Below are positions 1-64,000 of a stretch of DNA of 64,000 nucleotides, piece by piece. Position numbers and translations under genes: made by a program. The stretch is from Torpedo marmorata (Eukaryota). The notes under the pieces are model-generated. The model was given only the letters and a program-made list of their open reading frames with translations. It was not told the DNA's origin and made no database searches. Each line of letters begins with the position of its first letter. The first letter of the stretch is position 1. The DNA lies in contig OZ360249.1 of NCBI GenBank assembly GCA_977017645.1, positions 37,138,001 to 37,202,000 of the forward strand, in the 5' to 3' direction.

Positions 1-2110
1 ATAGCCCAGAGGTACACACAGGCCACCAAGTGCACTCAAATATTATCTCATTATCTGGTGACTTTTGAGGCACGTTTTGCCAGGTCATTTTTATTTTTAA
101 GTTGAATTTTTTGTTTTCTATGGTGCTGTCACCTGTCACTTGGATTGAGTTACTTGCTTTGTCTCCATCGAAGAAGATCGAGTACCGGCCGACTCCGATT
201 CCATTGTAATGTTCGACTCAGACTGAATTTTCTTCCTTTGTATTGATTGAAGAAGGTTGAGTAGACACCAACTCCCTTTTCATCTCACTGTCAGTTTTAG
301 TTTGAATTGACTCATGGTCTGCAGTACGGGGATAGTCACCGTGCTGCAGCAAGAATTAACTTTCTTTGTCTTTGTCTTTGTGCGAGATGGTCGAGTTTAT
401 TTTGAAACGGAGTGGGGGGGCTTCTTTTTTTCTCGTTTGAATCTGATGTGGTCTATCATTTGGTATTGGTAGTTTGAACCATTTCAGAGGAGGGGGGGGA
501 CTTTTCCTCTCATCTTTTACTTTATTCCTGGATTATCCGTGAGTGTGGGGGAAAAAGAAATTATTTTTTCTTCTCTTCTTTTCCTTTGTAAATTGTAAGG
601 TTTAGCTTGTTAAATATATTTTGAAAGACATTTATACAAGTTTAATGGTTTATTGTGTGTTTATCATAAAACAGAGGTGTAGAAATGGGTTTATGTTTTT
701 CAAGAAGTACTGTTACTATAGACGATAGTAATGCGCATGCGCGTGGATTGCCTGTTTATACATTAAGCCGGGTATTGTCTTTCTGCTGTATTCTTAACAG
801 AACTACTTAATTTGATAGTTGCTTACAAAGTTTTCTGGCATACAGGGTTATTTTTTACCATTAGGGTTCCCAACAAGGGATTCTTTTCTCTTGCGTCGCC
901 AAATTAGAAATGATGGTATTGCGCATGCGTTTAAAATGATATACATGCTGGATATTAGCTAGTAGGTTAACTTTCAACAGAATTATTTTGTCGTGGGAAA
1001 GGTATAAACCATTTTTGTTTTTTAATTATAAGGAGCGACAAGATCAACAGCAGAAGCAATTTGGGTTGGATGTATTTTTGTGAGCAGGTTGCAACCTTGG
1101 TTGTTAGCCTTCAGTTCAGGGAGGGCTGGAAGGGAGGGAATTTATTTGGGTTTCTTTTGGATTTTCAAGGTTACTTGTATCTTATGTTTTATTTACTTTG
1201 TATTTCAGCATGGATAGAAGGTAACGGCATTTGGAACAGTGACAGACGCAGATGGAGCATCCAATTACCACTGATTAATATTAATATTAATTAAATTTGA
1301 TGATCTCTTCTTTAAAGATCATCTCTTGGAATGTTAAGGGCATGAATGGGCCGATCAAACGCCGTAGGGTATTTGCCCATTTTAGACATTTAAATGCAGA
1401 TATGGTTTTTTTTTTCAAGAGACTCATATTAGGAATTCTGATAAGGATAGGTTGATGTTTAAATGGAAGGGGCAATGTTTTCATTCCTCTTCTGATGCTA
1501 AAATTAGAGGAGTTTCTATACTAATTAATCAAAATATTCAATTTATATTTCATAATAGCATATTAGATAAACAAGGTCATTATATCATTCTTACAGGTAA
1601 ATTATATAATAAAATGGTTGTGTTGAAAAATGTATACGCCCCGAATATTGGTGAGCCGGCATTTTTTGAAAAAAGCTTTTCAGCCCTACCTGATTTAAAT
1701 CAATACTCATTGATTCTGGGGGGCGATTTCAATTGCTGTTTAAATACTGTTCTAGATCATTCCTCTTCTAGACCAGCTACTCTTACTAAATCTGCAGCTG
1801 TAATCCAGTCTTTTTTATCACATCTGGGTGTTTCAGATGTATGGCGTGTTTAAAATCCTAATAATAGAGAATATTCTTTTTTTTTCAAATGTGCATCGTT
1901 CTTATTCTAGAATTTATTATTTGTTAATTGACAACCAATTGATTTCCTTGACCAAAACATGTGAATATCAAGGAATAGTTATATCTGATCATGTTCCTGT
2001 CATTTTAACCTTGAATCTTTCAGACATCCCTTTTACAAAAAGGCAATGGCGATTTAACACTACTTTACTTTCAGACAAAGATTTTTTTAGATTTTATGGA
2101 AAAGCAAATA

Positions 2111-2859
2111 CAGGTGCCTAACCTTTTATCCGGAATTCTGAAAAACGGAAACCTCCAAAAACCGAACTTTTTTTCATGGATGTCATGTGCTCACCAAATA
2201 TGACCCAACGCGACCTACACATAACTGACGCTTGAAAATCCCATGTCGGTCCGCGTCAGTAGTTAGTGGAACGTCGGGGACGTCGGCCGCCCAGCAGCAG
2301 CGGAGACGTCGTACAGGTACGGACGCCGCTGCAACCCCCCTCCCGCTGTCCAGCGCCTCCGATTTAGAACACATGTGCAGATTTCCGTCGCTGGGGAGGG
2401 AGAGAGATTGAAGAGAGAGAGAGAGCGATGGAAATCTGCGCATGCGTTCCAAATCACAACGCAGGAGTGGGGCCGTCGTCGGCCTCGGCCTCTCGGCAGG
2501 TCAGGTGCTCAGCCGGCATCGGCCTCCCGGCAGGTCAGTAGCAGTTCCGGCGTCAGCCTCGCGGCAGGTCAGGAGCAGAGCCTACATCGGCCTCCCGGCA
2601 GGTCAGAGACACAGCCGGCGTCAGCCTACCGGCAGGTCAGGGATACTTCGGAGTCAGCCTCCTGGCAGGTCAGGAGCTAGGTCGGAGTTCCAAATCACAA
2701 TGGGGCTGGTGACGTCAGCCTCCCAGGTCGGCAGCAGCGGGGACGTCCGCCTCCCGGCAGCAGCAAAGATGTTGGCCTCTATAATTCTATAATCCGAAAA
2801 AATCAGAATTCCGAAAAGTGTGCGGTCCCAGGGTTTTCAGATAAAAGGTTAGGCACCTG
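2111..2859. mobile_element. Non-autonomous Tc1/mariner (pogo/Tigger-like) element nested in L1
   Basis: TIRs caggtgcctaaccttttatc / gataaaaggttaggcacctg with a TA duplication. Removing it restores the L1 reading KQI-QFF. The GC-rich interior has repeated gtcagcctcccggcaggtcagg units. Confidence 0.9.
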
Positions 2860-5155
2860 TACAATTCTTTTTTACTAAAAATTCTTCCCCAATCATGTCT
2901 AATTTCATTGTATGGGATACAATGAAAACTTATTTGAGAGGGCAAATTATTTCTTACACAGCTAATATTAAGAAGAAGACCAATAAGGAAAGGTTAGAAT
3001 TAATTACGGTAATCAAAATAAACAAATTGATTTACAATTTGCTCAAGATAAAAATCCAGACATATATAAAAGGAGAGTAGAACTTAAAACTAAATTTGAC
3101 CTTCTCTCTACCTACCCTATTGAACAGCAATTGTTGAGGAGTATTTTTACATTCATGGGGAAAAATCGGGTAAGTTGCTGGCCAGACAATTAAAGGGAAT
3201 GTCTACTACAAAACAAATTAATAAGATTCGAACGGGAGATGGCAAGACCACTACTGATTTTTTTTAAATAAATGATACTTTCAGAGAATTCTACTCCAAC
3301 CTTTACACCTCCGAATTTAATAAAGATTATACTTTAATGTTGGACTTCTTGGATCGCCTTAATTTACCTTTGCTTTCTCAGAACAGTCGTACAAGTCTGG
3401 AGGCTCCTGTTTCTCAGGAGGAAATATTATTAGCTATTTCCTCCTTATGATCTGGTAAATCTCCAGGACCAGATGGTTATCCAGTTCAATTTTATAAATC
3501 TTTCTCCAAATGGCTTGTACCTCCCTTTAGTTCGGTGTTTGACGATTCTTTTAAAGATGGGAAGCTTCCACCATCTTTTAATGAGGCTGGTATATCTCTT
3601 ATTTTGAAAAAAGGGAAAGATCCTGTCAAATGTGCTTCATATAGACCTATTTCACAACTTAACGTAGATATGAAGATATTATCTAAAATTGTGGCCCATA
3701 GATTAGAGAATATCTTACCATTAATTATTGATCCCGATCAAACGGCTTTTATCAAAAATCGTTATTCTTATTATATCATACATCGATTATTGAATATCTT
3801 ATATTTACCCTCCGCTTCTGCTCTGGAATGTGTTCTTTCATTAGACGCCGAGAAGGCTTTTGATCGGGTGGAATGGAACTATCTGTTTGCTATTTTAGAA
3901 AGGTTTAATTTTGGCCCAGATCTTATCAAATGGATTAAATTACTGTACTTATGCCCCACGGCCACAATTCATAACAATTCACAACAGTCAAAACTTTTTA
4001 GGCTTTATTGGGGAACTCGGCAAGGTTGCCCCTTAAGCCCGTTGCTTTTTGACTTGGTATTTGAACCCCTTACTATTGCTCTAAGGGAGAGTATAGATTT
4101 TTCAGGGATAATTAAGAATGGTGTTGAACACAAAGTTTCTTTATATGCAGATGATCTTTTGCTTTTTATTTGAAATCCAGAGGTTTCTATATCAAATATA
4201 TTAACCTTATTTGCCAATATGGGCCAGTTTTCTGGCTATAAATTAAATCTGCATAAGAGTGAATTATTACCCATAAAGGGGTCTTCTTTAAGATATCCCA
4301 ATTTCCCTTTTAAGTTAGTGAATGATCAGTTTAGATTCCTTGGAATTACAATTACTAAGAGTTATAAGAACTTAATGAAGGAAATTTTTTCTGCAACATT
4401 TAATCAGGTTAAAGTATTATTATCAGGATGGTCACCTTTGTCTATTACTATGATTGGGCGTATTAATTCGATTAAAATGAATGTATTACCAAAATTTTTA
4501 TATCTTTTCCAGTCTATACCAGTCTTTATCCCTAAATCTTTTTTTGATTCACTGGATTTGTTTATTTCTTCGTATATATGGCAAGGAAAACAACCTCGTT
4601 TAAACAAAGTGCATCTTCAAAAAACTAAAAGGATTGGGGGACTGTCACTTCCAAATTTCAGATTCTACTTATTGGGCGGTCAATATACGTAATTTGCTCC
4701 TTTTGTTAAATTTTTATAAATTAGTTGACCGCCCTTTTTGGGTGGAAATGGAATTGAATTTTTTTTTTAATTCATCTATGCTGTCAGTCCTATGGTCCTT
4801 TTTACCTTTCTCTTTTTCTAAATTAACAACTAATCCGATAATGAGACAAAGGTTGAGAATATGGGCACAATTTAGAAATTTTTTTTGAATTCATAGTTTT
4901 TCTCTTGCCAGTCTTATTATAGCTAATCATCTTTTTTTTACCTTCTTTGTCAGATATATGTTTTAGGGAGTGGTGTAGACTGGGTAACAAAAATTTTAAA
5001 GATCTTTTTAATTGAGATAATTTTGCTTCTTTTGAACAATTGAGGGCAAAATTTAAATTACCTAATAGTCATTTTTTTCCAATATCTACAAGTCAGACAT
5101 TTTGTTCAGTCCAAGCTCTCTGATTTTCCACGAATTTCTGAAACCAAACATTCTT

Positions 5156-5601
5156 TTTAAAAAAAATATTTTATTTAAAATTTTTAATCACACGATAGTA
5201 CACGTTTACAAACTTCAAAATTATCAAAATACATGTGATATATTTTCACCCTGCCCTCTCTCCCCTCCCCTTCCCTAACCCACCCACCCCTACTATTTTA
5301 ATAAAATAAAGAGAAAGAGAAAATAAAATAAAATAAAATGTGGAGAATGTCAATGTAAAAGTAAAAACAACTATACATTAATTTTATTGTGGAACAAAGA
5401 AATGCATTGCTATTACATGGAAATCTGATGTAGATTTAGGGTTAGAAAGACGGCATGCAGAACTTTGTTCATGTATACTACTTGAAAAAATTACTTATAA
5501 TTTACATAATAAATATCATTTCTTTTTGAGGGTATAGAGCCCATATATAAAAACTGTAGGTTTAAAGATTTGAAGATCTCTTGATATCAGATCTGACTGG
5601 T
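5156..5601 (-). mobile_element. 5'-truncated L1 (second family) with 5' inversion, nested in L1
   Basis: TSD gaaac(c)aaacattctt at 5140-5155 and 5602-5616. The 3' UTR is on the minus strand (5156-~5393) and the ORF2 end KKCIAITWKSDVDLGLER is on the plus strand (~5395-5600). Confidence 0.88.
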
Positions 5602-6684
5602 GAAACAAACATTCTTGATTTACTTTTTGACTTTCAATTTTCTCAGAGATGCTCAATATCAATTATTTATAATAATTTGATGGACTTGAGAATAGCTTCG
5701 CTAGTTAAAATCAAAAGTGATTGGGAGCATGACTTGGATTTGTCACTTACCGATGAGAACTGGGATACGGTTCTAAATTTGATTAATGACTCCTCCTTCT
5801 GTGCACAACATTGTTTGTTGCAATTCAAAGTGGTGCATAGAGTACATATGTCAAAAGTTAAACTATCTCGCTTTTATTCTGATATTGATCCACTATGTGA
5901 TAAGTGTAAAAATTTTGAGGCTTCATTGATACATATGTTTTGGGCTTGCCCTAGTTTAGAAAATTTTTGGAATTTTTTGTTTCAAACTTTATCAGTCATT
6001 TTTTAAAGTCAAATTAGAACCATGCCCCTCAGTTGCTTTATGTGGTTTTTCTCAAGAAGAGGATACACTATTGACGCCATCTCAGAAGCGAATTTTAACT
6101 TTTACCTCATTGATAGCTAGACGGGCAATCTTGATGAAAATGGAAAGACAGTACTCCACCTACTCACAATCAATGGTTACAGGAGGTCATGTCCTTCCTA
6201 AGTTTAGAAAAAAATCAGACACAATGTTAAAGATGTAAAGGTGAATTTTTACAAGACGTGGGGCCCATTCATGGATTATTATCATAATTTAAGGAATTAG
6301 GGTGTTTGGATGCTCCTGAGAAGCGTTGTCTGGTTTCTGAATGTCTTCTTTCATTTCCAATGTATATTAGATATGAAAGTTAACCTTGTTTGATTAATAG
6401 GGTTTTTTTTTCCTTTTTTCCTTTTTGGTTTTCTTTTTTTTTCTTTTGAGATATTTTGATAAAATGGGTTTGATTAAGAATGGTACACACAATTTATACT
6501 ATGTATGACTAAGGTACTATTTGAGAAGTACAAATTATCTCTCTTTTCTTATAGTTCAGTCCATGCATTGGATCATCATGTGTGTATGTTTTTTTAAAAA
6601 TTAAACTCAATAAAGATATTTTAAAAAGAAAAAGAAAGATTTAGATAAAGGGCTGTATTAACAAAGTGGACGCGATCGAGTCAT

Positions 6685-7130
6685 AGAAGAGCACAGAAAA
6701 GAACAGGCCCTTTGGCCCAACATACCCATGCTGTCCAAGTCAGCATTCTGAGCTCGTCCCATTTGCTTGCATTTGCCCCATTTCCTTTTAAATCCGTCCT
6801 ATCCAAATGTCTTTTGAACATCGTAACGGGACTCTCTTCTGCAGCTTTCTCTTGACAGCTCGTTCCAGGTACGGACTAACCTCTGAGTGGAAAAAAGTTA
6901 CCCCTCTGGTTTCTCTTCAATCTCTCCCCTCTCAACTTAAACCTATGTCCTCTAGTTCTCAAATCATCTATCCTGGGATAAAGACTGCAAGTGTTTACTT
7001 TATCCACGCCCCTGATCATTTTATATAATCCTATAATGTCAACTCACAGTCTCCTATGCTTCAGGGAATAAAGATTCAGCCAATACAGCCTCTCCCTCTA
7101 AATCAATCCCTCAAGTCCCTGTAACATTCT
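6685..7130 (-). mobile_element. Degraded CR1 LINE 3' end
   Basis: Tail caggccctttggccc and a diverged match to the CR1 RT C-terminus seen in other copies in the window. Confidence 0.7.
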
Positions 7131-7755
7131 GTTCACTTAAAAAAAAGAAACAGAGTAATGTCATATTGGATCACACAGAATTATGCTTGTTAAAACATTA
7201 AACAATGATTGTTAATAACACGGAGGAAATGCATGTCTGATTGAACAGATTTTATGCTTGTTAACCAGTTATTATGCTTCCTCTTTAAGACAAAGGGGGT
7301 GAAATGAGCACAACTTAGCATCAAGTGATGTATTTTGGGAAGAGATATGCACAATAAAATGCAACAAGTTTAGAGGGTTGCAAAAATGAATGGCAATATC
7401 ATCACAAAACTTTGTAGATTAACTTGATAACCTATTAAAAGGTAGACAGGATCATTAACTTTATTTTGCATAGAACAGAAAAGTTAACTGATTAGTAAGT
7501 TCTCAGCTCGGGTATGCTGTCTAGTTCTGGCCACCACATTTTGCAAAGAGTACAGAGGGAAGGGAAGGGCATGGAGGAGATTTCACTGCAATGACTACAG
7601 GAGGAGAGAAGAGAATGGGGAGATTTAATCGTTTGGTTCAAAGCTATGAGTGAACTTGATAATGATAAAGAGGGTTGGCAACTTAAACTAACCAACCACT
7701 GTGCAACAAAAGAGGGAACCAAGGAGGAATACTTTCACAGAGCGAATTGGTACAA

Positions 7756-8752
7756 GAACATAAGAACATAAGAAATAAGAGCAGGAGTAGGCTATCCAGC
7801 CCGACGAGCCTGCTCCACTATTCTTTTTTTTAAAATATTTTATTTAAAATTTTAAATCATAAAATACATAGAATAAAATATAAAATTATCAAAAATACTT
7901 GTGATACATTTTCACCCCCCCTCCCACCCTCCCCTCCCCAACCCTCCCAACCCCACTAATCTAATAAAATATAAAAAAGAAAGAAATAGAGAAGAAAAAG
8001 ATAAGGTAAGGAGAATGTCAATCTAATAAATACATCTATAAACTAATTCTATTATGTAGGTTAGGTAGCCAGTAGATCCAATGTCCAGAGATCTTCAAAT
8101 CCTTAATCGAACAGCTTGCATATAAGGGCTCCATATTTTTAAAAAGAAATGATATTTACTCCGTAAGTTATAAATAATTTTTTCAAGTGGTATACATGAA
8201 CGAAGTTCTGCATGCCATCTTTCTAACCCTAAATCAACATCAGATTTCCAAGTAATAGCAATGCATTTCTTTGAAACAGCTAAAGCAATTGCCTGCTCCA
8301 CTATTCAACGTGATCATGGCTGATCTGATGATAGGCTCATCTCCACCTACCTGCCTTTTCCCCATATCCCTTAATTCCCTTACTATGTAGAAATCTATTC
8401 AACCTTGTCTTAAATATATTTACTGAGGTAGCCTCAACTGCTTCAATGGGCAGTGAATTCCATAGATTCACACCCTCTGGGAAAAGCAGTTCCTCCTCAT
8501 CTCTGTCCTAAATTTACTACCCTGAATTTTGAGGCTATGTCCCCTAGTTCTGGTCTCCCCTACAAATGTAAACAACTTACCTACCTCTATCTTATCGTAT
8601 ATGTATCTATATTTTTCTATAAGATCCCCTCTCATTCTTCTAAATTCCAGTGAGTACAGTCCCAGACGATTCAATCCACTCATAGTCACAGACGACTCAT
8701 AGGCCAACCCCTTCATCCCTGGAATCAACCTGGTGAACCTCCTCTGCACCGC
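7756..8752 (-). mobile_element. CR1 LINE 3' fragment, interrupted by L1
   Basis: ORF 8468-8809 reads VQRRFTRLIPGMKGL..LGLYSLEFRRMRGDLIE..TRGHSLKI; (aagaacat)n tail. Confidence 0.88.
7824..8290 (-). mobile_element. 5'-truncated L1 3' end
   Basis: Perfect 16-bp TSD gcctgctccactattc (7808-7823, 8291-8306), T-run tail, and ORF2 end ALAVSKKCIAITWKSD..FLKIWSPY. Confidence 0.92.
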
Positions 8753-8825
8753 CTCATCGTGATTTGTCAACAGGAACACAGTAGAAGCTGATTCAGCAGT
8801 CGGTGTCAAGATCCAGTGCAGAGAT

Positions 8826-9190
8826 GGTGGCGGTGAGTGCTGCGGCAGTTAGTGCTGCTGCCTCACAGCTCCATGGCCCTGGATTTGATTCCGACGCTGG
8901 GTGCTGCCTGAGTGGAATTTGCATGTCCTCACTGTGACCATGTGGATTTTCCTCAGGTGCTCCTGTTTCTATGCACATCCCAAAGGCATATGGCTCGGTA
9001 GGTGATCTGCCCAATGTAAATTGTTCCCAGTGTATCTGAGTGGCAGGAGAATCCTGAGCGATGGATATACAAGGGAGAATAGATTATCGAGCGATAACTT
9101 GGGAGTGGGATTAAAATAATTGTTTGAGAGAATTCACACACAGACTCATTGGGCTGCATTGCCCCCTTCTCTTTCATGTGAAATATGAAT
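8826..9190 (+). mobile_element. Older tRNA-derived V-SINE (HE1-like)
   Basis: tRNA-like head tggcggtgagtgctg..gttagtgctgctgcctcacagctcc and V-domain-like ggaatttgcatgtcctc..gtggattttcctcaggtgctcctgtttc. Confidence 0.7.
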
Positions 9191-9309
9191 ATTACAACAG
9201 GATCAAACAATTATCTAAATAAAGCATCAATAATAAATATAGAAAGCATCACGAATAGGCAGCAGATATATATTAGCTCTGTGCTCATCTTATCAAAGCT
9301 CCCAGTTTA

Positions 9310-9560
9310 TCACAATCACAGTGTCTGCAAACTTTCGTGTTTCACTCCATTTGGTTGCTCCACTGCAAAATCCCTTTGAGGGATGCCTACCCTGAAGAAG
9401 TTCTCCTCCGAAGGGAGTTGTGCGAGAGTCTCTCTCACTGCTCCTCCTCTGCACTCCCTGCTGCTCTCAAGCTCTACGACCATGTACTCACCCAGACTCC
9501 CTTCCACAGTCACGTGTCCTCTCCTGTCCTCCTGTCCATGTCCAATTATGGCCTTCTGCC
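9310..9560 (+). mobile_element. Penelope-like element 5' fragment (terminal-repeat tail plus ORF start)
   Basis: The tail cacagtgtctgcaaactttcgtgtttcactc, shared with the hammerhead-bearing repeats, is followed by MPTLKKF / SLSHCSSSALPAALKLYDHVLTQT, homologous to 37820-38000. Confidence 0.7.
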
Positions 9561-9810
9561 TGTTGGTCTGATCTCATAAGATCACAAGATATAGGAGCAG
9601 AAGTAGGCCCATTGACCCATCGAGTCTGCTCTGCCATTCTAATCATGAGCTGACCCATCCTCCCACTCAGCCCCACTCCCTGGCTTTCTCCCTGAAACCC
9701 TTGATGCCCTGACTAATCAAATACCTGTCAATCTCTGCCTTAAATAAACACAACGACCTCGCTTCCACAGCCACCCGTGGCAACAAGTTCCACAGACTCA
9801 CGACCCTCTG

Positions 9811-10720
9811 ATAGGTGGAATAGTGGATAATGAAGAAGGTTTTCAAGGATTGCAGAAGGATTTGGGCTGCTTAGAAAAGTGGGCTGAAAAATGGCAGATG
9901 GAGTTTAATGCTGATAAGTGTGAGGTGCTTCATTTTGGAAAGAAGAATCAGAACAGGACATATGTAGTAAATGGGAGAGCATTGATGAATACAGAAGAGC
10001 AGAAAGATTTAGGAATAACGGTGCATCATTCCCTGAAGGTGGAAACTCATGTGAATAGGGTGGTGAAGAAGGCTTTTAGTATGCTGGCCTTCATCAATCA
10101 ATGCATAGAATATAGGAGTTGGGAAGTGATGTTGAGATTATATAAGGCTTTGGTGCGGCCTAATTTAGAGTTCTGTGTGCAGTTCTGGTCGCCAAATTAT
10201 AGGAAGGATATCAACAAAGTGGAGAGAGTGCAGAGAAGGTTTACCAGAATGTTACCTGGGTTTAAGAATTTAGAGTACAAGGAGAGATTGAGCAGATTAG
10301 GTCTTTATTCTTTGGAGCGTAGAAGGTTGAGAGGGGATTTGATAGAGGTATTTAAAATTATGAAAGGGATAGACAGAGTGGATGTGGATAGACTATTTCC
10401 ATTAAGAATAGGAGAGATTGAAACAAGAGGACATGAGCTAAGAGTTAAGGGGCAGAGGTTTAGAGGTAACATGAGGGGGAACTTCTTTACTCAGAGAGTG
10501 GTAGCTGTGTGGAATGAGCTTCCGGGAGAAGTAGTGGCGGCAGAGTCAATTTTAGTATTTAAGAAAAAGTTGGACAAGTATATGGATGTGAGGGAAGTGG
10601 AGGGTTATGGGCAAGGTGCAGGTAGGTGGGACTAGATAGGAATGTTTTGGTTCGGTGCGGACTGGAAGGGCCTAATGGCCTGTTTCCGTGCTGTAATTGT
10701 TATATGGTTATATGGTTATG
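9811..10720 (+). mobile_element. Young CR1 (HER1-like) LINE, 5'-truncated, with open RT C-terminal frame
   Basis: 270-aa ORF LQKDL..WQMEFNADKCEVLHFG..LVRPNLEFCVQFWSP..RRRLRGDLIEVFK; 3' stem gaagggcctaatggcctgtttcc and (tatggt)n tail. Sits inside an older minus-strand CR1 (9575-9810, resuming ~10722). Confidence 0.95.
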
Positions 10721-10764
10721 GTTAAAGAAATCTTTCCGCATCTCTGTTTTAAATTGACGCCCTT

Positions 10765-10965
10765 TGCTTCTCCCTCTGCTCTTTCCTCCTTCCTCTCCCA
10801 GCCTTTTTATTCAGGCACCTGCCTGCTCTTTGCTTACATATACCTTGAAGAACGGCTCAGGCCCGAAACGTTGGTTATATATCTTTACCTCCTGTGGACG
10901 TTGCGTGACCTGCTGAGTTCCTCCAGCATTTTTATGTTTTTAACTACAATCTGCATGCTTTCACT
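10765..10965 (+). mobile_element. Penelope-like terminal repeat with hammerhead motif
   Basis: ttgaagaacggctcaggcccgaaacgtt at 10845-10872, then gacctgctgagttcctccagc. Confidence 0.8.
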
Positions 10966-11043
10966 TTTCAATCCAGTTTATCATCCTGAGAATTTTTTTT
11001 GTTTTATCCAAGTACAGGTCCTGTAATTCAAGGACATTGTGCT

Positions 11044-11553
11044 CATAGGCGTACGAGCTGGGGGCAGGGGGGGGGGCATTTGCCTCCCCCCCCAGATTCG
11101 GGCAAAACAGGGGAAAATTCGTGCAAAGCAAGAAGAAAAAAAAAATTGGACAGAGAAAGCAAAAAGATAAACAAATTAACAATAACGGCGGTCCCGCTCC
11201 ACCAGGGTCGGCGTCAAGGGGAGGGGGTGGGGCATTCGCGGGCATTGCCCCCCCCAAGCGAGGTGCTGTGCACCCACATACACTCGCGGCCATCGCTTGC
11301 GGTCAGACCCGCCCCCGTCACTAGCGTGCTTCAAGCGTCACGAGCGTACAGCTTGTCGCACGCTAGTGACTCTCCATCTGCCCCTTGCGTGCGTCTAGGT
11401 ATTTACCCCCCCTCCCCCCCGTTCACACACGTCCTCCCCACGCTTAGCACGCCGCTTCACGGAGGAGGCAGCGGCCTGTGTCCGGCCCCGTGTAAAATTT
11501 CGGGCAAATCAACCCCTTTGCCCCCCGAACCAAAGAGTCCCCATACGCCAATG
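11044..11553. mobile_element. hAT-like MITE, GC-rich
   Basis: Termini cataggcgta / tacgccaatg, subterminal ggggca..tgcccc motifs, and imperfect 8-bp flanks attgtgct / cttgggct. Confidence 0.7.
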
Positions 11554-11932
11554 CTTGGGCTCAGACCTTAAAATCATTAGATCCAGATATTAACCGTACC
11601 ATGAAAAATATATTCTATCTAAATAAATGTACCACAACTGGATTTTTTTTTAAGCGAGAGAAATTGAGCCGACTTAAACTTTCACTCAGAGCATGATACA
11701 AAAAACATAACAGAGGGATGAAAATGAACCTGAGATAACAGGAAAAGAGATAATGACCATTGCATTCCACACATCACAAACAAAATGGAAACTCTGATAC
11801 TTAAGCAACAGAATACTTAGCAAGTCCATCAATAGTCTTACTGAGTCTAAGAAATACCAGCACAAAACAACTCTGAAATGTTATCAAGCATACCGGGTGA
11901 ATATAAAAGTAATTAAAATCCTAAATCCTTTG

Positions 11933-12087
11933 GGAAGCAAAAAACAAAGGTCGGCAGATACCGTGGTTGAAGTAAAAACACAACGCTGGAGAAACTCAGC
12001 AGGTCAAACAATGTACTTTATATAGCAAAGATAGAGATACATAACCAAAGTTTCGGGCTTGAGCCCTTCATCAAAGTATGGATCAAG
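11933..12087 (-). mobile_element. Short Penelope-like terminal repeat insertion with hammerhead motif
   Basis: 12-bp TSD ctaaatcctttg (11921-11932, 12088-12099); motif at 12047-12074. Confidence 0.85.
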
Positions 12088-12190
12088 CTAAATCCTTTGC
12101 ACAGAAGCAGCAGATCAGAAACTCACACATCTTGATGCAAAGTGCGTGAATAGTCTTTGCTCAGGTAAAATTCTGGCATCTGGCACATTA

Positions 12191-12518
12191 CCATATATAT
12201 TCGTGTAAAAGTCAATACTGTGTAAAAGTCGACCCCCCCCTATTTTTGCCCCCAAAATCTGGTCTTTTCCATATACCATGTGTAAATGTTAATCCCCCTA
12301 TTTTTGGCCCCTGCCGCCCGCCCATCGGAGCTCCTGACGCTTCGACCGTGGACCTATGCCAAGGCCACAGCCACCTGCCTGCCCATCGGAACTCCTGACA
12401 CCTCGAACGCTGCAGGTACTTTGTGTGGTCAAAAGTAGCATGCGTGTAATAGTTGACCCCAAAAATTTAACGTTAAAAAATGGTCTTAAAAACTCGACTT
12501 TTACACGAGCATATATGG
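12191..12518. mobile_element. Tc1/mariner (Tc2/pogo-like) MITE
   Basis: TIRs ccatatatattcgtgtaaaagtc / gacttttacacgagcatatatgg flanked by TA. Confidence 0.85.
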
Positions 12519-13184
12519 TAGGTCTGAAAAATCCATTTAAAATCCCATTTCACAACATTACATTAAAGCTGCCAATTCAACAGTTCGTCTTCCAACAGCA
12601 CTGCCAATGGCTTCTTTACAAATAAATATCCTCTTCGGCAGTCTCTCGGGATCAAGTATGACCCCAGTTTTCTGGTGGCTACTGAGGGAAAGCCCTCTCT
12701 TCTACAGATGGTTGGTGGGATGGGTGGCTGGGTGGTTAGATTGTCAGATGGTATCCGCCTTCCACTGTTTATGCAGACTCTGGATGCAGGGACTGGAGGT
12801 TCCGAATTTCATCCCAATGCTCCACCTTCATTTTGAACAGTCATGGGGTGGAGACTCGCACGTGTTATTGAAGACGTCACACTTCCCCAAGTCTGGAATT
12901 TCCCATCCATACTTAATGGCCCTAATTACTCTTTCCTCTCAGGCAGGTGGGTAGTTTGTGAGGTGATAAATATCCAATATCATGCTTTTCACGCAACCCC
13001 TTTCAGATCATAACAGCATGCTGCAAAAAATAATATCCAATTTGACCTCTATCTTTAATATCAAATCGGCACCCTCCTTTTGGCATTTATTTTAATTACC
13101 TCTGTACACCAAGGGTTGAAGCAATGGGAAATACAGAACTTAACATGACGTCTAAAGTCTTTGGCTGCATCTCACAATAAAACA

Positions 13185-14920
13185 AGAATAGAGGAGAAAG
13201 AGTAGGCAATCAGGCCCCTTCAGCCTATTTGCCATTCAATATGATCATGGCTGATCGATAATGCCTATTCCCATAACCCTTAATTCCTTGATCTTTCAAA
13301 CATATCTCTCTCCACCTCAAATACATCCAATGATTTCCATCCTCAGGGATGGAGAAATCTAGAGATTCGCTCCCCTCTGGGAGAAGAAATTTCTACGCAC
13401 CTCAGTTTTAAATGACTTAATTGTTATTTTCCAGCTATATCCCCTTATGCATGACCTACCTACTGGTGAAAACATCCTACCTGACAAGCCCCGATAGGTT
13501 CTTATGTTTCAACATGTCAATACCTATCATCATTCGTCTAAATTCCAAGGATTACAGACGCAAACTATCTAGCCTCTCTTTATAGGACAACTCTCACATC
13601 CTAGGAATTAGCCTGGTAAGTCTCACTTGGACTGCCTCCAATGCTACCCTATCCTTTTGTAGGTGTTCAAAACTGTGCACAATATTTCAGATGTGGCCGG
13701 CCTCATTAATTCCATGTACAACAGTAACTATTCTTGAACACCAACCCCTTCACAATAAAAGACCAACACGTCCTTTGCCTTCTTAACTACTTGTTGGATC
13801 TGCCTGCTAACTTTCTGTGCATTTGAAGACCTAGATCCCTCTCAAATGCACTCATTTGCATTCTACATTTAGATCACAATCCATCTTTCGATTCCACTTA
13901 CCTGAACGCATAATCTCACATTTTCCCACATAAACCCCATTTGCCAGTTTTTCGCCCAATCGCTCAATCCATCTGTAGCCTGTTGCTGAATCACAAGGTC
14001 GACATCACAGCACCTTCCCAACTCTTTTCATCACAAATTTGAAAAACACACTTTGCTTCCTCCTCCAGGTCATTAATGCAAATAGCAAACAATGAGGACA
14101 AAGAACCAAGCAAAGAGGTAATCTACTAATTACATCTCTCTAGCCTGAAAAGGACCCATATATTTTGACTCTTTGTTTTCTCTATGCGAACGGCTAGATT
14201 TTTCAGCCCATGATATTTTTTTCCAATACCTCAGCTTTTAATTTATGCACATTCCCCTCACACAGCATCTTATCAAGTGATGTTTAGAAACTAACTACAC
14301 TATATTGACAGACTCTTCTCTATCATCTCATCCTCAAAGATTTCAAGCAATTTCTCAGACATAATCTACCTTTCATAAGCTTTAAGCTTTCCTCAATGAT
14401 TACTTATTTCCTCAATAATAGTGACTCCAGCATCATGTCAACAAGACGTTAAACTTAATAGCCTATAGCTCCCCAGCTTGTCTTCCTTCCTTTATGAATA
14501 GGTGAGTCATATTGGCTGTTTTCTGATCCTCTTGTACCCTCCCACAATTTAGAAGTCTCAAAAATTTTCACCAATGGGTCCACTATCTCTACAGCCGCTT
14601 CCTTTAAAACTTTGGCTGCAGGTCATCGGGCCCTGATGATTTGTCCACCTGTAGCTCAGTGATATATCGCTTGTCATTGGGATTTTTACAAGTTCCTTCC
14701 TGTTACTTGAAATAAGAGCACCTGTAATCTCTAAGAAATTTGCAGCCTCCCCCACAGTGAAAACTGAAGCAAAAAATGATTTAACGTTTCTTCCATTTCA
14801 TAGTTTTCTGTTATTAATTCCCCAGCTTCGTTCTCTTGAGGTCATGAGTTACCTTCTTCCTACTTAGATATCCATCAAAACTCTTACTGTTTGTTTTGAT
14901 AATACAGACACGATTCCTTT
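13185..14920 (-). mobile_element. Old, highly degraded CR1 LINE
   Basis: 3' end gagtaggcaatcaggcccctt..tgatcatggctgat, then diverged RT antisense text (aaaactgtgcacaata, catttgcca, ggtcatcgggccctgatga). No open frame. Confidence 0.7.
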
Positions 14921-15989
14921 CAAATTCTTTTTTCTCCCTTGTGATATTTTAAGTCTTTTACTGTTGGAAGATTCAACACCTAATTATTTCAGAATAATCC
15001 CAAATAAATTTTTCAGAGCGATTATATAAGATCTAAATTTGTAAAGAAACCTGAATTCAAGATTGTTCACTGGGGAACTCTAGCTCTTCACAACTAGACC
15101 ACTGCAATTGGCAATTCAGGACAACACTGGCAATATTAAAAGACAATCTCTTAAAACAATGCAAAAAGTTAAAGCATTCAAATCCAATATTTAAAAAAAT
15201 AATTACCATTCAACATTTGTGAGAAGCAGATAATTTATAAAATTCCTGGAATATTTTGACTGGATGTCATATCAGCCATTGATTCACAGAGAAATTTAAA
15301 GTTAATGAGGTCTCGTTTTGCTCCTATTTCTTGAAAGTGAGATTAAAGCAGAGCACTGCACAGAACAATTCATTCAGACAGTATGGCAGGAGTTTACATG
15401 ACTAGGAACGCATTGATGGTGTGATAAATCCCACATGTGCTGTCATCTTTAATGGTCAGTTGATTTTGGTGCAGGTGTAGCCTTCAAAGGAACCCCATTG
15501 TATCCATGCAATAATATACCTCACACAGAAAGGCAGAACCCAGAACAGAGTTGTTTTAGTTATTGTAAAGGAGGATCAACTAGGCAATATCATAAATTGT
15601 ATTTACACATCTTTAGATTGCTTAAGCATTTCTTCATTTTCTTTCTCCCCTTTTTGGTTTGAAATTTATTCAGGATACAAATACTGTCCCTGTGTTTTAA
15701 TAGAAAATGGATAGTGAAGTGTCCAATCATTTGAATTCTCTTCATCTGTAAAATTTGGTAATTAGATTAAAAGATCTGAATCGGATTTCCTCTAACTGTT
15801 GGCACTGATCAATGGGTTTAGGTTCAAGTTTTCAGGCAATGAAATCGAATAATCAAGACTACTGACTGAACAATCTGTACTTTCAAGGTCTTTTCGAGCC
15901 CTACATTTTCAAGTAAAGCATTATAGGACAGAACACTTCTCTTTTACGTTTGGCTAGCATGCAAATAGTAACTGATGTTACCTATGATT

Positions 15990-16225
15990 AAGCAAGCTTC
16001 TTCCTGCAGAGGGTGGTGAATCTCCGGAATTCTCTGCCCTGGTGGCTTGTTAAGGCGAGAAAATTAGAACTATTTGAAGAGGAAATAAACTTTTGAGCAA
16101 TCAGGAAATTGAGGGCTATGGGAATGGCACAGAACAGATGAGGCCTGGGGCAGATCACCCATGCTCTGACTGAACGGCAGGGCTGAGTGACCCACTCCTG
16201 CTGCTGTTCTCTTGTGTTCTGTTCT
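15990..16225 (+). mobile_element. CR1 3' end
   Basis: ttcttcctgcagagggtggtgaatctccggaattctctgcc followed by a CR1-type tail. Confidence 0.7.
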
Positions 16226-16449
16226 TATTCCCAAATCACGGGGAGGTGAAGACTCAGCCTTCCTCCGTTGTAGCATCCTTGCTTCAAAGGCAGAAGGTCA
16301 GCTCCCAGCTTCAAGATCTGACTACGTGGATGAAAGTGGCACACTCAGCGGTGCTGTCCTTCAGGTGAATTCTCAGAGGGCAACATTTAAACGAAAATAA
16401 AATAGGCTTAAAGAAAAATAGCAACATCTTAATTAATCTCATTGCTGAA

Positions 16450-16950
16450 AGAAACATGTAAGAAATAGAGGCAAAAGTCCTCCTTATGCATTCTGAGTTT
16501 TCCCTGCTAATCAATAGGATTGTGGCTGATTAGATGTTTGGTCTCCATCTTCCTGTCAATCTCCACAACTCCTGATTCCTTAGTAGTTCAAATCCCTGTC
16601 TCAGCCTTAAACGTGTTCACTGACTTGGCAGCTCTTTGGGGTAAAACATTCCAAAGACTCACAACCTTCTGTAGGAAGATATTCCTCATCTCTGTCTCAA
16701 ATAGTTGATCATCAGCCCCACCTCCCTTCCTATCCTTCCATCTATAAACTATGCGTTTCAGTTCTAGAACTCCTACAATGGAAATCACTCTAGGAACTAC
16801 CTCAAGGTTCTCAAAATCCAATGTGATAATGAGATCACCTCTCACAGGTCCATTCTGCTCAATCTTTCCTCACAGGACAATCTACTTATCTGTGGAGTTA
16901 ATCTAGTGCACTTTGCGAGACAATTTCCAAAACAAGTATAAAAGAGACCA
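16450..16950 (-). mobile_element. Degraded CR1 3' end
   Basis: ORF 16588-16845 reads MRGDLI..EMRNIFLQKVVSLWNVLPQ. Confidence 0.75.
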
Positions 16951-16984
16951 ACATTAATCTTTCATCCAACGCTATCAAAAATAA

Positions 16985-17760
16985 CACTGGGGAATGAAGA
17001 TTTTGCTTCCTGAACATGTTTGGATGTATTTTATGGATTTTGGGCTGCTGATCATGAAAATCTTCTTAATATTTCCCTATCATGCATCATTTTTTAGATA
17101 TAACCTATTTTGTGATTTCCTTTCATATTTTAAGTCAACTCGTATATTGTCAACAAAGCAAGCTGTTTTGGTCAGTCCAAGCATGCCTGGGCATGCACTC
17201 AGCGCAGGTGCTATGCAAATGTTGTCTTAGGCCTGGGCATGCTTAGTCAGGATAGATGCAGCCAGGCTATAAGAGCAGCTCACATATACATACTTTGATG
17301 AAGGGCTCAAGCCCAAAACATTGGTTATGTATTTCTACCTTTGCTACATAAAAGACACTGTTTGTGTTTTTTACTTCAACCACGGTGTCTACAGATTTTC
17401 GTGATTTACTTCTTTCACACATACAGATGCTGTGCATTACATTGATATAGATTGAACACATGTTGATGCACGTTTTTGAGGCAATAGCATAGTGAGTGTA
17501 CTTATCAATTCTTGTCTTCAGGAAGATTCAATACAGCAGAAATGTCTCGTCAATGTCGCAACAGCTGCGATACATTCTGTTACATTTGTGGCGTGTATAC
17601 GCTTAATGCTAAATTCAATATAAGTGAATTAAATATTTCTGCAACTTCCTACGTGATACAGCAAATCTGAAATTATCTTTGTGTTCTGCTTGAAGTCGTC
17701 TATCATAATCCTCTATATTTTTCAAGAAGAAAACCTTTTGAAAAAAATTGTTGTCCAGTG
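16985..17760 (+). mobile_element. Internally deleted ISRm11-like Tc1/mariner transposon retaining the transposase N-terminus
   Basis: Termini cactgg.. / ttgttgtccagtg are homologous to 21415-21996. An ATG at ~17542 gives MSRQCRNSCDTFCYICG. A Penelope-like repeat is inserted at ~17290-17410 (hammerhead motif 17295-17322). Family assignment is from recalled motifs. Confidence 0.75.
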
Positions 17761-17899
17761 TTATCAGTAGTTCAATGGCCACGAAGCACTTTAAACACCT
17801 GGAAGTACTGACTCTTCTAAAATCATGCAGGCTCCAAATAAAATGAACTTATTTCCTTTTCAAGTCATAACAGATGGTCCAAATTTCACTCAGCATTTT

Positions 17900-18062
17900 C
17901 AGAATCAGAATTTCAGAATCAGAATTTATTGTCATGAACAAGTCATGAAATTCGGTGTTTTGCAGCAGCATCATAGTGCAAACATTCATATTATAACCAT
18001 CTTACGACATTACTATAAAAATATATATAAATAATAGTGCACGAAAAGTAAGGCAGTGTCTT
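17900..18062 (-). mobile_element. Rex1/Babar 3' end
   Basis: Nearly identical to 23575-23720 (tcagaatcagaatttattgtcatgaacaagtc...). Confidence 0.85.
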
Positions 18063-18562
18063 AAAAGTAAGCCAATAGAACCTGAAAATTCTAATGAACT
18101 CCAAAGCAGTGAAGTTCAGTTCTCATGTTGGATATAAAAAAAACTCCAATGTCTTGGTTTAGCTGCAATATAATTTAACTGAACAACAGTCCTGTTGTAA
18201 CTAAATTATAAAGCACTTATAATAATGATCAAATCATAAAACTTTCCCTGTTTTAGCTTTCGGACAGAATACAGTTGGACCCTCAAACCGCCAGCATTTC
18301 ACTTTTAAGTGCATCACATTTTAAGTTTCATTCCAACTTAACTGGTCAACCTCAATATCACAAACTACTTTGCTTTTGAAACTCAGACAGTGCATACAAT
18401 ATGATGACGTGGTACCTTCGAGTCAAATGTAGTGACGGCATCAGTGGCAAAACCTTTTTTGAAATCCATAGCTCCAAAAGAACACAATACACCTCAGTGG
18501 ACCATGTACATACGAAATATGATCTCAAGTTAGATTCCCTATCTGGTAAATATACAGAAAGA

Positions 18563-20720
18563 TTTTTTTTTTAAATATTTTTGTTGATTTTCAGTAATAG
18601 TAAGTTTGTACATTACAATTATGGAATGTGCTACAGAAAACAAAAGATAAAAACAAGCACTGCGAGGATAATCATACATATAAATTCCCAAAGCACAACC
18701 ATAATAATAAAGAATGGATAAATTTTTAGTAAAATTTATCTAAATTCTCCAAACCCTGACCTTAAACAAGGTTGAAAGTTAATATTGATGAAATAAAGTA
18801 GCTCACTCTGAAGTGGGACAACACAGTGCCAAAGTTCTGTAATAACACTGAACCTAGAGATTATGGTAGTAGTCCATGAATGGGCCCCATAACGTTTGGA
18901 ATCTAATGTTAGAATCATTAATTGCGTATTGTAGCCGACTGCTATGAAGAAACACACACATGCAGTGTGGAAGGTTAAGCTCTCTGTTTATTGAGGCTGA
19001 AAATGCTTCTTTTATACAGTTGGAGTTCCCGCCGTTTGATTGATTGGTTGACATCTGCATGAATAACAATAGCGGGCGGGAACGTTCTTGCATATGAATA
19101 CCCTTCTTCCCCAGCCTGGTATTGATCTGATAGCTGGGCAGCTTGGCCAGCGCTATTTTAGGGCTGCTGGTCTTGTACTGCTCCAGCTTTCAACCGCGCC
19201 GGTTCGCTATGCTAAGGGTCGCATTACAGTGTGTTATGCCGCTGTTTACTACCGCGCGCGGCGCGCGATGTGCCGGCTCGATCTCCGTGGTGGCGGGCCG
19301 CCACAGTATCTAATTTTTTCCAAATTTAAACAGGACATTACGTCCCTTAACCATTGTGCATGAATAGGTGGGGTATTATCTTTCCACTTAATCAAAATAG
19401 CACGTCTGGCCAGCAATGAAGTAAAAGATAAAATGCGACATTTAATTGAAGTTAATAAGACATCGTCTTCTCCGAGAGTTCCAAACAGAGCAACTAAGGG
19501 ATTTGGTTCTAATTTTAAATTGAGAATCACCGATAATGTTTGAAAAACTTCTCTCCAATAGTTTTCCAAACTGGGGCACGTCCAGAACATATGGATTAAG
19601 GAAGCGTCACCTATTTTACATTTATCACAACGAGAATTTATATCTGTGTAAAAACGAGACAATTTGAGTTTAGACATATGTACCACTTTAAATTGTAGCA
19701 GACAGTAGCGAGCACACAGAGATGTAGTGTTAATCAGTTTGAAAATAGAGTCCCAAACCTCATTGGACAGCGAAAGGTTCAAATCCTGCTCCCAGGCATT
19801 CTTAATTTGGGTTAAACGGGTGTGTCTTAAAACAGTTAATTAGTCATAAATGACAGATATTAACCCTTTTCCAGAAGGTTGTAATCCAAAAAATGTATCA
19901 AGAATATTCACCTCAGGAGCTCTCGGAAAATCAGGGATCTGAGATTGAATAAAATGCCTGATTTGTAAATATCTGAAAAAATGAACGTTTGGTAAATTGA
20001 ATTTTCTGACCAATTGTGTAAAATATGCAAAGCTGTTATCAATAAAAAGGTCTTTAAAACATTTAATACCCAACCTATACCAATCATTAAATGCAGAATC
20101 CTGCAAAGAAGGCTGAAAAAGGTGATTAGACAAAATGGGGCTTGAGAGAAAAAGCCCTGAAGTCCAAAATACCTTCTAAACTGCACCCATATTCTCAAAC
20201 TGTATTTAACAACCGGATTGTCAGTTCGTTTATATGAGGCAAGAGAAAGAGAGGACCCAAGAAGTACCGAGATAGAAACATTTTTGGTGGAATTTAATTC
20301 CATTTCTACCCAAGCAGGACGGTCAACTCGATTATGAAATTGTAACAAGAACATAATATCATGTATATTGACCGCCCAATAATAAAATCTGAAATTGGGA
20401 AGCGCCAAAACACTATTCCGTTTAGACTTTTGAAGATGAGCTTTATTTAAACGGGGGCGCTTTCCTTGCCATATGTAAGACGATATAAGTGAATCGAGTG
20501 AGTCAAAAAATTATTTAGGAATAAAAACTGGTATTGGCTGAAAAAGATACAAAAATTTAGGTAGAATGTTCACTTTAATAGAATTAATATGGCCAATCAA
20601 AGAGATAGATAAAAGAGACCATTTCATTAAAGACAGTTTCACATGCTTAAGTAGAAAAATTTTCTTTAAAAAGATGTTTGTGATTCTTCGTATTTGCAAT
20701 GCCAAGATATGTAAATTGAT
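18563..20720 (-). mobile_element. L1 3' portion (ORF2 C-terminus, frameshifted), interrupted by a solo LTR
   Basis: INSIKVNILPKFLYLFQ, LPNFRFYYWA, CDKCKIGDASLIHMFWTCPSL, LEKIRY; T-run at ~18563. Confidence 0.92.
18930..19305 (-). mobile_element. Solo LTR (Gypsy-type)
   Basis: tgtagc...gccaca termini, 4-bp TSD gtat (18926-18929, 19306-19309), AATAAA on the minus strand at ~18986, CpG-rich. Confidence 0.85.
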
Positions 20721-20754
20721 CAGAAAGATGGTTTTAAACAGAAATTAGCCCTAA

Positions 20755-20925
20755 TGTCAGAGAAAACTATAGAAGTGAGTACGATTTTGACATTTGAAAG
20801 ACAATTGGACAGGTACATGCATAGGGACAGCTTAAAAGGAAATGGACCAATTTCAGGCAAATGGGACTAGCCCATAATGTTAATTTGGTCAGCATGGATG
20901 AGTTGGGCTGAAGGGCCTGTTCTGT
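20755..20925 (+). mobile_element. CR1 3' tail
   Basis: catttgaaagacaattggacaggtacatg...ttgggctgaagggcctgttc. Confidence 0.75.
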
Positions 20926-21414
20926 GAATCAGATAATACATCTGTCCTCTCATGAGCTGCTTCAACCTCAAATCTTGGGAATCTTGCCCCAATCAGCCAT
21001 CTGAATCTGAGAGTAGCCAAGGAGACATGTTCTGACACTGACAATAACCTGGAAAGTTACAGTGAAAGGGGGGCATTTGGTCAATCAGAATGATGCGGGA
21101 GCAGTAATATTAGCTGTGATTTTCCCATGCACTGTTAGAATATAAATGCCAATCATTCTTTCAACAGTGAGGACACCAGTGTTCAATTTCCTTTGAACTG
21201 CATGCCCATGTAAGACATTTTTTGTTTCCTTAAATTGCTCAGGATATACTTCTGCTGTTAAATGAGAAAATTTAAATTGGAGATAAAATGGATATGATTG
21301 ATAAGGGCTGAAATTCTTCGGCAGAAAAATTGTACTACACAATTACACAACTTGCCCCAAAAATGTCATCACTCCTGTTCATGAACGCAAAATAATCGTT
21401 GAGATCTTTGATTA

Positions 21415-21996
21415 CACTGGACAACGAAGATTTTGCTTCCTTAACACGTTTGGGTGTATTTTATGAATTTTGGGCTGCTGATCATGAAAATCACCTTAAA
21501 ATTTCATATCACGTACCTTTTTTTAGATATAACCTATTTTTGTGATTTGCTGTCATATTTTAAGTCTACTTCAAGCATACAAAACCATGAAGTCCCACTC
21601 GGACTTCTTCCCTGCTGATCTTGGTGCAGTCATTGACGAACATGGTAAAAGGTTTCACGAGGACATTGCGACCATGGAAAAGCGGTATCAGGGCAACTGG
21701 AATCCACTAATGCTGGCCGACTATTGTTGGACACTGACACGAGAGGCATCAGATGCTGAGTACAAACGAAAATCAGCGGCAAAACATTTTTAGGTCAGTT
21801 GAACTAACGCAATGTGTCAGCGTCATTATGCGACTAAACATGCTAAATTCAATAAAATTCAATTTAATATTTCTCCAACTTTCTACGTGATACAGCAAAT
21901 CTAAAATCACCTTTGTGTTCAGCTTGAAGTTTTCTATCATAATCCCGATTTTTTTTTTCAGGAAGCAAACCTTTTGAAAACATTTGTTGTGCAGTG
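21415..21996 (+). mobile_element. Internally deleted ISRm11-like transposon retaining the transposase C-terminus
   Basis: TIR cactggacaac / ttgtgcagtg; ORF reads HSDFFPADLGAVIDEHGKRFHEDIATMEKRYQGNWNPLMLADYCW. Confidence 0.8.
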
Positions 21997-22896
21997 CTAT
22001 GGGTTACGATTAAAATTTACGCAGCCCCAAATTGCAAGCTCAGGTGTGTTCTCTGACTCTTTCGAAATCTAAAGCCATGTATCAGATTGCTGTATAACAC
22101 TCACAAAAGGCTGAGTGCTGTCAAAAAAAATATATGTAGCCTTCTGGGTGGCAGAAAAAGAGGTTGAATGTGTTTAAACTATCAGCTCAACAACTGTAGG
22201 TTTAAAGGAGAAAAAAAAACATGCCTGACTGAATTTACAAATCTGCCTTCAGGGGTTACACAGCAAAAAGAAAACATTCCTTCACAAGGAAAAATGTTCT
22301 GCATAATCCTTGTTAGAAACCAGATACATCCTACAAGCAAAACGCAAGTTTTTGAAGAGTTAAGCATGTAAAGGGCAATAACTAGACTCTAATAACTAGT
22401 TAATCAGAAAAAAAATGATTACTAGGAAACAGAACTATTATCAAATCAAACGAACTTGTATAAACCACATCATAACAGACATAGCTACATAAGAAAACAT
22501 ATTTTGTTTTACATCCTTGTTTCTGCTAACTCATAATCACTCCCTGCTGGTCAAAGTGTAGATTGGACCAATATCAAAAAAAGATTATCCTTGTAGCTCA
22601 AATTGGACAATGGCACGCAGGTGTAAAATGGAGAGAAATTGAAGTCAGTTTTCAACCATAGGTTGACTCATACTTATTGATAATCTCTGGATTAACAACT
22701 CGTACTGGCAGAACAAAGGGGCAAAATGCTTTGAGCTATTTTGAGCAGGGCAAAGAAGAATTTAGGTCAGTTCTGCGGTCAGGTGCTTACTGAATAAAGC
22801 AAAATGGATGTCATAGTAATAACCTATGGGTGGCTTAAAATTGTAAACCAAGCAATTTACCAAGTGATGCATTTGCCTCAACTAGAGCATTTGCCT

Positions 22897-23118
22897 ACAC
22901 AAAGAGTTGTGGGTGCTTGAAATGCATTGCCAGGGATGGTGGCAGAGCCTGAAATATTAGGAGCATTTAAGAGACTCTTAGACAGGCACATTGATGAAAG
23001 AAAAATAGAGAGTTACGAAGAAGGGAGGGTTTAGTACTTTTTCTTTGGTAGGAATATTTAGGTCGGCACAACATCGAGGGTCGAAATGCCTGTACTATGT
23101 TGTAATGTTTTATGTTCT
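22897..23118 (+). mobile_element. CR1 3' tail
   Basis: acacaaagagttgtgggtgcttgaaatgcattgcc...ggtcggcacaacatcgagggtcgaaatgcctgtact. Confidence 0.75.
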
Positions 23119-23572
23119 AGACTCACTGGCCAGCACTACTCCCCGGCCTTATTCAAGGAATCAGCTGAGTTCTGCTGACGAGATGCAAAATGACACAGCA
23201 CTCTGGGTTGATCAGCAACATTGAGGGTCGATTTTGGCATGGCAAAGCTGGTACAATGTTGGCATAGCAAAGCCCATGCTATCAATCAATGAACATGGTT
23301 CTGATCAGCCCCTCTCTAAGGTGCAGCAAAAGATGGGTGAATTTGAGAATAAAATAACACATTTATAAAAGAGACGGATATGGTAAAACCAAACTTGACA
23401 TGGAACCAACCGCAAGAGGCTTCTACACTGATATAATGCGTGGATTACAAGGCATCTCTTGTACAATCAGAACATAAGGGTTAGCAAATGATCACTTTGA
23501 ATCCCATCCTGCTTCATTATAACTAACTTATTCTCTGGTCTTCAATGAAGGTTAATTGAAGTCAGAAGAGTA

Positions 23573-24852
23573 TCAGAATCAGAATTTATTGTCATGAACA
23601 AGTCATGAAATTCTGTGTTTTGCAGCAGCATCATAGTGCAATTAACATTCATATTAACCATCTTACGACATTACTATAAAAATTATAAATAATAGTGCAC
23701 GAAAAGTAAGGCAGTGTCTTTGGTTCATTGATTATTCAGGAATCTGATGGCAGCGGGGAAGAAGCTGTCCTTGTGCCGTTGAGTGCTCGTCTTTAGGCTC
23801 CTGTACCTTTTTCCCGATGGAAGCAGAGTGAAGAGGGCATGGCCTGGGTGGTGGGGGTCTTTGAAGATAGAGGCTGCTTTTTTAAGACACCGCCTCATGT
23901 AGATGTCCTCGATGGAGTGAAGTTTGGTGCCTGTGATGTCACAGGCCGAGTTAACAACCCTCTGGAGTTTACTCTTGTCCTGAGAGTTGGCGCCTCCATA
24001 CCAGGCAGTGATGCAACCAGCCAGAATGCTCTCCACGGTACACCTGTAGAAGTTTACGAGAGTCTTCGGTGACATACCGAATCTCTTCAGACACCTCACA
24101 AAGTATAGCCGCTGACGAGCCTTCTTTGTGATTGCATCAACGTGGAGGTTCCAGTACAGATCCTCGGAGATGTTGACACCCAGGAATTTGAAGTTCTTGA
24201 CCCTCTCCACTACTGAGCCCTCGATGAGGACTGGGTCGTGTTCCCCTGACTTCCTCCTGAAGTCCACAATCATCTCCTTGGTTTTGCTGATGTTGAGCTC
24301 AAGGTTGTTGTCATTACACCATTTAACGAGCTGATCTAACTCCCTCCTGTACGCTTCCTCATTGCCGTTTGTGATTCTGCCGACAACTGTGGTGTCATCG
24401 GCAAACTTGTAGATGGCGTTGGAATTGTGCCTGGCCACACAGTCATGGGAGTATAACGAGTAGAGCAGTGGACTAAGCACGCATCCTTGGGGTGCGCCTG
24501 TGTTGATAATCAGTGAGTAGGAGATGTTGTTTCCAATTCGAACTGACTGTGGTCTTCTGATGAGAAAGTCAAGGATCCAGTTGCAGAGTGGGGTACAGAG
24601 GCCTAGAGTTTGTAGATTCTTGACCAGCACTGAGGGAATAATGGTATTGAAGGCCGAGCTGTAGTCGATGAAGAGCAGCCGTATGTATGAATTGCTGTTT
24701 TCGAGGTGATCCAGAGCTGAGTGGAGAGCCAGTGATATTGCATCTGCTGTGGAGCGATTGTGACGATAGGCGAATTGCAGTGGGTCCAGATCTTTGCTTA
24801 GGTACGTGTTAATTCTGGCCATGACCAGCCTCTCAAAGCATTTCATCACAGT
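23573..24852 (-). mobile_element. Rex1/Babar LINE, 5'-truncated, young (374-aa open RT frame at 23725-24849)
   Basis: [62 protein letters not shown]; tail gacaataaa(ttctga)n. Confidence 0.95.
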
Positions 24853-27157
24853 AGAATAGAGACATTCCTGATAACACTGTCTACTTTGTCAGCCCTGCTA
24901 GCTTGTAATAATATATGACATGACTGTGGTTTTACCGGAAAAACAAAACTAATAAATAAAATATGTGCAGCATTGATTAATTATTTCTGTCCATAGTGTC
25001 TGCTGAATAGTAATGCAGATCAGATTCTGAACAGATAAACTCCACAAATTTTAAAATTGATTTTAACTGAGTATGCTTTTAATGCAAGAAATAATTGGAC
25101 TAAGATGGCTGCATTGCCTTTTGAAATCTTTGTCATACTAGCATTTGTAAGTCCTTCATATTGGCAGAGATCATTTAAATAAAAACACTGCTTTGTAATT
25201 CTGCATGAAGGACTCAAATACAGAGACTATAAGTTTGCACCTCAGTTCTGTCCAAATCTAGTAACTGCCAGCCTCATTTACAGCAAGTCCTTTGTCAGTC
25301 TCTCACCAGGCTGGTGGTTGGAGCAACAAAGGTGGTCAGGAAAAGATGGAGCAACCATTCAAACAGATGGTTGAAGGGAAGTGTAGTGCTGGAACAAAAT
25401 ACCACAAAGGGTTAAGAATGCCAACATATTCATCACACTGAGCAGTTGGTTGTGCCATTGTACTCAACGCTCTAGTTCCTGAGAGCGCGGCGGGCTGTAC
25501 GGCGCTAAGCCAAACTAATTTGCAATGGTTCTGGAGGTTGTTTGAGATATGGAAGAACTGTGATTACATCTCACCGAGAGATATCCAAAAACAATTCTCG
25601 TCTGATTAATTCACTCTTTTAAAGAGGGAACCATTGGCAATATGTTCCCACAAACAGTCGGTGAGACAACAGCAAAGATTTTCTGCTTTGGGTCAAGACG
25701 CAGTGGAAAGCTATCACCCGCTCTCTCCAAATCTTCTGCCAGAAATCAACGGAACCAAATTAAACCCACGGAATCTTTTCCCTGAGGGGACAAGCGGGGC
25801 CTTAATTTGTCATCACATCTGAAGGGTGCCTCCACAAAGTACAGGGTAAACTTTCTGTGTTTTCCAATAGAAGAATGGCCATGAAGAAAGTCAAAACAAG
25901 TTCAGAAGATCAGAATCAGAATTTATTGTCATGAACAAGTCATGAAATTCGGTGTTCGGATTATGAAGGTAATGCTAGCAATTTGCAATGCAAATGATTT
26001 ACATGCATGGCCTTGCAAGTTCCAACCATCATCAAATGATACATTCATAGAAAATTCCACAACACAGGAAGATATTCAGTCCATCATGACCATGCTAACC
26101 AGCCTCATATCACCTTTCTGCAGGAGTACCCACAATGCTCCAATACATGGATCTTCAAGTACACATCCATGTATTTTTTTTAATGTGATGTGTATCTCTT
26201 TTTTACCATCCTTCTGTGCAAAGGGGTCTACATATCTTTCATCTTCAGGGTCAAAATATATTCCTCCTCTCCCCTTTAATCTATCTACAGAGCACTTTAC
26301 ATTGATACCCCTTTTGTTGACCCCTTTGTAAATAAAAATAGGTCCTTCCTGCTTACTCTGTGGTCCCTCAATCAAGATTACCCTCAGCCTCCTCTGTTCC
26401 TAACAAAGCAACCCTGGTTTATGCACTTTTTACTCGTTGCCAGGATTTTCCAGTCCCACCAACATCTTCATTAATCTCCTCTCCAGCACAGTCCATTTTT
26501 TCCTCCAAAAAACCGAGCAGAACCATAAGGCTTACATTGTGGTCTAACTGGCATGATGCAGGGACTCTCCCGGTTACAGAAGATCTGGCTTACGAAAATT
26601 GAACTTTGCGCAAATTCTCCCATAAAATTTTGAGGCATTTTTTAAAACAGAAAAGTTAGTTATTGGCATCTTTTGTTGTTATAGAATATTGGTGGCAGCT
26701 AGTTAATTTAAAAGACAACCAGTCTTCAAAAATAATCTGTTTACAGGAAACCTCCCCACAGTAATCGAACAGACACCATTGTCTTAAAGAACACGGCAGC
26801 TGCCAGCTCACAGCAGGAAGCCACTTAATAGATTTTCTTTGTAAATTGACAAAGCAATCATTGCTAGTGACACTTGCAAAGTACTTTGTCGAACAATATG
26901 ACATCTATGGATATTTTAAAGCCATCAAAACTTGCACCCTTGGATGTTGGACATTTTGATTCTGTGTCATTGTAACCACACCGGAAGACGATAAATAATT
27001 GTTCCCGTTAATAGACCCAGACTAAAATTGTTCCTTTTTGACATGGAAAAAAATTGGTTAACATTTCTCAGGAACAGAACCCCCACATAACCTGGGGACT
27101 ATACAGTTCAGTATCACCTGTTTTCTGTTCACCTTTTCAAACAACTTATCAGTCTTC

Positions 27158-27811
27158 AAAGTTCAGATTTATTGTCAGAGTACATACTTTACATCACATA
27201 CAACCCTGAGATTCTTTTTCCCGTGGGCCAGGCAGAATTTCTACTAATCAGTAGTGCAAGCTGTACTCAAGAAAAAGATAAATATACAAAAGAGAGAAAT
27301 GTAAACAAAGAAAGAAATGTAAATAAACTATACAAATATAGAAAAAATATTCAGTAATAAATAATGTGCAAAGTAAGAGACTCTAAATGAGTCTGATTGA
27401 GTCGGTTGCTTATGATTCTGATGGCAGAGGGATATTAACTGCTCCTAAACCTGGTGGCACAAGTCCTGTAGCACCTATAACTTTTTCCTGATGGCAGCAG
27501 CAAGAACAGAGCGTGTGCTGGGTGGTGTGGATCCTTGACGATTGCTGCTGCTCTCTGACGGCAGCGTTCTTTGTAGATGTTCTCGATAGTGGGGAGGGTT
27601 TTGCCTGTAATGTCCTGGGCTGAATCCACTACCTTTTGGAGGGCTTTACGCTCAGAGATATTGCTGTTCCCATACCAAACCATGATGCAGCCGGTCACAC
27701 ACTTTCCACCACACATCGGTGGAAATGTTCCAGGGTTTCTGGTGTCATACCAAACCTCCGCAAACTCCCGAGGAAGTAGAGGCACTGACGTGCTTTCTTC
27801 ACGATGCCATT
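27158..27811 (-). mobile_element. Rex1/Babar 3' fragment (second subfamily)
   Basis: ERKALQKVVDSAQDITGKTLPTIENIY..KDPHHPAH; 3' UTR shared with the 36400-36690, 37140, 58320, 60250 and 62455 copies. Confidence 0.9.
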
Positions 27812-27884
27812 AGAGATAGTGAGTCCATAGAGGGGAAAGGTTATTATGTTTTGCTATGTTCTGAGCTACCAGTGGAAACAACTT

Positions 27885-28309
27885 TGCTGTCTATATCTTA
27901 TCTATCCCTTTCATAATTTTATGTTTCCACAAGATCCCCTCTCGTTCTTCTGAATTCCAGAAAGTACAGTCCCAGATGACTCAATCTCTCCTTAGAGGCT
28001 AACCACTTCATCTCTGGAATCAACCTAGTGTCCCTCCTTTACACTACCACCAAAACAAATATATCCTTTCTCAAGTAAGGAGACCAGAAGTGCATACAGT
28101 ACTCCAGTTGCAGCCTCACTAGTACCTTGTACAGTTGCAGCAGAACCTCCCTGGTTTTAAATTCAATCTCTCCAGCAATGGCCAACATTCCATTTGCCTT
28201 ACTTGTTGCACCTGCAAACTATCATTTTGAAATTCATGCACACGCACTCCCAAATCCCTTTGCACAACAGCATGCTGCAACCTTGCACCATTTAAATAAT
28301 AATTTACTC
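27885..28309 (-). mobile_element. CR1 fragment (resumes at 30386-30460 after the hAT insertion)
   Basis: YYLNGARLQHAVVQRDLGVRVHE. Confidence 0.8.
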
Positions 28310-28534
28310 CAGCCATTCTCAATGGGGGTGGCACACAGCCCGTGCTGGGGGTCAGAGCACATTTAAGGGGGCAATGGACTGAAATCCTTAATAAGGGCAC
28401 CCCCAAGATATATCGGGGGGGGCATGTAAACTGAACAGATTAAACATTTTTTGGGGCAGCAAAGGAATTTGCTGCTAAGCTTTGCTGTATAGTTGACAAG
28501 CAACACGAGGTTTTTTTCAAGGTTGGAGGCATTT

Positions 28535-28857
28535 AGAGTAAAAACACAGAGCAAATGCTAGAGGAGCTCAGCCGGTCTCGCAGCATCCCTTTTCCAGTTC
28601 TCCTCCCTCCCTTCCCCCTCTTTTCACCTAGCTATCCCTCCTCCCTTTGATCAATGCTGTCCCCTCCCTCCCTTCTCCACCTATCACCTCCTGCCTTTGC
28701 GATCCCCCTCCCCCCTTACTCTTTTGTTCTGACGCCTGCCAACATTTTTCCATACCTTGATGAAGGGCTCAAGCCCGAAACGTCGGTTATGTATTTTTAC
28801 ATTTGCTATATAAAGGACACTGCTTGACCTGCTGAGTTTCTCCAGCTTTGTGCTTTT
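28535..28857 (+). mobile_element. Penelope-like terminal repeat with intact hammerhead motif, preceded by an inverted tail fragment
   Basis: cataccttgatgaagggctcaagcccgaaacgtcggttatg at 28751-28791; 28535-28589 is a reverse-oriented tail. Confidence 0.85.
28751..28791 (+). ncRNA. Minimal type I hammerhead ribozyme motif (best-formed copy)
   Basis: Stem I CAUACC/GGU(U)AUG, core UUGAUGA(A), stem II GGGCU-CA-AGCCC, GAAA, vestigial stem III, GUC triplet (predicted cut after 28784). Confidence 0.75.
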
Positions 28858-30593
28858 GCTGACAAAAGAGATGTTGTTTTCCAGAAGGATTAAAATAGAT
28901 ACTAAGGAACTAACTATTTTCGAAGAAGTTAACAGTATTCCATTCAAGAACATAGTTGCCTGTGCAACTGATGGTGCCGCTTCAATGGTTGAACGATACA
29001 GAGGGTTCATCACACGCCTGAAAATTTTTATACCTTCAGACTTTATTGTTCATTGCATCTTAGTGGCTAAAAACTTAGGAGGATGTTTAAATGCTTTGCT
29101 CTTAATTACCATAAAGACTGTAAACTTTATAAAATCACATCCCTTTCAAGACCGTCTATTCCGGCAACTGTGTGAAGAAAATTACAAACATTCTGGACAC
29201 TGCTGCTGCACACCAAAGTGAGGTGGCTATCCAAAGGAAATTGTCTTTGTCATTTTGCTGCACTCTGGGACACAATTGTTTCCTTTTTTTTCTCATAAAG
29301 AGCATGAAGGAAAACTCATTGATGCAAAGGTGGACATATTTTGTCTGGTCGATATCTTTGACAAACTCAATTTGAACAAGACCTTGCAGGGTAAACACAA
29401 TGACCTCATTGATAGTTGGGAAGTCATTGTTTCTTTCCTTAAAAAAACTCGGTCTGTTGTATCAGACATTGGGAATTTTTACAATATCCATATCTGAACA
29501 CGAACGTAGAGGCACTGAAGGACAATGACAATACTGTTTATGTGAAACACCTAAAGCAAATACACGCAGATCTGCAGGAAACATTTAATGACCTGTTAAA
29601 CCTCAATATCTCATTAGATCCATTTGAGAACAACCACCGATGTTGATGCAGAAATTCAAGAGAGGTTGATTGATTGTCAGAGTGATATAATTGCAAGTCG
29701 TAAGTTCAATCAATTTAAAAAAAATTCTTGGGTTAAGAGTGATCTGCCGAATAGATTTCTAAAACTATGGGAAAAGGCTGAAATATTTGTCATTGCCTTT
29801 CACTCAACGTACTTAGTTGAACGTGGATTCAGCAAGGTAGTTTCCTTGACAAAATCCAGGAACAGACTTGATATCAGAAAAAGAAGTGACCTTCGTCTAT
29901 CACTATCCAATTTGGAGCCGGACATAAACATAAACATCAAGCTCAAGGATCTCACTAAAATTTTCATTTTATAAATATTATTTTTTAAAGTTATTTTTAT
30001 TCAGTTTTCACATCCTCAAATTTATGCTTGAGGTTCCCTAATGACTCATTGTGTGTAAACTATTGCACTCTAAGAATCCTTTTTTTAATTGTTTGTAATA
30101 TGTACAGGTATGCTCATCTTTTCTTCTTTCCTACATGCTCAATAAGAATGATTTCCTATTTGTCTGTTTGCTCTGGAACCACAAACCACAGTTGTCACGC
30201 TCAGAGTAAGTGCATTTTTTTCTTTTTATCTCATGTAACATAAATATTTTTAATGTTTTTTATGTAGTCGGTAGGAGAGAAGTACGGAAGAAACCAACTA
30301 AACTTGACTGCTTCACAGGGAAGGGGGCCCATAAACTTTGAGCAGAGTTCTAAGGGGGCCATTGGTCATAGGTTGAGAATGACTAATCTAGTTAACTGTT
30401 TTTCCTTCCAAAGTAGATGACCTCGCATTTACCCACATTGTAATCCATCACTGACATTCTCATGCCTGGACAAGTTCCTGGAGTGGTTCAATGCAAACTA
30501 GAAATACTCACTAGTCCAGCAGGCTCAAGGTTAAAACCACTTCCTGTTGCCTACTGTGATAAAACACAGCATCATGATATCTTGTGTCTAACC

Positions 30594-30762
30594 CAGGGGT
30601 GGCCAACCTTTTAATTTTTAATTTAGACATAACAGGCCATTTCGGCCCACAAGTCTATGCCACCCAATTAATCTACACCCCCAGTACGGACTCGTGGGCC
30701 GAAATGGCCTGTTACTGTGCTGTATGTCTAAAAATTAAAAATTAAAAGGTTGGCCACCTCTG
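30594..30762. mobile_element. hAT-type MITE whose interior is two inverted SINE tails
   Basis: TIR caggggtggccaacctttt / aaaaggttggccacctctg; the interior matches the V-SINE 3' tail in both orientations. Confidence 0.75.
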
Positions 30763-30837
30763 GGACTCTAACCAATAAGCTTTAACCTGCAGGAATAGTT
30801 TGATAGCTGTGTATAAAATGTGTCATTCACATTTGAA

Positions 30838-31095
30838 TGGGCGGCAGGGTTCGCGCAACGCTATTACAGCGCCAGCAACCCTGGTTCGACTCTGGCGCTG
30901 CCTGTAAGGAATTTGCATGCTCTCCCCGTGTCTGCGTGTGTTTCCTCCAGGTGCTCCGGTTTCCTCCCACCCTTCAAAAACATACGGGGGTTGTAGGTTG
31001 TTTGGGATATTTGGGCGGCACGGGCTTGTGGGCCGGAAGGGCCTGTTCCCATGCTGCATGTCTAAATTTTAAAAATTAAATTAAAAAATTAAATT
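30838..31095 (+). mobile_element. V-SINE (HE1-like)
   Basis: tRNA-like head with B box ggttcgactc, V domain, CR1-like tail gggccggaagggcctgtt, and (aaatt)n. Confidence 0.9.
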
Positions 31096-32769
31096 TTCAC
31101 AGAAATTCACAGAGATACAGCACAGAAACAGACCCTCCAGCCACATTTTGTCAGATGAAGAGAAGATGCAAATCTCTTTTGCAGAAACTCACCTTGGGAC
31201 AGCAGTGATAAAATGTTTTGCTCACACTGACCACCTTTAATGAGCAACATCCAATTTCAATTCTATTGCCTGCAGTACAATTGAATATTGGGTCTCAAGT
31301 GCTGTTGGCGAAGTCAAATTTCTATCCCTGCACCTCTCTGCCAGACTGGTTTCAATTTCCCAGCAGTTCTTCCAGTCTTCCATGAACTTGGGGCAGGAAA
31401 GCATCAGAAGCTGTCTTCACAACAGGGTCAGTGATCCTTTAGAGCCTTTGGGCAGAGTTTTCACCTGTCTTCACAAAGGTTACAGGAGAGGGTGACCATA
31501 GCATTTCCAGGACAAACAAATGATAACAAATGCTCCCCCCCCCCCCACCCCCACTTGCTGTTTAGAAACTTTGCCATGTTCTGAGTTTTCCAGTTTAACT
31601 CTTGGAAATTTACAAAGATTCTCGGCGTCACTTTAAATTAAAGTATGCATGTGCAGAAAACCGAAGATATTCTTGAAGGGTTGGGTAACACAAGAGCTTG
31701 TAGCCTTACTATCTCCGGTCACTGTTAATCCTCTCCATCCATTAATACATAGTAATTTCTTTGACACACTGTGGCAAGACTTAAATACTGCTGTCAGAAG
31801 GTATTTTCCATTTGAATATGAGCTGTCACAATGTTACATCAGGACACAGTTTACAAGACAGGTAAAGGTAAGATAAACAAGCTGTCAGAATTGTCACCTA
31901 CGGTATGACTCATGCTTTAGAATATTATCAGGAGACTGGGATTTCCTAATCTTCATGTTTATAAAGAATGGCATCCACTCTCACCCTTTCTAAAGGCTGT
32001 TTGACATAAACCATCACCTCTGGTGTCCATTTAAATACTTCACAAAGTGTGCCTTGCATTAACAACATCTAAAGGGGGTCTGTAATCTGCGTCGGGTGCA
32101 TTAACACCATTCGACCTCCCTGATGATAGATCAGATGGCTGGGCATGTAATGCTCCCTCCAGGCTTTTAGGCAAGAGTGTTAGCTGAACCAGGCTGTCAC
32201 TCTGTTCACATGCAGTGACTTCACAGAGTAGAGAGGCAATAGTGGACTTGCTCAGAAAAAATTAACATCTTCTTACATAACAAGGCTGAGAGAAGGCAAT
32301 ATTTATTATTATGGTGCATTAGGAATGGAATAGTAATTGTGTTTTATCTGGTCTGATATTAGCAGCAGCTCAGTGGTCCATTTTCTGCGCACTTGTGGGA
32401 TTCAGAAGGAGCTATAATTCTAATTTTTTTGCACAGATCAGTGAACGAAAGGAAAAAATTATTTTCTTCATTGAAAAACTGGAGTGTGTGCTAAGCAGAA
32501 AAGGCATAGTGAAGACTAACCCATTGTGCAAGAAGATGGAATTCACAAAGTTAGCAGAGGGAAAGAATATTCCAAAGGCTTTAAAATATATCAACTGTAT
32601 AGATTTTTTTTAAAAATTGGAATTGAAAAAAATATTCACACTTAATTTTGACAAAGCAATTCTCAACATGGTTTGGACTAAAAAGCTGGTGATATTGTAC
32701 AATAATTTTGGTAGCCACCATGCAGCAGAATAAATGCTTGGAGCAATAAGGTCATCTAATTGGCATCTA

Positions 32770-33997
32770 AACGGCAATGAAGAAGCATACAGGAGGGAGA
32801 TAGATAAGCTAGTTGAGTGGTGTCACAACAACAACCTTGCACTCAATGTTAGCAAAACCAAGGAGATGATTGTGGACTTCAGGAGGAAGTCAGGAGAACA
32901 CAACCCAGTCCTCATCGAGGGCTCAGTAGTGGAGAGGGTCAAGAACATCAAATTTCTTAGATAAAGTATTTAAGATTACATTTCCAATGGATCCTATGAT
33001 ATTTTTGTTTGGAGATATTAGAAAATTTCGTATTAAGATGAAATTAAATATGTATCAAATAGAATTTTTGCGAATTGCTTTAGCTGTTTCAAAGAAATGC
33101 ATTGCTATTACTTGGAAATCTGATTTAGATTTAGGATTAGAAAGATGGCATGCAGAACTTCGTTCGTGTATACCACTTGAAAAAATTACTTATAATTTAC
33201 GTAATAAATATCATTTCTTCTTAAAAATTTGGAGCCCATATATGAAAGCTGTTGGTTTAAGGATTTGAAGATCTCTGGATATCGGATCTACTGGCATACT
33301 TGACCTCCATAATAGAATTAGTTTATAGATTGGCATTCTCCTTACTCTATCTTTTTCTTTCTTTTTCTTCTTCTTTTTCTATTTTTATTTTTATTTTTTA
33401 TTAGATTAGTGGGGTTGGGATGGTTGGGGAGGGGAGGGAGGGAGGGGGGGTGAAAATGTATCACAAATAATTTGATAATTTTATATTTTATTTTATGTAT
33501 TTTGTGATTTAAAAATTTTAAATAAAATATTTTTTAAAAAAGAACATCAAATTCCTGGAGAGCATTCTGGCTGGTTGCATCACTGCCTGGTATGGAGGCG
33601 CCAATGCTCAGGACAAGAAAAAACTCCAGAGGGTTGTTAACTCAGCCTGCGACATCACAGGCACCAAACTTCACTCCATCAAGGACATCTACAAGAGGCG
33701 GTGTCTTAAGAAAGCAGCCTCTATCCTCAAGGACCCCCACCACCCAGGCCATGCCCTCTTCACTCTGCTACCATTGGGATAAAGGTACAGGAGCCTGAAG
33801 ACGAGCACTCAACGGCACAAGGACAGCTCCTTCCCCTCTGTCATCAGATTCTGAATGAACAATGAACCACAGACACTGCCTTACTTTGACTTTACCTTGC
33901 ACTATTTTTATTTATTTTGGAAGGTGGTTGATATAAATGTTTGCACTGTGATGCTACGCAAAACAACGAATTTCGTGGCATGTTCATGACAATAAAT
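32770..33997 (+). mobile_element. Rex1/Babar fragment interrupted by L1
   Basis: [29 protein letters not shown], continuing after 33554; same subfamily as 23573-24852. Confidence 0.9.
32955..33539 (+). mobile_element. 5'-truncated L1 3' end
   Basis: TSD aagaacatcaaatt (32941-32954, 33540-33553); ORF2 end plus 3' UTR and AATAAA; same family as the 5156 and 7824 copies. Confidence 0.92.
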
Positions 33998-34191
33998 TTT
34001 TTAATTTAGACATACAGCACGGTAACAGGCCATTTCGGCCCACGAGCCCGTGCCGCCCAATTACACCCGATTGACCTACACCCCGGTGCGTTTTTGAACG
34101 GTGTTTACAGACAGTGCGGGATTCAAACCCCGGTCCCGATCGCTGGCGCTGTAAAGGCATTGCGCTAACCGCTACGCCAACCGTGCCGCCC
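33998..34191 (-). mobile_element. V-SINE with internal deletion, inserted in the Rex1 tail
   Basis: Head and tail present, V domain missing; flanked by ataaatt / ataaattctgatt. Confidence 0.85.
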
Positions 34192-34665
34192 GTAAATATA
34201 AATTCTGATTCCAATTATAGATATCTCATGGTAGGAGCATCAGGAACAAGAAGGCACAGTTTCAGGATAAGAAGTGGAGATTTAAAGGGAATAGCAGTGG
34301 GCAGAATTTTTTTTCTCCCCACATTGAGCAGTTGCTATCCGGAACATACTGCCAAAGGAGGTTTTGGAATCAGACACGATTACTATGTTGAATAGACATT
34401 TGGACAGATACTTAAAGAGACAAAACAGAAGGATACAGTCCCAATCTGGGCAAATTGGATGAGTGAAGACAGGCAAAAAGTTCAGAATGGATGATGTGGG
34501 CCAGAGGACCATTTCTGTGCAGTACAACTCTGATTCTGTGACTCAAGGCCTTGAACTAAAGAAAGGCTGATTTCAATAGCGTGGAAAAGACACGTCAAAA
34601 GTAGTTTGGGAACAGATGCTTGCGGGTTAAATAATAAATGGAAGACTTTTAAAAGACAGTTAGTT

Positions 34666-34955
34666 CAGTGGCGTATCTACGCAAAATAGCGCCTATGGCA
34701 GGGGTGGCCAATGCGTCAAAATAAACGGCGACAAGGAGGTCTCGCGAGAACCGCCCTTGGTGGTCGCCATGTTATATTTGGCGTTGTATAATTGAGAGCG
34801 AACTCAAGGACAAGGAAGGAGACCGAGTGCAGAAGAAACAGGTGTGTGTTCCTTGTATGTCCGGGGTGGGGTGGGGGGGGCCTTCAAGTGGCGCCCCCCC
34901 TTCAGGTGGCGTCCCGGGCATGTGCCATGCCTGCCATACCCTAGATTCGCCCCTG
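34666..34955. mobile_element. DNA-transposon MITE (hAT-like) within a CR1 remnant
   Basis: Termini cagtggcgtatcta / tagattcgcccctg; no clean TSD. Confidence 0.65.
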
Positions 34956-35419
34956 AGAAAGATTCAGAACCAGCACGTTCCAGTAAGGGTGAAAGGCTTA
35001 CTGGAAATGAGGGAACGTTGTAAAACAAAGGATATTGAAGATTTCATCAAACAAAAAGAGGAAATATATGGCAGGTATGGGCGACTAGGATCAAGAGAGT
35101 GTGTGGGAGAGAATGTGAGAAAGGAATTAGGAGGGTAAAACAGTGTCATGACATATCCTTGGAAAGTAACATGAAGGAGAATTCAAAGAGATTCTATAGC
35201 TTATTCAAGAGCAAGATGGTATCAGAGAAACATACCAAAGGGATAATCTCTGGGTGGAGCCAGGCCATGTGTGGTGATAGTACATGCTAACTAGCAACCA
35301 CTCTATTTTTAAAAAATTATTCCCTCAAGATCATGAAGCAACAGTGCTGACAGAGAGAGAATGGTAAAGTGTGCATGGGGAAGATGAAAGTAGAAGCAAC
35401 AAACATATGACGAGAGAGA

Positions 35420-36712
35420 AGAGGGTGAGCAAATTTGTTCTTGGGAGTCACTATCTTGGAGGATCTTTCCTGGACCCAACACACTAATGGCATCGTGAAG
35501 AAAGCACGTCAGCGCCTCTACTTCCTCAGGAGTTTGAGAAGGTTTGGTACGACACCAGAATCCCTGGCAAATTTCTACAGAGGTGTGGTGGAAAGTGTGC
35601 TGACCGGCTGCATCATGGACTGGTATGGGGACACCAATACCCCTGAGTGTAAAGCCCTCCAAAAGGTAGTGGACACAGCCCAGGACATCACAGGCAAAAC
35701 CCTCCGCACCAAAAAGAACATCTACAGGGAATGCTGCTGTCGGAGAGCAGCAGCAATCATCAAGGATCCACACCACCCAGCACACGCTCTATTCTCGCTG
35801 CTGCCATCAGGAAAGAGGTATAGGTGCCACAAGACTCGCCCTACCAGATGTAAACACGAAAATATGTAGACACCGTAATAATGTAGTAAAAAACACAAAA
35901 GCTGGAGAACTCAGCAGGTCAAACAGTGTCTTTTATGTAGCAAAGGTAGAAATACATAACCGACGTTTCGGGCTTGAGCCCTTCATCAAAGTATGAGAAA
36001 ATGCCGGCAGGCGTCCGAACAAAGGAGTGAGGGGGGAAGGGAGGTGGCAAAGGCAGGAGATGATAGGAGGAGAAAGGAGGGAGGGGACAGCAGCAAAGAG
36101 GGGGAGGAGGGATGGCTGGGTGGGTGGAACCTGATTTTTTCCACCCACCCAGCCATCCCTCCTCTCCCTCTTTGCTGCTGTCCCCTCCCTCCTTTCTCCA
36201 CCTATCATCTCCTGCCTTTGCCACCTCCCTTCCCCCCTCACTCCTTTGTTCGGACGCCTGCCGGCATTTTCTCATACTTTGATGAAGGGCTCAAGCCCGA
36301 AACGTCGGTTATGTATTTCTACCTTTGCTACATAAAAGACACTGTTTGACCTGCTGAGTTCTCCAGCTTTTGTGTTTTCGCCCTACCAGATTCAGGAACA
36401 GCTGCTACCCCGCCACCATCAGACTCCTCAACAACAAACTCAATCAGGGACTCATTTAAGGACTTTTACTTGTGCGCTTTGTTGATTTTTTATTCTCTCT
36501 GTATTGCACAGTCAGTTTGTTTGCATTCGTTATCTGTTTGCAGTTCTTTATTTGGTGCATGTGTACGCTGTGTACAGTTATTTTTTGCACTACCAATAAG
36601 TGGTAATTCTGCCTCGCCCACAGAAAAAAGAATCTCAGGGTTGTATGTGATGTCATGTATGTACTCTGACAATAAATCTGAAATCTGAAATCCTGAAAGA
36701 TCTGAAATCTGA
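35420..36712 (+). mobile_element. Rex1/Babar 3' fragment interrupted by a Penelope fold-back
   Basis: [32 protein letters not shown]; (aaatctg)n tail. Confidence 0.92.
35850..36377 (-). mobile_element. Penelope-like insertion with inverted terminal-repeat duplication (240-bp arms, 9-nt spacer)
   Basis: TSD tcgccctaccagat (35836-35849, 36378-36391). Arms 35890-36129 and 36139-36378 show two mismatches by eye. Hammerhead motifs at 35962-35989 (-) and 36279-36306 (+). Confidence 0.92.
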
Positions 36713-37140
36713 ATACTGAATGTTGGAGATTTGAGTTAAAAGGCAGTGGTGATGGCTGATAAATTGAAATTATTAGATTCAATGCCTGGTTCATGTTACA
36801 TCCTTAAAATCAATTCCTTCCACCACCAGTGGACAACTGCAGTCTCTACCAGATACAAAATGCATTGAAGTTATTTGTCCAGGCTACCTGTCAAAGCCAC
36901 AACGCTTTCTACCAAGGAGGGCAAGGGCATCAGATGCATGGGTTCCTCTCCGAGTCCCAGGGAATTGTGAAAGTGGACCTGAGGTTGCTTGAAAACAAAC
37001 ACAAATACAGCTGCAAAAACAAATTTCTAATCACTTTGCAAAGCATGAGAACTCCATTACAGCAAGAAGTACTGCTGCAAGCAGCAAGTCTCACCCCAAG
37101 AGAGTCTGCCTCATGGCTTTCAAGTCGTATATTTATACAG

Positions 37141-37614
37141 ATTTCAGATTCAGATTTATTGTCAGACTACACCCATGACATCATATACAACCCTGAGATT
37201 CTTTTTTTCCTGCGGGCGAGGCAAAATTATCACTTATTTCCTAGTGCAAAAAACTGTACACAACGTACACATGTAAACAAATAAAGAAATGTAAACAATC
37301 TGACTGTGCAATACAGAGAGAAAAAAACAATAAAGTGCAAAAGTAAGAGTCCTTAAATTACTCTTACTGAATGAGTTCGTTGTTGAGGAGTCTGATGGTG
37401 GAGGGGTAGTAGCTGTTCATGAATCTGGTGATGTGACTCTTGTGGTACCTATACCTCTTTCCTGATGGTAGCAGTGAGAACAGAGTGTGTGCTGGGTGGT
37501 GTGGATCCTTGATTATTGCTGCTGCTCTCCGACAGCAGCATTTCCTGTAGATGTTCTCAATGGTGGGGAGGGTTTTGCCTGTGATGTCCTGGGCTGTGTC
37601 CACTACCTTATGCA
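37141..37614 (-). mobile_element. Rex1/Babar 3' end
   Basis: DTAQDITGKTLPTIENIY..YPSTIRLLN. Confidence 0.9.
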
Positions 37615-37819
37615 GTCTGAACCCTTAGGTTTCCAGAACATTCGAACAGACTGCTCCATATAAGTATATGTTTCTCCGAAGTCTCTTGGGATTCGTTAAC
37701 CAGGGTCGTGTCCCTTACACAATGGTTAGTAGTCTTTTACTGTCTTAGCCAAAATGGTGTTGTTCTTGTTCTTTAACCTTGCTGAATTATGAAAACATAC
37801 CGTGGTATGTTCTCTGCTA

Positions 37820-38880
37820 TATTACCCTGAAGAAGTTCGCCTTTGTTCTCCGAAGGGAGTTCTGTGGGATTCTCTCTCACTGCTCCCCATCTGCAGCCCC
37901 TGCCGCTCTCAAGCTCTACGACCATGTACTCACCCAGACTCGATTCCACAGCCACGTTGCCTTCCTTGCTACTTGCCTCCGCCGGCATCTTGTGCCTCGT
38001 AGTTTCCAGCTTCGATTCCAGGCCTCGCAGTTTGGCCCTCGCAAGGACCTCAGGTACCTCCACAGCATCGACTGCTGCTCTCTCCGTTTCTCCCGACGAC
38101 TCTTCCGCACCACCCTCACCTCGATGCGGAGATACCAGCGGCAACTCGCCCTCTCCCTGCCACAGCTCCGGACCTCGCTGGCCGTGGCCCGCAGCGGACC
38201 CCTCCTATACTACATCCGCCGCCGGATCCACATGTTCAACCACCGGCTCTACACCCACCTAGCGTCCATCAAGAACCGTAAGCTTGCCTCCCTCGAGACT
38301 GCAGCCTCTGCGACCCTCTACGTGGATCCCCATCTCGGCCCCGGCCGCCTGCCCTCCAGAGCTCCCAATGCCGCGTCGGCCGACCCGAGCCTGGACCCCG
38401 TCCGCCAACTCACCGGAGCTCCCAACGCCATGGCCGCCGACCCGATCCCTGGCCCCAGCCGTCGGCTCACCGGAGCTCCCAACGCCACGGCCGCCCACTC
38501 CTACCCGCGCCCCGGGCGCCGACACGAAGGTACTCCCGACGCCACGGCCGCCCACTCCAGCCCGGGCTCCGAGCCTCTACTCACCAGAGCTCCCAATGCC
38601 TCCCACGCTGACTGCCACTGGAGTCCTCATCTCGCTACTGAATCCCACTTACCTATCCCCCTCACTATTCCTTCCCTATCCTCCTACACCTCTCCCTACT
38701 CCACCCCCATCTCCCCCTCTCTGCCCCCCTCTCCTCCCCAACCCTCAGACCTCACCCCCACCCCCGCTCTCTCTGGCTACCCTCCCTACCCCCTTCTCCC
38801 ACCCTCCTATCTCCCCCACCCCCCACCTCCCCCCCCTCCCCCCACCAACACTCCTCCTCCTCCCTCCAATCCCCGAGCAG
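37820..38880 (+). mobile_element. Penelope-like ORF N-terminal region with proline-rich ~57-60-nt repeats, 3'-truncated
   Basis: Open frame LKKF..LYDHVLTQTRFHSHVAFLATCLRRHLVPRSFQLRF, homologous to 9383-9560, which directly follows a Penelope-type tail. CpG-rich, with repeats gagctcccaacgccacggccgcc at ~38355-38610. Confidence 0.7.
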
Positions 38881-39733
38881 TCTGGAATTTCGGTCTTCTA
38901 CTGTAATATAGAGTTGAGCGCAGATGTCACCATGCGACATTTTATGCCAAGCCATGGGATTTGTTATTTAAACAATAAACCATTCTTTTCTCTTCAATAA
39001 TTCGTCCTAATGCAATATATTGAAGCTCTGGTAATCAAAGGAAATAATCCAAACATTATTAATAAATGGATCTCAGTTTCTCAGGGCTGCTAAGTGATTC
39101 AGTTTTGGGTAAATACAATACGGTTACTGTGCTGAAAATAATCTTTTCACTTCACAAGCAGCTTCACTTGTCTATTTTTTAAAAAACGGTACCAGAAATA
39201 GAATTTGTTGTCACATAACCTGTTGCCTGCAATTCTTTTTGGTTTTTGGTTGCTTTAATTTGGTAATAAATAGTCCGACGAGTGAAAATTAATTTTAATT
39301 TGCAAGCTATTCATGGAGGAAGTTTAGAAGGTGCCTTGTTCAGAATGAAGAAGCTTTTCTTTCCCCAAAGTAATGAATGAGGGTATAACCAATTCCCTTG
39401 GACTGCACCTTTTGAGTAGGGACTAACATCATCATTTATTTGGACTGTTTTACCATATAAGATCATTTACTTCCAGCAAGCACCCTATATCCAGAGTATT
39501 CAAGAGTGTCTTTGCCACTGAAGGCATTAAAATAACCGTAATTGTGTCCATGACATTGCTTAAGTGAGCAGGTAGTTTTGGCCTCAATACGTAGGAGTAG
39601 AAATCACAAGGGACACAAACAGCAAACACAAGCCGCAAACAGGCCGAGTCGAGTCGTGGGTCCGTAATTTTCCAACGGTAATATCTCATGATCCACAGGA
39701 GTCCTTCAACACTGCTACAATTTCACCTTTTGG

Positions 39734-39980
39734 AACGGTTAGCGAGGCAGTTAGCGCAACGCTGTTACAGCGCCAGTGATTGGGACCAGGGTTTGAATCA
39801 AGCACTGTCTGTAAGGAATTTGTACGTTCTCCCCGTGTCTGCGTGGGTTTCCTCAAGGGGCTCCGGTTTCCTCCCACTGTTCGAAACGTACCGGGGGGTT
39901 GTAAGTCAATTGGGTATAATTGGGCGGCAGGGGCTCGTGGGCCAAAATGGCCTGTTACCATGCTGTATGTCTAAATAAAT
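39734..39980 (+). mobile_element. V-SINE (HE1-like)
   Basis: Head acggttagcg..gttagcgcaacgctgttacagcgccag, V domain and CR1-like tail. Confidence 0.92.
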
Positions 39981-40068
39981 TTGACTCCCTGGGAGTTCTT
40001 TCACTAATATTTCATTACTTAATGTTTGCTCTGTACAGACATTAATATATAAAAGGGGATAGGATATA

Positions 40069-40273
40069 CAATGAAACCCCCAGTATCCGCCACCTATGGG
40101 GATTGGTAGCTGCCAGATAAGTGAATTTTCCGGTTTCTTGAGATTGCATGTTGCGTGGATTGGCAAACTGACCGCTAGGGGCGTCAATTCTAAACGTTCG
40201 TATTGTTTACCTGTTTATTTTCTGTGGTTTTTTTTGCCGGTTGCTTGAATTCCAGATAATGGGGATTTTACTG
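40069..40273. mobile_element. Tigger/pogo-like MITE
   Basis: ta-caatgaaacccccagtatcc ... gataatggggattttactg-ta. Confidence 0.75.
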
Positions 40274-40639
40274 TAATTTAAAAATTCTTGAAATGGAAAG
40301 GTTTATCATGTAAATATATTCACTGTCTAAGCAGTATTAATGACAAGGAAGAGCAACATTTGACCCTCAAAGACTTCCTGGTAGCTTAACATGCTTTCAG
40401 TCCTGGTAACCTGAAGTCATCCAGGCAAATCTGGAGTGGCACTTCAGTGATCAGAGATGCCTTGACTTAACAATGAAGGCTTGTGGCCCAGTTGTTGATT
40501 TAAAGTGAACAGGAAAGGTTGGGGATTACTAAACTGAGCTCAAACTCCTCTTAGCAAACCTTACAAATTATTATTTATTAGCCAGCATCACTTCTGAATT
40601 ATTAAAGAAAGGGGGCTTAAAGAAAGGAAACCAGCTGCT

Positions 40640-40778
40640 CCTGTTTCCTCCCACATTCCAAAGATGTACGGGATCAGTAGGTTAATTGGTCACATGGGTG
40701 TATTTGGGCGGCGCGGACTCATGAGCTGGAAGGGCCTGTTACCATGCTGTATCTCTAAATTTAAAAAGAAAATTAAAA
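40640..40778 (+). mobile_element. V-SINE 3' half
   Basis: ctcctgtttcctcccacattccaaaga...gaagggcctgttaccatgctgtatctctaaa. Confidence 0.85.
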
Positions 40779-41682
40779 ATGAAAATATACTAGACACTAA
40801 CCCCTTAATATTAAAAAAAAGTTTCTACACCTTGGCTTCTTTTAGTCTAAAAATACCAATGGCAAAACAGGTGAGCTCTCCTTCAGACATATTCACGTTG
40901 TACCTCATAACACAGGACCCAGACTTTGCAGGAGGATGGTGTATTTATGGGAGAAAACTTCCTCATTGTTGTCGATGCTCACTCTAAATGGCCAGTGGTA
41001 TCCCACATGAAAAAAACAACAACAAACCAGACCATTGAAAGACTACGAAGTATATTTGCGTTATATGAATTGCCTATTGAACTGGTTTCCGATAATGGTC
41101 CACAGTTTGTATTGGATGCTTTTAAAGTATTCCTACGTAATAATAATATTCGACATGTCTTATCTGCACCCTACCACCCCAGCACTAATGGAGAAGCTGA
41201 ACGTTTTGTGCAGACTTTCAAAAAAGCCATGAAAACTAAAAAACTCCTAAACACATCATGGAATCACAAAATCGCAGATTTCCTATTAGGATATAGAAAC
41301 ACGCCCCACTCTACAACCAAAAGAACACCGGCTGAATTAATGTTTGGACGTAACTTAAGAACAAGACTTTCCACAGTACATCCGAACATCGGCCTTCACA
41401 TACAGCAATCCACGTCTCCAAGTAAACCTACCAGATCTCTGGAAGTGAGAGAGCGAGTACTGGTACGGGATAACCGAGACTCCAAAGAGCCGTGGATAAG
41501 AGGGGTTATTCTTAAAAAACTAAGTCCCTGTTCTTATTCTATACTGGTGGGAACTAAAATATGGAAACGACACATCGACCAGTTAAGAGCAGTAGATGAT
41601 CCTATGGCCATGCCTTCGGCTCAAGATCCCGATGAGCTTCCAGATGAAATTCCCTGGGCTCCAGAAATATCCGTGAAAAGGG

Positions 41683-41830
41683 AGACCCCTCCTCAACCAA
41701 GTAGCCCTCAACGGACCCCTCCTCAACCAAGTAGCCCTCAACAGACCCCTCCTCAACCAAGTAGCCCTCAACGGACCCCTCCTCAACCAAGTAGCCCTTA
41801 ACAGACCAGTCCTCCTCAACAACCCAGTCC
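41683..41830 (+). repeat. 30-bp tandem repeat (4 near-perfect units plus degenerate ones) encoding TPPQPSSPQR
   Basis: gacccctcctcaaccaagtagccctcaacg repeated. Confidence 0.95.
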
Positions 41831-42129
41831 TATACAGCAGCCGAGTGAGGTTCGCCAAAGATCAAGTTCACAGTCCTTGCCACCAACCAAGGTACCACCT
41901 CAAAAGGCGAAGAGTCCGCAAAATATCCCGACAGAGTCGACCTCTCTGAGACGATCAAAACGGGAAAAACGTCCGCCAGAACGACTGAAAGAATATGTTC
42001 AGTAACTTAACATTTTATCATTTTAATACTTGTTACATTGTAATTGTAATCACCATTAGTCTAGAGGCACCATGTATTACGCTTAAATACTGCACCCACA
42101 CATAGTTATTGCAGTTTATTATAAATACT

Positions 42130-42137
<8 letters not shown>

Positions 42138-42173
<36 letters not shown>
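42138..42173. repeat. (TA)n microsatellite
   Basis: Read directly from the sequence. Confidence 0.98.
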
Positions 42174-42177
<4 letters not shown>

Positions 42178-42759
42178 CAAACATTTATTTTGTGGCGGGG
42201 AAGAGTGTTATGTATACGCCTACAGGCGTATGACGTCATCACATCAACGTGATGACGTTCTGACTGATATATACTGTGTGTGGCGGGAGAACCATTTTTC
42301 AGATTTGTATTAAATGACTAACGAAGCATCATGCCTTTGTCTGCAGTGTATTTCTTAACATAGAATACATGTCAGAACCCTTGTTTTTTTTTGGTTTGTT
42401 TTACTTATCCTTCAGGTTGTAAAAACTTTGGCCTGTATAGTTCTGGTAGAATGAGCTAGTAATAGCACATGAAGGCATAGGACACACACGTCTTTGAAGA
42501 GCAATGGATGGAACCGACAATCTCTCATTTGAACAGAAGAACATAAAGGAATAGAAGCAGGAGGAGAGCATTTGGGTCCTCGTTCATGTTCAACCATCAG
42601 TACGACTGGGACACTAATCATAAAATGTTTTGATTTAGCATGGAATATCACGTGGATGTGGTAATCAAGGTTCCGAATTGCACAAGACAAATTTCATTGG
42701 ACTGAAAAGTGATTTAAGCACAGAACAGGAACAGTACAATAGAAGATAAATTAGGTGGA

Positions 42760-43130
42760 GATAACCAAGAAAATCTGCAGATGCCCTGGTCGAGTGCAGT
42801 GCACAAAAGTGCGGGAGAAACTCAGCGTCCATAGGAAATAAAAGGCAGTCAATGATTCAGGCCTGAGCCCTTCATCAGGAATCCTGGTAAAACAGGTAAA
42901 CGTCTGAATAAAAAAGGTGGGGGCTGGAGGGTGGAGGGAGGAAAGGGAAGGGGGAGGAGCACAGGCTAACATGTAATGGAGAGGGCAGAGGGCTAAGAAG
43001 CGTAGCTCTCTGATAGGAAGGGAAGAGGCTGGGAAGCTGGAGGAAAGGAGACAGAGGAGTAGCAAAGAGAGACACAGGGGAGAAGATAGTATCAGAGCAA
43101 AGGAGAAGCAGAAAAGATGGCGAATCAAGG
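42760..43130 (-). mobile_element. Penelope-like terminal repeat with canonical CUGAUGA hammerhead core
   Basis: The minus strand at 42851-42878 reads ctgatgaagggctcaggcctgaatcatt. Confidence 0.75.
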
Positions 43131-43289
43131 GGGCCAGGGTGAATATGATCTCGTAAAAGAAAAGGGCAGTACTACCAGATCTAAAGCCTGCTGGTAAACA
43201 AGAAGAGGGCCAGGCAAGAAAAGGTGGGGGGACATTGTGTCAGACACTGAAAGCTTATGCACTGAAATACAACATTTCCATCAATTTCT

Positions 43290-43380
43290 GCATACAGAAT
43301 GATTTTGGGAATTCTCCCAACATTGATCCGTTGCATATGCCCAAATCTTTGAACGCAATGGTTGCAAACCAAGAGAAGCG
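43290..43380 (-). mobile_element. RTE-clade LINE remnant
   Basis: RFGHMQRINVGRIPKIILYAEI resembles the RTE C-terminal motif. Confidence 0.55.
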
Positions 43381-43665
43381 ATTAAACAGTTTCAGTATTC
43401 TTTACCTTTGACATAGGTAAGGGGCACCGGGCAATGCTAATGCCGAATCTTTGTCTGCCTTATGGCAGAATAAAGGTAATTTCATGTAATACTACATTTC
43501 TGCTTTATTACATGACAATAAATAGTATCTGATCTGATTCTGAACATACTTTGGAAAGCTAGCCTCAAAATTTGACATCCTTGATCATGCACGGATCAGT
43601 AATCAATTCTAATTAACACCACGTGTTAATCATTGACAGTAGGCATAGATTTGTCAAAGAAATAA

Positions 43666-44050
43666 TGAACCATAGAACACTACAGCACAGAAACATGCCA
43701 CTTGGCCCTTCTAGTCTGTGCTGTACCTCGTTCCACTGACCTGCACCCGAACCATCTCCCTCCACACCCCTACCGTTCATGTACCTGACCAAATTTTTCT
43801 TTAAATTCAAAATTTAGCCTGCATTTACCAGTTCAGCTGGTAACTCGTTCCACACTCCTACCACTCTCTGTGTGAAGAAGTTCCCCCTCACGTCCCATTT
43901 TAACATTTCATCTTTCACTCTTAAGCCACGTCCTTTAGTTTGTATCTCACCTAACCTCAGTGGAAAAAGCCTGCTTGCATTTACTCTGTCTACACCCCTC
44001 ATCATTTTATATTTCTATTAAATCTCTGCTCATTCTTCTATGCTCCAGAG
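43666..44050 (-). mobile_element. CR1 3' end
   Basis: MRGVDRVNASRLFPLRLGE..RGNFFTQRVVGVWNELP. Confidence 0.9.
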
Positions 44051-44085
44051 ATCTGATAAATTATTATGGGATTGTTTTATATATT

Positions 44086-44528
44086 GAGTGAAACACGAAA
44101 TTCTGCAGACGCTGTGATTGTAGTACAAACACACAGAAATGCTGGAGGGAACTCAGCCGGTCTCGCAGGAGATGCTCCACTTGCGCCCACACCTCCTCCT
44201 TCAGCACCATTCGGGGCCCCAAACAGTCCTTCCAAGTGAGGCAACATTTCACTTGTGAATCTGCAGGGGTCATATACTGCATCCGGTGCTCCCGTTGTGG
44301 TCTCCTCTACATCGGAGAGACTAGGCGCAGACTGGGAGATCATTTGTTGAGCACCTCTGCTCTGTCCGACGCAATAGCGTGGATTTCCCAGTGGCCACCC
44401 ATTTCAATTCCCCGCCCCATTTCAATTCCGCGTCCAATTCCCTTGCTGACATGTCTGTCCATGACTTCATGCACTGCCAGACTGAGACCACCCGAAAATT
44501 GGAGGAACAACACCTCATCTTCCAACTG
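44086..44528 (+). mobile_element. Penelope GIY-YIG endonuclease fragment preceded by an inverted terminal-repeat tail
   Basis: FTCESAGVIYCIRCSRCGLLYIGETRRRLGD, PVATHFN, RKLEEQHLIF; 44086-44168 is the repeat tail on the minus strand. Confidence 0.92.
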
Positions 44529-44664
44529 ACCACCTCATGGCTGTCGTGTAAGCTCAGTCAGCCTTCCCTGTGCATAAGAAGTGAATGAAGGAAGGTCCTG
44601 TTAAGCAGAAAATGGCCATTCTTTGGCACCGTTTTGAATTTAAACATTCTTGCATCCATGTGCG

Positions 44665-44920
44665 GATGGCACGGTTAGTGTAGCAGTTAGCGCAACACTG
44701 TTACAGCGCCAGCGATCGGGACTAGGGTTCGAATCCCGCGCTGTCCGTAAGGAGTTTGTACGTTTTCCCTGTGTCTGCGTGGGTTTTCCCTAGGGGCTCC
44801 AGTTTCCTCCCACCCTTCAAATGTACCTGGGGTGTAGGTCAATTGGATGGCACTGGCTTGTGGGCCAAAAGGGCCTGTTACCATGTATAAATTAAAAAAA
44901 AAAAAAATTAAATTTAAATT
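44665..44920 (+). mobile_element. V-SINE (HE1-like)
   Basis: B box ggttcgaatccc, V domain and tail. Confidence 0.92.
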
Positions 44921-45534
44921 CATGGAAAATCACATGGTAATCAAACAACCAGTAAAAAGCTTAATCATCTTAATGTTCAATTTTTTTCATCTATTGTTTG
45001 CTTACCATTTGGTTACTTTTAGGTGAATTTGCTGAATGGTGCCAGAGAGTGGTGACTTTGTGCAGCCTACCTGGATAGCATGCATAATTAAGCTTCTCCC
45101 TGTATCCCTGCGCATCTGACAATAATCTAAAGAACCATGTGCATAGGTTATGGTTGCACACCGGATCCAGTACTCAGTCCAAAGCTTCCCATTAATAACC
45201 CAAACTCAAGAAGACTGCTGTGCACTATATAGAGTGTAGTCGGGAGCTGCAAGCAATTTGCGATGGATGCATTTTTACAGGTCAGGTGACTCATGGTGTG
45301 GCAGCTTTCAGCAACGAGGCATTAGAGCTTGCATTGATATCAGGGAAGAGTTGTGGAGAGTGTGGTGATTTATCATCGCATGGTAAGTGCATTCTTATAA
45401 CACTGGAAAAGATAGTTCAGTGTAATCCGAAACAAATCATTTGGAAATGATTAATGCACGTTATATTAGAATCTATTCTGACCCAGAATTTCCTGGAAAG
45501 TTGCATGGTTTAACACTCCCTCTGTAGCAAATGT

Positions 45535-45776
45535 AAAGGTGAAGGTTCCATTATTGTCACGTAATACTACATTTAGAATGTAGCATACATGAAATTCTTT
45601 AATTTTTGTCTACCGTAAGGCAGACAGAGTGTCGCTACTTTGTCCAGCGTCACAGAAACCTACAGCACCTGGTGTTCCTAGGCGGTCTCCCCTCCAAGTA
45701 CTGACCAGTCCTGTGCCTGCTTAGCTTCTGAGATCTGACAATCCCAGTCGTATTCAGGCTATTGGTGCTGTGCAAC
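45535..45776 (-). mobile_element. 5S rRNA-derived SINE candidate (5S-like head 45656-45776 plus ~120-nt LINE-like tail)
   Basis: The minus strand reads cctgaatacg..gatctcagaagctaagcagg..tggtcagtacttggaggggagaccgcctaggaacaccaggtgctgtaggttt, matching vertebrate 5S. The tail recurs at 46885-46962. Confidence 0.8.
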
Positions 45777-45804
45777 TAACCCAGCAGTTATGCAAGGATG
45801 AGAT

Positions 45805-46042
45805 TTTAAATAAATATTTGGACATACAGTATGGTAACAGGCCCTTCTGGCCCACGAGCCCGTGCTGCCCAAATACACCTATTAACTTACAAACCCTATA
45901 CGTTTTTGGAGGGAGGAAACTGGAGCACCCAGAGGAAACCCATATAGGTCACAGGGAGAACTTACAGACAGCGGCGGATTCAAACCCAGGTCGCTGGCGC
46001 TGTAATAGCATTGTGATAACCGTTACATTAACCGTTCCACCC
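45805..46042 (-). mobile_element. V-SINE
   Basis: Reverse match to the 44665 copy. Confidence 0.88.
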
Positions 46043-46364
46043 GATGTGTGGTGAATTATCACAATTTACTGAATCATTTGTGGGAACTATTGACAGCCTC
46101 ATGAAAAGAGTAGCCCATCTTCAGCCACACTCCCCTCCCAAATTTTAACCAGTAGCTGAATTTGCATTATTAAAATGAATTAAACATGTAACTGAAAATG
46201 AATGCATGCCTTAGAACATGAAGAGCTGTCACAATGTGATATTTTTGTTTTTGCATTTGTCTGGTCTGGAGATTGAATGATTGGCACTCTGCTGTACATC
46301 TCTATCAGGTGAGTGGCATCTGGGTGTTTTAAAGTTTTAGAATTATAGATCATTTACAGCAGAG

Positions 46365-46865
46365 ATAGAACATAGAACATTACCGCACAGTACAGGCCCT
46401 TTGGCCCACGATGTGCTGCTGACCTATGTAAACCTGCTCCACAACAATCCAAAATTTCCCTACCTCACACCCATAACCATCTACTTTTCTTACATCCATG
46501 TGCCTAAGAGTTTTTTGAATGTACCTACTGTACCAACCTCCACCACCTCCTCCCACAATGCATTCCAGGCACCCACCACTTTCTGTGTAAAAAAAAACAT
46601 ATCTCCCCTAAACTTTCTTCCACTCACCTTAAACAGATGTCCTCTGGTACTTTCTATTGTCGCTCCAGGAAAATGGTGTTGACTGTCCACCCTATCTAAA
46701 CCCCTCATCATCTTGTATACCTCTATTAAATGGAATCATTCTGGTCAGCAAAGAAGCTACAAGTAGCAGAGTGCTGATGTGGGAACAGAGGTAGGGAGGG
46801 AAGAATCAATGGAGAGGTGATGGGTTCTGAATGCAAGTTTAGGTGGGAAAAGTTAAGGGTTGCAA
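46365..46865 (-). mobile_element. CR1 3' end joined to a ~135-nt non-CR1 segment (same composite at 54256-54748)
   Basis: MRGLDRVDSQHHFPG..TRGHLFKV..FTQKVVGAWNAL; identical junction in the second copy. Confidence 0.8.
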
Positions 46866-47257
46866 TTAGCTGATAGAGGCCATTAGACAAAAATTAAAGA
46901 ATTTCATGTATGTTACATTCTAAATGTAGTATTACGTGACAATAATGGAACCTTTACCTTTAAACCCATCATGTTTGCTTTGGTTGAGAGAAACCCGAGT
47001 GTGATCCCAGCCCTCAGCCGTTCTGCATTGCTTCTTGCTTCACAGCCAGTTTAAGATCCAGCTTGCCATGCTGATTTGAATAAGATGGTTAATATTTTTG
47101 GCCAGCTGACATGTGTGACCTTGTGACAAGCTTTGCTGAAATTCATAGACTACATCAAAGGCACTGCCTTCATTGACTCTCCTTGCCACTCTAAATGACT
47201 TATTATGATGGGTATAGATTCCAGATTTTGAACTCTGGAACCTACAATATATAAAAT

Positions 47258-47705
47258 AGTAAAAACACACAGAAATGTGGAGGAACTCAGCCGGTCTCGC
47301 AATGTCCATGGGAGGTAAAGATATCTTACCGACGTTTCAGGCCTGAGACCTTCTTCAACGTGTAAGCAAGAAAACAGGAAAGCATCTGCATAAAGACTGG
47401 AGACTGGAGAGAGAAAGGGGGAAGAATGGGAGGGGGAGGCATCCAGACCAACAGCCAAAACGTGCTAATTGGATACGATAAGAGGAAAAGTGAGAATTGA
47501 TTTTGGCTCTGTGAAAGGAGACAGAGGGAAAAGGGAAGAGAGAAAGGCAGAGACAGAGGCGGGGGAAAGGCGACAGGGGGAAGAAGAAGGAGGGGGTTTA
47601 ACAGAAACCGGAGAAGTCGATATTAATGCCATCAACCCAGATGGAAGATGAGGTTTTCTTCCTCCAATTTTCGGGTGGTCTCAGTCTGGCAGTGCATGAG
47701 GTCAT
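47258..47705 (-). mobile_element. Penelope 3' end (GIY-YIG C-terminus plus terminal repeat with hammerhead motif)
   Basis: 47640-47705 is homologous to 44460-44525; motif at 47331-47358. Confidence 0.85.
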
Positions 47706-47981
47706 GTAACAGGAGCTGGCCTCTGATGGTCCCAGCCCCAAATCACCAAGGTCCCAGCCTCAAATCACCCTTGTCATCTTTTGACAGTGCACTGCTGCTG
47801 TCAAAGATCTTTTAATTATTTTGAAGTGCTTTTCATGATCTGTGTCACTTTAACAAGTCAATTCATTCCAATGAACCAAAAAATAAAAAATCCTAAATAA
47901 GATGTAAAAGCACCTAAAGTTCTCAAAACTATTCAAAAACAATAAGATTAAGTGGAGTAATGCAATGTAAAGTGACGGAAA

Positions 47982-48370
47982 AGGGGAGAATGATAGAAGT
48001 TTATAAAATTATGGTAGGCTTAGATAGGATAGACAGTCAGAATCTTTCTGCCAGGGTAATAATGTCAAATATGAGAGGACATGCATTGAAGGTGAGGGGG
48101 GAAAGTTTAAAGGAGATGTGCAGGGCATTTTCATCTTTTTTTCTATACACAGGGAGTGGTGGGTGCCTGGAATGCATTACTGGGGGTGGTGGTAGAGACT
48201 GATACAATAGGGACATTTAAAGGACTCATCAATAGGCATATGGATGTAAGAAAAATAAAGGGTTATGGGCCATGAGGGAGTGAAGGATTAGATTGATTTA
48301 GGAGTAGGTTTATATAGGTTGGCACAACATCCTGAGCCAAAGGACCCCTACTGTGCTGTCCCGTTCTAAA
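47982..48370 (+). mobile_element. CR1 3' end
   Basis: MIEVYKIMVGLDRIDSQNL..RGHALKVRG. Confidence 0.85.
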
Positions 48371-49179
48371 TTCTTTATAAATATTTGTAATCCAAGTACT
48401 AATGTGCAAAAGGACATAGGGGAATTCCTCAGCCCTGTCTCTCCACAAACACCCAGACTATGCTGACAGGATTCAAGCGCCAGACCTCCCAAACCCACGG
48501 TTGCGTCCACACACCTGATCCTCTGCAACTGGTAATAAAGTGGAAATAATCCACACCATAAACCAAGAAATGCATAATCTGCACTGGACATAAAAATATT
48601 ATGAGTCCTCTTCTTCTTGATGAAACCAGATTCGGCAGTATGGTTGATAACCAGGGGGAAAAGGTCCGGATTGCATGAAGAGATCTGGTGCAGTGGCCAA
48701 GACTCATTTGGTATACTCGCCCTTTTGGCCGAGGAGCTGAATACAGAAGTACAAAGGCCAAGTAAGAAGTAGTTAAAATACTAGTTATGCCACTGTCAGA
48801 GTAATGTGTAGAGTTTTTGATCACCGTGGTGATATCACTTGAGAGGATGCAGATTCCTAGTGAGATACAGTCCAGAAACAGGCCTTTTAGCTCACTGATT
48901 CCACACTAACCTTAAATCACACATTTATTTATTTTTTATCAACTCCCCCCCAAATGCTACCACTCACCTGTACACCAGAGACAACTTGCAGAGGTCAGTT
49001 GGTGTCTTTAGGATGTGGGAGTAAAATGAAGCGCCCAGTAGAAATCTACAGGGAGAATATACAAACTTCACACACACATACACCTCCTGAGGTCAGGATT
49101 GAACCCGGGTCTCTGGTGTCGTGCCCCAGTGGCTCTACCGGATTCACCACTCTACTGCCCTACAGATGAGATCAATCAG

Positions 49180-49412
49180 TGGGCGGCAAAGTTAGCATAG
49201 TGGTTAGCGCGACGCCATTACAGTGCCAGCGACCTGCGTTCGAATCCGGAGCTGCCTGTAAGGAGTTTGTGTGTTGTCCCTGTGACCTCCCTGCATCTGG
49301 GTGCTCCCACCCTTCAAAAGATACAGGTTGTAGATTAATTGGGTGTAATTGGGCGGCACGCGCTTCATTGGCTGGAATCGGCTTCCACCATGTTGAAAAT
49401 TTTTTTAAAATT
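49180..49412 (+). mobile_element. V-SINE
   Basis: Head ggcggcaaagttagcatagtggttagcgc and B box gttcgaatcc. Confidence 0.85.
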
Positions 49413-49419
49413 AAAGGAC

Positions 49420-50455
49420 TGATGCACCATCAATAACTCCGAAAGACTAGAAGTTATGAAGGAACTGATAGGCTTTTATTTACATCGGAATGGATGCACA
49501 TTCCTGGTGGTCGTCTGTCCTGGACTGGGGAGAGAGCTGTGGCACAATGGCCTTTATTCAGGGGTCTGTGGGAGGAGCCACAGCTACAGCCAGTAAGGGG
49601 CGTGTCCAGATGACCATAAACATATATACAGGTATTTACAGTGGTTTACCACATTCACCCCTCCTTTTAAAAAAGAGTCCTGCGGGGTGAAGTGAATTAA
49701 AGTTCTCACAGATTGAGTCTTTCAGGTGGTCTGGTCTGCCACTGCAACAGTCTCTGCCGTATGTAATTTGATCGTATACCGGCGACATAGGCGTCTCTAA
49801 TGAGGTCCTCCGTTTTCACCACAGCTGTTACGGCCTTGCAGCCACAGCCCCATCCGAGGGTTCGCAGGGCCCGTAGGTACTCGTCGCTCGATTCCCCGGG
49901 TCACCGTTTTCGGGTAGCCAGGAGATGTCTAGCGTAGACCTCATTTACCTTCTTCAGGTACTGGCCTCTCAGCGTGTTCATGTCCTCCCGGTAAGATTTG
50001 GCGTCCCTGATCATCGAATATTCCCGCGGCCCGACCCGGGAATATAGTACTTGCAGTGTGTCTTCCTCAGATTGTACGACAACAAGCAGAGGCCCGCAAG
50101 AATGTTTCAAAACAATGCAGCCAGTGTTCAAAACCATTGGATGCCTCAGGTGATTGAGGGTCGAGTTCCAACTTTTCAGGTTTCAGGTACTGATCTATTA
50201 TTGAAAGCGATGTAAATAAAATTGATGCACCATTAATAACTCCGAAAGACTAGAAGTTATGTAGGAACCGATAGGCTTTTATTTACATCGGAATGGATGC
50301 ACATTCCTGGTGGTCGTCTGTCCTGGACTGGGGAGGGAGCTGTGGCACAATGGCCTTTATTCAGGGGTCTGTGGGAGGAGCCACAGGTACAGTCAGTAAG
50401 GGGCGTGTCCAGACGACTAAAACATATACACAGTGATATACAGTGGTTTACCACA
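49420..50455 (-). mobile_element. Non-autonomous miniature LTR retrotransposon (TRIM-like), 1036 bp
   Basis: Direct repeats 49420-49653 and 50223-50455, both TG..CA; perfect 5-bp TSD aggac; polypurine tract on the minus strand at 49654-49669; AATAAA on the minus strand within the LTR. Confidence 0.92.
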
Positions 50456-51167
50456 AGGACCACAAGACATAGAAGCAGAATTAGGCCACTCGGCCCATCT
50501 AGACTTCCCCGCCATGAAGATGTTGCCAGTGCTGGAGAATTACATGAGGAGAGGCAAGCAAGCTCGGGTTGATTTCTTTGGAAAAAGGGAGATGCGGGAG
50601 TTGTGCAGATTTAACTGGAAATGTAATCTCGATAGTATTCAGTATGTGCTTCATCTTTGGGTGAGATCGGGGGCTGTGGAGGAGGTGTGGTATTTTAATT
50701 TAATTGGAAGAAAGATAGAGCACAATTGAGAAAAAAAAATTCACTCACAGGGAGCAGCAAGGTCATTTAAAACGTAGCGGGATGGCCTTCGAAGAGCTGT
50801 GACCTGCCGAGCGAGAGCCTGAACACAAAACAGAGAAGGACAGGAGCAGGAGTGGGTGAACATGACCATGGTTGATCCAGCCCAGGTATCCTCCTCATCT
50901 GTGCCCAATGTCTCAGCCCTCAACGCCTTACTGAGGATAGGGAAGTGAGATTAATCCCAGGATTCACTTTTGGCTGGAGATTCACTTTCAACGGAGGGAA
51001 AATGTGAATCGTTTATTAACAGTAGCAGGAAAACTAAATTTGTACAAATTTCCAACGTTGCACTGGAACAGTGTGAAAGATTTAAGAACAGTTCATTTAT
51101 TACCTTGGAGATAAAGGAACACTATAATGGTGCTTGAACATACAGTCTGTACAGTCTAACTTTTGTA

Positions 51168-51296
51168 AAAATTCACCGAAATGCTGGAGTAACTCAGCCG
51201 GTCTTTTCAGCGTCTAGAGGAGACAAAGATATATTGCCGACGTTTCGGGCCTGAGCCCTTCTTCAATGAATAAGCCAGAAGCAGGAAATCTCAGAA
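51168..51296 (-). mobile_element. Short Penelope-like repeat with hammerhead motif
   Basis: 15-bp TSD agtctaacttttgta (51153-51167, 51297-51311); motif at 51239-51266. Confidence 0.87.
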
Positions 51297-51341
51297 AGTC
51301 TAACTTTTGTACATATGATCCAGTCTGCAGATTTAATTTAG

Positions 51342-51552
51342 TGCTCCTCCCCTTCCCCTTCCTCCCCTCCACCCCCCCCACCCACCTTTTTATTCAGGCG
51401 CCTGCCTGCTTTTTGCTCATACGTTGATGAAGGGCTCAGTCCCGAAACATTGGTTACCCTTTACTTCCTATGGATGCTGTGTGACCTGCGTGCTTCTCCA
51501 GCACGGTTGTGTATTGCACTCAACCCCCTGCATCTGCAGACTTTCTTGTTAA
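51342..51552 (+). mobile_element. Penelope-like repeat with hammerhead motif
   Basis: ttgatgaagggctcagtcccgaaacatt at 51424-51451. Confidence 0.8.
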
Positions 51553-52615
51553 CAATACAATTAAAGCTTGGTTTTCATCTGATTTTTGACACCCATTTTC
51601 GTCACAGTGTAATTCAAACCCCATCGAGAGACTCCTTCCAAATCAGTCAGTCAGCCCTGACAGAAGCAGCTCGAGACCACAGGGGCAAGGGTGCAGGGAC
51701 AGGTGGATTACTTTGTGTTTTGATTTGCACAACAGGAAAGACTCCAACCTCCATGAGGCTGCTTTGCAATCAGCACGCAAGGTGATCCTTGTCCAGAGGC
51801 CAGCGTCAAGTGAGGACTTTACATCTATCAATAAAACCAGTCAAATATAACTGTCCTGCCGTTAATGAGCGGGACACAGCTAATAGTTTTTTTTTATTGC
51901 AGTGATTTTCATACTTTCTTGTCCAGTGCAAAACCCTGACAAACACCCAAATAAATGTCCATTAAATATTGACTGTTGACAAGCAATCACTTCAGAGGCT
52001 TGCCTGAAATTTCTTTCAGCTATAAATTTTTGATATATTCTTGAGCTGTGAGTATCACTAGTAAGGCTAACGTTTTATTGGCCATCTCTAATTGCCCTCA
52101 ATGTGGGACGGTGCCCTTCTCCCTGAACTGTGGCATTCATTTTATTTTCAAAGGAGTGTCTGGTGAAAGAGCGGAGCACGCCATTTAAAACTAACTAAAT
52201 GTTTAGCAACAGAGATACCCCCCCCCCCATCACAGTGAAATTAAATGGTTGCAAATGAACTGAAAACTTTTCTGGACACAGGTTAAAAGTCGCGTTATCA
52301 AACCCACTGCCATCTTTGTCCCTGTGTGATCAAAAGGAAGGTCCTTGGCGATCATCTGGGATATTTCTCCAGGATTTCACCTGCTCCTCCCCTCCACCCC
52401 CCCCCCCCCCCAACTCCTGAGACCAATCAAGTGCTCCTCAGGGACTTCCTTGACCACAAAGCTAGAAGAGGGGGTAGTTTCTCACTGTGCACCTATGGCC
52501 GATGATTCTCCACATGCCATCCAAACCAGAAATCCGTGCCCATGACCCTCATTCCCTCAAGAGGTGGAATTCACCTTATGGAAGGAAAGTAAAGGTACCA
52601 AGGCAGCAGGAGATG

Positions 52616-53158
52616 TAGAACCGTAGAACCATAGAACATTACAGCACAGAAAACAGGCCCTTAGGCTTCTAGTCTACGCCAACTATTATTCGGCCTAGTC
52701 CTACAGCCCTGCACCCAATCCATAGCCCTCCATACCCTTCCCATCCATGTACCTGTCCAAATTTTTCTTAAATGTGAAAATTGAGCCCGCATTCACTATT
52801 TCAGTTGGCAGCTCGTTCCACACTCCCACCATTCTCTGTGTGAAGAAGTTCCCCCTCATGTTCCCCCTAAACTTCTCCCCTTTCACCCTTAACCCATGTC
52901 CTCTGGTTTGTATCTCACCTAACTTCAGTGGAAAAAGCCAACTTGCATTAACCCTCATATCTCTATCAAATCTCCCCTCATTCTTCTATGCTCCAGGGAA
53001 TAAAGTCCCAACCTGTTTAACCTTACCCTGTAACTCAGTTCCTGAAGTCCCAACAACATCCGAGTAAATCTTCTCTGCACTCTTTCAATCTTATTGATAT
53101 CTTTCCTGTAGTTAGGTGACCAAAACTGCACACAATACTCCAAATTTGGCCTCACCAA
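52616..53158 (-). mobile_element. CR1 3' fragment
   Basis: LVRPNLEYCVQFWSPNYRKD..RGNFFTQR. Confidence 0.92.
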
Positions 53159-53892
53159 GATGTAGATGGAGTCCATAGAGGGGAGAGGTTTTTGTTATGT
53201 TTTGTTATGTTCTGAGCTGCATTCACCACCTTGCGTAACTTCTTCCAAATTTGAACTGAGCAGCTCCCGTACCACACTGATGCATCCACCAAGCATACTT
53301 TCGATGGTGTATCTGCTGAAGTTGTTGAAGTACAAGGGGTGCATGCCAATCTTCATTAGTCTTCGAAGTGGAGATGCTGGTGCACTTTCTTCACTGTTGC
53401 ATCAATGTGTTTGTCCCAGGTAAGGTCATTGGAGGTATTTATTCCTAAGATCTTGAAGTTATCTAGTCTTTCCACTTCAGCGCCATTAATATAAACAGGG
53501 GTGTGAACTCTGCCCTCTCTCCCAAAGTAAGCAATCATCTCTTTTGTCTTTTTGAATTTGATCGAGAGAGATTATAATCTTGGTACCATGCCAACAGACT
53601 TTCAACTCTTTCTTGTAGTCCGTCTCGTCGTTATTTGGTATGATCTACTCATGTGCTGTTAGCAGCGAATTTGAAGATGGACAGAGCGGTATTTAACGGT
53701 ACAATTGTGGGTTCACAGGGAGTATGATAGGGAACTGAGAACACCTCCTCGAGGAGCACCGGTGTTGAGTGTGATCGCGGAGGAGATGCTGTTCTTCACT
53801 GATTTTGCAGTCTGTTGGATAAGGATGCAGTTGCAAAAAGGGGAGTCGGGGCCTGGATCTTGGTCCAGAAAGAGTTTGCGAGGGATGATGGT
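53159..53892 (-). mobile_element. Older Rex1/Babar fragment
   Basis: ITLNTGAPRGGVLSSL, INGAEVERLDNFKILG. Confidence 0.8.
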
Positions 53893-54255
53893 ATCTGCTA
53901 CCTGCAATGTAGTCCGCACCCTGCTCTGAGGTTGTTGTTCTGGCTCACGAGGTAGCCTTCAATCAAGCCAAGATGACTTTTCCATTTCGTCACACTGAAC
54001 TTTAGTACTTAGACCAAGCACCATGATGCCTCCCGATGGTAGCCTATCTTCACCCCCTTCCACCTACACATCATCTTGTTCTGCTGTGTGTCTTCTGCTC
54101 ATTCTCCCAACTATGCCATATTCAAAGGAAAACAACTCTACGTATCCTTATCTAGAAGCCACTGGTTAGCCTTGAAGATAGGACAAAATCTTTAATTAAA
54201 CCAATCCCTTTAACCCTCTGCAACTTTTATCCAATCTCTGGGAAGCACAAATAAA

Positions 54256-54748
54256 AAGAACATAGGGCAGTACAGTTGGTACATGATGTTGTGCCAACCT
54301 ATGTAAACCTGCTCTACATAAATCTAATTTTTCCTTTCCTCACCCCTATAACCCTCTATTTTGTTTTACATCTATGTGCCTATCTAAGAGTCTCTTGAAT
54401 GTCCCTATTGTATCAGCCTCCACCACCTCCCCTGGCAATGCATTCCAAGCACCCTCCACTCTCTGCGTAGAAAATTTACCTCTGACGTGTCCCCTAAACT
54501 TTCCTCCACTCACCTTAAACAGACGTCCTCAGGTACTTGCTATTGTCGCCCCAGGAAAATGGTGCTGGCTTCCACCCTACCTAAACCCCTCATAACCTTG
54601 TATACCTCCATTCAATGGAATCATTGTGGCCAGCAAATAACCTACAAGTGGCAGAGTGCCGATGTGGGAGCAGAGGTAGGGAGGGAAGCATTAGCGGAGA
54701 GGTGATGGGTTCTGAATGCATGCATAGGTGGGAAAAGTTAAGGGTTGC
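54256..54748 (-). mobile_element. CR1 3' end plus non-CR1 segment, second copy
   Basis: Colinear with 46365-46865. Confidence 0.8.
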
Positions 54749-54874
54749 TGTTAGCCGGAGCCTTTGGTGCAAGGCTGAGATGAAATTAAAGCTGCATACT
54801 GATTAATGTCATGAACTGCCTATTCTGCATAACAATTTTAGCACATGATGTAGATCATTCCGTCAGGAGATATA

Positions 54875-55005
54875 CGAGCGACTGCAGAAGCTGGAACATG
54901 GAGCAAAAAATGCAGTCGGTAGGAGGAACTCAGCAAGTCATGCAGCATCAGTGGGAGAGAAAGAAAGGTCAATGCTTAAGGCCGGAACCCTTCATCAAGA
55001 CTGAA
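54875..55005 (-). mobile_element. Old Penelope-like repeat with degenerate hammerhead motif
   Basis: ggaggaactcagc...aacccttcatcaagactg. Confidence 0.6.
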
Positions 55006-55689
55006 TCATCAAGTCTGCATTAGAACCAGGAACTACATGTGCCCTCTCGAATACAGTGTCCTCTGTGATTCATCTCAAAGGCACAGACGCCATTTTGGAC
55101 TTCGAAAAAGTGAAATAACAGGTTTTGTCCGTCCCAGTTTCTCGCAGACTATCTGATCTTAAACTGGCAGCCTTCACTGCTAACTCTTATTGAGGAATGA
55201 AAGAGCACAGTGGGTTCCCCAAGTCCTTGCATGGTAGATGCCCTTTATGACACTCTTTCTTTAATTGATTGCAAAGACGGTTAGAAAGGCCTATTGTAAA
55301 CACGAAACACATCTGTGAGCAAATGCTCTCCTGCTGTATAAACACTTCCCGAGGAAGGCTGCGGGCAACTCACACCAGCAAGGAGATCTTACTCACTGGA
55401 CAAGATAAATATTTTATTTGCTCAATTAAGTTACTTCTCGGAGTTTTCTTTTGTTTTGATAGTGTTTGGTTTTCTCAAATAGCATCAAGTTTGAAAAAAA
55501 TACTTTTGACAGACTATTGAAATTGTCCCTTTGAGATTTTAGAAGGGTTAATCATGAAATTATGGGTTAAAAAATGAAACTGTGGCAATTTTCTTTTAAT
55601 GGAAATGTATCAAGATCGGTAACTTCATTAATTAATTTGCAGTTGATTGTCACAAAAGAACCTTTGAAGAGGCGAAAGACAAGATTAAG

Positions 55690-55905
55690 CTGGAGGCAGT
55701 TCAGTGCATAGAGAGCACATTGTCCGAGGTATCAGCTTATAGGTGAGGCAAGAAATTGAGGCCTCGTCTGTCTTCTTGGTTGGTCATGAAGTATTGTCAG
55801 CACCACAGAGCTGGGATATTCGGATCAACTTTTGTCCCCATGTAGCTCCCCATTATCCCTTTGCTGGACATGACACCTTGCTGTGTGCAACTAAGGTCGC
55901 ATCAG
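55690..55905 (+). mobile_element. Ancient Deu-domain SINE remnant
   Basis: gcacattgtccgaggtatcagcttataggtgaggcaagaaattgaggcctcgtctg and cattatccctttgctg..accttgctgtgtgcaa resemble the Deu-SINE consensus as recalled. Confidence 0.5.
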
Positions 55906-56061
55906 AGCTGTCCTTGATATGGTCTCAAGAATCCTCTGAAGGGCAAGGCCCTCCATTTCTATCCATTCAGTATTTAACATATCTCCTTTGCAGGCCATCT
56001 GTGGCCAGGAATCAAAGAAAATGTACGTCACAGAAAGAGGCCATGAAGCCTATCATAATGA

Positions 56062-56308
56062 ATCACGAAAGTCTGCAGACGTTGTGATTGTTTTAAAAAC
56101 ACACAGAAATGTTGGAGGAACTCAGCCGGTCTTGCAGCTTCCATAGGAGCTGACGTTTCGGGCCTGAGCCCTTCCTCAAGGTATAAAGTCTTTTTTCATT
56201 CATATCTTGAGGAAGGGCTCAGGCCTGAAACGTCGGTAATATATCTTTAACTCCAATGGACGCTGCGAGACCAGCTGAGTTCCTCCCGCATTTCTGTGCG
56301 TTTTTTCT
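56062..56308. mobile_element. Penelope-like inverted terminal-repeat pair with two hammerhead motifs
   Basis: Motifs at 56152-56179 (-) and 56207-56234 (+), core UUGAGGA, arms diverged. Confidence 0.85.
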
Positions 56309-57555
56309 TTAAAAAAGCCGATCGTGTCCAGACTGGTTCAAAACTACTCAGTCCAATCCCATCTCCATTTCCACGTCCATAGACCTGCAGGTCACAGCTC
56401 CTCAAATACACATCCAAGTACGAGAGAAACTTACAATGTTTCAGTAATGCGGGGATGGGTTTCAAAAATATGACACTGAAGAATAAGTTGATGAGAATAT
56501 CATTAACATGAACAATCTGACAGTATTTCAGCTCATGGTCACACTGGCTAAAGAGAAAGGTACAACTTTAGGCTCTCTAGCCCAGATTATTTTCGGCTGC
56601 TTTTGAATCTGCCAACGTTTGTCAAATTCAGATGGCTAAAAACTGTTTCAGTAATAAATTCTTGCCATTGCCTAACCCTTCGAGGGTTTGGAACCAGGGG
56701 TCGAGGAGGTGTGACTTGGAGTCCCTAAGCTTGGGTTCACCGCTGGACCGGACAGGAGGCCATACGTCCACAGAGGTTACATGGGTGGACGCAAGAGGCA
56801 GTGGCATTGGAGGACGTAGCAGAACCACGGACACTCAATGTCTCTTTACCTTGATAGTGGCACCTCTTTCTGTGCCTTTAAAGGGTAAAATTAAAGGAAA
56901 AACTTTTTGATGTATTTGTGTCCATAACAATAAACAGATCTTGAATCTTGCCAGACTTCTCAGCGCCAATGTTGCATTCAGCTAAATTTCTTCACTAGTC
57001 CAATTGCACATTCTGCTCAATCACAAGGGAGCCTAATAAGCCCCTGGCATGTATGAATACAACATTCTGAGCCGGAATAAAACCAGAGATCGCTTGACCA
57101 AAAGGGACATCAAAACTTATGATCAATATGAACAGACCAAGAGGACTGCATACGCAATCCACCTGGAGAGATAAATGGTGCCTCGGTCAATAAGGTGCAG
57201 CTATGTTTAATTATTTCACCCAGTTATTATCTTTTTATTAGCCAACTACCTCAGATTGTCATACAGTCTCTGCTGCACTGAACCTCTTAACTATGCTCTG
57301 TTCCAAATATGAATGGCCCTCAAAGAATCAGGCCTGCGCGATTCATGTGGCTGCACTGCCATCTGCTGAACTATGATGGTAAATCAAAAGAGCCATTCAC
57401 AAAGGAGACCGACCGCAACGTTCAATTCTGCCTCTCCCTCACGAGCTCTCATGAAATTTAGGTCCTCCAATTACAAATGCATGCTCTTGAAACAGAAATC
57501 TATGCCAGCAAAAGGCAGTGAACACTCTGACCTAACTTTCCAAATCTATTCCCAT

Positions 57556-57678
57556 CAGGGGTGCAGTGGTAATTTTTTAGGCACCGGAGCTCACCAAAAA
57601 TGGCGACAAGGATGTGTCAGAGCTGCCCCATGAGGTGCCGGAGCGGCGCTCCGGTGAGCTCCGGCAGCACTGCACCCG
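57556..57678. mobile_element. 123-bp hAT MITE
   Basis: Perfect 8-bp TSD attcccat (57548-57555, 57679-57686); termini caggggtgcagtg / cactgcacccg. Confidence 0.88.
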
Positions 57679-58094
57679 ATTCCCATGCCGAGCAAAGGGC
57701 ATTCAACACATCGTACAGCGACTGCAAAGAACTCACTCGTGCAGCAATGGGAGGCCACCACTATTAACTAGACAAATTGTCAAAAAAAATACTCCTGCAC
57801 TTTGACCACAGCCCTCAAAATTCTTCCCTCGCAAACAAATATCCATTTCCCTTTTGAAAGGTACCACTGTTTCGACTTCAACCTTTCTTTCAGGCATTGC
57901 GATACAGTGCTTCATCTCCACCTGAATCACTCTAAACTCTAAATTCAGTTTCTGGTGTGGCACAGGAGGTCATGTTTATAAAATATGCAGGTGCGAGATA
58001 CCATAGTTAGCACGAACTTCGCTTGGATCTAAACAATATCCCACAGTTCATCTCAGCTGCAGTGATGAGAATGGAAAGGAAGTGCCATCTTCAG

Positions 58095-58662
58095 GACTGG
58101 TATGGGGACACCAATACCCATGAGCATAAAGCCCTGCAAAAGATAGTGGACACCGCCCAGGACATCACAGGTAAAACCCTCCCCACCATCGAGAACATCT
58201 ACGGGGAACGCTGCTGATAGAGAGCAGCAGCAATCATCAAGGATCCACACCACCCAGCACACGCTCTGTTCTCGCTGCTACCATCAGGAAAGCGGTATAG
58301 ATGCCACAAGACTCGCACCACCAGGTTCAGTGACAGCTGCTACCCCTCCACCATCAGACTCATCAACAACAAACTCATTTATTATTTATTTAATAAATAA
58401 ATAAGAAAACAGTAAATAAATAAATGATAAATAAAAATGGACTTATTTAAGAACTCTTACTTTTGCACTTTATTGATTTTTTTCCTCTCTCTGTATTGCA
58501 CAGTCTGTTTGTTTACATTTCTTATTACATGTGTATGTTGAATCAGTTATTTTTGCACTGCTACTAAGTCGTAATTCTGCCTCGCCCGCAGGAAAAATAA
58601 TCTCAGGGTTGTATGTGATGTCATTTATGTACTCTGAAAATAAAATTGAAATCTGAAATCTA
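58095..58662 (+). mobile_element. Rex1/Babar 3' end
   Basis: WYGDTNTHEHKALQKIVDTAQDITG plus the shared 3' UTR. Confidence 0.9.
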
Positions 58663-58818
58663 AAGACTGCCTATTCACCAGCTTCCCCACTGTGTTCTGA
58701 GCCCAGACCACAACCAACCATCTGGGCAAGTGAGCATGGAGATTTAGCCTTCTGGTTGGATGCTAATTGTATCTCATTGGCTTGTTTTGCACTGGTACAA
58801 TGACAATAAAGTGTATCT

Positions 58819-59198
58819 TGTAGCGCGTCGCTACGGCTATAGCTCTGCACGTCGAGTTGGTCGTCAAGTCGGTCGTCGAGGCAGTCGTTGCTCTAGTTCT
58901 GGAGCTCAGGAGAGAGATCCACTCCCTCCGAGCGTCAAACAGAACTGCCTATTCTGCCGTCGGCTCTGCCTTTTATAGGTGGGCCGAGCCTGACTGCCGC
59001 GTCACGGATGGGGTGTGGCCTAAGGCGCGACGCCCAAGATTGGTCGGGCCACGATCCATCCTTAGGGATTGGCCCATTCCCTCGTTGCCGTTGTGGCCTA
59101 TGGGAACGGGCCGTCCGAATCACGTGCCGCCTGCGCGATCGCCGTGTTCGTACACCGCTCTCTGTATCGGCCTGCGGAGTAGGTCGCGGGCCGCTACA
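58819..59198. mobile_element. Solo LTR (Gypsy-type), CpG-rich
   Basis: Perfect tgtagcg / cgctaca termini and 4-bp TSD atct; inserted in a LINE tail that continues as (aatct)n. Confidence 0.85.
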
Positions 59199-59282
59199 AT
59201 CTAATCTAATCTAATCTAATCTAACCCTTCTTGTCTCTGATAACTCAGCTCTCGATGGGAGGTAGCAGTCTGGAGGTCACAT

Positions 59283-59430
59283 TCTTATACCTTGAGGAAG
59301 GGCTCAGGCCCGAATCGTCAGTAATATATCGTTACCTCCTATGGACCCTGCGAGACTGGCTGAGTTCCTCCAGCATTTCTGTGTGTTGTTACTACAATTT
59401 CAGTGTCTGCAGACTTTCATGTTTCACTCC
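59283..59430 (+). mobile_element. Penelope-like repeat with hammerhead motif
   Basis: ttgaggaagggctcaggcccgaatcgtc at 59292-59319. Confidence 0.82.
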
Positions 59431-59863
59431 AGAGGCCACATTCTGCCTCTCTTCAGCTTCCGCACTGACACAAATCTGTGGTCAGCTTGCCATTAATCTA
59501 TTTTTTTTTTTACGCCCACAACAACTGTGGTACACAAGGCAAGCTTGATGTTCAAGAATAATTTGACTGGAGATTGATTTTGAGATATTAAGGGAATCAC
59601 AGTGTTATAAGTTCAGTGCAGGAGAAAGGGCTGAGGTAAAAGATCAGCTGTGACCTTATTGCATGATGGAATAGGCACGAAGATCTGAATGGCCTCATGT
59701 TCTAATGTTAATGTTTCCCAGTTGCAGTGGATCAAGATCCAACAATCAGAATGCTAGAAGACTTCTTTCCTTGGCAGCTTTCAATGCAATGGCGTTTAAT
59801 CACAAAACTGGAGATTATTGAGACACACCACTACTCCACCTTAGCAACTATTCCGCCACTGGT

Positions 59864-60075
59864 CAAATCAAGTCAAGTCAAGTTTATTGTCATCTGATTC
59901 CACAATTACAACCCAATGAAACAGCATTCTCCGGTCCTCGGTGCAAAACATGCAGACATACAACCGGACACAACACACGTAGAGACACACAATACATATG
60001 CAGGACAAGAATTAATGTACTGTACACAAATAAATAAATAAATAAATATTGTTTTGTAAATATGGGAGTCTCGGA
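59864..60075 (-). mobile_element. LINE (Rex/L2-type) 3' UTR with (caagt)n tail
   Basis: caagtcaagtcaagtttattgtcat. Confidence 0.6.
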
Positions 60076-60249
60076 TACATTCCTTTAGAAGGTGTTTCTA
60101 TTCAGACCTGGCACATTCTCAGGATTCACAATTTGAATCAGAGGTAAAACTACCCTGGAGTGGGTAATGTTGTTTATTACAGCTAAATTAGTGACTGAAC
60201 TCATCATCCAGTCTTCAATCTGGAGCTCACGTTCCATCAGAGTACAAAA

Positions 60250-61410
60250 TTCAAAGTTCAGATTTATTGTCAGAGTACATACATGACATCACATACAACC
60301 CTGAGATTCTTTTTCCTGCTGGCAAGGCAGAATTACCAATTATTGGTAGTGCAAAAAGCTGTATTCAAGAAGATATGTATACATGTAAACAAATAAAGAA
60401 ATGTAAACAACCTGACTGCAATACAGAGAAAAAAAATCAATAAAGTGCAAAAATAAAAGTCCTTAAATGAATCCTTGATTGAGTTTGTTGTTGAGGAGTC
60501 CGATGGTGGAGGGGTAGCAGCTGTTCCTGAAGCTGGTGGTGTGAGTCTTATGGCACCTTTTCCTCTTTCCAGATGGTAGCGGCGAGACAAGACCGTGTGC
60601 TGGGTGATGTGGATCCTTGATAATTGCTGCTGCTCTCTGACGGCAGCGTTCCCTGTAGACGTTCTCGATGGTGGGGAGAGTTTTGCCTGTGATGTCCACT
60701 ATCTTTATCATGGCTTTACGCTCAGGAGTATTGGTCTCCCCATGCCAGACCATGATGCAACTGATCAGCACACTTTCCACCACACATCTGTAGAAATTCG
60801 CCAGGGTTTTCGTTGTCATACCAAACCTCTGCAAACTCATGAGGAAGTAGAGGCACTGACGTGCTGTCTTCATGATGGAATTAGTGTGTTGGGTCCAGGA
60901 AAGATCCTCCGAGATAGTGACTCTCAAGAAATTAAATTTGCTCACCCTCTCCACCTCTGATTCCCCAATGATCACTGGATCGTACACCTCTGGTTTTCCC
61001 TTCCTGAAGTCAACAATCAGCTCCCTGGTTCTGGTGACATTGAATGCAAGGTTGTTGTTGGTGCACCACTCAGCCAAGTTTTCAATCTCCCTCCTGTATG
61101 CTGACTCTCGCCCCTTTTTATGCAGCCCACTACCGTGGTATCGTCAGAAAATTTGTAGATGGTGTTGTTAAGGATCTGAATGATTACACCATGGCTGTCA
61201 CAGACTTTATCAAAACAGCTGTGGACCAGTGTGTCCCCACCAAATCATTTAGGGTTTTCCCCAACAGGAAGCCCTGGATGAACAATGAAACCCAGAACCT
61301 GCTGAGAGCCAAATCACAGGCATCATAGAGTTGGTCCTGTGAAATGGCCGAGGAAGTTCTAGTGTCATAGAGGATGATCAATGAATGCTGGACTTGGCAG
61401 TGACCCCTCA
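60250..61410 (-). mobile_element. Rex1/Babar with an inverted upstream segment
   Basis: 204-aa RT C-terminal ORF on the minus strand; 61170-61325 encodes DLNDYTMAVTDFIK..VPTKSFRVFPNRKPWMN on the plus strand. Confidence 0.88.
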
Positions 61411-62121
61411 AACCTCAGGAAATAAAAGAGAGCAAGTTGTGCTCAGGATGTGCCCAGTCGGACACCATCTTGTATGAGGACGAAGCTTATTTTGTCAGTG
61501 AGTGAGCTGCATGGTGCTAAGTCTGCACACGTCACACCCAATGCCAAACCTTCTGAAAGAGGCCACTTTAAAAAGAGCTTCAGAGAAGACGGCCAGCAAG
61601 CAATGTGTTTCAAAGATGAAGTGCTGGCAGCCCTGACAAACCTGTCCTCAATACAGCTGAAGTGTTCGCCGGCTGTCATTGGGGTTTAAAGCTCAGATCT
61701 CATTCCTCCAAATCACATCCCCACTCTTCCTAAAAAAAAGTTAAACTTCAGAGAAATTAGTGTTAGTTTAAGACTCAAGTGGATTCTCGATTGCCTGATT
61801 TTTAATTATGTTGCTACATCCAAGATTGTTTGGATTATCCAGGTTTTAGAACACTGTCTGAGGTCAAGAAGCAAAGTTGGAAACAGGCCAAGGGAATTAT
61901 GATCCAACTTTATCTTAGGACTGTTAATTCTGTGAACCAGATGAAAGGGAGAAGGAACTTGGATTTCTTTAGAGCCTTCCACATCATCTGAGTGTCTCAG
62001 AGAACGTCATTACCAACAAAGTGCTGAAACATCGACTGCAACAACCAACCTGTGCATTGTGCTAAAAATACCAAGATACTCCTGAATTTGTAAGCATCAG
62101 GAGATCTACCTCCACAAACAG

Positions 62122-62372
62122 GGGGGCAGCACGGTTAGCGTAGCAGTTAGCGCAACGCTATAACAGTGTCAGCGATCGGGACTGGGGTTCGAATCCCACG
62201 CTGTCTGTAGGGAGTTTGTACGTTCTCCCTGTGTCTACATGGGTTTCCTCCGGGTGCTCTGGTTTCCTCCCACCGTTCAAAATGTACCAGGGTTTGTATG
62301 TTAATAGGGTGTAATTGGGCAGCACGGGTTCGTGGGCCGAAAGGATCTGTTACTGTGCTGTATGTCTAAATT
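62122..62372 (+). mobile_element. V-SINE (HE1-like)
   Basis: Full head, V domain and tail. Confidence 0.92.
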
Positions 62373-62453
62373 TTGTCTATTTAAAAAATTACAATTTAAA
62401 TTTAAAACTATGGGCTCAAAAAGGTAGGTAAGATTTCCAGATGCCTCTTCGGG

Positions 62454-62688
62454 ATCAGACTCCTCAACAATAAGGGACTCATTTAAGGACTTTTGCACTT
62501 TATTGTTTTTTTCTCTCTGTATTGCACAGTTTGTTTACATTTCTTTATTTGTTTACATGTGTATATTGTGTACAGTTTTTTTTGCGCTACCAATAAGTAG
62601 TAATTCTGCCTCGCCCGCAGGAAAAAGAATCTCAGGGTTGTATGTGATGTCATGTATGTACTCTGACAATAAATCTGAAATCTGAAAA
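62454..62688 (+). mobile_element. Rex1/Babar 3' UTR
   Basis: Matches 36418-36690. Confidence 0.9.
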
Positions 62689-64000
62689 TCAGATATTGAG
62701 AGAAGGTACTTTCTTTTCATGCCACTGAGTGCAATGAGATCATCAGCAACTGGCCTCACACACGTAGCAAGAGCAAGCATGCATGTACAGAGCAAGGAAG
62801 TGTAGACTTCTGAGAGGGGTTTGCGGTTTGCTGGGTTTGGCAAACTATCTCCGAGCCCCACTTATGTTTTATGAACTGTCTGTCACTGAGGAATTATGAA
62901 GCCATAAAACAGAACGGAGTAAATGCTATGATTTGCCTTCAGGAGCAATGCAGTTTTTGTTTCCTGTAATCTGTATTTAGCTTCTAAACAAAACTATTAT
63001 TAAATGGCTAAAATTATACATGTAGCACGTGTAATTCCTTCTGTCAAATCTCTGCCTTCTGCGCACTTAATGTTGCCAAATTTCAACAAAGTTTTGCCTG
63101 AAACATTTTCGATTAACTTTCTATGGATTATCTGAAATAAACCTTTTGAAGTACAATAGCTCCTTTGCAACATAAAGTGTGAAGAAATGAAATAATACAA
63201 TGCTATTAATCCTTAAATTGTCTCTGGGCTATTATATTTCAGTGTAATCTATACAAATACTCTTCAGTGTAGGTGAGCATGAAATTTTGTTTTGGATTTG
63301 GCAATACCTCACCACACAACTTTGCTGTATTAACAAAATATCTGGAAAGGTTTTAAAGTTAACCCCCAAAGAATTATCACAATTGCCCATGTGAGAAGGC
63401 GATGTGATGCATATGTATGTTGCAAGAAGGATGGGATATGTTCAAGACATGCATGATGTGCATGGAGAGGGATGGATGCAAGAACATAGACCTGCAGAAG
63501 GCTGAAGAAGTAGAGTGGTAAGTTGCGAGTTAAGATGTAGAATTTCAAGAGGTTGAGAGTTTGGAGAGTGTGCAAGCAAAATGTTTCACCTTTGAAACAC
63601 ATTGCTTGCTCGCTGTCTTCTCTGAAGCTCTTTTTAAAGCGGCCTCTTTCAGAAGGTTTGGTGTTATACTGTGAGCGTTTGGAGAGTGGGATACAAAGTG
63701 AGATTTGCCAATACAAGTGGGGGCAGGGGTAAGATGAGGAACAGTGTAGGAGGCAGAAGATGGGAATAATGAAACCATGGGAGATCATGCAAGTTCCAAA
63801 AGTTTGGAAAGAAATTCACAGAGGCATAAAGTCAACGGATGTAAATAGGCGAGAGGGTTCCAAAAGAAGTCAAAGTCCAAATGACCTCGTGCAGTAAAAC
63901 ATTGAGGCCAGTGAGAAGAGCAGCAGAGAAAACAACATTTGTGGCTGCAAGGCAATATTGAGAAGCTCATGGGCAGTGGAGAAGCAGTCTGGGAGGCAGG

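Follow-up and report, generated by a model that had tools for sequence, protein, structure and literature searches.

The window, by which we mean the whole 64-kb stretch of Torpedo DNA that was analysed, contains fourteen minimal hammerhead ribozyme (min-HHR) motifs, seven on the plus and seven on the minus strand. A single Penelope-like element (PLE) family accounts for all of them: they form the pLTR-plus-tail ends of its 5'-truncated copies (Table 1). A loose family pattern retrieves exactly these fourteen and 0–1 matches in 15 dinucleotide shuffles, and a family-independent minimal-hammerhead descriptor finds eight of them (shuffles 0–3, mean 0.5, n = 15). All motifs lie where the first-pass annotation, which gave the low coordinate for minus-strand copies, had placed them; its position for the last base of the GUC in the 28757 copy, 28784, is likewise correct. 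The motifs correspond to about 12 independent insertions, since 35962- and 36279+ belong to one fold-back insertion and 56152- and 56207+ probably do likewise. The fold-back insertion accounts for the strong miRNA-type Rfam matches at 36.0–36.3 kb.

Table 1. Hammerhead motifs and related element fragments in the window.
Feature	Position	Strand	Remarks
Tail end and ORF start, older family copy	9315..9525	+	no hammerhead
min-HHR relic, subfamily B type	10845..10872	+	U3, H17=U, G10.1->C mismatch in stem II
min-HHR relic, subfamily A (older)	12047..12074	-	U3 with intact core; ACUU breaks the dimer palindrome
min-HHR relic, subfamily A	17295..17322	+	G12A, predicted dead
3'UTR, pLTR and short-tail fragment	28626-28857		holds the 28757+ motif
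Intact U3·G8 min-HHR, subfamily A2	28757..28784	+	predicted scissile bond after C28784
Target-site duplication of the A1 fold-back insertion	35837-35848 and 36379-36390		12 bp
Single fold-back (inverted) insertion, young subfamily A1	35849..36378	.	two intact motifs
Intact U3·G8 min-HHR, A1	35962..35989	-	U2.1·G1.1 wobble, long tail
Intact U3·G8 min-HHR, A1	36279..36306	+	U2.1·G1.1 wobble, short tail
5' part of the same element's ORF	37823..38860	+	no hammerhead; 90% identical to intact unit
min-HHR relic, D-type flank	42851..42878	-	sole C3 copy; A15.1U, predicted dead
Separate insertion without hammerhead	44091..44523	+	inverted tail joined to linker/GIY-YIG fragment
Inverted tail	44091-44162	-	no hammerhead
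Frameshifted linker/GIY-YIG fragment	44164-44523		adjoins the inverted tail
5'-truncated copy, subfamily B	47251..47704	-	GIY-YIG C-terminus (47596-47704), 3'UTR, motif, tail
Motif of this copy	47331-47358	-	stem II and 2.1-1.1 mismatches
min-HHR, subfamily B	51239..51266	-	core and palindrome intact; A2.1·G1.1 mismatch
Own target-site duplication of the 51239- copy			12-14 bp
min-HHR relic, C-type tail but U3	51424..51451	+	stem II mismatch, palindrome lost
Old min-HHR relic, subfamily E	54971..54998	-	G12U and A15.1G, predicted dead
Back-to-back pair, subfamily B type	56152..56234	.	27 nt apart, probably one inverted insertion
Member of the pair	56152-56179	-	stem I disrupted
Member of the pair	56207-56234	+	intact
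min-HHR relic, subfamily B	59292..59319	+	A15.1U, predicted dead or weak

Most of these motifs are decayed relics of the hammerhead known from PLE ends. Four copies (28757+, 35962-, 36279+ and 56207+) combine an intact core and stem II with an ACGU palindrome and a preserved 2.1-1.1 pair, and the other ten are damaged. The positions U4 G5 A6 N7 G8 A9, G12 A13 A14, the pair A15.1-U16.1 and H17 are intact in ten of fourteen, and the palindrome is present in eight as well as in all six subfamily majorities. As the first reading had it, core position 7 varies (U, A or G) and position 3 is U in 13 copies, 42851- alone having C3. The extra A after A9, then taken for a peculiarity of this lineage, does occur in all fourteen, but an extra base at this place is already part of the published PLE min-HHR consensus CUGANGAH (PMC4209133). 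The U-A/U-G pair that had been assigned to stem II would close a loop of 2 nt, and the stem is therefore better read as 4 bp with a UCAA or UCAG tetraloop. The proposed density of one motif per 4.5 kb holds locally in the window but not for the genome: 80 evenly spaced 10-kb samples (800 kb) gave 60 loose motifs, one per 13 kb, so that motifs are about three times as dense in the window as in this sample.

The attribution to Penelope-like terminal repeats as minimal type I hammerheads is confirmed by the pLTR position of the motifs, the RT/GIY-YIG ORF and the tandem units of the parent element. An intact unit elsewhere in the genome (L164; 3,849 nt) consists of a motif, an uninterrupted RT/GIY-YIG ORF of 1,158 aa and a second motif, and a triple tandem (L161) has periods of 3,787 and 3,803. 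Within the 3.8-kb repeat of intact tandem units the ATG follows 153 nt after the motif and the ORF stop lies about 210 nt before it; the motif is hence non-coding. The protein has a proline-rich N-terminal region encoded with a 57-nt repeat, a DKG motif (ADKGG at aa 566), a YIDD motif, a CX4CXXC linker between RT and EN (CARRRCNTC at aa 1026), and a CCHH motif inside GIY-YIG (IYCIRCSLCGFLYIG at aa 1064, histidines downstream). Its Atlas matches to RT/GIY-YIG clusters lie at 0.96–0.98; Pfam analysis of a further copy with an inverted 5' pLTR (L023) gives RVT_1 (E=2e-6) and GIY-YIG (E=3e-4), both slightly below the curated cut-offs. A single ORF with RT and C-terminal GIY-YIG, CCHH and DKG, combined with tandem pLTRs, inverted 5' pieces, tails and variable target-site duplications (12–14 bp in the window), characterizes EN+ PLEs, and the linker is of the CX2-5CxxC type that characterizes Neptune/Nematis. 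Insertions run through the uncut motif to one of two tail sites about 75 or about 112 nt downstream of the cleavage site: 40 of 81 A-family copies have the long tail, 39 the short one, and two continue into the ORF leader. Linkage to GIY-YIG coding sequence had been suggested for two places; it stands for 47331-, the one window motif so joined, and not at 44086, where the GIY-YIG fragment (44164-44523) adjoins an inverted tail lacking a hammerhead. A non-LTR retrozyme was considered and rejected, as none of the 20 tandem arrays of the window contains the motif and the tandems found are 3.8-kb coding units.

It had also been supposed that the window is an intron of a host gene, with many potential self-cleavage sites in its pre-mRNA. 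The number of intact copies in the 64 kb (four, of which three are plus-strand) and the raised local density would suit such a role. Against it stand the balanced orientation of the motifs, the distance of 7.5 kb between the closest intact copies on one strand, and the position of 36279+, 35962- and 56207+, three of the four intact copies, in fold-back pairs, where they would be buried in double-stranded RNA. Monomeric min-HHRs did not cleave in vitro (PMC4209133), and the core positions of solo copies decay like neutral DNA. No host exon was recognized among 132 of the 235 unmasked ORFs (at least 45 aa, longest first), which gave three weak Pfam matches, all below cut-off. Because no more than four of the fourteen copies are fully intact and a host exon was not found, self-cleavage of a host pre-mRNA is unsupported, and we regard it as highly improbable.

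Among the six subfamily majorities the core is conserved beyond the flanking repeat: the ten catalytic positions, the extra A and the CG, 13 non-coding positions in all, are unchanged (13/13), against 13 of 99 invariant flank positions, the flanks differing by 14–62% across the subfamilies. The five positions outside the search anchor are also invariant (5/5 versus 13/99, p=9e-5). Between the U3 subfamilies A1 and B no core position has changed (0/13) as compared with 20 of 69 downstream (P about 0.01); for the A lineage alone, 0/13 against 11/77 is not significant (P=0.14). Coding constraint was rejected as a cause, the motif being outside the ORF. The varying positions are N7, H17 (C/U) and loop II. 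Compensatory states between subfamilies are seen in stems I and II, pair 2.2-1.2 being C-G in A/B and U-A in D/E, and pair 10.4-11.4 being C-G in A–D and U-A or U·G in E. In an 18-row alignment, whose rows were partly picked by a pattern that fixes stem II, the covariation does not convincingly exceed that of shuffles, 30–44 of 500 scoring equally high. A scan with the Rfam hammerhead models, proposed as a check in the first-pass annotation, placed no hammerhead family among the 76 window matches, even at E<=5.

The unusual part of the family is U3 in place of the conserved C. The exact U3·G8 pattern occurs 71,998 times in the genome, against 1,982 exact-type copies of the C3 subfamilies, for which the patterns differ slightly; loose relics number roughly 470,000, extrapolated from the 60 in 800 kb. 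Exact C3 copies (586) are near the G5A decay background (672). The compensatory form U3-A8 (880) is also near this background and not amplified, and compensation of U3 by A8 was rejected on these counts. CpG decay was rejected as the source of U3, position 3 preceding U and U3 being the majority of whole young subfamilies. Position 3-8 forms a U3·G8 wobble rather than a Watson-Crick pair in A, B and most of E. The earlier claim of U3 fixation in two or more subfamilies holds for A and B (and mostly for E, an old and distant subfamily, with 76 of the first 100 matches listed), but not for the lineage as a whole: the older C and D are C3-G8 in 80 and 91, respectively, of the first 100 matches listed. 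The U3 subfamilies greatly outnumber the others and are also the youngest, with divergences of 2% (A1), 5% (A2/3) and 6% (B) against 10% (C) and 16% (D). Subfamilies C, D and E are represented by 6–10 copies each, some retrieved by C3-specific patterns, and the tail profile is anchored on the tail hairpin. A tree built from 46 tail sequences, with at most 8 from any subfamily, does not separate the branches of C, D, B and E; it is compatible with one or several C-to-U origins and with either base at position 3 along the way from A to B. A1 has accumulated U3·G8, a UCAA loop and U2.1·G1.1 or its derivatives (53 of 56 matches), and this pile-up of departures in the youngest and most abundant subfamily would also fit decay.

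By a different explanation U3·G8 abolished catalysis, the motif either serves as a hammerhead-shaped recognition or folding element for the element's protein or is itself decaying at an early stage, and the loss aided the amplification of subfamily A. The youth and abundance of the U3 subfamilies, the additional wobble of A1 and copy ends without a trace of cleavage agree with it; moreover, ribozyme mutants of the anole element still support insertion in vitro (PMC11167929), and hammerhead-free PLE clades proliferate well (PMC8557442). On the other hand, the remaining catalytic letters are shared unchanged by U3 subfamilies that diverge by 29–62% in their tails, position 3 is only C or U among the subfamily majorities with G8 constant, U3 prevails in E as well, and a hemichordate PLE motif with U3·G8 exists. 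We consider a dead core possible, albeit doubtful. The toggling of position 3 between C and U beside a fixed G8 looks like tolerance of U3·G8 and not like loss of function. The wobble would lower the standing of the core as canonical, not the expectation that the motif works like a min-HHR. Predicted folds of one natural copy from each subfamily, two of which carry flank changes, were compared for C and U at position 3 and are suggestive only: U3 narrows the gap between misfold and hammerhead-like fold by 0.9–2.3 kcal/mol in the GG-flanked subfamilies, not in D/E.

The 5' ends of copies do not pile up at the predicted scissile bond: the 5-nt bin that closes at this bond holds 401 junctions and its neighbours 557 and 742, and linear cleaved RNA is therefore not the main template. 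In one run contig depth falls steeply about 3 nt before the cleavage site; contigs cannot show RNA ends, and no weight is given to this fall. Among the joints listed in contigs from six runs, which show presence and not absence, none is a GT..AG joint (an intron after the cleavage site, GT...CCAG look-alike).

Our preferred reading, which we hold to be fairly probable, combines the PLE-pLTR origin with a weak U3·G8 ribozyme that would depend on protein or on dimerization. Selection would maintain it in the source elements, and the dispersed solo copies are likely inert. Within a tandem transcript two motifs may pair via ACGU into a stem III, probably aided by the element's protein; U3·G8, together with U2.1·G1.1 in the youngest subfamily, would make cleavage slow and partial. 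Reverse transcription would begin in the tail on uncleaved or re-ligated RNA and usually halt early, so that the motif is left on most fragments. A variant of this reading, not exclusive of it, is efficient cleavage to unit length, followed by circularisation of the RNA and reverse transcription of the circle into copies and tandems, as proposed in PMC4209133. Head-to-tail tandems with a motif at every junction would be expected from it, and a ligated circle would give no 5'-end spike; tandem precursors account for the same data without cleavage, however, and the wobble pairs 3-8 and 2.1-1.1 speak against efficient cutting, which makes this variant rather improbable. Somewhat less doubtful, though still unlikely, is that U3·G8 is a working, selected core adopted more than once as an attenuator, which would spare uncut tandem RNA and drive amplification to hundreds of thousands of copies.

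Judged from sequence, this is a known kind of element with a little-noticed core variant and a predicted ribozyme, which the U3·G8 wobble common to about 72,000 exact copies likely leaves weak. If U3·G8 cleaves, standard hammerhead descriptors, which require C3-G8 or U3-A8, overlook the commonest form in such genomes; if it does not, the family would be a clean case of a ribozyme fold retained for another purpose. With either outcome the element belongs to a known kind, and nothing points to an effect on a host gene. As a natural series of C3 and U3 with otherwise identical cores, the family makes the role of PLE hammerheads in transposition testable.

Min-HHRs in the pLTRs of metazoan PLEs were described by Cervera and De la Peña (2014; PMC4209133), who already reported the extra A, the ACGU palindrome and pairs on opposite strands. 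The Torpedo motifs share with them the extra nucleotide between 9 and 10.1, G10.1-C11.1, the palindromic 15.2-16.2 (CG), a short stem I, the lack of stem III, the presence in both pLTRs, mostly solo copies, and opposite-strand pairs 100–700 bp apart; stem II of the Acropora Neptune row shares the GGGC-tetraloop layout. The consensus given there is C3-G8 and the variant discussed is U3-A8 (Schistosoma), whereas the majority of the Torpedo family is U3·G8. One of the 56 rows of the supplement, Saccoglossus kowalevskii(1), reads UUGAAGAA and is a precedent for U3·G8, on which the available part of the text carries no remark. The 71,998 exact copies compare with about 4,000 motifs in coelacanth and about 9,000 in Xenopus, counted with different descriptors (PMC4209133). 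PLE hammerheads are described as not cutting as monomers or without the element's protein (PMC4209133, PMC11167929).

PAc of Anolis, a Poseidon element with a protein-assisted hammerhead (Frangieh et al., 2024; PMC11167929), resembles the Torpedo element in its tandem pLTR-ORF units, two tail ends 30–40 nt apart, a hammerhead upstream of the tail and no sign of cleaved RNA as insertion template. Its cleavage requires protein and unprocessed RNA is the substrate (PMC11167929), with which the missing 5'-end spike in Torpedo agrees. PAc has C3-G8 and its ORF starts within stem II, whereas the Torpedo motif is non-coding with the ATG 153 nt past the cleavage site; Poseidon also lacks the cysteine linker, which is of Neptune/Nematis type in Torpedo. 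With Neptune/Nematis (Craig et al., 2021; PMC8557442) the Torpedo element shares the C-terminal GIY-YIG with CCHH, the CX2-5CxxC linker, DKG, inverted 5'-truncated pieces and a tail of 30–40 bp, a likeness by motifs and not by phylogeny; its ORF of 1,158 aa differs by the proline-rich N-terminus with the 57-nt repeat. Natural hammerhead core variants can retain low activity (Perreault et al., 2011, PMC3088659; PMC7151607), and a halophile variant with U3 and G8 carries a two-base insertion in addition (cited in PMC7151607). Those variants are rare single motifs, and the 3-8 change discussed for them is the compensatory U3-A8, whereas in Torpedo an uncompensated U3·G8 dominates a mass-amplified family.

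All fourteen hammerhead motifs reported in the first-pass annotation are present at their positions in the window, where a loose pattern for the family finds 14 matches against 0–1 in each of 15 shuffles. With a generic descriptor of minimal hammerheads the count is 8, against a shuffle mean of 0.5; the Rfam scan of the window returned no hammerhead match. The core variant described there also holds, with U3 in 13 of the motifs and the extra A in all 14. Core, stem II, ACGU palindrome and 2.1-1.1 pair are kept together in four motifs, and four carry core lesions (G12A; A15.1U in two; G12U with A15.1G). Since one of the two back-to-back pairs is a single insertion and the other probably is, the motifs stem from about 12 insertion events. 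Sampling of 800 kb across the genome yielded 60 loose motifs (one per 13 kb); the window is about 3-fold denser, but it was chosen after the fact and its density is given no meaning.

In the whole genome, exact motifs with U3·G8 number 71,998, compared with 586 for C3-G8, 880 for U3-A8 and 672 for G5A, reversed-pattern controls giving 0 matches. Therefore, the compensatory A8 has not been amplified, and in the exact motif context the C3 count is close to background. An unselected genome sample of loose motifs with intact UGA has U3 in 39 of 47. Classification on the sequence downstream of the cleavage site, with near-duplicates and unclassified rows left out, assigned 114 of 129 anchored copies to six subfamilies. 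A1 (2% divergence, n=12 unselected), A2/3 (5%, n=13) and B (6%, n=15) carry U3; by-eye counts among the first 100 genome matches listed for each give C3 in 80/100 for C (10%, n=3) and 91/100 for D (16%, n=4), and U3 in 76/100 for E (12%, n=2).

The six majority sequences agree at all ten catalytic positions, at the extra A and at the CG, as against 13 of 99 flanking positions (p=9e-5 on the five core positions outside the search anchor). Between A1 and B, both U3, none of 13 core positions changed versus 20 of 69 downstream (P about 0.01), but between A1 and A2/3 alone core invariance is without significance, and the tree of tail sequences does not resolve how the subfamilies branch. Covariation between subfamilies is visible but weak against shuffles. 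Loop II of B (UCAG), C (CCAG) and E (UCCG) fits YNMG, a class of stable tetraloops; that of subfamily A is UCAA, and A1 has a U2.1·G1.1 wobble. That the motif is catalytically dead and kept as a protein-recognised fold, or simply in decay, is a lesser possibility.

A related tail follows every window motif, and a pyrimidine-rich 3'UTR precedes many. The claimed linkage to GIY-YIG coding sequence stands for the motif at 47331 (minus strand) and fails for 44091-44523, an element piece lacking a hammerhead. Copies that are full or nearly so exist in the genome searched (G000, 6.22 Gb): L023 combines an inverted 5' piece with a stretch of 980 open codons that includes RT, and its GIY-YIG is frameshifted; L164 (G000:C43) reads motif-ORF-motif over 3,849 nt, with 1,158 codons without interruption; L161 (G000:C44) holds three units in tandem. 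L161 and L164 are young tandem units, one of them (L164) with the uninterrupted 1,158-aa ORF. Given such units and an A1 divergence of about 2%, the family was recently active. Between the predicted cleavage site and the ATG of the ORF downstream lie 153 nt, hence the motif is non-coding. With its DKG, YIDD, CX4CXXC linker and CCHH-type GIY-YIG, the predicted protein is of Neptune or Nematis type under the criteria of PMC8557442, an assignment spanning both clades.

Among 81 copies, 40 tails end long, 39 short, and 2 continue further. The tail of every subfamily includes, 31-41 nt past the cleavage site, a hairpin-like stretch of 22 nt, which also served as search anchor and has 20 of 22 positions invariant over the six subfamilies; it is a candidate protein-binding site for the start of reverse transcription. 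Motifs also occur in very short fold-back or tandem arrangements, 7-46 nt apart, and the 3' half of the motif in a 34-nt tandem array (L008/L009, L011, L025; G000:C2:61528618-61528886). In L025, dimerisation within one molecule would be possible for the two motifs on the same strand.

Comparison with 1.4 Mb of sampled DNA marks at least 51% of the window as repeat. Judging by its repeats, the host is probably a cartilaginous fish. The 5S rRNA match probably represents a pseudogene or the head of a SINE derived from 5S. We take the broken ORF pieces to resemble, by motif, a hAT/Buster-type transposase; the Pfam search gave no match for them.

Repeat features in the window
Feature	Position	Strand	Remark
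Element piece without hammerhead	9315-9525
Element piece without hammerhead	37823-38860
Element piece without hammerhead	44091-44523
Insertion	35849-36378		back-to-back motif pair; 12-bp target-site duplication
Tail hairpin-like stretch (example)	28826-28847
Broken ORF pieces	28867-30238	+	directly after the copy at 28757
Integrase core PF00665	40911-41801	+	E=1e-12; decayed LTR retrotransposon, then 30-nt tandem repeat
5S rRNA match	45657-45775	-	47.3 bits, above Rfam gathering score
Decayed non-LTR RT fragments (Pfam RVT_1 on two)	1386-6238; 9748-10635; 19249-20510; 23725-24888; 60463-61143

Were the template a linear RNA already cut after C17, a reverse transcriptase starting in the tail would reach the template's end there, leaving an excess of copies that begin at G1.1. 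A1 copies, counted in 5-nt bins by where family sequence begins, number 401 in the bin that has the scissile bond as its end, 557 in the one immediately downstream and 742 in the one immediately upstream (CpG degeneracy allowed). Single-site junctions come to roughly 300, 210 and 310, estimated by eye from the first 100 matches listed, and make up less than one percent of the family; 30 such loci that were inspected included 8 inversion junctions and 6 internal deletions. Neither tally has a spike at the scissile bond, which rules out that most copies were made from linear RNA after cleavage. The pattern fits uncut tandem precursors, the template found in vitro for an anole element (PMC11167929), or re-ligated circles. 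Efficient cleavage followed by circularisation, which overlaps with slow cleavage of tandems, appears unlikely to us. In contigs of one sequencing run (X8), whose loose ends resemble small-RNA adapters, the motif's 5' half is far deeper than the part beyond (L164:3864-3897); this may be an assembly effect, or reflect small RNAs against the element.

Based on motif position, tandem context, the two tail ends, core invariance and copies crossing the uncut site, we consider it fairly probable that source elements are transcribed as tandems, that ACGU lets two motifs of a tandem pair, the element's protein probably taking part, and that the paired motifs would cleave slowly, U3·G8 being tolerated. 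The earlier suggestion that the motifs are self-cleavage sites of a host pre-mRNA is highly improbable: no host exon was found in the window, strands split 7:7, few copies are intact, fold-backs would bury some motifs, and published hammerheads of such elements showed no activity as monomers (PMC4209133).

Motif and element are both of a known kind, as correctly recognised at first pass. PMC4209133 already describes the extra nucleotide, palindrome, solo copies and opposite-strand pairs, as well as U3-A8, found in Schistosoma, and a low activity of dimers. U3-A8 is treated in PMC3088659, where other core mutants are rejected from the final set; PMC7151607 cites a U3/G8 variant carrying an insertion, and PMC6765202, PMC3884650 and bioRxiv 2026.07.22.740005 provide context only. 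A literature search on C3U and U3-G8 wording found no description of a U3·G8 Penelope-like family. The 56-row alignment of PMC4209133 has one U3·G8 motif linked to a Penelope-like element (Saccoglossus). An uncompensated U3·G8 core at the scale seen here, for which the C3 sister subfamilies offer natural controls, adds a modest but testable twist.
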